A stretch of 52,888 bases of DNA from an uncultured Nitrososphaeraceae archaeon (GCA_963825865.1 CAWGVG010000054.1:1-52888); one strand, 5' to 3'; shown: positions 1 to 52,888, numbered from the stretch's first letter. The notes: generated by a model not told the origin, from the letters alone. Numbers and translations are program-made.

Positions 1-1073
1 TCCCGGGCTGGGGCGACCACGTCTTCCTGGCTGGCCTTCAAAGCACGCAGCGCGGCGGTGTACTTGCCGTAGGCATCGCGCACTTCGTGTTCGACATTCA
101 ATTCGGTAGCTCGCACTTTCTGTTGCGCCTGAGCCAGGCGCCCGGCGAGCGCGGTAGCTCTCCTTTCGGCGATTGAAGATCGGCAGCGGAAAGTCAACGG
201 CAATACCAACAAATCGCTCCGTATTTTGCTCATGTCCGCCAAAAGCCTCGATTGTTGGATTTGGCAGCGCCAGCCTATATTCAATTTCATTTCGGCCTGG
301 ACTCTCCTGGTTTCCGTCTGCGCAGCTTTCAGATCGGCTCGATTTGCCTTGGCTTGGTCTAACAACTTTCTCCATATCGGTGTGCAGAGGCTGGCCTTCA
401 GTTCGCAGGCCGGCTCTGGTTCCGCGCCAACCGCGTTGCCCAGTAGCCGCCCGAGGCTGGAGCATTCGAGTCGGTATGTTTGCGGCGCCGTCGATCGGCG
501 CCCCCTGCGGCTTTCGCCGTATCGGACGCGCGCGAGATTGAAGTCGATCTGTCCAATTTCGCCCGCGTCGAAACGAGTGCGCGCCGCGTCGGCCAACTTG
601 TGGTTCAGTACCTCGAGCTCGGTGAGAAGGCTGGAGCGCTTACGCGCGCAGGAGCGCTTCGTAAAAGGTCATCTTGACAGCGGCGGTCAGCAGCCTGACT
701 TCATTCCGAACCTCGGCCTCTGTTCGTTGATAACCGAGCTTTGCCGACTGCTGCCTGAGAGCGCGCTGTCCGAAGACTTCCAGTTCCTCAAAAAGGTCGG
801 CACACCGAATCCTGCCGAATTCGATTTTCCGGACCGAGTCCGATAGTCGAAGCCGCTCAGGGAACTGCGGATTGAACTGGCTTAGATATTGGGCGCGTTG
901 AATGTCGCCGCGTGCAACTAATAGTTCGTTCGCCGCAGCCGCGGGATCCGGGTTCTTTTCAGAGTGCTATCGCTATGGCTTGATCCAGCGTTACTTCTGC
1001 CGCGACCAAGTTCGGCTGATCCCAGATGAAATGGCAATCGCTACCACGCTAGGATCCATAAGCATTTGACCAT
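1..1073 (-). CDS. TolC/CzcC-type outer-membrane efflux protein, 3' end beyond window, frameshifted
   Basis: Manual minus-strand translation: ELEVFGQRALRQQSAKLGYQRTEAEVRNEVRLLTAAVKMTFYEAL ... VGIAVDFPLPIFNRR ... EHEVRDAYGKYTAALRAL; the PLPIFNR motif is typical of the family. Candidate ATG at 1073. Confidence 0.75.
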
Positions 1074-1726
1074 TCTCGATCCGGTTCCGCATTCAAAAAA
1101 ATGTGATAGGGCGAGATTTGTCGGCTTTAAGCGCACAATTCGTACCAGACAACAATGCTCAATGTCTGTTGATATAGCTGCTGCGGCTGGGACCCAGCCA
1201 CCTCCGAGCGAGGCCCATTTTGCTACAGGGCTTTTATTCGGTGGGGCGAAATTCCTAGCGGGCTGGGGCCGCCGAACGGGCACGTCAGGAGCTGTCAGTG
1301 CAATTAGTCTTAGGCCATCGTCTTGGCACGGTAAAAAGCTGGGGGCGGCAGAATAGAGCCTGTGTATGCGAGAGCGCGCGAGTTGTGCGCGCAAGTCCGC
1401 GACCCCGCGCTATGTCTCTTGCAAAGTTGGTTTGAAATTTATGCAGCGCCAGCGCAAAAGAGTAACTTCTGCGGAATTTGACGTCTGCGGCATCTCGCGC
1501 GGGTTTACGACATCAAAACCCTTTTGTCGGATATGGTTTCCGACGGGTTACTGGAAGATTCCGGCTCTGATTTTTTTTTGATGCAGCAATGCGGCACATG
1601 CCTTGCTCCAGATTAGCGCATTCCCGTAACCAGGCTGGACAACTGGCCCGGCTAAGCGAGTGAAATTCACTCGCCACGGGACAGGCCCCATTTTATCGAC
1701 GGGCCGCCAATTTGGAGGAGAACTAT

Positions 1727-1885
1727 ATGCTTTATTGGGCAGTTGTTTGTCTCGTGATCGCAATCGTCGCTGGCGTGCTTGGATTTGGCGGAGTCGCCGG
1801 AACTGCGACTGATATGGCGCGAATACTCTTCGTCGTCTTCCTGATTCTTTTTATCGTGAGTTTGGTTATGCGAAGGCCGGTCTGA
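1727..1885 (+). CDS. ytjA: DUF1328/UPF0391 small membrane protein (52 aa, not in ORF track)
   Basis: GGAGGAG RBS then [52 protein letters not shown]. Confidence 0.9.
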
Positions 1886-1919
1886 CGATTTCGGACACGT
1901 TTACATAGCGCATAAAACG

Positions 1920-2211
1920 ATGCGCGAGAAGGGGTTTGGCAATGGACAAGACAATTTAAGCAATGCAGCGAACGAGACCTACGAGAGCGCGAAGGATATG
2001 GGGCGCGAGGCGATGGATAAGGGCCGCGAAGCGATTGACAGCGGATATGATACCGCCCGCGAATACGTGTCCAAAGGAAGCGAGTTTTTACGCGGGGGAT
2101 GTCTCTGACAGCCTGACCGAGTTCGTCCAACGCCAGCCGTGGCTTGCGCTCGCGGGAGCCTTCGTCATCGGTTACGTCGCCGCGAAAGCGCTCAGGCAGG
2201 TGTCGCTTTAA
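1920..2211 (+). CDS. ElaB/YqjD (DUF883)-like tail-anchored protein, one frameshift
   Basis: Repetitive helical N-terminus (ORF 1920-2108) joins C-terminal FVQRQPWLALAGAFVIGYVAAKALR (ORF 1963-2211). Confidence 0.7.
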
Positions 2212-2448
2212 TCCGGCGAAGGTACGGCGAGTGCATACAAGTGAATCGCGGCCTTTGACCGATCTCAAGCGGTGTCCGATGGGCGTTGCAGGAAGCGACG
2301 CTGCATGCACTCACGTTGTCCGCCGGGGCGGGGTTCCTGTTCGGCGGCGGATTGCGCAGCCGCATGGGCCTGCGCGCTTGGCATGTTTATCGGGCGAAGT
2401 TTCGCCGGCACGGCGCTGATGAATGCGATCGAGGCCATTCGGAATACG

Positions 2449-2710
2449 ATGGGAAGCAACGTCGGGCGGATCAAAGACGAGCTGGAAGAGGCTCGGCAAA
2501 GCCTGCATCAGACCGTGAACGAGGTCAATCGAAAGGTTGAGCAAAAGGTTGAGACGGTCAGTACGCAGCTACAGCCTGCCCATCTGGTGGCACGCCGAGC
2601 CGCTCTATAGGGCGTGCATAGCTGGTGCGCTCGGCTTTGCATGGGTCATCACGACAATACACAGATGGCTGTCCTGATACTCGGTGGATTGTTCGGAGCG
2701 GCATGAGTGA
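2449..2710 (+). CDS. DUF3618-like small protein, frameshifted
   Basis: RIKDELEEARQSLHQTVNEVNRKV followed by a hydrophobic tail after a shift; typical neighbour of DUF883/holin-like genes. Confidence 0.45.
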
Positions 2711-2721
2711 GGCATGGACCG

Positions 2722-3136
2722 ATGGATCCTGTAGCCGGGACACGACCGCATCAGCGTAACCTGGAGGCCCCGGACAGCGAGAAGGGGAGCCGGAATGGTC
2801 CACGTTGCTGGGTCGGATGCTTGAGGGGATTCTCTCGCGGATCATCCGACTTGAACTCCAGCTATTGGAGGCGAGGGTCACTCCTTCGATCACGGGAATT
2901 GCCGATCGCGCGATCGCTGCACTGGTGATGCTGTTCGCCGGGGTTATGGCTGGTGCCTGCTTCCTGGGGGCGCTTATTCTGCTGCTTCATCAATGGATGA
3001 AATGGTGGGAATCTTTGCTGTTGGTGGCGGGGTTGCGCTGATATGCGGCTTCATAGCGTATTCAATTATCAAGCGTCCGCCGTCGACAGTTGCTGAAGCG
3101 AAGACTGCTGCGTCCGCCGTTGCGTCCCGCGTGTAG
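2722..3136 (+). CDS. Phage-holin-family/DUF1469-like two-TM membrane protein, frameshifted
   Basis: SRIIRLELQLLEA helix then two hydrophobic segments (ORF 2805-3041); gene context. Confidence 0.6.
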
Positions 3137-3935
3137 AATTAGTGCCGGGAAGAATAAATGGCGTCTCATCCTCTCGCGCAAATTTTGTCCCCTGTCCTTG
3201 CTGAAAAATGCCGCTGAACGCGTCCTCCGCAATTACGTATACGAGCTATCCGAGCCCGCCCGCGCTCCGACTGCACGGTTCTCCGTTGGCGCTGGAGGTT
3301 CGCGTCAGTGGCATGACATCGAAGACAACCCCAAGAAGCCGCTTACCGGCGCGAATCTTTTCTCACTACTTTAGAGAACCTATTCGGGGGAAAAGGAAAA
3401 GAGGCAAGAAAAAGAAGCGGCACACACAGAGCTTAAACGTCGAATCGGAAGTGCTAGGCAAGCTCGGCGAATTGTCCGTCCGCGACGACAATAGGTGCTG
3501 GAGCAGGGGATCAAGGCCCGGTTGACCGGTTGACCGAAAACGAGGAGGTGTCGATTCATGACTCCATCCCGCTGCTCGCCAGAGGGTCATGGAAAGCGAA
3601 TCCGGCTGGTTGGATTGCGCAGAATCAAAGTGAATGACCTACCAAGCTTAAGTTGACTGAATTCGGCCGCTGAATGCGGGGCAAGGATCTTCTCCGACGC
3701 GAGGTGAATTCGAACTCTCAGGCGACTTTTGTAAACCGTCAGTAAGGCATCCGAAAGCGTCAAGTCAGTCTTGGCCTGACCCCGATTGGTGGTCCAACTT
3801 CTCAGAGAGAGCTGGACGATCAGAAAGGCCTGAAAATGGGAACGCGTGTGACTTTGCGCGAAGCCGATCGAGTTTTTCGAAGACTGGATGGCGGATGTCG
3901 AGTCTGGAGGCGGACCCGTTTCTGGTCGACTGTTA

Positions 3936-4110
3936 AACAGGGAAAATACAGGGATCGTTTTGAGCCATTTTTCGCGTAATCGCTGCTACAAAAACATCGT
4001 AGATCTGAGGGTTTATAGAGAAGTTCCCTACTAGCGGTAACAGGGAATTTTGAAACGGGTATCAGGGAATTTTTCTATGGGATCAGGGAATTTGTTAAGC
4101 GCAGCAGGGG
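3936..4110 (+). repeat. CAGGGA(ATTT) direct-repeat array
   Basis: CAGGGAATTT at 4041, 4063, 4084 and CAGGGG at 4105 (22/21/21 bp spacing); CAGGGA also at 3938 and 3949. Confidence 0.8.
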
Positions 4111-4399
4111 GGTCGACGAAATTCCATAGGTTCGTGTTCCTGGGGAAAGCAGTAACCAGCACGATCGGGCTGTTGGCGACCACGATGTCGGTATTCGCGG
4201 GGTCGTTGCCAAACCCAGTACATCGTCGGATTTGCTGGCTCGACCCCAAGCGCGCATTTCTCCCAGGCCGCGCCACCGTCGATGGTGCGCTGAATCGCTC
4301 CGCGCTTGCCCAAGGCGAGTTTCGCAGATCTTGATGAACTAGAGATAGCTCTGCGGAATCATCGCCAACACTCGGGATCGCTGGCCGATTATCGTTAGG

Positions 4400-4833
4400 A
4401 AGTTCCAAAAGTGAACTGGGCTGGCGATCAGCTCGCGCCTGACCCGAGGCCACGGCAGGTCAAAGCCGAGCGCGGCGCTGGAGATGGTCGAGGAGATCCC
4501 GGGTTTTGGGGCGTTTACTTTGAGAAGCGGATAAGGGCCTACGACCGCAAGGAGTTCGTGCGCGAGCTGCGGGATCACAAACGTCCCCCCCGCATATCGC
4601 GCAGAAGCCAGTGGAACGCGGTTGACCGGCGCACCAGCCGCCAGGCCGGCTATACCATCAGCCAGACCAGGCGCAAGCGGGTTGAGGAGATCCTCGGCTG
4701 GCCTCAAAGCCGTGGACGGGCTGCGCAAGACCCGCCATCGGGGAGTGAAACGGGTGGACTCGATGTTTACCCTGGCGCCTGGCCGCGTTACAACCTGGTG
4801 CGGATGCGCAACTTATTGCCCGCGTCGGCATAA
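4400..4833 (+). pseudogene. IS5-family transposase C-terminal remnant
   Basis: Mosaic of frames: AYDRKEFVRELR...VDRRTSRQAGYTISQTRRKRVEEILGW / LKAVDGLRKTRHRG / YNLVRMRNLL. Confidence 0.8.
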
Positions 4834-4997
4834 ATCGACCGGCAGGTGCGTGTGGTGATCCCGAGTGACGCCGTGAACACCCCCTTAGCGGACAACCAAC
4901 CATCCCTGCTGCCTGCCACTGAACGCCCACAAATCAAATCTCAGTAGACACCCTACTTGCTATCCGAGTTTTTCGTACCAGTTAGAGCAAGAGCTCC

Positions 4998-6406
4998 TCA
5001 ACCGACCAGACTGCCTCCGAGCCGCCGATCAATCCAGTTTAAGAATTGGGAAAGGCTATCGACCTGATCGTCGTTACGTCCATGGGGAAACTGGAGCAGT
5101 TCGGCCTGGAGATCGCCAAGCCACGGTGCCTGATTCAGCGAGTCGACTTGGCCTGCCTCAATCTTGGCCGATCGAGCACTCATCCGCGTTATTTTATCGC
5201 CTTCGGGGAGAATACCGATCGGGTCGGGATACCTGAGGTATCCTCCTGGCTGATGTCCTGGACGAGCGGTGTCCCGGAACCCTTGTCTTCGATCAGCACG
5301 GAGCTGGCGTTGTGTATGCTCGCGTGATCGATCACACGCCGCTTCAGACTGGGGTAGTCCAGCTTTTCGCGTAACACGTCAAACAGGTAGTAGCGGTTCT
5401 CCTGCACCAGCCAGCTCGTGCATACGGAATAGTCGTTGAGCTCGTTTGCCTTCGATGCCGTGTCCCAACTTTGTATGATGCGATCATTGGGTACCCGCTG
5501 CGGGCACGCATCGAAAAATTGAAACCAGTTCCACTTGATGATCTCGCCCTCCAGCGGAACTGGGCGCTGCTGGTATTGAGCATGATAGTTAAAGCTACCG
5601 AGCGTCACCTTGAGCCTTTCGAGAACCTCTCGTGGTTCACGCTCCTCGTGAAGAAGGTCTCCCACCTTGCGCGTATGAAACTGACCGTCTCCGATCTGAA
5701 TCCGCTGTTCGCTGTCTGCGATGGCGGGCGAATTGAGATAGGTCCAGGGCTCCCGCGGCATCACATAGCCGGCTAGGTCGTCGATGTGGAGACGCTGCAT
5801 GATCAGGATGATGACGTCGTCACGCTTGCTGTCCAAGCGCGAGTAAAGGGTGCTGTCAAACCAATCGTTGACTGCGGAGCGCTTCGCTTCCGACATTGCC
5901 CCTTCCGGGTTGATTGGATCGTCGACGATAATGAGGTTTCCGCCCCGTCCCGTCAGGGTGCCGCCCACCGAGGTCGAATAGCGGTAGCCCTGGCGCGTCG
6001 TCGCGTCATTCAGCTCCGTATTCTTGTCGCGGGCGATCCTGGTGCCAGGGAAAACACTCCGGTACCAGTCGGATTCCATAACGGTCCGGCAATCTCCTGC
6101 GTGCTTACCGGCCAGATTCTCGGAATAGCTGGCGCAAATGATCCGCTTTGACGGATCCAGACCCAAAACCCACGCCGGAAACGCGACCGAAGCGCAGATG
6201 GATTTTCCGTGGCGAGGTGGAAGCGTAATCACCAGGCGTTTGATGACGCCAATCGCGCATTGCTCCAAGTGCCACGCCATCGCGTCAATATGCCAGTTAT
6301 AAAGATAAGGCTGTGCGGGCGCGACCGTCTGAAATGTTCGATGAATAAACGTCGACAGATCGGTGCGGAGCCTGAGCCGAATGAGCTGGCGCTCGAGCGC
6401 ACTCAT
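4998..6406 (-). CDS. terL: Phage terminase large subunit (C-terminus frameshifted into ORF 4998-5183)
   Basis: Walker A PPRHGKS, Walker B IIVDDP, IMQRLH, SWDTA, IEDKGSG and terminal FPHGRNDDQVDSLSQ. Confidence 0.92.
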
Positions 6407-6861
6407 GACTGGTTCCCGCTGTCATCCGGAAGCGCGTCCGGTTTCGTCGAAGACTCAGCTTTCCGCTGACGGCGAGCGTCAATGACGACCAGAAGTGCTT
6501 GCTCGTTGGCATCGAGCGGCTGCTCGACATCGGCGGCCATGTCCGCGAAATCAAGTACTCGGAAGATCGTGGTTAGAAGTGCAGTGGCACTGCGTGCGTC
6601 TCCTTTGAGGGTCTTCGCAACCAGAGTCTTAACGATCGCGCGCTGCTTTGACATCCTGACTTTACGGTCGCCTTCAGTGACTGTGATCCGCTCCTGCAAG
6701 ACCTCGGTCAAATCGGTACGCAAGTTTTTCGTTCCCTTCGGGCGGCCCTTGGCATTTCCGGAGCTACCCTTTCTAAACCGGCTGTGCACCGGCGGCTTCC
6801 CGAAGCCCACTTCACCATCGTTTCCCATCTTCCCTTCCCCTTCCATCCGCCGTGATTCCAT
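6403..6861 (-). CDS. DUF5681 protein (putative small terminase)
   Basis: VGFGKPPVHSRFRKGSSGNAKGRPKG signature; overlaps terL start by 4 bp. Confidence 0.85.
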   Translation of the reverse strand: MESRRMEGEGKMGNDGEVGFGKPPVHSRFRKGSSGNAKGRPKGTKNLRTDLTEVLQERITVTEGDRKVRMSKQRAIVKTLVAKTLKGDARSATALLTTIFRVLDFADMAADVEQPLDANEQALLVVIDARRQRKAESSTKPDALPDDSGNQS

Positions 6862-6865
6862 ACTC

Positions 6866-7108
6866 TTAGAGTTCCTTCTCGGCGCGCGCGGTTTGTGTCT
6901 CTGCGAAGGTGGCGCCGGTGGCAGCGTGGTTTGCGGTTTTGCCCGTAAGCTTCTGGTACCGCTGGATCGTTACATCGACGTACGCCGGGTCGAGTTCCAT
7001 CAGGTATCCTTGCCTGCCAGTCTTTTCCGCTGCTAATAGAGTCGTTCCACTGCCACCAAAGCAGTCGAGCACTATTCCTTGCCTTTTCGGCAGTCAAGAA
7101 TCACATCC
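6866..7108 (-). CDS. DNA N4/N6 methyltransferase, C-terminal part only (cut at junction)
   Basis: DVILDC..GIVLDCFGGSGTTLLAAEKTGRQGYLMELDPAYVD SAM-binding motif. Confidence 0.88.
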
Positions 7109-7120
7109 TCATGCTTCTTT
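7100..7120. other. Bacterial/archaeal junction (probable chimera)
   Basis: Abrupt GC-rich to AT-rich switch; the methylase lacks its 5' part and the integrase lacks its 3' part. Confidence 0.85.
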
Positions 7121-7741
7121 TCCTAAACTCGAAATACTCGTCTAATGCGGCTATACATTCAGGTGTTAATAGAGCATGTATCTAGAATTTTTAGACTGTG
7201 GATAGATACTTAGAATACCAATATTATTTCTTGCAATTTCTTGAGATGCTTTATCCTCAAATCTTTGATAACTCCTACTCTTATTCCAGTAGATGACATC
7301 AGCAAAATAAGTCAGCAATCTCTAGATGAGCTTCAGACAAGAGTTTTGCAATTTCGTCTCGAGTGTATGCTCTTAAATTATTAGTAACTTGTTCAGGACA
7401 ATATTTTACAATCTTTTTCCAGTTTAGCATTATTTCATTAAATTCAAGGAAAGATTGTATACCACATAAATAATTTTTAATAGAGTTTACAGATATTTCA
7501 CCTCGCTTTGCTTTACCAACAAATTGTTTTGCAATCTTTTTGAGGTGTATAATATAGTCAAGAACCATAGTCTTTATTTGTTCTGGTTTTAATTGAATTA
7601 AAGAGTCAGGGTCTATGTTATGATATTTGCAAAATAATGAAATGTGAACCTTATATACCTTCTTTGTAGCTTGGGAATTATATCCTTCAAGCCATATTTT
7701 GCAAGAGTTATAGCTTTCCAATTCTATCTTGGCGAAACCAT
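7110..7741 (-). CDS. Tyrosine recombinase/integrase, C-terminally cut, frameshifted
   Basis: ORF 7299-7721 (SAM-like domain, RAYTRDEIAKLL) continues as LILLMSSTGIRVG...LLTPECIAALDEYFEFRKR. Confidence 0.85.
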
Positions 7742-8120
7742 AGTTTGTCTTTGGGGCGGTAGCAATGGTAGTAGTGGTGGTGATAGGGGTGGTACCTCAT
7801 AATAGCAGTCATCCTATATTTAGGAGTCCCCAGCTATTAATCATACTAAAAGGTTTAGTTATTGACCCCTAACTAACTGTTCCAAGACCTTGTTTCCAGC
7901 CATTCTATTCTATTTAGTTCCCACTTTCAAGTAAAATCTTCCAACTTTTCCCTACCGAAGTATTGTCTTCTAGATTCATGCTTATATGATCATACAACTC
8001 GATACTTTTTACCTTCAATGATTCTTTAGCGAAATCTGCTTTATATGTTATCTAATGCAGAGATTATACACTATCGCTGTACCGGTTATTGTATTCTACT
8101 ATACTTGTTTTGCAAGAGTT

Positions 8121-8393
8121 TTATTTTGATGAATTTGTTGGTGGTAGTGTTGCATTTGTTATTGGTGTTGCTCTTCCAGCTAATAAGGTATTATTAACAT
8201 CTATTGTTGGGATTGTTATGTTTCTTCCCATTATTCCTGTGACATTACTTGTTGTTGCCGTATTCGACATTGATACTTTTGGTGATGGCCTCATCTATGC
8301 AAACATTGGCTGTAGATCACCTACTACATATGTAAAAATTATTAACCCAATGGCTAGAGATAATGCAAATACTATGGAATTTTTTATTATCAT
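8121..8393 (-). pseudogene. Secreted Ser/Thr/Asn-rich small protein with in-frame TAG
   Basis: MIIKNSIVFALSLAIGLIIFTYVVGDLQPMFA*MRPSPKVSMSNTATTSNVTG...; TAG at 8295-8297 directly after a signal peptide. Confidence 0.55.
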
Positions 8394-8871
8394 CAATATA
8401 ATAGATGTACACAAATAAATTTTAATATTTCATCTTTAAATCCTTTAGACTTTAGAGATTCACCTACTGTTTTATCTGAATTACTTGTGGCAAGCACAAT
8501 CAATGAATTCTTGTTGACATGGACATTCTTTGTTTTGCCTATATTCAATACCAAACATAATGCCGAATTTGTTGCAGATTACAGGTTCTCAGACAAACCT
8601 TAGCAGTCAGATAATGTTGTTATGATTCATCTCTTCTACTATAACCATATCAATATCCCATCCGCCGTTATAGAATGTAGGGCGGTTGGGTTTCATATGC
8701 TCAATACAGAATGTCATACTGGTCTTTTATTCCATATATTGATTGTCACTATTATTAGCATAAAACAGCCAAATATTTGTCCTCAACGTTTGAGCATCTA
8801 ATACAACGAATACGTTACCATTATTTTCGCGGCAGCCTATTGTTTTAGAACTATTTTATAGTCATATTTGA

Positions 8872-9849
8872 TTATACAGTTCGCATCATTATTCTGAAAT
8901 TTACCAATCCTGAAACAATGTCAGAAGCATGATCATATCTTCCAAGCTTATTTCTAAATTTAGTACCCATTATTCCAAACTTTTTAATCCTGCTTACAGT
9001 ATGCTCAACTATTACCCTTAGTTTGGAATGCTTTCTATTGTGTATTTTTTCTCCATCTGACAGTTCACTTTTCCTTTTCTTTCTAAATGGCAGTACGGAC
9101 TTTACAGTGGGAAAATCATTCTGAACTCCCATATATCCAAGGTCAAAAACATTTTCAACTTGCAGCGGAGTTGTAGGATGTTTATTTTTGAAAATATCAT
9201 AATCATGTTTTCTTCCTTTCTTATGTTCTGTCTTATGGAGTATCAAACCCTCACTGTTTACCATATATTGTATCTTTACAGTATGTTTCTTCCTTTTTCC
9301 CGAGTAGTAGCTCTTCCTTCTCCTTTTGTTCTTTGGTCTTGGTATCTCTTGTTCGGAAGAGTCTATAAAAGCCTTGAAACCTGGAAAGTACTCTTCTACT
9401 TAATCTATAGTCCTAAGCCTTCTTGTACGTTTATACAATTTCTTTGGCAATGGGATACACAGTTTGACAAGTGGTTCTATTATGGATATATCCCTACAAA
9501 CATTGCTCTGGTCAAGATCAATAGAAATCCTGAAAGCGTGTATGTAATGTACAGTCTGTAATAGACTAAAAGCATCAAAAATCTTTCTCTGACTTTCAGT
9601 TTGAATGGTCTGCCAGCACCTACTTTCCTTTCCCTCTTCGTTCTAGAAAGCCTTTTTCTCTCGTGTTCATTGTACTTTGATTCTATTTCAGTATAGATCT
9701 CATTAAATTCTGATATTTCAAGTCCAGTAAATGATCTAAATAACAAAGGCCTCTTCGATAGTCTAGTATAAGACATCAAGACAGCATCACCCAATGAATG
9801 CTGTACAACGTAAAATATAGCTGTAAGTTTTCAATTACGCAACAGGTCT
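8872..9849 (-). mobile_element. IS5-family (ISL2-type, DDE_Tnp_4) IS copy 1, right end missing
   Basis: TIR AGACCTGTTGCGTAATT ends at 9849; transposase in ORFs 9480-9794 and 8872-9264 (YSGKKK, DLGY, RVIVEH); no right TIR. Confidence 0.9.
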
Positions 9850-10175
9850 ACTGACTATACAATATTAGCAGTAGGCAATGGCAATTGCTTTCCTATGTAT
9901 TTTTCTTTAATTTCTTAGAATCGCAATCCTATGTATAGACATAGTAATATTTGTGTGTATTATGCTTACAATCTTTACAGCATCTTACTTTTTCATATCT
10001 TATCGTGCAATTCTGCGGTAAATTCAGTTTCTCTTTGATCTTTTCTTCCTGTTTCTATATTTCTTTCTAATTCAAAATACTCTGAAGACAGATATCTTGC
10101 AGATTCGAGTTTATTTACGTTTTACATTCATTTTTATTTTTTCTGTTTTGGTCTATAAACAATATAATTTCAATT

Positions 10176-11603
10176 TCACCTACCAAAGAGTAGATATGAG
10201 AATATTCCACCCCAAATTACAGCGATTGTTAGGGAAATCGCATAGACGGTGACTGGAGTCTTTAGGCCAATCTGCTTGAACTTCGAGAACCGAGTATTGA
10301 GTCCTATCGCCAGAAAGGTAAATGAGAAAAACGCCACTCTTAGAGGTTCGGTTCCAAATGAGACTACGGGTGCAACTGCCTTGGCACCAGCCGCAACTGA
10401 AGGATATGTGAGTGCAATAGCTGATAACACCACACTAGTTGCGATATACCCCAAAATGAACTTAGGAAACCTATACCACAAAACTCCTAGCCCTACATTT
10501 GTGTTTGTTTGTTTATTTCTGACTCTGTACGTCCACAGCGTAGCAAGCAAGAACGATATCACACCAATCCATATGTCAATCATTACTTTGGTTATTACCG
10601 CTGAATTTAATGCAGATCCATGCGCCTTTAGAAGGCTATCAACCACAGATGCGCTAACTCATGCTGCTCCATTAGTCTTCACACTCAAGCCCATCCATAC
10701 GCCAGCTGCCTGTGCTATGTGTTGGAAAGAAATACGCTCCAGCGAAAGGCATCAAGACAATCTCTATTGCTGAGAAGATTACAATTATAGAGGAGATCAC
10801 AGTAGAGTAGATGGCAGGAGTTCAATAGGCAGCAACTGTGGCTATGGAGGCAGAAACTCCGCAGACACCAACGCCAGAAGAAAGCGTTGCCAAAATTGCG
10901 GTCAAGTCCCATCTTTCTTGAAATAAGGAAGGCCGTCCGCCAATATACTAGGGGCACTAGTGACAAAAGTTGTGAGCAGAATCTTGGCTCCCAAGAGCAC
11001 TATGGCTATCTTGATGAAGAGCTGGCCTCTAGATGAATCCTTTAACCATGATGGTATTCGTGTCACATTTGCAACCACTATTCCGACTAACAAGGCTATT
11101 ATGTATCCAACCTCTGCACTTCCGATAACCTTTACAACCGGAGCATAGTTACAAAGTATCCAGATAACCCAAGCGACAAAGAATATAACAAAGAAACCTT
11201 TGAACCAATCTTTAGACTTGACTCCATTGAATCTTGTCACTGGTATCAACAGTAGCGCAAGGAAGACAAAGCTTGCGACAAGACCAATCCAAGGGTTGAA
11301 TACCTTTGTTGTCAGCGCCTGACTAATATCCGTCCAGGTCTTTGCTCCAGGAACCCAACCAAGTGTGAGCAAACCAAAGTACGAAGGAAGTGATAAGGCA
11401 AATATTGTCAATCCAATCCAGACGGCCCACCAGTCTTCCTTTTTGTACAGCGACGACCATTTTATAGAAGTAGATTTCTCTGCATAACTACTACTGCTCT
11501 CATGGCTATCCAACGAATCAGAAGGCTGGTTCTTCTTCTTTGTTACTTCTTTTGTGTCGTTGTTTTCATTTCTTTTTCTAAATATCTTCCTTATTGATCC
11601 CAC
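10176..11603 (-). CDS. YeiH/UPF0324 putative sulfate exporter family transporter, frameshifted
   Basis: KEDWWAVWIG, FIKIAIVLLGA, GVCGVSA, KVMIDIWIG, LWYRFPKFILGY, FLAIGL across ORFs 10902-11603, 10715-10966 and 10176-10646. Confidence 0.88.
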
Positions 11604-11647
11604 TTCTATGTATTATTAATTGCTACAAATAGGTAATATAACCAAAT

Positions 11648-11685
11648 CCAAATATGCAACTGAAACATAAAACATGCATATTTGG
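11648..11685. promoter_or_regulatory. Perfect palindromic operator CCAAATATGCA-N16-TGCATATTTGG upstream of the YeiH gene
   Basis: 11 bp perfect inverted repeat; minus-strand TATA (TTATATTA, 11634-11641) 7 bp from the 10 bp half-site. Confidence 0.85.
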
Positions 11686-11902
11686 TATATTATCAAACGT
11701 TTCTCAGAATATCAAGTTTATGATTTCAGTTAGATTATCTAGACTTTCAAAATGGTCCATACCCTACTTGAACCCTTTATGGAAAGGAGTTCACATACGA
11801 CGACGACAACATTGACATCATTTATTTGTAAACATAACATTAAATTGTTTTTTTTATGAAATATGAGCTCCATGAAAGAGGTTGCCGACCTGCTAAAAGA
11901 TG

Positions 11903-12190
11903 CTATGAAAATCTATATGTTTCGGTTGCTGTTAGAAAACATACTCTAGCTTTATTATCTATCTTTTTTATCTCATTATATAATTCGGGACCACTCATCT
12001 TGGGCATGTCTATATCAAGGATCAACATGAGGTACAGGCCAGCTTTCAAATTTTCTAATGCTAACAGGGGATCAGTGAATGTATCGACTTTGAAACCATT
12101 ATCCTCAAGTACTAGTTTCAATGCCAAATTACTATTATCTAATTCATCGTCAACAACTAATATTCTTTTCATTAATAATTGCTGGTCCAT
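11903..12190 (-). CDS. Single-domain response regulator (receiver), C-terminus degenerate
   Basis: RILVVDDE, ILDIDMPKMSG, VCFLTA. Confidence 0.85.
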   Translation of the reverse strand: MDQQLLMKRILVVDDELDNSNLALKLVLEDNGFKVDTFTDPLLALENLKAGLYLMLILDIDMPKMSGPELYNEIKKIDNKARVCFLTATETYRFS

Positions 12191-12227
12191 CAAAAACTGC
12201 TTACTGATTAATTATTTATTATCGATT

Positions 12228-12265
12228 CTAAATATGCTAATTTCTGAGTTTACATGCAACTACTA
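12228..12265. promoter_or_regulatory. Operator copy upstream of response regulator
   Basis: CTAAATATGCT-N16-TGCAAC; AT-rich TATA-like box 7 bp away; ATG 48 bp from the proximal half-site. Confidence 0.6.
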
Positions 12266-12496
12266 CCACTAACTTGAGTAAATGGATTCAAGGATTAAAT
12301 GATGACACAATTATTGCTCAAATATGCAAATTAGATATGATACAGGCATTATTGGCGTAATGTGAAAGATAACCTACATGTATTATTGAATATACTGTAC
12401 CTAATGATACTGAATACTGGTAACAAATGTGTATAACATAAGTATTTTGCATCTTTGAAAGCGCATATATGTACAACATTACAAAATGATAAGATA

Positions 12497-12842
12497 ATGT
12501 CATACACAAAACTTTATCTGGCAATTGCAGGGTTGATGACAATGCTAGTGACTACAGCCATTGTTACTAATCCTATAAAAATTGCAAATGCACAAGAACC
12601 AACAACACGACACTGCGACTGCAAATCAAACCGAAATAAATGTAGACCAGAAAATAAATGAGCTGAAGGCAAAGTTTCCAGAATTAAGTTCACTTCAAGG
12701 AACTGAAGTGAAGGATTTAATTCAAAAAGTATTAAGTTTGGACAAACAACAAGCACTCAAGACATTAGCGGCCTTTCACATTCTAAGAAATCTGCAGGAA
12801 TATAGAGAGCTTTCCTCAGGAGGTACCAATAGCACTGGTTGA
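12497..12842 (+). CDS. Secreted small protein, copy 1 (frameshifted)
   Basis: Signal peptide MSYTKLYLAIAGLMTMLVTTAIVTNPIKIANAQ; paralogue at 38041 reads through without the shift. Confidence 0.75.
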
Positions 12843-13224
12843 TAACCTTTTGAGCGAGATAGAGGAAATGGGGAGGGGCCAACTGTTTCAATACTAGTTA
12901 TCTGTCATGTCAGATAACGGTGACAGTGATAGCTGTGCCATTATTCTTTGACCTGCAAATTGGGCTGATGTTCATCTATATGAGCGCCCCTCTCTCCTAT
13001 ATTACCGCTTTGTCTATTAAATTACCATAATTATTCAGAATATCGTAGTAGACTGTTTGTAACCACACACAGGACTTTTATGATAAGTTCTTTTTGATAA
13101 TATAATGATGACTCGTCGTTTTTCCTAATTCTTAACATATAAAATCTTTATACTCCATTAAAATGTATATGCAAATTTTGCATGTTTTATTGTCATTCAG
13201 ATCACAATATTGACATTTTATACG

Positions 13225-13262
13225 CCAAATATGCATATTTTTGATAACTTTTGCATACTCTT
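13225..13262. promoter_or_regulatory. Operator copy upstream of Cys-rich four-helix gene
   Basis: CCAAATATGCA-N16-TGCATAC; also at 38766-38803. Confidence 0.75.
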
Positions 13263-13292
13263 ATATACTATAGTCTCTGAGGTAATAGTGAA

Positions 13293-13661
13293 ATGAGTAG
13301 TACTAAAACAAATATTACCAAACTTCAAAACCCAAAATATCAAACGTGCGTAGACGCTTGCAATAACTGTTGTGAAGCATGTGAGGCTTGCTGTACAGCC
13401 TGTCTTATGGATCAGAAGAATGTAAGCATGACTACAAGATGTATGATGATGATGCGTGACTGTATAGATATGTGTATGACTGCATCTTGCTTTATGTCAA
13501 GAGGAAGCGAGAATGTAAAACAGGTATGCAATATGTGTGCAGATATATGCGAAGCATGTGCTATGGAATGCGAAAAATTACAAGACAAAATGGAAGAGTG
13601 TAGACAATGCGCTCAAGCATGTAGAATGTGTGCACAAGAATGTAGGAATATGACAAGATAA
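13293..13661 (+). CDS. Cys-rich four-helix-bundle protein (DUF326/Csp3/YhjQ-like copper-storage family)
   Basis: 22 Cys in CxxxC/CxxC spacing over 122 aa, no signal peptide. Confidence 0.88.
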   Translation: MSSTKTNITKLQNPKYQTCVDACNNCCEACEACCTACLMDQKNVSMTTRCMMMMRDCIDMCMTASCFMSRGSENVKQVCNMCADICEACAMECEKLQDKMEECRQCAQACRMCAQECRNMTR

Positions 13662-13813
13662 GATAGATAAGAAATTCTATTTTTTTTTTCACATACATAT
13701 TTTTATTTTAATTTTTTCTTGTAAATCTACTATTATGATGTAAATACATAATCTTTTTATCACTCCTATCATTATGCAAGTTTTCTGGATAGATCGACTT
13801 AGGAGCGTTTTGA

Positions 13814-14114
13814 TTAAGGCATTGGATCTAATATCATTTTCAAATATGCTATTTCAGACTCTATAGCCTTTTTCTCAATTTCGTCATCAATATTGTAATC
13901 TGTGGGATATTTTAAGAGCCTTTCACATGCATTTAATTCTTCAAATATGATATCTCTTTTATCAAGGCATAAGCTATGGTATGAATCAACAAACGAGTAA
14001 GTAACTTTCTTAGTAATATTGCCTTTCTTACACCCGCACATTTTTGCAATAATTGAGGAGGGTTGTTCTGTTTCAATGACATTCAATTCTTCTTCTTTTC
14101 ATCTCCATCATCAT
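13814..14114 (-). CDS. Conserved hypothetical small protein (KMCGC motif), copy 1
   Basis: Duplicated at 39436 with conserved frame; has TATA plus degenerate operator at 14170-14221. Confidence 0.7.
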
Positions 14115-14720
14115 GTCTACTATCAACAGTATTACCTGTCAGCATTCATCAGCAATATACACATCTCTACAATATAACTACATGCAAATACGTGATCTAA
14201 ACCTGAAACATGCATTTTTTGCATAGTCTTAATGTTATGTTATTTTTTGTGACCCTTTATAATAAAGCAATTTCATAGCGAACCATCACAAATATCTAAA
14301 TTCCAGAATACAAAGTAATAGAACATTAGAGTATAACATTTGTGTTAGTGGAATCGATTCATCAATACTATTTTTAGAAGATAGAACGGCTTTAAGAAAA
14401 GCAATCTCTGCGTCTGACTGAATTTTACTTCCTTTTTGTTTGATTATCGTCAAGTTCTATATTGTATACCGATTAACATAAATTCACTAACACTTTGCTA
14501 ATATTTTGAGTTGAAATACGTCGATAGTTGTTGGCGAACTTTTGTTAACTGGTATAGTATGCACGCTATAACAACAACCAAACTGTATAATTAATGGTTA
14601 CATGGAATGTGCAATAAACTTACTTCAATTAAACAAACTAATATTAGACTTCTCTACCCCTTGTTTTGGATAATTTTTAAATATAATTGGCCATCATTTT
14701 TCCCTCTTTTGTAGGACAGG

Positions 14721-15784
14721 AGACCTGTTGCGTAATTGAAGGCTTACAGCTATATTTTACGTCTTACAGCATTCATTCGGTGATGCTGTCTTGATGTCTT
14801 ATGCTAGACTATCTAAGAGGTCTTTGTTATTTAGATCATTTACTGGACTTGAAATATCAGAATTTGATGTTATTGCCAAAGATATAGAATCAAAAGATGA
14901 TGAGCATGAAAGAAAGCGTCTTTCCAATAGGAAAAGAGAAAGGAAAGTAGGTGCGGGTAGACCATTCAAACTAAAAGTTAAAGAAAGGTTCTTGATACTT
15001 TTAGTGTATTATAGGCTGTACATAACGTATACACTTTCAGGATTTCTGTTCGATCTTGACCAGAGTAATATCTGCAGAGATATATCTATGCTTGAACCAC
15101 TTGTCAAACTGTGTATCCCATTGCCAAAGAAGTTGTATAAACGTACAAGAAGACTTAGAACTATAGATGAAGTAGAAGAAGGACTTTCCCGGTTTCAAAG
15201 CATTTATTGACTCTTCCGAACAAGAGATCCCAAGACCAAAGAACAAGAAGAAGGAGAAAGAGCTATTACTCTGGCAAAAAGAAGAAACATACTGTAAAGA
15301 CACAATATATGGTAAACAGTGAGGGGACCATACTGCACAAAACAGGTCATGATCGGGGAAGAATACATGATTATGAGATTTTCAAAAAGAAACATCCTAC
15401 AACAACTCCACCGCAAGTTGAGAATGTATTTGATTTTGGGTACATGGGAATTGAGAATGACTTTCCCACTGTAAAGTCTGTGCTTCCAGTTAGAAAGAAA
15501 AGGAAAAGTGAACTCTCAGATGAAGAAAAGAAACACAATAGAAAGCATTCCAAGCTAAGGGTAATAGTCGAGCATACTGTGAGCAGAATTAAAAAGTTCG
15601 GAATAACGGGTACTATTCTTAGAAATAAGCTTGTAAGATATGATCATGCTTCTGACATTGTTTCAGGACTAGTAAATTTCAGGATAATGCGAACCAATGG
15701 AATGATGTTACTTTAGAAAGCAAGCAAGCCAAAGTTAAGTATCATAAAGAGATTTTCTTTCTTTCGTAATTACGCAATAGGTCT
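14721..15784 (+). mobile_element. ISL2-type IS copy 2
   Basis: TIRs AGACCTGTTGCGTAATT / AATTACGCAATAGGTCT; transposase ORFs 14791-15210 and 15207-15716; flanks AGG/AAT do not match. Confidence 0.93.
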
Positions 15785-16190
15785 AATCTATAATAAGTAT
15801 GCGACATGAGTAACGCCTTCCATTTTATCGCACTTATTGCATATCCATGTGATATGCTCTTTGCAAATATTGCAGACTGATATCAGAATTAGATGTGTTC
15901 CACATGCTCTACAAGGGACATTTCTTAGAAAGTCATAAAACTATCTATCAAAAAAAACGAATGATCTTATTGAGAAAATTATTTTCCTTTGCTATTATTA
16001 CATTTAGTGTAGTTGTTATGACGCTTTTTAGTTGATGTGGCATAATCATATTATGAAGTATAATTATATGTGTTGTGTGTTATATTACTGCTGTCACACA
16101 GTATTTTGAAATGATATGTGCAAACATCCAATGCGAGACTGCTAATTTGCATATTCGATTATATAACTTACTTTGAAACTATGCTAAGGT

Positions 16191-16236
16191 TGCATTGTGT
16201 TTGTTAAAAATTGCATATTTGAAGTGGCTTATATCA
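16191..16236 (+). promoter_or_regulatory. Operator plus TATA in front of a decayed ORF starting at 16260
   Basis: TGCA-N17-TGCATATTTG, 7 bp, TTATATCA; ATG 48 bp downstream but the frame has several stops. Confidence 0.6.
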
Positions 16237-16787
16237 TACACTTTGTATCATATACACTAATGTCTGCTGTTGCCAAAATATCATCACCAATAAGAAAAAT
16301 AGATAATGATGAGATATAGCTCACCGTAGCATCCCAAAGACCATCAAAAATTTTCATACAAACTAACACACAGGAGGATGACACATTATGTAAGTAAAAT
16401 GCATGAAGTGGAGATAATGATATAGAATAATGAAGAGGAATCAGGCCAACTGCTCCATGTATCACATACATTACCAGATAATAGTTGGAGGTAGCGTCAT
16501 TCATTATCTTCTTTAACCTGCGAATTAGGCATCATGTCACCTACACCATTCCTCATCTCTATTTTCCCCTGCGTTCGCTAAATTAGTATAATTATTTAAA
16601 CGTTATATATTTTCAACAACAACAAACACGAAAAATACCTTCTTTCTTTCCCTTTCGGTAGAATTCTTTATTTGTATTTTTATTTGTTAGTCAATATGAC
16701 AATAATCGCTATTTGCATGTCTAGCTATAATATATTTATATATATATATAAATTCAATATCTTTAGTATCAATCCTAGATTCAACAA

Positions 16788-16934
16788 TCATTGTTTCTTT
16801 CCTTGAAACTTATTCCAGTTTGGGCTTTTGCATTTAGCACAAGCAATAGGTGATTGTTTACTTTGCTTGTTTCTGGATATCCAAAGATGACCACAAATCT
16901 CACATCTGAAACCTTGAATTTGTATTATAGCCAT
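16788..16934 (-). CDS. 48 aa zinc-ribbon protein (not in ORF track)
   Basis: MAIIQIQGFRCEICGHLWISRNKQSKQSPIACAKCKSPNWNKFQGKKQ*. Confidence 0.8.
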   Translation of the reverse strand: MAIIQIQGFRCEICGHLWISRNKQSKQSPIACAKCKSPNWNKFQGKKQ

Positions 16935-16998
16935 TATAACAATATACCCTCACGAAATATCTATTAACACCACTATTAGATACATATTCCGCCGCAGA

Positions 16999-17262
16999 CT
17001 AGACACCGCATCGGCTCTCTATTATTATTCTACCTGTCCAGCAAAGAGGACAGCGTATATGTTCCTCGCCGGATATGCTGCCAAGCTTTCCAGATAAATC
17101 AAAGTAAGATACATGCCATGAACATGATTGGCATAGAAGGAAATATTTTTTATATACTAGCAATGTTTGTTTTTGATTATTAATGGCGGTAGATCCACTA
17201 TGCATTTGTTCTAATACTAAACCTTTTGTTTCTGCTTTCTCCATTTCTGGAACTATAGCCAT
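16999..17262 (-). CDS. Small Zn-finger protein (FLLCxSCxW...CPxC), copy 1
   Basis: Two CxxC pairs; near-identical copy at 37540, paralogue at 22203, interrupted copy at 28730-31279. Confidence 0.8.
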   Translation of the reverse strand: MAIVPEMEKAETKGLVLEQMHSGSTAINNQKQTLLVYKKYFLLCQSCSWHVSYFDLSGKLGSISGEEHIRCPLCWTGRIIIESRCGV

Positions 17263-17288
17263 ATTTCATACAAGATATAGTAGACTAG

Positions 17289-17340
17289 CAATATAACTAA
17301 ATCCAAATATGCAAAATAGATATGATACAGGCATTATTGG
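17289..17340 (-). promoter_or_regulatory. TATA plus operator of Zn-finger gene
   Basis: CAATATAA-N7-CAAATATGCA-N16-GGCATTATTGG; homologous copies at 12319, 31326-31377 and 37862-37899. Confidence 0.75.
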
Positions 17341-17604
17341 CGTAATGTGAAAGAGAACCTACATTATTATTGTATTGTATTGCATATTCCAAGTGCTGTT
17401 GATATTTGGGATATATTTTATAATGATTTGTACTTGTAATAATATTATTTTGTACTCTGGAGTGCTAGCAAGAGAATTGCTAGAATCAACCATAACCAAC
17501 AGCAACTGAGTAGTTGCCTTAGCATGGCCTGTACCTTATCCCATTTTTAAAAATATATATAAATTAATGGGTGCTCTTGATTTGTCTTCGTATATCCAAT
17601 TTAA

Positions 17605-17772
17605 TTAAATCCTAGATTTGTGATTATTTTTGTCGCAAGAGCAGGAAAAACCACGACATTGACTATGGTTCCCTTGCGTGCAATATCCACATATTGTTCT
17701 GAAATCTGATGCTCCATCCGTACCTATAAAGCCATCATCTTTATCCAATGGTATATCTGAATCATCTTTCAT
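17605..17772 (-). CDS. 55 aa Cys/His metal-binding protein (not in ORF track)
   Basis: MKDDSDIPLDKDDGFIGTDGASDFRTICGYCTQGNHSQCRGFSCSCDKNNHKSRI*. Confidence 0.7.
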   Translation of the reverse strand: MKDDSDIPLDKDDGFIGTDGASDFRTICGYCTQGNHSQCRGFSCSCDKNNHKSRI

Positions 17773-17889
17773 TAAATCAATCGTCTATTGAACGATGAAT
17801 CTAATAAATATTGTTTGTATAGATTCTTGCATACTAGCCGCTATTACTACTGCTGCTAATAAGAGATGTATTAAAAACGCTTCATGTAG

Positions 17890-18164
17890 TGAATGAAATT
17901 ATTTGAATTGCAGTTCTTATGGCGTTAGGCCTAGAGTTGATCTCGTGCTTCATTGCTATGATATAGTTGGAAATTGTCAATGCATTTTCGTTTGATATCC
18001 TGTTCCTATCTTTCAGGATTAACTCGCAAAACTTGTTAGTTGGAGCAAAACCATCAGTTGCTAAACTAATCTTCCTTCGTATTTCAAGAATCCAACACCT
18101 TTCATAGCAATAGCAGTTAATATGTCTGCTGCTACTGACTTGTTGTTTGATCTCCTAGTCATCA
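17890..18164 (-). pseudogene. N-terminal remnant of a Nitrososphaeraceae-type integrase
   Basis: RKISLATDGFAPTNKFCELILKDRNRISNENALTISNYIIAMKHEIN, recognised from memory as an integrase N-terminus; no catalytic domain follows. Confidence 0.55.
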
Positions 18165-18350
18165 TAGTAGTAAGTCTTAATAGATAAAAGACTACCTAAT
18201 AATACTTTACAATAGACAGTATTTCTGTTATATATAATATCCGACTATAGTTTGACTTGTATATACAATTCTTACAATTACACATTCTTTTCAATTTGTA
18301 ATACTGTTTTATTAGCATTGGGATTCTAATGAAATCTTGGAGTAGACAGT

Positions 18351-19417
18351 AGACCTGTTGCGTAATTGAAAGCTTACAGCTATATTTTACGTTGTACAGC
18401 ATTCATTGGGTGATGCTGTCTTGATGTCTTATACAAGATTATCGAAGAAACCTTTGCTATTTAGATCATTTACTGGACTTGAAATATTAGAATTTAATGA
18501 TTATCTATGCATGGAAATAGAATCAAAATACAATGCTACATGAAAGGAAGAGACTTTGTAAAAGGAAAAGACAAAGAGATAGTAGGTGCAGGTAGACCAT
18601 TCAAGCTGAAAGTCAAAGAAAGATTCTTGATGCTTTTAGTCTATTACAGACTGTACATAACATATACACTTTCAGGATTTTTGTTTGATCTTGACCAAAG
18701 CAACGTCTATAGAGATATTTCTATAATCGAACCTCTGGTTAAACGGTGTATCCCATTGCCAAAGAAATTGTATAAACCATACAAAGAAGAAGGCTTAGAA
18801 CCATAGATGAAGTTGAAGAGTACTTTCCAGGTTTCAAGGCATTTATAGACTCTACTGAACAGGAGATACCAAGGCCAAAGAACAAAAGAAGAAGGAAGAG
18901 CTACTATTCGGGTAAAAAGAAGAAACATACTGTAAAAACACAATATATGGTAAACAGTGAAGGTTTGATACTACAGAAAACAGATCATAAGAGAGGAAGA
19001 AAACATGATTATGAGATTTTCAAAAATAAACATCCTACGACTCCATTACAAGTTGAAAATGTCTTTGACCTTGGGTATATGGGAGTTCAGAATGATTTTC
19101 CCACTGTAAAGTCTGTACTGCCATTTAGAAAGAAAAGGGAAAAGTGAACTCTCAGATGAAGAAAAAAGTCACAATAGAAAGCATTCCAAACTAAGGGTAA
19201 TAGTCGAACATACGGTAAGCAGAATTAAAAAGTTTGGGATAATGGGTACTAAATTTAGAAACAAGCTTGGAAGATACGATCGTGCTTCTGATATAGTTTC
19301 AGGACTGATAAATTTCAGAATAATGATGCGAACTAATAATAGGGTGTTACTCTAACAGAACAGGATTAAGACTGAACCATCATAAAGAGATTTTCTTTCG
19401 TAATTACGCAATAGTCT
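18351..19417 (+). mobile_element. ISL2-type IS copy 3, 3 bp TSD AGT
   Basis: Both TIRs present; AGT on both flanks; transposase fragmented. Confidence 0.93.
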
Positions 19418-19516
19418 AGTATTGTTTGTACAACATATCGATTTATTATACTCTAAGAGTCAACAACCACTGTGAGATGCTAAAACATCAACAATGTATG
19501 GAAGCAGCATGGTTAA

Positions 19517-21828
19517 TTAATTTTCTTTTGACCGTAAAACATTGAGAGCTGAACCTGCACGAAACCATTCTATTTGTGATTTGTTATAAGAATGATGTAA
19601 GTTTATCTCTTCCCTCGTTCCATCGTTGTGGTGCAAGTAACACACTACAGTCATTCCAGGTTGGAGGCCTTGAAGTCCTACTATACTTATTCTGTCATCT
19701 TCCATTATTTTATCATATTCGTGTGCATTCTCAAAAGTCAAGGCAAGTACACCTTGTTTTTTAAGATTGGTTTCATGTATTCTTGCAAAACTTTTTGCAA
19801 TAACGGCAGCACATCCAAGATATCTAGGAGTCATAGGCAGCATGTTCTCTGCTACTTCCTTCGCCATAGTTTTGGTCCCCTACAATAATCCATTTCAGAC
19901 CTTTTTGTTTATACTCTCTGGCTATATGCGGAAATGACTCAATTTCGCCGGTAAGAATATTTTTACCATTTCCTACTCCTCCTGTGTAAGCATTAACTGC
20001 ACCAAGAAGCAAGTTGTCACTAATCTTGTCAATATGACCTCTGTACATTAACCATGCCCCTGCAGGAGAGATATGATCTGTGGTACACTTTCCTTTCACC
20101 TTTGAAAGTATTGGGAGATTTTGATAATCATTTCCATCCCATTGAGTGAACGGTTCGAGCTTCTGCAATCTGCTACTGTTTTTGTTTATTATTACATCAA
20201 TACTATCAGGATCATCAGATGGTGGGACATAAACATCCTTGACATTTTTGAAACCATCTTCAGGAACCTCCGGTGCCACCTTAGGAGGATCTAACTTAAA
20301 TTTTGTTCCATCATTTGCAGTTAACTCGTCAGTAAAAGGATTAAATGATAGCCTTCCGCCAAGCGCTAAAGCTATAACGATTTCTGGGCTACCAATAAAA
20401 TTCATTGTCTCCCTTCTTCCATCATTTCTCCCCTGGAAAGTTTCTGTTGTATGATGTGACGATAGTATTTGGTTCTCCTTTTTTCAACTCTGGCCTGCTC
20501 CACTGACCTATACATGGACCACATGCATTTGCAAGAACAGTGGCACCAATTGCCTTCATGGACTCCATCTGTCCATCTCGTTCAATCGTCGCTCTTACCA
20601 TTTCAGAACCAGGGGTTACAAGAAGCGGTACTTTTATTTTTACTCCTTTTGATTTAGCTTGTTCTGCAATGCTTGCTGCACGTGACATATCTTCGTAAGA
20701 AGAATTTGTACAGGATCCAATGAGCGCAACTGAAATTTTATCAAGGTAATCGTTCTTTTTCACATCTTCTGCCATTTGGGATATCGACCGTGCAAGATCT
20801 GGAGTGTGAGGTCCTACGACGTGGGGTTCTAGTTCAGAAAGATTAACTTTAATTAACTGATCGAAATATTTTTTTCTTGAATTCTTTTCTTCTATTTCAG
20901 CAGCTATTTCTTGTTCTATTTCATAATCTTCAGTTAATAGTTCAATATGTTCATTTGCAAGATCAGCTATACTACTGCGGCCAGTTGCTCTAAGGTAGGT
21001 ATCCATTCTCTTATCGTATTGGAATATAGAACATGTAGCACCAAGCTCAGCTCCCATATTTGTTATCGTTGCCTTTCCAGTACAGCTAATTGATTTTGAA
21101 CCAGGCCCAAAGTATTCTATTATTGCGTTTGTACCACCAGACACAGTAAGCTTTGAAGCAACATACAGTATGATATCTTTAGGAGCAGTCCAACTGTTGA
21201 GATTTCCTGTCAGGTATACACCAATGCGCTTTGGATACAAAAGCTCCCATGGCATTCCAGCCATTGTTTCAGCTGCATCTAAGCCTCCAACACCTATTGC
21301 AGCCATTCCAAGGCCTCCTGCGTTTGGTGTGTGTGAATCAGTTCCTATCATTAGACCGCCTGGAAATGCATAGTTTTCAAGTACTACCTGATGTATGATT
21401 CCAGCACCAGGCTTCCAGAATCCAATACCGTATTTTCTTGATGCAGATTCTAAGAACTTGTAAACTTCATTGTTTTCATAAATGGCAGCCTTTGTATCAG
21501 ATTCACCTTCAACTCGTGCTTGTATTAGATGATCACAATGAACTGTAGTTGGAAAAGCAGCTCGTTTTAGGCCTGCTTGCATAAATTGAAGAATTGTCAT
21601 CTGTCCAGTAACATCTTGTAATGCTACTCTGTCTGGTTGTAAAAAGACATAACTTTTGCCTGGTTGTGGTTCGTTTTTTTTATCTATATCAACAAGATGC
21701 CCTATTAAGATTTTTTCACTTAATGTAAGCGGCCTATTAACAATTTTTCTAAATTCTGAAATATTATTTTCTAATTTTTTATAAGTTGCGTAAACTAGCT
21801 CTGGAGTTGTTGCTATTTGATTATTCAA
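19517..21828 (-). CDS. acnA: Aconitate hydratase (three ORF pieces)
   Basis: [72 protein letters not shown]. Confidence 0.95.
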
Positions 21829-22202
21829 TATACGATGTCACCATAGTTATTCATAAACCTGTTAATTACTATTCTTTTTCATTTTATTATTCTTTCCCAA
21901 TAGGATATACGATTACTACTAGAAAAGATATAGCTCACGATGGCAATCATCAAGAGAAAATCAGCAGATAAGAATACAAGACTAAGATCCTAAGGATGGA
22001 AAAGAATGTGCTATACCATTTATAGATATATTGAACGGTTCGTCTGCATTACATTCCTGCTTATTATTATTATCATATTTCTTATTGACATTTATTGGAG
22101 ACAATTGAAAGATAGTTTTCTGCTTGATCGACATGATTTGCAAGGCTCTTTATCATACCCCATGTCATTTAAAAAACTCCAATATAACTCCACGAGTTGA
22201 TA

Positions 22203-22517
22203 TTAGTCGAATTTGTAATGCGCATTGTGTGGAATTGGTAATGACTCTATTTTGTCATTTTTGCAAATTGGACATTTTGTTATTAGTGTGCTAGATGTAA
22301 GAACACTATTTTTATTACTATTACTACCATCGGACATAATAACATGGGATGCGCACCAAAAACATGAGCGGCAAAGTAAAAAATGTATTTGTTGCAAATA
22401 TATTAATCTGTCAGTCTTTTGTGTCGCATTACTTTGTCTTCTTTTGATGTTTTGCAAATCAACAGTTTGTTGTTGCATCTCTTCTTTTTTTGAAGATATT
22501 GTTTCTATTATAGACAC
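22203..22517 (-). CDS. Small Zn-finger protein, paralogue of 16999
   Basis: HFLLCRSCFWCAS...CPICK; promoter has CAATATAA-N7-TAAATATGCA-N16-CGCATGC (22541-22592). Confidence 0.75.
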   Translation of the reverse strand: MSIIETISSKKEEMQQQTVDLQNIKRRQSNATQKTDRLIYLQQIHFLLCRSCFWCASHVIMSDGSNSNKNSVLTSSTLITKCPICKNDKIESLPIPHNAHYKFD

Positions 22518-22866
22518 TATTAATTATATACAGAAACTAACAATATAAATAACTCTAAATATGCAAAATAGTTTCTCTATGCGCATGCTTTGCGTTTTAC
22601 AGAAATAATATTACTACAATTAATATGCCCTTATCCAAATATCCATAAATATTAACATGGAAAGTTAGTTCATTGCTTATTTAAAATCTAAAATGGCATA
22701 GTATCGCAATAATAACGATGATAAAAAAGCTGCAAAATAAAATAACCCAAAAATCTTCTCTAATCAAATGTTCAGATACTAAATCAAAGTTTTTCTTTTT
22801 TAACAATTTACTGATTTGCAATCTATTGGCAGAATTTTGATGTATTAACATGTCATTGTTAAACTA

Positions 22867-23903
22867 TCAAAGCCAGTCTGAATGAACTGGAGTGTATACT
22901 TTTTTTCTTGCATCTTCCAGACTACTTTTTTCAATCACTATTCCTTGATTTTTGAGTTCTTCAATTGCATTTTGAATAGTTCTTCTTGGAAGATGGGTCA
23001 GATTAATTAGCTCTGCTTGATCTATAGGATGTTTTGTTCTGACTATATAATATATAAATTTGGTTGCAGGACCTCCTTCCGGATCCTTTCTTAAATATGA
23101 AACGCTAAAAGCCGCTTTTGATAAGAAACCTCTTCTCTGGGATTCAATGGATGTAATAGCATCTGGGCGAACTTCAGACAGATTTACTCGTTGACCAAAT
23201 TCAGCTATCAAAGCAGATTGCTGTGATTCAAGAGGTGTTTCAAAAATGAATATGTTTGGCGGGTACTTTGATGTAAGAGCACCTACTACATTCCATTTTA
23301 TAAGGCCTTTCTCATCATAAATACCAACATTAACTCCTTCGTTTGCTTCAAGTATTATTTTCGTTGAATTTATTTTGACAGCCTCTTCAATTTCGTTTAA
23401 AGTTTTATCAACATCAAGTTGGCGCCTTGGATTCTTTTTTGCCCACCTTCCAATAAAAAGATAGATTATTTGATAGTATAGTATCGACAATTTTTTTCTT
23501 TTGTTCTACATCTATATCAATATTATTTTCGCCAATTTCAACCATGTCAAATCCTATCTTTGCAGCATCTTTAACAAATTTACCAAATGAATCTTCCAGT
23601 ATAGCATACTCTGTAATTGTCACTCCCAGTAGAGACCAATATATCAAAATCATGATATAATTTAATTTTCTTTTCCAAAAGAGTTTCGGGAATAAGTAAA
23701 GGAATAACACTATAGATTTTTACTATATCTATAAATGGAGCAATTATTTCCAAGCTGTCTTTATCAAAAGATTGCGCCATCTTATCTATTATACAGGTAA
23801 GCCCTTCCTTCCGTGGTTTTTTTGAATCTATTCTCTCTTTATCAGAACCATCGATCAGCAATTTATTATTCTATCCTTTGACAAAGAAAGATAAGAAGGA
23901 CAT
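22867..23903 (-). CDS. Phosphosulfolactate synthase (ComA)-like domain fused to C-terminal MarR-type winged helix, frameshifted
   Basis: KPRKEGLTCIIDK, VGKK, IFETP..SQQ..LI.EFG..VNL, ES.RRG; then KFIYYIVRTKHPIDQAELINLTHLPRRTIQNAIEELKNQGIV..SSLEDARKKVY in the same ORF (22867-23490). Confidence 0.85.
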
Positions 23904-24106
23904 AGCAGTCTAATCTTATGTACAGTTCTGCACTGTTCTTTTTCAGAAAAAATTGTATAAACACATCCATACTGACTAATAAAAACTTATTCATCGTTCA
24001 CTCATTCTACAGCTAACCTCTGTTTCTATTTAAGAACTCTGCCGTATTGTCACAAAGACTATTTTGTTTTAATTTAAAATAGTGATAGGAAGACAATGTC
24101 ATGGAT

Positions 24107-24766
24107 TTATATACTAACTTTGACGTATTTATAAACTGGTGTCAATTTCTGTAGTTCCTCTAAATATATGCTATATCTTTTATTAAAGAAAGCACCATTT
24201 GGATCAAAGTAAATATCTACATTATATGGTTCTGTTATTAGTGCAATGGATGTTAAAAGTTCTCTTACATCTATATCCTCTCTAAAGGCTGATAGTTCAT
24301 TTACAATAACAGATAACAATATGTGAAGTCTTTTATGGAGTCCAAGTAGATATAAGGAGTGTGTGAGATATAATTTAGCATCCAAGGTATCACCTTCTAA
24401 TGTAGCTAGACAGAAATCAAATAACACGGCCCTTAAGGGAAGAGTTGAAGCTCCGTTTGTTGCTTGTTGGAGCTGCTTATAACGTTGTTTGTTTACTAAT
24501 TCTTCTAACGTTGCATCCTTTAAGAATTTGTTAAGAAGCTTAATAATGTCTCTGAAACTAACAACAGTATCTTTTCTTGCTACTATTCCAATTATTCCTA
24601 ATCGAGTTGCAATACCATCTATATCCTCAAAGTAAAAGTGGGAATCTATTGATACACCTTCTGCAAGCTTAGCACCACTACCTTGAAGATTGTTATTACT
24701 GTTATCATATTCAATGGGTATGTATTCTATCAAACGCTCAATTTCTTCAAAAATTCCAAATGTCAT
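24107..24766 (-). CDS. Hypothetical protein (219 aa)
   Basis: Long intact ORF, TAATG-coupled to an upstream small ORF. Confidence 0.7.
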   Translation of the reverse strand: MTFGIFEEIERLIEYIPIEYDNSNNNLQGSGAKLAEGVSIDSHFYFEDIDGIATRLGIIGIVARKDTVVSFRDIIKLLNKFLKDATLEELVNKQRYKQLQQATNGASTLPLRAVLFDFCLATLEGDTLDAKLYLTHSLYLLGLHKRLHILLSVIVNELSAFREDIDVRELLTSIALITEPYNVDIYFDPNGAFFNKRYSIYLEELQKLTPVYKYVKVSI

Positions 24767-24909
24767 TATGACTGATGATCATTGCCTCCATGATTTTCTT
24801 TTTTTCTTGTTCTTCTTATTGTCTTTACACCTGTACCTATATCCCTACCTCCCAACAAGTATTTTTGCTCGCTATAAATATCGTGTTGCGTATCAGCAAA
24901 GGATAACAT
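24766..24909 (-). CDS. 47 aa upstream ORF under an operator-bearing promoter
   Basis: ATG 51 bp from CATATATGCA-N16-TGCAAATAT (24951-24985); stop overlaps next ATG. Confidence 0.45.
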   Translation of the reverse strand: MLSFADTQHDIYSEQKYLLGGRDIGTGVKTIRRTRKKENHGGNDHQS

Positions 24910-25216
24910 ATACAATATAAGAAAGAGTACCTGGACTATATTATATCTCTCATATATGCAATCGTAGAACATTATATGCAAATATTACCATAAAACTTAC
25001 ACATATCTTATAAAGTTTGAACATTTGTTATAGCGTTAATACTATAATAGCGTTCTAGTATTAAATTCTACATGCTTCGATAGTGAAATGGTAGAAAATG
25101 ATTAGTAAACTAATAAATTAATCAAGATGAATTCATGATCCATCAAAGAGAAATTGAACCGAACTATGCTTATTAATATATAAGCTTCGATCTGTCATCA
25201 TTTAATCTGGTATTAT

Positions 25217-25688
25217 CTAGATTGGCTCATCTATGAGCTTTGGATTCATCTTTATGAGCTTTACAAATTCTTCCAATTTTTTCAATGTTTCTGGGTGCAA
25301 GTGGTGTTCGATACCTTCAGCATCGCTATTTGCGGTATATTCATTTACCCCTATCATTACTAAAAATTCCGTTAATAAACCGTGTCTATTGTGAATATTT
25401 TTTGCAATAGAGACTCCTTGCCGAGTTAGACTAATTCCACGGTATTTCTCATAATTTAAATGTCCATTTTCATTTAACCGTTGTATCATTTTAGTAACAC
25501 TTGGAGAACTTACATTTAGGTACTTTGAAATATCTACTGCAGTAGCATAACCTTTCTGCTGCCATCAATTCATAAATGACTTCAAGATAATCCTCCATTC
25601 TATCAGTATACTCTTCTTCTTTTTTTTCTCTCTTAACATTACGAATTGATTCGAGCCGATTTTCTTCTACTTTTGAGCGGACTTTCAA
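25217..25688 (-). CDS. DtxR/MntR-family metal-dependent repressor, frameshifted
   Basis: MEDYLEVIYEL, VSSPSVTKM, YEKYRGISLT, RHGLLTEFL, DAEGIEHHL. Confidence 0.92.
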
Positions 25689-26349
25689 CTTCTATAACAA
25701 TGTTGATGCTAATGGAAATATATAAGCATTGTAACAAACAAAACTATATGATGTAGATTACGTTAACTTTTCTGGTCAAGGCTAACTTTACTATATAGTC
25801 AAAGTTTTATGGTATTTGTGGTTGTTACATAAAGATTCCTCCTTATCAAGGCTTATTGTATACATAAGGCCTGTCTTTACTGTGAGTATGACCTATGGAT
25901 CCAAGAAATTATAGTATCGATATTCAGGCGGGATCATCTCTTACCTACAGCTTGCTACTGGTAACTTGGCTTTCAAGTGAAATGACCATGCTATTCAATA
26001 TTTATTTGGAAAGATAGGAATTGCTATGGTCAGTCATTTCCAAAAGTCACATACATTACAAACTCAAATATTTGTACTTCCTCCACATCCCATGACACAT
26101 CTGATGATTCTCACAAAAATAGCTTTGATGGATAAGTTTGTAAATAAAAAAAGTACTGCGCTTATTATTGCAATGGTTTTTGTCGGAATAACACTCATAG
26201 TCAACTCAGATATCTATTAAGTAGTCTCTGAATGTCTCACGCGTTGGAGCAATTGCTGTGTGTTAAACATATATGATATACTTTTTCTATGGTGTACTTA
26301 TGAAAAAAAGTTGATGATTTAAAACTTTATGCGTCGGATATTCTCTCTT

Positions 26350-26973
26350 TCAGAAGCTATCAAAGCCGCCTCCCCCATCAAATCCATCAAAACCTCCTGA
26401 ATCAAAGTTATTACTATTATCATCTGCTCCACCGCTACCACTATTGTCTCCAGATGTTCCACTCTGGTCACTTGCGGAGTGTACGTTATCACCAGTATCA
26501 CTATTAGTATCATGGCCACTTCCTATCATTGCACTTTCCATTGGATTCATCCCGAGTCCCATAAATGACATCATAGATGTAAAAATCATCATATCCATAA
26601 TGCCTGAAAACAGCATCATAGGCAGCCACATTCTATTAGCACTCATGTAGCCTTGCAGCTGAGTGCCATCACCATTGTCAAAAGACTGCTGCATTTGCTG
26701 TAGCTTTTGTTGTAATTCCTGTTTCTTTGCATTGAGAAGTTTGATGCCTATTTCAGTAATACCCGTTTCTAGCTTTTTCTTTCCAAAGAAGCCTCTCTTT
26801 TCATTTTTGACTATCAATCTTTGAGTCAATAAATCATTCACAATTGATTCAACTTCGTCCTTATGCAATTTGGTAGCTCTGGTAATCTTTTCCACATTGT
26901 TGATACCTTTTGAAATTGCATCAAGTACTATGAAATGGTTAGGGCTTTCATTAACTTTGACATTGCTAGACAT
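26350..26973 (-). CDS. Winged-helix protein with Met-rich hydrophobic segment and acidic Gly-rich tail
   Basis: IVLDAISKGINNVEKITRATKL..EVESIVNDL...LI..ITEIG wHTH; WLPMMLFSGIMDMMIFTSMMSFMG; DSGGFDGFDGGGGFDSF. Confidence 0.7.
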   Translation of the reverse strand: MSSNVKVNESPNHFIVLDAISKGINNVEKITRATKLHKDEVESIVNDLLTQRLIVKNEKRGFFGKKKLETGITEIGIKLLNAKKQELQQKLQQMQQSFDNGDGTQLQGYMSANRMWLPMMLFSGIMDMMIFTSMMSFMGLGMNPMESAMIGSGHDTNSDTGDNVHSASDQSGTSGDNSGSGGADDNSNNFDSGGFDGFDGGGGFDSF

Positions 26974-27429
26974 ACTATATGTGTTTATTATATAGGCAAC
27001 CTTCAATAAATTCCTTATTGAAGGCTATCTGACATAAGCTAAAGTCCCTGTAGACTACTAAGAATGTAGCTGAATAACAAATATAAATCATTTGCATATA
27101 TTATTGTAACATATTCAAGCTTATTTCATTGCTATTGACAGCAAATAATATCAATTTGTTTTTCATTGGTTACAAATACTATTTCTTCTACTACCACTAC
27201 ATTGTAACTCCTTTACAAGCAGCAGGAGTATATCGCTGCGGGTTCGATAGAATATAGGACAGATTTGACTAAATTTTGCGATCCTAATTTGAAATTTTGA
27301 TTGCAATCCTTGATTAGATAAAAGACAGTCACAGCAAGTAAAACAATCTATTGTTCTGTCATGTTTTTATTGGGTTATTTTATTCTTTAATAAAATGTCG
27401 GTTACGTATTAATATTAAGGTATCACAAT

Positions 27430-28701
27430 ATGATGCATATGATTAACCGAAGTTTGGTTAAGACTTTCCTTCTATTTACTGTTTTAGCTTTGACTCTTTT
27501 CTTAGTTCTTGGTTCTATAAAATATGCAGCAGCACAGCCATCAATAATCAAAGATACCAGCTTAAAGATAGAATCTATAGTTAGTGGATTATCTTCTCCT
27601 ACAAGTATGGCTTTTATAGACAACAACAACATGTTGGTTTTAGAAAAAAGTGGTCAAGTATGTCTTGTATCAAACGGCCAGTTACGACAACAGCCAGTCT
27701 TGCAAGTACCAGTTGATACAGAAAGCGAGCGTGGGCTACTCGGAATTGCTATTATGAATAATACGAAAAGCAATGATACAGATGTAAGAGCTAAAACAAT
27801 ATTTCTCTATTATACTGAATCACAAAGTGGAGAGCTAAGAAATAGAATTTATAAATATGAATGGAATGGACAAAGTCTTGTTAATCCAAAATTAATTTTG
27901 GATCTACCTGCACTTCCAGGTCCTAATCACGATGCTGGAAAAATTGTGATGGGTCCTGATAATTATCTGTACGCTGTAATAGGTGATCTTAACCACAGAG
28001 GTAATTTACAGAATATTTACAATGGGCCACAACCTGATGATACTGGAGTTATTTTAAGAATAAACGCTAGTGACGGTTCATCTGCTCCTGAAAATCCTTT
28101 TTCAACCAATGATAATTCTGCAATGCATAGATATTATGCATATGGAATAAGAAATAGCTTTGGATTGGCATTTGATCCAGTTACAGGTAACTTGTGGGAT
28201 ACAGAGAATGGTCCTGATGCGTATGACGAAATTAATATAGTCAAACCAGGATTTAATAGTGGATGGATTCAAGTGATGGGCCCTATTTCACGAAATAATG
28301 GAATAACAGAAAGTCAGTTGGTTAATTTTCCTGGCTCCCATTATGCAGACCCAATATTTAGTTGGAAGAATACTGTAGCAGTAACAGCCATAGAATTTAT
28401 GAAATCGTCAACAAAGCTTGGTGCTAATTATCAAAACAGCATCTTTGTCGGAGATAACAATAACGGAAATTTGTATTTCTTTAAGGTCAATAAAGACAGG
28501 TCAGGCATAGAGATTGATAATCGTACCCGACAGTCTGCTGGTTTGTCTGATCTGGTGGTTGACAATGATGAGGAATTGTCTGCAATAACCTTTGGAACTG
28601 GTTTCGGTAGTATAACTAATATCAAGACAGGACCTGATGGCTTTCTATATGTACTGTCATTTGATGATGGAAGTATCTATAGAATTTCTCCCTCACAATA
28701 G
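27430..28701 (+). CDS. PQQ-dependent glucose/sorbosone dehydrogenase, secreted
   Basis: Signal peptide, ERGLLGIA, NHDAGKI.MGPD, YAYGIRNSFGLAFDP, ENGP..DEIN. Confidence 0.92.
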   Translation: MMHMINRSLVKTFLLFTVLALTLFLVLGSIKYAAAQPSIIKDTSLKIESIVSGLSSPTSMAFIDNNNMLVLEKSGQVCLVSNGQLRQQPVLQVPVDTESERGLLGIAIMNNTKSNDTDVRAKTIFLYYTESQSGELRNRIYKYEWNGQSLVNPKLILDLPALPGPNHDAGKIVMGPDNYLYAVIGDLNHRGNLQNIYNGPQPDDTGVILRINASDGSSAPENPFSTNDNSAMHRYYAYGIRNSFGLAFDPVTGNLWDTENGPDAYDEINIVKPGFNSGWIQVMGPISRNNGITESQLVNFPGSHYADPIFSWKNTVAVTAIEFMKSSTKLGANYQNSIFVGDNNNGNLYFFKVNKDRSGIEIDNRTRQSAGLSDLVVDNDEELSAITFGTGFGSITNIKTGPDGFLYVLSFDDGSIYRISPSQ

Positions 28702-28855
28702 TGTTGGTACCATCGTCTAGACATCTGATTGACTCTCTATTATTATTCTACCTCCAGCAAAGAGGACAGAGTATAAGTTCCTCCCCGGGTACGCTGCCAA
28801 GCTTTTCAGATAAATCAAAGTACTATACATGCCATGAACACGATTGGCGCAGAAG

Positions 28856-29970
28856 GGGGTTGTTGCCTAATTTGATATCGCATATGGTGTCACCTTTATT
28901 CCCAGTTTGTTTGCACATTGTAGTCTGTTAAGGACTTCTAGGTTCCAGCCTATTGATTTAATTAATCCAAATCTTTTCTGATTGTTCTTTAATCTGAATG
29001 TGCAGTATAGCTGATGATGATGATGTTTAGTTTCTTCAGCTCCAAATATTCCTTCTATCAATCCTCTATAACGATATATTGATGCATTGAATATCTTTGC
29101 AGCCTTCTTTCTGTATTTGTTCTTCTTACTACTGCTATTCTTGTTCTTGGAGTTTTTTCTCTGCTTGATATTTGGAAGCATGTTCATGTTAAACATGACT
29201 GGAAGTTCTTGTTGCCATCATAAGCTCTGTCACCATTGAATGTTGAACCTGCAAAGTCTAATCTATATTTCTTCAATCTGTTTAGCATTGTTCGGAGTAC
29301 TGGAGAATCGTGTGTTTTCTTACTGGTAAGTCGTGTATTAAGTATTATGAGATGATCAAGTATCCCTGTGATATGCCATTTCAGATACTGTTTTACCCTT
29401 ATCTTTTCGAATTTCTTTACTACTATTTTTGATAAATCGTACTTCGTATCCGTACCTGTTTGTCTCTACACCGGTGCTATCTGATGCGAGAATACCCTTC
29501 TTCCAGCCTGATTCTTTCAAACATAGATAAGCTGACCATATTCAGTACACGTTCAAGATATATCAGCGGTATCTTCTTGAATGTACGTGATATCCACGTA
29601 TGATCTGGATATGGCTCGTTATTCCATGGCAAATTAAGAGAGGGTACTATATTCTGTATATCTCTGTACGTTGAACCGAAAACAACCATCAATATACAAA
29701 TACAGACAAGTTTTTCCCAAGAATGAATTGGTTTCCTTCCTCTATTACTGTTCTTCTTTGAAGTAGGAGGAGGATTTTCTTTGACCAGAGAAACTATATT
29801 TTCGATAAGCATATCTCGTTCTAGGGTATGTGCTAGATGGTAACACAACCAGTAACCATCTTTCCTCTTGTGCTTGCAAGTCAATAAGAGGGTGCATACC
29901 CTTTCTAAGCTAAATCGAAAACCGTGAAATCATATTTACAGTCAATTAAAACGAATTAGGCAACAACCCC
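28856..29970 (-). mobile_element. 1115 bp DDE IS (IS5/IS4-like), 17 bp perfect TIR, 9 bp TSD
   Basis: TIR GGGGTTGTTGCCTAATT; TSD GCGCAGAAG at 28847-28855 and 29971-29979; transposase PDHTWI, DSTG, GDRAYD, YRYRGLIEGIFG in frameshifted pieces. Confidence 0.93.
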
Positions 29971-30011
29971 GCGCAGAAGTGATATTTTTTGTATACAAAT
30001 TATGGTTCTGT

Positions 30012-30335
30012 TCAACCTAGTGTTGTTCTGAATTGTTGTTCAAATTTTGTTGGTAAATAATTTTGAAAGATGGTTAGATAAACCTTGTGTTTTTTAGCCA
30101 ACCTATGCCATTTCTCGAACATTTCAAATGGAAATTCTATGTTTTTACAGATTAATTCTACTTGTAATCGATCTACAAATTCCTTAGTATTTGCTTTTTC
30201 TGATATTATAAGCTTCACAATATAGCGGTCTTTGATGAAATACCGTCTTGTCGTTTCAACACCTCCTATAATTTCATTAAAACCATGTTTTAATAAAAAT
30301 TTTCTAATTTCTCTTACATCATACGACCTTGCCAA
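30012..30335 (-). CDS. HicA-like protein (weak), reads into left TIR
   Basis: DVREIRKFLLKHGF N-terminal helix as in HicA; lies downstream of HicB-like gene; lacks GSH motif. Confidence 0.45.
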   Translation of the reverse strand: MARSYDVREIRKFLLKHGFNEIIGGVETTRRYFIKDRYIVKLIISEKANTKEFVDRLQVELICKNIEFPFEMFEKWHRLAKKHKVYLTIFQNYLPTKFEQQFRTTLG

Positions 30336-30388
30336 TTAGTTCGAGGTTCTTTTGAGAACAATAAAAACATGATCTATAAATTTTATAG

Positions 30389-30682
30389 TTAGTAAAGAAT
30401 TGGCACTTTTATTTCCTGTTGTGTCCATCCTTCCTTTGCGTTTATTTGGTCTGTTTCAACCGAGACTATTTTCCCATATTGTTCTAGAATCTTTTCACCT
30501 TCATGTGGAAAAGTCTTTAAATATATTGTAAGTTCGTGAGATATTTTACTAGTAAGTTCTTGTACGGTTTTACCTTCCACTATGATAAAAGGAATTTCCT
30601 TGCATTGTCCTACTAATATACCTGTATAACCTGGTTTAAATCTAACACCAACGGTAAGAGATACAGTTTTACTCTCTACCAT
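30389..30682 (-). CDS. HicB-like antitoxin-fold protein
   Basis: LVGQCKEIPFIIVEGKTVQELTSKISHELTIYL resembles the HicB core. Confidence 0.6.
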   Translation of the reverse strand: MVESKTVSLTVGVRFKPGYTGILVGQCKEIPFIIVEGKTVQELTSKISHELTIYLKTFPHEGEKILEQYGKIVSVETDQINAKEGWTQQEIKVPILY

Positions 30683-30717
30683 AGACGATATAATAATGCT
30701 CTATATAATATGTATTT

Positions 30718-30909
30718 ATGGTTTTGTTGAAATTTTTCAGTTCACATGAATTACGAGATATATCCGCAGAGGAAATGATAAACGACCTTAGAGGGGTCAT
30801 TAGGCAGAAAGATAATGAGATTAATACACTGCATTCAGAAAAATGTACAGTTGTCTACCGAATTACAAAAAATCAAGACAACAGAGCCGCCTATGAAGGC
30901 TGGATTTGA
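30718..30909 (+). CDS. Small hypothetical coiled-coil protein
   Basis: 63 aa ORF divergent from hicB-like gene across a shared TATA-rich spacer. Confidence 0.5.
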   Translation: MVLLKFFSSHELRDISAEEMINDLRGVIRQKDNEINTLHSEKCTVVYRITKNQDNRAAYEGWI

Positions 30910-30928
30910 CGCACTTAAGTGACTAGCC

Positions 30929-31273
30929 GTGACAAATCTCTTTCGCTGTAAACTATGCGACCTAACGGTCATAGCTGAAGAGCTGGAATTTCACCGCTGT
31001 AAACGAGTCGTGAATTATAGAATTGACAAAAATATCATTTGGCTATATGATGGAGAGAAATGGTATCCAAGAAAACTATTATCTAAATCACCAACACGAA
31101 ATGAACAACAATTTAGAACAACAAAAGATGAAACAGAACCCAAATTATGTTTGTTTTTGAGTAATATTGGTTATAGATCCTATATTATACATTTGTTCAA
31201 AACTAATTCCTTTTTGTTTTTTGTAGAGTTCACTCCACTCTTACAAGCTTTCCCGTCCTCATGCCGTATATGA
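30929..31273 (+). CDS. Small CxxC-x11-HxC zinc-finger protein reading out through the right TIR
   Basis: FRCKLCDLTVIAEELEFHRC...LYDGEKWYP. Confidence 0.6.
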   Translation: MTNLFRCKLCDLTVIAEELEFHRCKRVVNYRIDKNIIWLYDGEKWYPRKLLSKSPTRNEQQFRTTKDETEPKLCLFLSNIGYRSYIIHLFKTNSFLFFVEFTPLLQAFPSSCRI

Positions 31274-31450
31274 ACCCATAGACTGGTGTATCTATTATAT
31301 TCTAATATGGAATATAATAGATTGGCAATATAACTAAATCCAAGTATACAAAATAAATGTAGCATACGCATTATTGACATCATTTGAAAAAAGAAAGATA
31401 AATGACATTGCACGCAAAATACTTATGCATATATTCGCTTGCAGACCTGC

Positions 31451-31501
31451 GACTATTGCATATAATGGTGATAAATTGCATGTTTCACAGCAGTAATATC
31501 T
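31451..31501 (+). promoter_or_regulatory. Operator plus TATA of rhodanese gene
   Basis: TTGCA-N16-TGCATGTTTC, 7 bp, TAATATCT. Confidence 0.65.
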
Positions 31502-31535
31502 TAGAATCATTATTAATATAGCGATACAAAAAATT

Positions 31536-32418
31536 ATGTCTCAAACAGCGAGCTAAGGAGAAAGAATATGTACATCCTGAAGTTATAGTGGATACCCAAT
31601 GGGTAAACGATCACCTAAAAGACGAAAAAGTTCGTATTGCTGAAGTAGATTATGATCCAACTGCAAATTATGAATTAGGTCATATTCCAGGAGCAGTGCT
31701 AATAAATTGGAAAGCAGACATAAATGATCCTATAACAAGAAATATTTTGAGCAGACAGGCTTTTGAAGATCTGCTTCAAAGAATTGGAGTTAACAATGAT
31801 GATGATAATAATACTACTACTTTAGTCCTTTATGGAGACTTTAACAATTGGTTTGCAGCTTTTGCTTTTTGGGTATTCAAGTACTATGGCTATCGTGATG
31901 TTAGAATAATAAATGGAGGTAGAAAAAAATGGTTATTAGAAGATAGGCCAGTAAGCAAAGATATTCCACAATATCCTAAAGGAGGTTATAAAGCAGCAGC
32001 AAAGCCTGATACGAATATTAGAGTATTCCTTGACTATGTAAAAGATACACTTGGTAGTAAAGCACTGATTGATGTAAGAAGCCTGAAAGAATTCACTGGT
32101 GAGATTACAGCGCCACCAGAATATCCTACAGAACATGCTCAGAGAGGAGGACACATACCGGAAGCTGTCAATATTCCTTGGAGCCAAGCAGTCAATGATA
32201 GTGATGGTACATTTAAGTCGGCAGATGAGTTAAAGAACCTTTACGAATCAAAGGGCATAACTACAGACAAAGAGATTATAACATATTGTAGAATAGGTGA
32301 AAGATCCTCACATACTTGGTTTGTTCTAAAATATTTACTAGGATATCCCAATGTAAAGAACTACGATGGATCATGGACTGAATGGGGTAACATGATAGCA
32401 AATCCAATAGAAAAATGA
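31536..32418 (+). CDS. Thiosulfate sulfurtransferase (two-domain rhodanese, CysA/SseA type)
   Basis: GHIPGA, active site YCRIGERSS, NYDGSWTEWG; first codons frameshifted. Confidence 0.95.
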
Positions 32419-33099
32419 AAAACTTCAAGATCCGCAGTTTATGGGCAATAACACTATCTCTATAATAGCAAAGCTTACGTGATGAAAATGATATTGCAAG
32501 AGACATAGTGAAATCTTTCAAATTCATTGCCTGGCTAGTTTCCTATTGTACCTTATGACAGTAATCCTAATAGGATCCTCACTATTAGAATCTTGTTTAG
32601 ATCACCGCTACCCAAAAGAGTTGATCAAAACAATTTCGAATGTCATCTTTACTCAGGCTACCGCTGTTAGTCATCCCAGATATAGATCTAGAGAGTTTGT
32701 TCAGTTGGTTGGTCCTGCTTGAATATGAAGTTAAATAGAGTGGATTAATTCTTCACAAACTATACTACATTAAAAATGGAGGCTTCTAGCATCCTATCCT
32801 CTATAATATAGACACAGAACAAATAACAAAACAGTTAATATTTTTAAATAGCTGTTAATTTACCGCTTAGATAAATAGATGGGGTCTAAATAAATACTTG
32901 TCTGCAGCAGATAATATTAGTATTGTCTCACTTTCCTTTCAAACTGTGGGCATAATATTTGACTGCACTCTTCTTCCTTCCGTCCTTTCTTAGATCAATA
33001 TTCTTGCTATAATTTATTCTTAGTTTGTAAATGTATATATCAAGATTTGCTAGTATTGATGCTAAACATTTCGCTATGGAAAAAGAGGGGAGGCAATTC

Positions 33100-34176
33100 T
33101 TAGTTCACTTCACGTAGTCCCTTTTCTTTGAGTATAGTATTTAATAATGTCAAATCATATATGCCAGACAGATCTGGTTGCTGTTTTTGCCCTTTTGCCA
33201 AAAAACCAAGGTTGTATGCTTCACTCGCATATTTAAAAAATGATTTCTTAATAGGATCATATGTGAAATCTATTCGTGATAAAGCTTGTTTTAATTCATC
33301 TTCTGGGATCGCTTTACCTGTAAGTTTTTTAAGCTCAGTATCAAATACTTGTACGGCGTTATTTTTATGGTCATTAATCCACAATGTTTCATTTGTATGT
33401 AAAGCCAATAATTTCTTTATTATGTCTGGATTGTTCTTAAGATAATCTGTTCTAGCAATAATATTGGTCATCACAAATTTTCCATCTGGCCACAAGCTTC
33501 TTTCATCTAGAAATATTTTTCCATTGGCTTCTTTGACTAATATGGCACCCCATGGTTCTGGCACCCATGCTCCGTCTAGTTGTTTTTTTAGGAATAGTGT
33601 GAGGATATCAGACAAATTTGTAGAAATTACCTCAACACTTCCACCATTTTCTTTAGTTTTGTACCCATTTCTCATTAAATAGGATCGCAGGGCTACATCT
33701 TGAGTATTACCTAATTGTGGAGAAGCAAACTTTTTACCTGCAAAATCCTTGGCTGATTTAATTCCTGAATCATTTCTGACCACAAAAACTGCCCCTCCAC
33801 TAGATGCACCTGAAATAATTCTGACATCTCTTCCTTCAGATGCTACATAACCATTGATTGCAGGGTTAGGACCAACGTATGCGACATCTATTTGATTTGC
33901 AAATAATGCATCAATTACAGATGTCCCCGCATTAAAGACTATTGGATGTACTGCAATGCCATTCTTACTGAATGTATTTTCAAAGTCTCCATCATTTAGC
34001 CCTATAACAGCCTGCGCATGGTTGAGATTAGCAAAATATCCAATTCTTAGTACATTTGAAGTTGCACCGACCGTAATATTACTAGTATTTGCTGGATTTG
34101 TATTGTAAAATATAGTGCTTACAACTACACCAATTATTATGGCTGCAGATATTCCCAGACTTACCTTAGCTTCCAT
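33100..34176 (-). CDS. ssuA: ABC transporter substrate-binding protein, sulfonate/nitrate (SsuA-like)
   Basis: RIGYFANLNHAQA, YVGPNPAIN, ASPQLGNTQDVALR, AWVPEPW. Confidence 0.88.
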   Translation of the reverse strand: MEAKVSLGISAAIIIGVVVSTIFYNTNPANTSNITVGATSNVLRIGYFANLNHAQAVIGLNDGDFENTFSKNGIAVHPIVFNAGTSVIDALFANQIDVAYVGPNPAINGYVASEGRDVRIISGASSGGAVFVVRNDSGIKSAKDFAGKKFASPQLGNTQDVALRSYLMRNGYKTKENGGSVEVISTNLSDILTLFLKKQLDGAWVPEPWGAILVKEANGKIFLDERSLWPDGKFVMTNIIARTDYLKNNPDIIKKLLALHTNETLWINDHKNNAVQVFDTELKKLTGKAIPEDELKQALSRIDFTYDPIKKSFFKYASEAYNLGFLAKGQKQQPDLSGIYDLTLLNTILKEKGLREVN

Positions 34177-34206
34177 TCATTAGCTATACTCGTAGTGATT
34201 TGACAG

Positions 34207-34257
34207 ACATATTACGGCTTACATATATGCAAAACAAGAAAATCGTATGCAAATACC
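34207..34257 (-). promoter_or_regulatory. TATA plus operator of ssuA-like gene
   Basis: ACATATTA-N7-CATATATGCA-N16-TGCAAATA. Confidence 0.7.
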
Positions 34258-34510
34258 TATCTTAAAATGAAAACTCTGCGTATTTAGAAATCTCAATAAA
34301 TGTAAAATTTGTTTAAATCTTCTTATATTTCTATATATGCTCGCTGACTTGGATGCGATTGATAAATTAAAACACAAGAGATTAATAATGAAGAAAAACA
34401 ATCTTGAAGACACAAGAAGAAAAACCTATTATCCCGTTCAATATGATTGGTTTTAACCATTAATAAAATGCTAATGATAATTGGGGGGGTTATGATTTAA
34501 CTCATAGATG

Positions 34511-34562
34511 CTAATTTTGCATAAATCTAACCACAGTTGCATATTTGAACTAAGTTATATTG
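34511..34562 (+). promoter_or_regulatory. Operator plus TATA of ssuB/C-like operon
   Basis: TTTTGCA-N16-TGCATATTTG, 7 bp, TTATATTG; ATG at 34590. Confidence 0.8.
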
Positions 34563-34589
34563 CTCATTGCAGATTAGAAATTTTAACAA

Positions 34590-35411
34590 ATGCTGAGTAG
34601 AGACGAATCACAGTCATCAGAAAATGTTTTACAGATAAAGAATGTATCAAAGTTCTATTATGGGAATGGTGGTGGTGATGCAGCTGACTATAATAGACAT
34701 ATGGTCTTAAACAATGTCAATATAGATGTTAAAAATGGCGAATTTGTCACTATAGTAGGACCATCGGGTTGTGGTAAAAGCACATTACTTAACATAGTCG
34801 CAGGTATTGACAGGACATATATCGGAGAAATAGCGATTTATGGTCAACCCACTGATTCTTTTGCCACTAATGTTGATCGTAATAGAATAATGATTTTTCA
34901 AGAGGGAGCTCTTTTTCCTTGGCTCACTGTTCGTGAAAATGTAGAGTTTGGTTTAAAAATATCAAAAGTTCCTAAGGACAAAAGAAACAAAATTGCTATG
35001 CATTATATAGAAATGGTTCAATTATCAAATTTTGCAGACGCTTATATCCATCAACTTTCAGGAGGAATGAAACAACGCGTCGCCATTGCTCGAGCTTTAG
35101 CACTAAACCCAGAGATCTTGTTGATGGACGAACCATTTGCAGCATTAGATGTAAGCACAAGACGGTTGTTACAGGAGCAACTGCTTCAAATTCATCAAAG
35201 TACAAAAAAAACAGTTCTATTTGTCACACATAACATTAATGAGGCTGTAGTATTGGGCGACAGAGTTATTCTTATGTCACCAAAACATGAAAATATAAAG
35301 AAAGAGTTTAGAATTAACCTTCTGCATCCACGACAGATAAATCATCCTATTGTAGATGCAATTACAAAGGAGATTTTACAGGAATCCAAATATTTTGAAC
35401 AAATGAAATGA
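34590..35411 (+). CDS. ssuB: ABC ATP-binding protein (SsuB/TauB/NrtD)
   Basis: GPSGCGKS, LFPWLTV, LSGGMKQR, LLMDEPF, FVTH. Confidence 0.9.
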   Translation: MLSRDESQSSENVLQIKNVSKFYYGNGGGDAADYNRHMVLNNVNIDVKNGEFVTIVGPSGCGKSTLLNIVAGIDRTYIGEIAIYGQPTDSFATNVDRNRIMIFQEGALFPWLTVRENVEFGLKISKVPKDKRNKIAMHYIEMVQLSNFADAYIHQLSGGMKQRVAIARALALNPEILLMDEPFAALDVSTRRLLQEQLLQIHQSTKKTVLFVTHNINEAVVLGDRVILMSPKHENIKKEFRINLLHPRQINHPIVDAITKEILQESKYFEQMK

Positions 35412-35481
35412 GATAAAGATTGAACATATGGATTGGAGATAAAATTGCAACCACAGCAACACTTTAAAAAACAGGTAGAAA

Positions 35482-36279
35482 ATGACAGAAAAAAAATTAA
35501 AAGAGATCGATGTTGAAGATATAGGCCATGTAATACTATTCCTCGCTGCACTTACAGGGATATGGCAACTAATATTTAGCCTCGGAATATTTCCCAGGGT
35601 CTCTTTGCCATCTCCAGCAATGGTGGCTCAGTCTTTTGTAATGCTATTTGCTAATGCCACATTAATTACAAGCATAAGTATGACAATGTGGAGGTTCGTC
35701 ATTAGTTTCTCAACTTCTATTATTCTAGGAGTTGGAGTTGGATTGTTGATGGTAAGATTCCGTAGCTTTGGTAAAACTATGAGCTCGTTTGCGGTAGGAT
35801 TACAATCATTTCCCAGTATAGCATGGGTACCGTTTGCAATTTTATTAATCGGATTAAATGATTTTGGTATTTTCTTTGTTGTTATTATGAGTTCTATCTT
35901 TTCGGTCATGATATCAACATATAGCGGAATTAGCAATATACCAACAATCTATCTTCGGGCGGCTGAAAATATGGGTGCAAAAGGATTATCGTTATTCAGG
36001 TTTGTAATGATTCCAGCTGCCACACCGTCATTAATTGTTGGTATAAGACAAGCATGGTCATTTGCTTGGCATGCATTAATAGGAGCTGAAATACTGATTG
36101 CAGCATCAGTAGGTTTAGGTCATATTTTGCTTGTTGGAAGAGAATTCCAGCTTATGGACCAAATAATTGCATCGATGATAATCATATTTGCCATTGGTTT
36201 TGTATTTGATAGATTAGTTTTTAACAAACTTGAGAATAAAGTGAGACACAGATGGGGATTGAACCAAACTAAGGAATAA
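35482..36279 (+). CDS. ssuC: ABC permease (SsuC/TauC)
   Basis: LPSP, LQSFPSIAWVP, YLRAAENMGA (EAA loop), LIGAE, GLG. Confidence 0.9.
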   Translation: MTEKKLKEIDVEDIGHVILFLAALTGIWQLIFSLGIFPRVSLPSPAMVAQSFVMLFANATLITSISMTMWRFVISFSTSIILGVGVGLLMVRFRSFGKTMSSFAVGLQSFPSIAWVPFAILLIGLNDFGIFFVVIMSSIFSVMISTYSGISNIPTIYLRAAENMGAKGLSLFRFVMIPAATPSLIVGIRQAWSFAWHALIGAEILIAASVGLGHILLVGREFQLMDQIIASMIIIFAIGFVFDRLVFNKLENKVRHRWGLNQTKE

Positions 36280-36421
36280 TGAGAGTTAGTATTGTTATAT
36301 CATATTATGGGCACTATATTCAAAAAATTAAGTTACTGTAATAGAGTATTATTATTTGAACTTTTGTCATATAATTAATTTTGCTGGTTAGAAGATTTGT
36401 CGTCATATACACTAAACCGCA

Positions 36422-36790
36422 TTACAATAATTTGACAGGCTTTACATTTCCTTGTTGTGCATAAGCCCATCCATCACATACCCCTGACATATCATAACTT
36501 GTATCGGAGATCCCATGGTTTACACTATCGTCGAATCCATGACCATTTAAACCGCGAAAATCGCGATGTGCATCACAATACACTCGATCATAGCCATCGT
36601 CATAGTCCTGTCCTCCTGTAGCAGAAATATCCAAATCCTCACATGGGTATCTTCTGATCTAACCTAATGCAGCCTGGCCATTATTCACTGGTTTCTTTTT
36701 TGCAAATGCGGTATATCGTTATTCAGTACAATACTGCCAGCCATTAAAGTCATGTTAGTAGTGCTATCAGGTATTTTTTAGCAATACATG
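36422..36790 (-). CDS. Small secreted protein, frameshifted
   Basis: Hydrophobic N-terminus then DYDDGYDRVYCDAH...YDMSGVCDGW. Confidence 0.45.
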
Positions 36791-37440
36791 ACATGGAAGA
36801 AGATATGATTGTATAAATATTCCTTAATTACACTTATTATTTATCTTCTCTGTCAACTGTCAATCATTTATACTTTAAAAAGAAGAAGGTAAAGATTAGA
36901 GGGTTACTATTAGTTATGGCTCAGGTTGTGACACTCTCATATTACCACCACTAAAAATATTAGTTTTTGCACGTAGATGAGAAGAGAAGACCTGAATCCG
37001 CATACAGTGTTTGAAACTGGCTAAGACAGGACTTCTATTGTCACTATATCATATTAACAAAGGGATAATACAGCTGATAACGATTCTTTTTAAAGCCTAT
37101 TTTTCTAAATTTACTTTAATGTTCAAAATATATAAGGATGTTTCGAAAGGGATAATGGTAGCAGAGGGTTTTAAGAGGCAGTAGGAAGGGGACTTGAATA
37201 ATTGCAATATCTAGATTGGATATATTTATATCCACATGCAAGTAACTTTATAGAGCATGTTTTCAATGCTACCATGGTAATACATACAACATATAGGGTT
37301 TTCCCTATGTCTGTGCAGCCCTTCCTTGAGCATTTGTAGTATACTTTGTGTAATGTAGCAAAAGGATAAAGAATATAATGTTGCCTTGTTATATTATTCA
37401 TTGAAAACACCTCTTGGGACGTTATGTCTCTGGGTGGAGG

Positions 37441-37483
37441 CTACAGTCTGATTGTGCTTTCCACGGCTGCAATCAGACTGTAG
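37441..37483. repeat. 14 bp perfect inverted repeat (hairpin)
   Basis: CTACAGTCTGATTG-N15-CAATCAGACTGTAG. Confidence 0.85.
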
Positions 37484-37539
37484 TAGCAATTGTTTTCCAT
37501 TGTTCATCTAAGGCACCTGCCTTTTTACTAGATGCGTTA

Positions 37540-37821
37540 TTACTTCGTTGAAGCTATCGCCTGCCCTGATTGGCTCTCTATTATTATTCTACCTGTCCAG
37601 CAAAGAGGACAGCGTATATGTTCCTCACCGGACATGCTGCCAAGCTTTCCAGATAAATCAAAGTAAGATACATGCCATGAACATGATTGACATAGAAGGA
37701 AATATTTTTTATATACTAGCAATGTTTGTTTTTGATTATTAATGGTTGTAGATCCACTATGCATTTGTTCTAATACTAATCCTTTTGTTTCTGCTTTCTC
37801 CATTTCTGGAACTATAGCCAT
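37540..37821 (-). CDS. Small Zn-finger protein, copy 2
   Basis: Near-identical to 16999-17262 except the last residues. Confidence 0.8.
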   Translation of the reverse strand: MAIVPEMEKAETKGLVLEQMHSGSTTINNQKQTLLVYKKYFLLCQSCSWHVSYFDLSGKLGSMSGEEHIRCPLCWTGRIIIESQSGQAIASTK

Positions 37822-38040
37822 ATTTCATACACGATATAGTAGACTAGCAATATAATTAAATCCAAATATGCAAATTAGATATTGTATGTGCATTATTGGC
37901 GTAATGTGAAAGATAACCTACATGTATTATTGAATATACTGTACCTAATGATACTGAATACTGGTAACAAATGTGTATAACATAAGTATTTTGCATCTTT
38001 GAAAGCGCATATATGTACAACATTACAAAATAATAAGATA

Positions 38041-38445
38041 ATGTCATACACAAAACTTTATCTGGCAATTGCAGGGTTGATGACAATGCTAGTGACTACA
38101 GCCATTGTTACTAATCCTATAAAAATTGCAAATGCACAAGAACCAACAACAACTCCGACGACTGCGACTGCAAATCAATCCGACATAAATGTCGACCAGA
38201 AAATAAATGAGTTGAAGGCAAAGTTTCCAGAATTAAGTTCACCTCAAGGAACTGAAGTGAAGGATTTAATTCAAAAAGTATTAAGTTTAGACAAACAACA
38301 AGCACTCAAGACATTAGCGGCTTTCCACATTCTAAGAAATCTACAGGAATACAGAGAGCTTTCCTCAGGAGGTACCAATAGCACATGGTTGATATTCTTT
38401 AAGAGTGAGATAGAGGAAATGAGGAGGGGCCTGTTACAATACTAG
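38041..38445 (+). CDS. Secreted small protein, copy 2
   Basis: Signal peptide, Thr-rich linker, helical domain. Confidence 0.75.
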   Translation: MSYTKLYLAIAGLMTMLVTTAIVTNPIKIANAQEPTTTPTTATANQSDINVDQKINELKAKFPELSSPQGTEVKDLIQKVLSLDKQQALKTLAAFHILRNLQEYRELSSGGTNSTWLIFFKSEIEEMRRGLLQY

Positions 38446-38831
38446 TTATCTGTCATGTCAGATAACGGTGGCAGTAGTGATGCCATTATTCTTTGACCTG
38501 CAAATTGGGCTGATGTTCATCTATACGAGCGCCCTTCTCGCTCCTCTATTACTGCTTTGTCTGCTAAATTACCGTAATTATTCAGATATCCTATAGACTG
38601 TTTGTAACCTACTGACTTTTCTGATAGGTTCTTTTTCATAATATAATGATGACTGGTCATTTTTCCTAATTCTTAACATATAAAATCTCTATACACCAAG
38701 AAAATGTATATGCAAAATTTGCATGTTTTATTGTCATTTAGATCACAATATTGACATTTTATACGCTAAATATGCATATTTTTGATAACTTTTGCATACT
38801 CATAAATACTATAGTCTTGATGTAGTAGTGA

Positions 38832-39197
38832 AATAAGTATAAAACAAATATTACCAAACTTCAAAACCCAAAATATCAAACGTGCGTAGATGCTTGCAAT
38901 AACTGTTGTGAATCCTGTGAAGCTTGTTGTACAGCCTGTCTTATCGATCAGAAGAATGTAAGCATGAGTACAAGATGCATTATGATGATGCGTGACTGTA
39001 TGGATATGTGTATGACTGCATCTTGCTTTATGTCAAGGGGAAGCGAGAATGTAAAACAGGTATGCAATATGTGTGCGGATGTGTGTGAAGCGTGTGCTAT
39101 GGAATGCGAAAAATTACAAGACAAAATGGAGGAATGTAGACAATGCGCTCAAGCATGTAGAATGTGTGCACAAGAATGTAGGAGTATGACAAGATAA
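38832..39197 (+). pseudogene. Cys-rich four-helix-bundle protein, copy 2, start codon lost
   Basis: GTGAAATGAGTAG in copy 1 is GTGAAATAAGTAT here; rest of the frame is intact. Confidence 0.7.
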
Positions 39198-39435
39198 GAA
39201 CTAGAATAAGAAATTCTATTTCTTTTTTTCACATACATATTTTTATTTAATTTTTTCTTGTAAATCACATATGATGACAATAATCTTTGTTATCATTCCT
39301 ATCAAATATTGTGTATAGATTAGATATCTAATTGAGGTAGTTATTCTACCTGTCTTGCAAATATGACATAATATATATCCCCCACACCTAATATGGCAAG
39401 TTTTCTGGATGATTGACATAGAAGGAGCTTTTTGA

Positions 39436-39734
39436 TTAAGGCATTAGATCTAATATCATTTTCAAATATGCTATTTCAGATTCTATAGCCTTTTTCTCAA
39501 TTTCGTCATCAATATTGTAATCTTTGCTATATTTTAAGAGCCTTTCACATGCATTTAATTCTTCAAATATGATATCTCTTTTGTCAAGACATAGGCTATG
39601 GTATGAATCAACAAACTTATAACTTACTTTCTTAGTAATATTGCCTTTCTTACACCCGCACATTTTTTGCAATAATTGAGGAGGGTTGTTCTGTTTCAAT
39701 GACATTCAATTCTTCTTCTTTTCATCTCCATCAT
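39436..39734 (-). CDS. KMCGC-motif small protein, copy 2 (frameshifted)
   Basis: Paralogue of 13814. Confidence 0.7.
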
Positions 39735-40247
39735 CGGTCCTACTACTATCAACAGTATTACCTGTCAGCATTCATCAGCAATATACACATCTCTACAATA
39801 TAACTACATGCAAATACGTGATCTAAACCTGAAACACGCATTTTTTGCATAGTCTTAAAGTTATATTATTTTTTGTGACCCTTTATAATAAAGCAATTTC
39901 ATAGCGAACCATCACAAATATCTAAATTCCAGAGTACAAAGTAATAGAACATTAGATTATAATATTTGTGTTAGTGGAATCGATTCATCAATACTATTTT
40001 TAGAAGGCAGAACGGCTTAAAGAAAAGTAATCTCTGCCTCTGACTGAATTTTACTTCCTTTTTGTTTGATTATCGTCAAGTTCTATATTGTAGTATGCAC
40101 GCTATAACAACCAAACTGTATAATTAATGGTTACATGGAATGTGCAATAAACTTCAATTAAACAAACTAATATTAGACTTCTCTACCCCTTGTTTTGGAT
40201 AATTTTTAAATATAATTGGCCATCATTTTTCCCTCTTTGTATACAAT

Positions 40248-41295
40248 AGACCTCTTGCGTAATTGAAAGCTTAGAGCTTTATTCTCCATTGATCTGCACA
40301 TATTTGATACTCCGTTGATGTCTTACGCTCGCCTATCAAGAAGGCCGTTGTTATTCAAATCGTTTACTGGACTGGCTGTATCAGAATTTGATGTCATTGC
40401 CAAAGAAATAGAATCGAAATATGATGAGCATGAAAGAAAGCGTCTTTCCAATAGGAAAAGAAAAAGAGATATTGGTGCTGGTAGACCATTCAAGCTGAAA
40501 GCCAAAGAAAGATTCTTGATGCTTCTAGTCTATTACAGACTGTACATTACCTTTACATTATCAGGATTTCTATTTGATCTTGACCAGAGTAATATCTGCA
40601 GAGATATATCCATTATAGAACCACTTATCAAACGGTGTATCCCGCTGCCAAAGAAGCTGTATAAACGTACAAGAAGGCTTAGAACTATAGATGAAGTGGA
40701 AGAGTACTTTCCAGGTTTCAAGGCTTTCATAGATTCTTCCGAACAGGAGATACCAAGGCCAAAGAACAAAAGGAGAAGGAAGAGCTACTACTCTGGCAAA
40801 AAGAGGAAGCATACTATCAAGACACAATATATGGTAAACAGTGAGGGTACCATACTACACAAAACAGGTCATGATCGGGGAAGAATACATGATTATGAGA
40901 TTTTCAAAAATAAACATCCTATAACTCCGCTGCAAGTTGAGAATATCCTTGACCTTGGTTACTTGGGAGTTAAGAATGACTTTCCCACTGTAAAGTATGT
41001 ACTGCCATTTAGAAAAGAAAAGGAAAAGTGAACTCTCAGATGAAGAAAAAAGACACAATAGAAAGCATTGCAAACTAAGGGTAATAGTCGAGCACACAGT
41101 AAGCAGAATTAAAAAGTTTGGAATAATGGGTACTAAATTTAGAAACAGGCTTGGAAGATATGATCATGCTTCTGACATTGTTTCAGGATTGGTAAATTTC
41201 AGAATAATACGAACTAATGGTGGGATGTCACTCTAAAAAAAGAGCAAAACTGACCATCATGAAGAGATTTTCTTTCGTAATTACGCAATAGATCT
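40248..41295 (+). mobile_element. ISL2-type IS copy 4, 3 bp TSD AAT
   Basis: TIRs AGACCTCTTGCGTAATT / AATTACGCAATAGATCT; transposase 40315-41031 plus 40997-41236. Confidence 0.93.
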
Positions 41296-41568
41296 AATGT
41301 CTCTATTCATTGGAAGACATTTATTATTTCTCGCAATTCGATGGTCGTCATCATTTATTACTATACACCGTCTCTCCCTTGACGACGACGACTTGGACTT
41401 GTTTGCGCGGACCATCAAGAGGACTTTAATTTCTTTGAACATGCAAGGTTTCAAATTCTTGTCTTTGATTCTGCAGGCGGTAAAGTGCCACGCCAATTCC
41501 AGAGATAGATAGGTAACAACAAATCCCATAACCGGATACAGGAGATTTTCGATCATCATTATTTGCAT
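41281..41568 (-). CDS. Small membrane-anchored hypothetical protein, ends inside IS TIR
   Basis: LLYPVMGFVVTYLSLELAWHFTAC TM segment. Confidence 0.55.
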   Translation of the reverse strand: MQIMMIENLLYPVMGFVVTYLSLELAWHFTACRIKDKNLKPCMFKEIKVLLMVRANKSKSSSSRERRCIVINDDDHRIARNNKCLPMNRDIRSIA

Positions 41569-41867
41569 AATATGTAAATGCTGTTAATTAACTTCAGTAA
41601 AAACTATCTATGATTAATCAGAATGGCGTTTTATTTTATAAAGTAGTTCTGACAGAAAAAGCATTGCATCTGTTTTACAAGGCTTGGTGGATAGATTTAC
41701 TTTTTTTAATAATAATACTACTGCTCCTACTATTACCTATAGAAAAGTTGGCATCAAAATCTCAAATCTACATAGAGTAGAAAGGAAAAAGAAATCAGCT
41801 CAGCAAAGGACATCGCTAGATTATACTTGATTATACTTGATTACACAGCAACAACAATAATAGTGAT

Positions 41868-42457
41868 ATGACTATTGATGATGATAATAATAATAAGAAT
41901 AACGATAGTAATGAATTCACATACCTATTCAATGGCCAAAGTGTAGATGGCTGGCGTATGGCCGGCCCAGGTAAATTTGTATTTCTTGAATATGATAAAT
42001 CATTGCAATCAGAGGGAGGAATGGGATTGCTATGGTATGCAGAAAAGAAATACAAGGATTTTGTACTAAAGATTGATTGGAAAGTTAATCGTAGAAATGA
42101 CAACTCTGGAGTATTTATTAGATTCTCAGATCCAGACAATGATCCTTGGATTGCTGTTAATACTGGATATGAGATTCAAATAGACGATTTGGCGATGCCT
42201 GATGGCAATCCTGTTCATAAGACGGGTGCAATATACAACTTTGCAATGTTCCTTCAAATTCGGCATTAAAACCAGTAGGTGAATGGAATACCTTTGAGAT
42301 AAAGGCAATAAACCAGAAATATAGTGTTATATTAAATGGTGAAAATGTAATATCAGAATTCACTGGCAATAGATTAACTGAAGGTTATATTGGAATCCAA
42401 AATCATGATGCAGATTCCCATGTTTCATTTAAAAATATAAGGATAAAGGAGATATGA
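41868..42457 (+). CDS. DUF1080 (3-keto-disaccharide hydrolase family), frameshifted
   Basis: LFNGQSVDGW, KYKDFVLKIDW, NSGVFIR, GYEIQI, TGAIY, GEWN, GYIGIQNH, FKNIRIKE. Confidence 0.9.
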
Positions 42458-42539
42458 GAGATTGCCAACTTCAATAACCGACACATTTTCACAACTACTA
42501 CTCTGTCTGAATTGCTGTGAGAGGATACAATAATATGCC

Positions 42540-43401
42540 ATATGCTCTGAGATTTAATTTTCACCTAAGTTGTTTCAATGACGTTGATTAGCGGACTGTT
42601 GTTTGTCAGGACGATTTCTCAAGGCCTTTAAAACAGCTATAACGGCTGCCAATACTACTGTTTTTTTATTGTTCAAAATATCGTTTGCTTTTTGTTCAGC
42701 TACTTGTTCAATCTTTTGATAATCTTTGTCATTATTCTTTATGTTCTCTAACTGTGCTAATTTTTTATCTGTCTCTGCTATATTTTGTATTTTATCATCT
42801 AGATGCCGATTGATATAATTTCAGCGAATCCTTTGCTCCAGATATTTGATTTTGCAGAGCAGATAAAACAGTTCTGAGACCATTTCTTTTATACTCAAGG
42901 TTGTTTATTTCCTCAACTAATAGTTGGAATTGATCTTTAAGGTGCGGCAGTTGCTTACCAAATTTCAAAGCATCTACCACATCTTGTTCACTCATCGTTT
43001 TTTGCTGTTTCATTATCTTGAATAAATTTAAAAATGATGGCAGGTAGCGTCGTATCTCTTTATAGACTAATATTTAATTGATAAAGTCCTTCAAGTTTCC
43101 AAAACTGTTGGTATAACCTATCTACAACATCAGCTTTCAAATCTAATTTAATGGCAACTTCAATAGGCTTTTTACCATCTGAAAACAATGCGAAAGCTTG
43201 CGAGTCTTTGGATAATGTGGATGGAGCCTTGTCTTGTTGTTCTTTTGATTTACCATCATCATCTTGCAATCCTTTGAATTTTCTTTCAATAGCTCCTATA
43301 TCACCAAATGACATATGGACCTCATGGGCAATTTCTCTAATGTTTTTGCCTTGTTGATAAAGCTCAATAACTCGTTGTTCTTTTTCTGTTTTACTTAACA
43401 T
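42540..43401 (-). CDS. Double-HTH plus coiled-coil protein, paralogue 1 (frameshifted)
   Basis: EQRVIELYQQGKNIREIAHEVHMSFGDI; QAFALFSDGKKPIEVAIKLDL; heptad-rich C-terminal part. Confidence 0.8.
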
Positions 43402-43432
43402 CTATTATTCTATGATTATATAAAACAACAAA

Positions 43433-43530
43433 CTTGTTCATAGCTTTTTTCTCTGTTTCCTCTTGTTACAGTCTTGTTTTCATTATGTTGTCGCTATGTT
43501 TCTCTTGTTATCTACTGCTATTATCTGTTA
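43433..43530 (-). repeat. Helically phased AACA array upstream of paralogue 1
   Basis: TGTT/TGCT at 43435, 43454, 43464, 43475, 43486, 43497, 43506, 43516, 43526. Confidence 0.75.
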
Positions 43531-43969
43531 TTTTTGCAGCTAACCCTATTCTATTTAGGGAAATGACAATTAATAATAAGAGATAGAAAATATAATAGCA
43601 TTCGGCGCTGTATCCAGTATAATAATGTCTTGTTGTAATCTCCCATAATACAATGAATTCTGGGAGTTCTCAAAGTTTGACAACAACAAGCCGGTTCCGG
43701 TGCACTTGATTTGGCGGAAAATGTCAGAGTGATAAGCTGTTCGCGCTTATCAAAAATCAATGCGCCATTGTTCCCGCAAGTTGTACAAGACGTTGAAGAT
43801 CAGGCGAAGTCTGAATTTGATCCATGTTCACTATTCCACTGCATCCTGTTGGTCCAGCAATACCGCCGAGTATATTCTTGATTGTATCAAGCGGCATATT
43901 GAATTGAGTTGCAAAGAGTGTTATTATGGCTCCATTCGTATTACAGTTTGTGGCACATAGAATAAACAC

Positions 43970-44869
43970 AGGCCCAATTATACCGAATATAGGGGAATCA
44001 ATAGACAAGCACCTAATTTCTTGTTCATTGATCTAGATAGATCTGTTTTTGAATCAGAAAAAGCACTTAACACTGCTTTTAATAAAACTCGGAGAAACCT
44101 CTCCAATATTTTGGGCGCCAATGGTCCTACCGTTCTTTGGTCTGGCAATGGTTATCATATCTATCAACCATTGGAAGCATTTCCATTAGAACAGGAAGAA
44201 TTATTCGCGAGTAAAACTGTCGAACCGTCCAAAGAATTCTTACAATTTGCCGAGCAACATCTAACAAATTACAAATCAGATCCATCACATCACCCATCAT
44301 TCAAATCATGTATGATAAGAATACCTGGCTCCCATAACTTCAAGCTTGTTCAGAAAAAAAATAACGGCGGTATTGCGGATTCATCAACTGAAGTAAAAAT
44401 AAAGCAAAGATGGGATGGCATCAGGCCCAAGTTTAACCCATTGTTATATCATTTCAATATATGGCTTGCAGATAAAAAAATTAAGGAGATAAACGAGTCC
44501 AGTAAAAGAACAAAATACGATCATCATAAATACAATGTAACATCAATCAAAAAAGAAATAAAGTGGATAGAAACTTTACTGCGGACACCAATAGATGATT
44601 ATAGAAAGAATGCGTTATGGCGTATTTTGGCACCCTATCTGATTAACATAAAGAACCTAACTTATGAGGAGTCATATAATATAATAAAGGAATGGCTGGA
44701 CAAATGCAGTTCTATGAAACCTTTAGATTTTAGTTATAGTTACTACATAAAATATAACCTTAATAGTGCAACAAAAGTTGGATACTTACCTATGAAATTT
44801 GATGGTTTAAAGGCCGAAAATACCAAGTTGTATAATATTATGAAGGATAAAATTTCTGATAGAACTTAA
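43970..44869 (+). CDS. Archaeo-eukaryotic primase domain fused to PriX-like domain, N-terminally truncated
   Basis: FIDLD (motif A), SGNGYH (B), D..RIPGS (C); C-terminal WIETLLRTPIDDYRK..LWRILAPYLINIK..IIKEWLDKC. Confidence 0.85.
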   Translation, partial: RPNYTEYRGINRQAPNFLFIDLDRSVFESEKALNTAFNKTRRNLSNILGANGPTVLWSGNGYHIYQPLEAFPLEQEELFASKTVEPSKEFLQFAEQHLTNYKSDPSHHPSFKSCMIRIPGSHNFKLVQKKNNGGIADSSTEVKIKQRWDGIRPKFNPLLYHFNIWLADKKIKEINESSKRTKYDHHKYNVTSIKKEIKWIETLLRTPIDDYRKNALWRILAPYLINIKNLTYEESYNIIKEWLDKCSSMKPLDFSYSYYIKYNLNSATKVGYLPMKFDGLKAENTKLYNIMKDKISDRT

Positions 44870-44938
44870 TTAGTGAGTGAGTCGGACTCCTCCAAGGTAA
44901 TTTGATATAGATAGATTTTCCTTTAATTAATGTAATAG

Positions 44939-46009
44939 ATGGTAGGCGATAAAAGGGTTAGCCGTGAGATCCATTTAAAGCAACGTCCAGTAGGAATGCC
45001 TACTGAAAACGACTTTGAGCTTGTTAAAGTAAATGTTCCAGACCCAAAGGAAGGTGAATTCTTGGTACGTAACATATGGATGTCTGTAGATCCCTATATG
45101 CGCTGACGTATGAGAGAAACTAAAAGCTACATACCTTCATTTCAACTAGGAAAACCTCTTGAAGGTGGATGTGTAGGCCAAATTACAGAATCAAAAAAGA
45201 ATAATCAAATTAAAGTAGGTGAATATGTTTTAGGGAATTTTGGTTGGAGGGAATACTGGCTCTCTAATGGTAGTAATGGTGTTATGAAAATTGATCCAGA
45301 GATGGCACCAATCCAGTGGTATTTGGGAATCTTTGGTATGACAGGCCTTACGGCATATGTTGGGCTTTTAAAAATTGGGGAACTAAAGGAGGCTAATAAT
45401 AACGATAATAATAATACTGCCATATTTGTCTCTGCAGCATCAGGAGCAGTAGGTTCTGTAGCGTGTCAGATAGCAAAGATCAAAGGTTGTCGAGTTGTGG
45501 GAAGTGCTGGTTCACAAGAAAAGGTAAAATGGCTACTTGATCAAGCAAGAATAGATTATGCTTTTAACTACAAAGAATTAGGAGAGAATAACAACAATAT
45601 CTCCTCTGAGCTAAGAAAATCTTGTCCTGATGGGATTGATATCTATTTTGATAATGTTGGAGGAGAACATTTGGAGGCAGCCATTGACAATATGAAAGTA
45701 TTTGGTAGAATTGTACTTTGCGGAATGATATCACAGTATAATGCTACTAGTATGCCAGCAGGACCTTCCAATCTCTTTTTAGCTATAACCAACAGACTGA
45801 AGCTTCAAGGATTTATTGTAAGAGATCATTATGATATACTAAATGAGTTTTACAGCAATATGTCCAAATGGGTTAGTGAAGGAAAGATAAAATGGCAGGA
45901 GACTGTGTTTGAAGGCTTAGAAAATGCACCTAAAGCTTTCTTAGCACTATTTAAAGGAGAAAACACGGGCAAAATGCTTGTTAAGATTGGACCTGATTCA
46001 GTTGTCTAA
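44939..46009 (+). CDS. NADP-dependent oxidoreductase (CurA/YncB/PGR-type MDR) with in-frame TGA at 45104
   Basis: SVDPYMR*RM, GMTGLTAYVGL, VSAASGAVGS, IYFDNVGG, GRIVLCGMISQYN, GENTGK. Confidence 0.9.
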
Positions 46010-47740
46010 CAATTGGGCGGAATTTCTATTTGTTATTTAATTTTGATTTATATACAAATCAATAAAACTGGCCCAGGGTTATTAGGATAGGTTATTCCTT
46101 GACAATTCAACAGGGCTAGAAAAATGAATAACTCTCAGGCCTACAAAATCAGAGTATGATTTTCTTTACATTATGAATTAACGTTAATCATTTGTTATCT
46201 CTTTCAATCTGGATACCTTATCTTTTAATAATGCCTCCGAAATGAGAGTTGTCATTCGGTCCTTGGCTTCCATGCAATCCGATAGCTCCTGATCCAGACT
46301 TAATTCCACCTGCTGCAACAGTTCCACCATTTTGACCTTCACATTTTGCTCCCCCGAACTTTAAGCTCCAGCAGCTGTATCTGCAGTTCCCTTTTTGGAA
46401 TTACAGTCTATTGTGCTCGTGTTTATACTATCTACTGCATTCGACACTTGGGCTATCGGTGTCATTGTTATGATCATAAAGATGAACGTTACAACCGCAA
46501 TTATGGTACCCGCAATTTTTGTATTCAATATTAAAAATTTATAATATCAGAGTTGAATATAAGGACTTGCTTTAATTACTCTTTTTCCCCTTTTACTTAT
46601 AGATCCAGATGAGGTTTGCTACCAATGAAGATATCATTTTGGCAGTATATGATATTTCTTAGGCTTGGCAATGGCTTGTAACCATTAAGTGCACGTTTTT
46701 TTTACACCCTATGGATACAAGGATAATAAAATCTATTGTATCACAAAAACAGGAATAGGACAATACACATGTTAGGGTGGATGAGGGTGACAATAGGTGT
46801 ATTTATGAAAGCATAAATAAGTTACAACCCAACCTCACCTATTGAGAAAGACATTATTAACAAATGCAATTTTAATAGTAATAATAACGTCACGCGCTTG
46901 GAGATCAATCATTTGACGCCAAAGCTGGATCAATTATGAATATGTTTAACTTTACAAATAGTCATTATACTAACAAGCTCTTTCTAGATCCTTTAACAGG
47001 GATAGAAAAATGAACGTAAGCCATAGGAAGCTTAAGTTTTACCCTTATTATAACATAATAAATATATCATTAAAATCTACATATTTCTTTTTTTATTGTA
47101 CTGCGATATCTTTACAATAGTATATTTTTGAAAATCAAGCAATTTTGTCCATAGTGTCCATAATAACTAGCTATAATCATCCCCGTAATAGATAGGCATT
47201 AAATTAATATTGTTTGTATAGATAGTAGTAAAGATAGCATATTATTATTATAAAATAGATTGTGGCATGCTACTATAGACACTGTGGACACTTTATCGAG
47301 ATAATGAAACACCTGGGCCAAAAGTACCTTCAAAATTGAATACAAGTTGAATGAGATAAGTTTGAAAAATGGCTCACTCAAGAGATATCTAAATTCACTA
47401 GCGACATAAATCCATAGCTATTAATTTAATGTCGGTTTGACCGCTAAATCAATTGTTCTTCAGCAAGCGATTCTTTAGTGGCATAGTATTCTTTCTCCAT
47501 ATTTTTGGTTGATTTTCTACTATTTTGTTTTCTATTCTTGTACCAGTCTAATCCATATAAGGCTACTAAGCCACCTGCTAAGATAGCAAAGCTAGCCAAA
47601 CATGCTGTTGCCATAACCTATAATACATCTTCATCGATTTTTACTTTACTATTTCAGATTTGATAGGATGGAAATCTAACAAGGAGATGGGTTGTAGTAT
47701 AATGAGCAATTCATGGTATTATGAGCTCAACTAAAATGTC

Positions 47741-47821
47741 ATGGTAACAGTTGGAAACAGATGATAACAGAGGTAACGAAGCGGTAGCAATGATAACAAA
47801 ATTGGTAACAAGTGGTAACAG
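47741..47821 (+). repeat. Helically phased G(G/A)TAACA array upstream of paralogue 2
   Basis: Eight units with AAC/AGC at 47746, 47756, 47766, 47775, 47786, 47795, 47807, 47817, abutting TTTAAG box. Confidence 0.85.
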
Positions 47822-47865
47822 CTTTAAGCTACTATTTGGATTATTAGGTATAGCAAAAAAGAAAG

Positions 47866-49009
47866 ATGTCAATGACCAGGCAAGAAAGAGAAAGGGCTGT
47901 TTTAGATCTTTATCATAAGCAACATAAAACTGTTCGCGAGATAGCAAAAGAGGCTAGAATTTCATTTAGGGATATAGGATCTATTTTAAACAAAACAGAT
48001 GAAGCTCAGAGAAAAGAACAAGAACAACAAGATATCGATGATAACGTTTCTGTTAAAAACCACCAGCAACAAGAACAGCAACAGCTATCTTTAGCTACAC
48101 AAGCTTACAAGCTATTTCTGAGGGTAAAAATCCAATTGAGGTAGCCATTGCATTAAACCTAAAAGAGTCAGAGATAACCAGATTTTACAAAGAGTATTGG
48201 AAGCTAAACCAAATGCATGATCTCAACACAGTATATGAAGAGCTTAAGGGCGATATCATACCTTTTGTCAAATTGTATAGGTCAGCTAAGATCTGCAGGT
48301 ATGAATGAAGAACATGTAGTGAACCTACTCAGAATTGCTAATAGTATTGACAATGACAGCAATAATAATCTACCAGCAGTAGAACACAGATACGAAGGGC
48401 TAAAACAAGAGGTAAATTCATTAGAAAATAAAAAAACTAAATTCAAATAGGACTCTGCAGGATTCAAAGAACCAAATACTAACTTTAAGGAAAACATCAG
48501 ACTCATGTAATTTAACTTGTAAAAAACAAGTAGAAAAGATAACCGACCTACAAACCAAAAAAATAGCACTAGAGGAGCTTGTAAAACGATTTGAAAACAA
48601 TAATGAGGAGTATTTGAAAATCAATCAGACTGTTAAATATAAGGTCAGTACCATTTTATCAGATGCAAAAGTGCTCTTAAGGTTGACTCTAGACTCTTTA
48701 ATTGAATCAATACGAAATGATCCAGAAAAATATAGTCCTTTAATTTATTACAATGACATGTCTTCAATAACAACAGTAGATTATCCTGCTTCCGATAATT
48801 ATGTAGGACAACAACAACAATACTTATCATCACAAGATCACTACTATATTGAATATTACACAGTCATGCTAGTACAGGAGGCTGAAAAACTTTACAATAA
48901 ACTAGTAAAAGAACTGACAAATAGAATTGTCTGTGACATGGCTTTTAACAACAACAATCGAACATCGTCATCATTATTATCATCCTCGACATTGAAAAGC
49001 AACTTGTAA
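47866..49009 (+). CDS. Double-HTH plus coiled-coil protein, paralogue 2 (several frameshifts)
   Basis: ERAVLDLYHKQHKTVREIAKEARISFRDI; QAYKLF..GKNPIEVAIALNL; SLIESIRNDPEKY. Confidence 0.8.
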
Positions 49010-49018
49010 AAAGACAAA
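48991..49018 (+). repeat. Direct repeat, partner at 52679-52706
   Basis: ATTGAAAAGCAACTTG exact, then (T/C)AA(A/T)AAGACAAA. Confidence 0.75.
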
Positions 49019-49168
49019 AAAGAATTAAAAGAGGGGTTGGTTAAAACGCTTGTTGGTAAATGATAGAGAGATGACGATTTCTTCAATGTCTTTTAATTGC
49101 ATCAAAAACTATTGTGTTTGCTTTATTAATAGCCAAGTTTAAATATAAATTTAATAATTAGAAAACAA

Positions 49169-49414
49169 TTGCCCAGATTCCTTGATGCCCATCCTTTGAA
49201 AGGAGTTACTGAGGATATGTTGAAGCAAATACAAATGTCACCTAAAGATGAATTTGGTGTAACACATGTGAATATTCTTTTCAATCCCGAAGCAGATAGA
49301 GTGTTTTGTATACTTGATGCTCCAGACAAAGATGCAGTTGACAAAAGTCATCAGAAACTAGGCATAAAATGTGAGTGGATTATGGAAGTTAAAGAAACAG
49401 CAGACTGGTGCTAA
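49169..49414 (+). CDS. DUF4242 (SCO4226-like nickel-binding) protein
   Basis: MPRFLDAH...VFCILDAPDKDAV..SH..LG...I.EV. Confidence 0.8.
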   Translation: MPRFLDAHPLKGVTEDMLKQIQMSPKDEFGVTHVNILFNPEADRVFCILDAPDKDAVDKSHQKLGIKCEWIMEVKETADWC

Positions 49415-49528
49415 ATAAGCTTGACTGTAACATACAGAAATAATAGCGATTGCTTTTATTATCGTCCATGATTACTATTCCGCGTCTATTTCTTACCCTT
49501 GGAGTAGTAGAGTTCATTCAACACAATG

Positions 49529-49900
49529 ATGGCAGAATAACGCCATCATTTCGCCAGCTATATGAGGAAACGATATCAGAACTAAGAACAGAGCTGCCAG
49601 GCAGCGCTTGTAGATTTAGGCCACAAGAGTGCATTTGACTTGCTGTTAAAGGAAGCATGGAATCCAGAGCAGGCTGCTATGGGTAATTTTGCGTTACCAA
49701 CGGTTAGTGACAAACTAAATGTTATGGCATCAATACACAATAGAAAGCTTATTGCAGTATTGGCAAAGGAATTGAAGGAAAGGGATATCGAGATTGAAGA
49801 ACTCAAGCAGGATATCACGTTCCTTCAAGATAAATTAAATGACCTTTACATGGAAATAAAGCACAAGGGAGACAAGCAACTACCCCAACAGCAACAGTAG
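49529..49900 (+). CDS. PolB2-associated small helical protein (arCOG07300-like), frameshifted
   Basis: (M)GRITPSFRQL N-terminus; directly upstream of polB2. Confidence 0.75.
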
Positions 49901-49931
49901 CAGCAACAATAGGAGCCACAGTATAATAACA

Positions 49932-52349
49932 ATGTCAACTTGCATTGGATGACTTTTTGATATTTCTATAGAATATAATCAAGCTGTCCTGTGGATAAAA
50001 TTACCGATAGACAAATCCTGAAACTAATAGACACTTACCAGCCAAGTTTCTACATATTACCCAGAAATCAATCTGATGGATTATATCTTTTTCAACTTTT
50101 ATCCCAACAATCTATAGTAGATAAAGTTAGATGGGAGGAGGACAAGCTCACAAATCTTTTTGATCATGATTGTACAACAAAAAAACAAAAACTAATTTGT
50201 GTTTACACCCAATCCACACAGTATTATGCATCCATTCTAAAAATACTAGAAAAAGACCAGCGAGTCAAGCAATTGTTCAATACAGATCTCTCGCACGTCC
50301 AACAATATTTGTTTACCAGATTGAGAATCGAACCCACAAGCAAAGTTAAAGTCGAGTATGATGGTACTAAATTACTCAGAATAAGCAAAATTGATGATGA
50401 ACAAGAGGTATCTCCACCGCCCTTTTCATTACTATATTTTGACGTTCAGACATTTTCAGGAAAATTTACTTTTGATGATCCGATTAGAATGATAAATGTC
50501 AGGTTTGAAGGTAACGGTGCAAAGGAGGAACATGTTTCATTCCAAAGCAATGCAGAAAACATCATCCTTCAGGATTTCTCTAATTACATGCTAACTAAAG
50601 ATCCAGACATTGTTGTTTGTACTGGCGAGTCTGAGAGTAAAATATTTCATTACCTATTCATACGATTAAAGGAACTTGGGCTTAACTTGCAACTTGGGAG
50701 AGAGGTTTCAGCAGACGATCTCATGAATTTAAAGCGCCCAGTGTCAGAGTGGATCAGAGGTAGAATTTGTCTTGAAAGCAGTGATGGTAGTGGTGGAATT
50801 AATAGACAACAACATTCAGTATTTGATAGTTTTGGGCTTGCAGGATTAATAGAAAGATCAAAGTTCGGTTTCGTTCCTTTGAGAATAGCTGCAAGATATG
50901 GTATAAACCGTCTAATAGATAGCAGAAATTGTTATGAATTAATCCAGAGAGGCTTTGCTATTTCAAAGAATAATCCTTCTGGTGGAAGCAAGAAAGCAGC
51001 AACAACAACCATGAACGCATTAGGACTTTGGAGGAATTGGTCTCAAGGGATAAGGGCGGTATGATATTTTCCCCGGAGGTAGGCCTGCATGAAAACGTGA
51101 TCGCACTAGATTATGACAGCGAATACGCAAATCTAATAGTGAATCATAACTTGAGCTATGAAACTGTTACCTTACAAGATGGAGGAGTAGTCCTACAACA
51201 ATTCAATGACAACAAAAAAGGCTTGTTGCCTACCGTTGTAGAGAAATTTCTCAAAAGACGGCTTTATTTTAAGAGACTATTAAAGGAATTTCCAAAAGAG
51301 AGCAAAGGATCTTTTTGGTGTCAGCAGCGTATTGATTCACTAAAGAACATACTAGTTTGTCTTTATGGTACAACGGGTTCTCTCTGGAACAGGTATGGCA
51401 ATGTGCTTGCTTTTGAGGAAATCAACAAAATATCTAGGGAAATATTGATAAAAACAAAGGATATTGTTCAGCAGTTAGGCTATGAGCTGGTATATGCAGA
51501 TACAGATTCTGTATTTATTAAAAGGAAAGAGTTCGCCGGTGCTGCTGGTACAACTATAGAAACAACAAGCGATTACCAACAAGTTGTAGATATATTGTCC
51601 AAAGAAACAGGCCTTTCAATCTCCATTGATTATAATTACAAGTTTTTGGTGTTATTACCTATTGAAGCTGATGAAAACATAGAGGCACTCAAGCATTACT
51701 ATGGCATCACCCAACAAGGGGAGTTAGTTGTTAGAGGCATAGAGATAAGGAGAAATGATATTCCAAACTTTATAAAACAATTTCAAACTGAATTGCTATA
51801 CGCGCTTTTTAATTGCAAGGATTCAGCTGAGGTAGAAAGTAAAGGATATGAAAATTGTCTTTTATTGGTTACCAAAGCAATAGATAAAATTGTGACAGGT
51901 GAAGAGATACACCAAGAAGATCTTGTAATCTCTGAATTACTTGGACAGGATATAGAAAGGTACAAGAGTTTATTTCCACATGTCTCTGCTGCCTATTCAA
52001 TTAAGCAATATTGAAGGCGGAGGTAAATGTCCGACAAAAGGCGACACTATCCAGTATATCTATACAGATTCACAACACAAAAATCCCCTTTGCAGAGTTG
52101 TACCATTAGAGATTTTACAAAAAGAGAAAGACGATAAGGAGAATGGTAAAACTCTGAACTATGACAAGGATAAGTACAAGAGAAATGATACTTGATGCCG
52201 CAGATACAGTTTTAGGAATTTTCGGCTTTAATAGGATTGTTTATGAAAATCCTAGGAATAATAGAAAGAAAAAAAAGAAATGGTATGATGAATTGCATGA
52301 AGAAAGAACAAAAGATATCCAGGCAGAGATGATGATGGAAAAACAATAA
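49932..52349 (+). CDS. polB2: Family B DNA polymerase, PolB2 group (frameshifts, one in-frame TGA)
   Basis: G*LFD N-terminus, KGGMIFSP, LDYDSEYANLI, KNILVCLYG, YADTDS, VRGIE.RR. Confidence 0.9.
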
Positions 52350-52678
52350 CACAATCCCTGTAGGCTCAGCAGAATCCCCCTACTCCTTATTCAGAAATAA
52401 AGTTCCTCTCGCCTACCCTACGAGATTTCTCTATGTACCTAGCAAGATATTTCGTAAGTCTTACCCTACTAGATATCCTGTTCGCACACAGATATTATAG
52501 TATACCTCTCCACACTTATTAATATTCAATAACAGTTTTCTGTAATCAATGTCGTTATTCAAATCTTAGATTCTAGGTATTAGATTTCTTTTGGGGCCTT
52601 TGAATTGAAAAAAGCAGATTTTGACATATAAGATAGACCAAAAATCATTACCTTGTATGTGGAGAGACATATCATGCA

Positions 52679-52706
52679 ATTGAAAAGCAACTTGCAATAA
52701 GACAAA
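52679..52706 (+). repeat. Direct repeat, partner at 48991-49018
   Basis: 26 of 28 bases identical to the partner. Confidence 0.75.
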
Positions 52707-52888
52707 GAAAAAGAACTAAGAAAAGGTGATAGTTAAAAGACCAACTTATCCTAGCAAGTTAGATTTAGAGGGAGAATAAGACTACATGGACAGGGAAAGA
52801 GATGGGAAATATAGATACCTTTAACAGCAAACAAAGTGATTATTGAATCGCAATCCAATTGTCATTTATATTGCATAAAACACTTTAA

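Follow-up and report, generated by a model that had tools for sequence, protein, structure and literature searches.

TFB-RF1 of Pyrococcus furiosus and Ptr2 of Methanocaldococcus jannaschii bind directly upstream of the BRE/TATA element, at tandem sites in the case of Ptr2, and are proposed to recruit TBP and TFB. In the Thermococcales, TrmB/TrmBL1 and SurR, the latter governing the sulfur response, activate from a site upstream of BRE/TATA and repress from one downstream. Bacterial CysB, Cbl and SsuR, all LysR-type regulators acting at sigma-70 promoters, switch on ssu and tau operons under sulfur limitation, and in MocR/GabR and BirA ligand sensing by a DNA-binding protein falls to a domain of enzymatic origin.

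Here we describe a small box at a fixed promoter position that marks sulfur-uptake genes in a soil ammonia-oxidising archaeon and its relatives; if our reading is correct, the likely switch is an enzyme-like protein with a DNA-binding tail. The box resembles the TFB-RF1 and Ptr2 sites in its fixed orientation and fixed short distance upstream of BRE/TATA, but its sequence is different, the candidate regulator is neither of the Lrp family nor of the PF1088 type, and activation is suggested here by the position of the sites. Like TrmB/TrmBL1 and SurR, the candidate would join a ligand- or redox-sensing domain to a winged helix; families and motifs are however unrelated, the putative sensor is a phosphosulfolactate-synthase barrel, and a box after the TATA box, as in their dual mode, occurs here in four genera only. 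As in CysB/Cbl/SsuR control, the regulator gene is linked to sulfonate transporter genes, yet the promoters are of the archaeal TATA/BRE type and the candidate protein is unrelated. With stand-alone ComA, (2R)-phospho-3-sulfolactate synthase (PDB 1QWG, 1U83), the candidate shares the fold, family PF02679 and ~31% identity, but it is longer by ~85 residues at the C terminus, where winged-helix features are seen, and is encoded in a sulfonate-transport cluster. Its folds and domain order also differ from those of the bacterial MocR/GabR and BirA. Literature searches found no description of the motif, in agreement with an earlier sequence-only reading of this DNA.

Results

The window, i.e. the whole stretch of 52,888 nucleotides that was analysed, carries, from 11.6 to 39.9 kb, 14-16 promoters with a proximal box, TGCRTATWTR, in fixed orientation; it is separated by 6 nt from the TWATAT TATA box downstream and thus abuts the BRE. 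As a rule, another TGCA-centred box is found 20 bp farther upstream; only the proximal box is fixed in orientation. The gene-oriented consensus reads [TGCA]-N16-TGCATATTTGR-N6-TWATATW, and the start codon follows 31-42 nt after the TATA box. Promoters and genes are listed here with their strand and, in bits, their score with the matrix described below.

10176..11603, minus: gene of a YeiH-family membrane protein, in two parts (10902-11603, 10176-10646)
11635..11685, minus: YeiH-like gene promoter; distal half 11675-11685, proximal box 11648-11658, TATA 11635-11641; perfect palindrome; 27.5 bits
11903..12193, minus: receiver-only response regulator, with orthologues in clusters of other genera
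12215..12258, minus: receiver-domain gene promoter; distal TGCA 12255-12258, box 12228-12238 (AGCATATTTAG), TATA-like 12215-12221; 18.9 bits
12428..12471, plus: signal-peptide protein promoter; box 12448-12458, TATA 12465-12471, distal core degenerate (TGTG); duplicate 37972-38015; 19.3 bits
13232..13267, plus: Cys-rich four-helix-bundle gene promoter; boxes at 13232 and 13252, the proximal one abutting TATA (atypical spacing); duplicate 38773-38808
13293..13661, plus: Cys-rich protein, Csp1-like four-helix bundle, under the family cut-off; orthologues in clusters
14171..14214, minus: 90-aa gene promoter; degenerate box CACGTATTTGC 14184-14194, TATA 14171-14177; duplicate 39797-39840; 15.5 bits
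16191..16235, plus: p104/ssuBC-type promoter with N17 spacing; box 16212-16222, TATA 16229-16235; ATG 31 nt past the TATA box, no long open frame behind it in this assembly; 26.1 bits
17290..17333, minus: promoter of zinc-ribbon gene copy 16999-17262; 27.5 bits
22542..22585, minus: promoter of p104, the second zinc-ribbon family (22203-22517); 23.5 bits
22870..23861, minus: candidate regulator, ComA-like domain plus predicted C-terminal winged helix (profile search, independent DNA contig)
24937..24980, minus: promoter before a small ORF (ATG 24909), p219 (24107-24766) and ComA-wHTH; 20.2 bits
31327..31370, minus: promoter of a split zinc-ribbon gene copy, interrupted in this genome by a 2.28-kb insertion (28850-31140); 16.2 bits
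31457..31500, plus: rhodanese promoter; ATG 31536, gene end 32418; 25.4 bits
34208..34251, minus: ssuA promoter (gene 33100-34176), box as direct repeat; 27.4 bits
34518..34561, plus: promoter of ssuB (34590-35411) and ssuC (35482-36279); 27.3 bits
37849..37892, minus: promoter of zinc-ribbon gene copy 37540-37821; 26.9 bits

The sequence-only reading had proposed a TGCA-N16-TGCA palindrome at fixed spacing from the TATA box. The perfect copy, CCAAATATGCA-N16-TGCATATTTGG at 11648-11685, was confirmed. As a general form the palindrome did not hold and is one arrangement among several: at ssuA, rhodanese and ssuBC the site is a direct repeat (TGCRTATAAT-N10-TGCRTATTTG). The claimed enrichment stood within the window, where TGCA-N16-TGCA occurs 8 times against 1.77 +/- 1.29 in 100 shuffles (0/100 reach 8), but the plain pattern has no genome-wide N16 peak (N16 106, N15 88, N17 230, the last owing to codon periodicity). 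The proposed 7-bp offset from the 10-bp half-site, equal to 6 nt from the 11-mer, proved specific. Over the whole 4.98 Mb genome, TGCRTAWWT-Nx-TWATAT with x = 7 to 11 gave 0, 9, 2, 2 and 2 matches, the N8 form alone being enriched, and reversed-pattern controls gave 0-2; eight of the nine N8 matches lie in this contig. The box-N6-TATA layout is found in 13/14 distinct promoters of the window; in the Cys-rich promoter the proximal box abuts the TATA box instead.

Much of the region is repeated: 12319-15787 is duplicated at 37863-41298 (86-95% identical), and the zinc-finger promoter is present in four copies. The island is also rich in IS copies, and some promoters have 27 nt in common, spacer and TATA box included. 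After removal of duplicates, twelve non-homologous contexts remain, as the earlier estimate of about 12 had it.

A position matrix trained on 35 sites, all from other genomes, recovered the sites at 11648, 12228, 12448, 14184, 16212, 17303, 22555, 24950, 31340, 31477, 34221, 34538 and 37862, together with the duplicates 37992 and 39810, at 15.5-27.5 bits, and the scan of the window gave no match beyond 11.6-39.9 kb. All sites listed earlier were recovered in this way apart from the Cys-rich pair (13225/38766), which the matrix misses because its spacing differs. In the whole genome, 11 matches reach at least 20 bits, 9 of them in this contig; the other two lie upstream of a second ssuA (contig C26) and of a beta-CA/zinc-ribbon pair (contig C49).

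The box recurs in relatives. Across 80 other genomes of the family, the pattern yielded 138 matches versus 26 for the reversed control, and 55/80 genomes hold at least one. Orthologues of ssuA, ssuBC, rhodanese, the beta-carbonic-anhydrase-like gene and the two small zinc-ribbon families carry it upstream in many genera and in a second family. In 39 non-redundant sites chosen by proximal box and TATA only, the unselected positions -20 to -17 read T27, G20, C23 and A20 of 39. Phylogenetic footprinting of the ssuA promoter (10 genera, 2 families) showed no conservation beyond the pair of boxes, the N6 spacer and the TATA box. At least 15 bits were reached by 14/30 ssuA loci, against a null 99th percentile of 9.1; the scores carry some circularity, as part of those sites had also served for training. 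Among the relatives' fetched loci, 33/55 distinct boxes precede orthologues of window targets (SsuA 11, SsuB/C 2, rhodanese 4, p104 6, ZnF 4, beta-CA-like 4, ComA-wHTH 2); the ssuA and box loci were our own choice, so these gene counts come from a selected sample. The regulon that had been postulated is borne out as a shared cis-element fixed beside TATA and carried by orthologues in other genera, but it is compact, with one gene island and three more sites elsewhere in the genome, rather than broad.

The sulfur theme claimed for the gene set is supported by SsuA, which passes the NCBIfam SsuA_fam cut-off (TIGR01728, 182.3 vs 163.5 bits), by the rhodanese, by a YeiH-family fragment and by the ComA-like gene; the Cys-rich protein, which resembles copper-storage proteins (Csp-like), and the beta-CA-like gene fit it only loosely. 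The ATPase and permease miss the SsuB/SsuC equivalog scores (SaoA 245 of 360, SaoP 141.6 of 295, SsuC 106 of 347); nitrate and taurine transporters are among their partial matches. The earlier YeiH assignment holds for the downstream fragment 10176-10646 only (PF03601, UPF0324; 36.2 bits, profile positions 200-300 of 304), whereas the 233-aa piece directly behind the 11635..11685 promoter has no Pfam or NCBIfam match. Small genes of no assigned role, namely the two zinc-ribbon families, p219 and the receiver protein, are tied into the box-bearing set, as had been suggested. The ZnF and p104 proteins are restricted to Nitrososphaerota and comprise 68-113 aa with one CxxC...CPxC knuckle and variable N-termini; they belong to no known family and show no recognisable DNA-binding domain. 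The receiver gene shares an operon with cluster genes in two genera (g14 and g18). Rhodanese, ssuA, ssuB, ssuC, p219 and ComA-wHTH are all represented in RNA-library contigs, which come from three studies; these contigs do not reach the box-bearing ssuA-ssuB intergenic region, though a DNA contig spans it.

The earlier account omits the probable regulator gene at 22870-23861. We infer from its product, ComA-wHTH, a candidate regulator, which is what our analysis adds to the first observation. The 328-aa protein joins a phosphosulfolactate-synthase (ComA) domain to a probable winged helix. Its gene lies in three frames in this assembly and looks frameshifted; it is open at 333 aa once two single letters, lacking in an independent DNA contig, are omitted. 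The ComA domain matches PF02679 with 220.6 bits (profile positions 4-241 of 243), and the AF2 model is a TIM barrel (Foldseek to 1QWG, E = 1e-20, TM 0.83) followed by a helix-helix-helix-strand tail (H264-276, H281-288, H292-304, E308-311; pLDDT 72-82). Residues 267-316 give MarR_2/HTH matches below the Pfam cut-off (MarR_2 21.6-22.9 bits vs 27), a SlyA/MarR chain is matched in the PDB (E = 0.008), and PF12802 is precomputed on some database homologues. All 30/30 orthologues measure 328-330 aa with a conserved extra C-terminal domain, unlike a single-domain enzyme of ~250 aa, and PRRTVQ in the predicted recognition helix is invariant. Pfam scans of the cluster genes found no Lrp/AsnC-family regulator.

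Full-length ComA-wHTH is present in 67/80 family genomes and 18/18 genera, often divergent from ssuA, and also in a second family (f4), where it adjoins a box-bearing ssuA. A box lies within the last 70 nt before the gene at 12/30 loci, in four genera, compared with 0.7% of random 70-mers; the remaining 18/30, all of genus g17 included, have none. No ComA-wHTH match was found in the g5 genomes G049 and G090 or in G024, despite their box-like ssuA promoters, and in G074 the gene is present but ssuA reaches just 8.1 bits. Most of the residues common to it and the M. jannaschii enzyme, across many columns, are retained in the ComA domain, so that ComA-wHTH may simply be an enzyme. To our knowledge, these organisms have no known coenzyme M pathway.

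Discussion

We propose, with a probability of roughly 0.55, that the box is the operator of a compact, conserved Nitrososphaeraceae regulon for sulfur acquisition and handling, and that ComA-wHTH binds it, senses a sulfur metabolite and activates. The regulon and its sulfur theme are supported by the results above; we infer the binder, its ligand and the sign of regulation, and gene content suggests the response to sulfur status. The operator unit would consist of the oriented TGCRTATWTR and the looser TGCA-centred box one 20-bp period, or two helical turns, upstream, and the targets would be ssuA, ssuBC, rhodanese, the beta-carbonic-anhydrase-like gene, the YeiH-like transporter, the receiver protein, p219 and the two small zinc-ribbon families. 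The most likely binder is the ComA-like/winged-helix fusion encoded within the cluster, whose enzyme-like barrel may have sulfite, PEP or a sulfolactate-like compound as its ligand. As an oligomer, the protein would present a pair of winged helices to one face of the DNA, with a 20-bp separation, and would assist TFB/TBP in loading at the neighbouring BRE/TATA. Repression by the same protein would be expected where the box coincides with or follows the TATA box, as it does upstream of the regulator gene itself in four genera, and at the Cys-rich gene.

A box abutting the BRE could equally block TFB, and it is possible, if clearly less probable, that the same box and regulon are governed by a repressor that keeps TFB off the BRE until sulfur shortage releases it. 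In favour of this, a mere 6 nt separate the box from TATA, the Cys-rich promoter and the regulator's own have boxes that touch TATA or come after it, and the target TATA boxes look canonical (TTATAT/TAATAT) and may need no help. Strict distance and orientation upstream of BRE/TATA, with a second box two turns away, nevertheless match the layout of described activators, and archaeal repressors for the most part bind across the TATA box or the start site.

It is unlikely that another protein, either a small zinc-ribbon member (ZnF, p104) or a partner of the receiver protein, reads the box and that ComA-wHTH is only a co-regulated enzyme. Boxes occur most often at ZnF and p104, both in the window and among relatives; these genes always carry one and are lineage-confined, and the operon shared by the receiver gene fits such a role. 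The small size, single knuckle and variable N-termini of the zinc-ribbon proteins and their want of a recognisable DNA-binding domain speak against them, and, unlike the wHTH fusion, they are not divergent from ssuA.

We likewise give little weight to the regulon answering inorganic carbon, cyanate/nitrate, copper or another metal instead of sulfur supply. The NitT/TauT-type transporter, with its ATPase and permease below all equivalog cut-offs, the conserved beta-CA-family target and the Csp-like protein would suit such a signal, but the binding protein scores above the SsuA subfamily cut-off, and rhodanese, the YeiH family and the sulfite-using enzyme fold all point to sulfur.

That no regulator exists and the promoters owe their similarity to local duplication or a mobile promoter cassette is very improbable in spite of the IS copies, the duplications and the shared 27 nt, since the twelve contexts are alike in box and TATA box only, with no extended homology around all sites, the spacing is exact, and ssuA orthologues from 10 genera keep the boxes within flanks that have fully diverged.

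Motif layout in the window

We examined how the boxes are arranged in the window, which is one whole contig of a 4.98 Mb genome (62 contigs, 35.5% G+C). The names that its close homologues bear in databases put it in Nitrososphaeraceae. Read in gene orientation, the sites share a common layout, [TGCA]-N16-TGCATATTTGR-N6-TWATATW, with 31-42 nt between the TATA box and the start codon. The perfect 38-bp palindrome that the sequence-only reading had placed at 11648-11685 is present, with near copies at 17303 and 37862. As a general form, however, the palindrome holds only in part: the distal box is inverted at the YeiH-like and zinc-finger promoters, whereas ssuA, rhodanese and ssuBC carry direct repeats. 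Strict orientation is confined to the proximal box. Self-comparison of the window showed that segment 12319-15787 is present again at 37863-41298, a segmental duplication of 3.4 kb, and that the zinc-finger promoter occurs in four copies. Once the duplicates and these promoter copies are discounted, twelve unrelated contexts remain, matching the estimate of about 12 non-homologous ones.

Distribution across the genome

The window contig makes up 1% of the genome, yet it holds nearly all matches to the specific forms of the motif: six of eight for ATATGCA-N16-TGCA, eight of nine for TGCATWTWT-N8-TWATAT and all six for GCATATTTR-N7-TWATAT. When the spacer in TGCRTAWWT-Nx-TWATAT was varied from 7 to 11, the genome gave 0, 9, 2, 2 and 2 matches, respectively (reversed controls, 0-2). 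The fixed TATA offset asserted earlier is thus borne out as an exact spacing, with only the N8 form peaking (9 vs 0-2). The asserted excess of TGCA-N16-TGCA over background is found in the window (8 versus 1.77 expected) but not across the genome. A genome-wide regulon was rejected, the plain TGCA-N16-TGCA pattern having no N16 peak in 4.98 Mb and the composite motif being nearly restricted to the window contig. A position matrix trained on 35 sites, all from other genomes, found 11 genome matches at 20 bits or more (9 in the window contig) and 18 at 18 bits or more (12 in the window contig). Since the matches lie mostly in this one contig, the regulon is small and concentrated in one island, not global. 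For a general promoter and BRE consensus of the genome, the sequences ahead of 1011 long ORFs gave too faint a TATA position signal.

Best matrix matches outside the window contig
Contig C26, 129544: upstream of a second ssuA copy
Contig C49, 3530: upstream of a beta-carbonic-anhydrase-like gene, then a zinc-ribbon gene
Contig C22, 94025: copy of the 16212 promoter

Conservation in relatives

The strict pattern had matches in 8 of 24 other genomes of the family and in none of 16 genomes from the other families of the order (control zero). A scan of Nitrososphaeraceae genomes, as the sequence-only reading had proposed, found a looser pattern in 55 of 80 other family genomes and in 17 of 18 genera including the window's own, often several times per contig, with 138 matches versus 26 for the reversed control. 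SsuA orthologues occur in 76 of these 80 genomes, and the full-length ComA-wHTH fusion, our candidate regulator, occurs in 67 of them and in 18 of 18 genera. These tallies include two genomes, G050 and G092, each with ssuA and ComA-wHTH matches and zero looser-pattern matches; without the two, the counts are 74/78 for ssuA, 55/78 for the pattern and 65/78 for ComA-wHTH, and nothing else here depends on them.

Among 30 ssuA loci examined, 14 carry a box of at least 15 bits and three more a box of about 10 bits, the 99th percentile of the null being 9.1. When ssuA promoters of 10 genera and two families were anchored and compared, only a distal TGCR(TATAAT), a proximal TGCATATTTG, a spacer aAgC.. 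and TAATAT were shared, the flanks being unrelated. In 39 non-redundant sites selected by proximal box and TATA only, positions -20 to -17, which played no part in the selection, carry the letters of TGCA in 20-27 sites, which confirms the 20-bp period.

The remaining 13 ssuA loci include a second paralogue class with a different conserved promoter of its own. This class (loci L031-L035, L038, L040, L044 and L050-L052; genera g14 and g3) has no box. Because its g3 members share another conserved upstream block (...AAAACACATTTAATAGCGCTAATGTT...), the sequences suggest that the class may be under separate control.

Genes behind the boxes

Gene set of the window and its profile assignments
SsuA: above the SsuA_fam cut-off (NCBIfam)
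ABC ATPase and permease: family matches, under equivalog cut-offs (Pfam/NCBIfam)
Two-domain rhodanese: Rhodanese-like domain (Pfam/NCBIfam)
Receiver-only response regulator: Response_reg (Pfam)
Cys-rich protein: Csp1-like four-helix bundle, under cut-off
YeiH family: profile match, fragment 10176-10646 only
ZnF and p104 (two small zinc-ribbon families), p90, p219 and a signal-peptide protein: no family (Pfam, NCBIfam)

In relatives, 33 of the 55 distinct boxes in the fetched loci precede orthologues of window targets, a tally that is not unbiased because the loci were picked for holding boxes or ssuA. The box-bearing orthologues are SsuA (11), SsuB/C (2), rhodanese (4; genera g8, g17, g18), p104 (6), ZnF (4), a beta-carbonic-anhydrase-like protein (4; Pro_CA) and ComA-wHTH itself (2). 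On two contigs of relatives, G057:C154 and G013:C162, a box heads the genes for the beta-carbonic-anhydrase-like protein, ZnF and the receiver; the former contig has additional boxes ahead of rhodanese and p104, with the Cys-rich and p219 genes alongside.

From this gene content we infer a sulfur signal. The sulfur theme of the sequence-only reading is supported by SsuA and rhodanese, in the window and in relatives alike. The transporter family and the beta-carbonic-anhydrase-like target leave room for a signal other than sulfur.

None of the following has a counterpart in the clusters fetched from other genera, and none is therefore counted as a conserved member: the 218-aa winged-helix (wHTH) protein, the DtxR-like gene, GSDH, p90, the secreted protein and the YeiH N-terminal piece. 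For p219, Pfam and NCBIfam gave no match, the Atlas no usable one, and its AF2 model (mean pLDDT 70) zero Foldseek matches at E <= 0.001. The zinc-ribbon protein falls only into unnamed Nitrososphaerota clusters of the Atlas. Aconitase-family large and small subunit genes (LeuCD/HacAB type, 19824-21828) lie inside the island among box-bearing promoters and have no box of their own.

A fusion of ComA with a probable winged helix as candidate regulator

22870-23861, minus strand: ComA-wHTH, a phosphosulfolactate-synthase (ComA) domain with a probable C-terminal winged helix

Window positions 22870-23858 match the 328-aa protein of relatives in three frames. An independent short-read DNA contig has one letter fewer at 23432 and at 23621, which are exactly the two frame changes, and the 23432 letter is also absent from one RNA-library contig. 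With both letters omitted, the frame stays open for 333 aa and aligns to orthologue residues 1-328, so the frameshifts reflect either assembly errors or differences between strains.

In the relatives' protein the ComA domain is complete (220 bits), and a MarR-like stretch at the C-terminus scores under cut-off. A SlyA/MarR protein in the PDB matches the relatives' protein weakly, and the AF2 model places a helix-helix-helix-strand tail behind a ComA barrel (TM 0.83 to 1QWG). The residues of the presumed recognition helix, LPRRTVQ, do not vary. In public databases the protein is annotated as 'phosphosulfolactate synthase'.

Very often the fusion gene is divergent from ssuA across 100-200 bp. 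It is also found in families f7, f15, f4 and f20 of the order and is absent from most of the small-genome families that were searched. In f4 it lies divergent from a box-bearing ssuA, the box there being a TGCACAT variant. The fusion's own promoter, taken as the last 70 upstream bases, is boxed in 12 of 30 loci (genera g2, g14, g15 and g18), compared with 0.7% of random 70-mers; locus L092 was excluded from this count and from alignment A1. The box mostly sits between the TATA box and the start codon, and g2 and g18 have one upstream of TATA as well. Co-loss of regulator gene and box gave a mixed result. Between ssuA and ssuB, at 34355-34453, a 33-residue stretch resembles the ComA-wHTH C-terminus (45% identity, E = 4e-5) and may be left over from the divergent regulator gene that other genera have beside ssuA.

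Expression

RNA contigs from three metatranscriptome studies cover p219, the start of ComA-wHTH, the 218-aa wHTH gene, ssuB and ssuC. Rhodanese coverage starts at 31551 or 31607. At ssuA (start codon 34176), coverage by three RNA contigs of three studies stops at 34162-34170, barely within the gene. Such contigs cannot define transcript starts, and we attach no meaning to the uncovered stretch 29515-31518. The ssuA-ssuB intergenic region is spanned by a DNA contig and not entered by the RNA contigs, which weakly suggests that transcription uses the TATA boxes lying behind the boxes; regulation is not addressed by these data. Among RNA-library contigs of the region, those of the 218-aa protein (26350-27006) are the deepest (25.5); this protein has a weak wHTH match and no box.

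Proposed mechanism and significance

In archaea, an upstream box next to the BRE in fixed orientation is the layout of activation (Ptr2, TFB-RF1, TrmBL1, SurR), and a box on or after the TATA box is that of repression. Here the proximal box abuts the upstream side of the BRE in fixed orientation, with its partner two helical turns off on the same DNA face, while the boxes on or after TATA, found at the Cys-rich gene and ahead of the regulator gene itself, would mediate repression. Given both layouts, we favour a ligand-controlled dual regulator, each step being an inference. Repression at all box sites is a live alternative. The boldest reading, tentative at a probability of roughly 40%, is that ComA-wHTH is a phosphosulfolactate-synthase-fold protein recruited as a one-component sulfur sensor and transcription factor that reads TGCRTATWTR, acting as activator or repressor by box position. 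The nutrient regulon under its control would be the first to be defined in ammonia-oxidising archaea (AOA), kept throughout Nitrososphaeraceae and in one or more neighbouring families, and two lineage-specific zinc-ribbon families would gain a function.

AOA carry out much of soil nitrification. To our knowledge, hardly any transcription factor/operator pair has been defined in them, and their sensing of nutrients besides ammonia and copper is largely unknown. Our finding supplies a precise operator, a gene set kept over many genera and a named candidate regulator. It suggests that organosulfonate uptake by soil AOA is under regulated control, and it would provide a natural archaeal promoter under ligand control. 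Direct testing is possible in cultured relatives whose genomes are complete, such as the genus of G001, G047 and G058.

A transcription factor site beside BRE/TATA with an enzyme-fold sensor is an already known kind of system; the operator, the gene set and the fusion protein appear new. In agreement with the earlier statement that no description of the motif was known, we found none of it or of a ComA/winged-helix regulator in the literature searched, including PMC11507031 and PMC11237513; supplementary tables of AOA transcriptome papers and of a fusion-protein survey may hold relevant rows.

Assembly and mobile elements in the window

Between 22000 and 37000, the window shows many single-letter differences from the independent DNA contig (e.g. 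23432, 23621, 24930, 25114, 25562, 25739, 32539, 32614 and 35504), and only 1011 ORFs of at least 250 aa were found outside the window contig. The assembly probably carries indel errors. Single-letter errors would explain the broken-looking DtxR-like gene (25217-25688), rhodanese start (31536), YeiH and family B polymerase (49991-52014).

The first 7 kb (1-7000) has 53-60% G+C versus about 34% in the rest, with a terminase-like ORF at 5189-6406 (Terminase_6C); an N-terminal integrase fragment follows at 7299-7721. These 7 kb resemble foreign DNA (bacterial, phage-like) or the product of a chimeric join. An IS5-like element (HTH_Tnp_4 and DDE_Tnp_4) is present in four copies, 84-89% alike, at 8871-9866, 14555-15787, 18333-19418 and 40091-41298. 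A 2.28-kb segment with several small ORFs (28850-31140) is missing in a related population of sequencing run X2 (joint 28849/28855 to 31134/31141); the zinc-ribbon gene that it interrupts has its two ends at 28717-28856 and 31147-31389. The right end (43060-52014) encodes small HTH proteins (43060-43401 and 47866-48144), a PriX-like primase domain (44021-44869) and the polymerase, which is split, and may be an integrated element.
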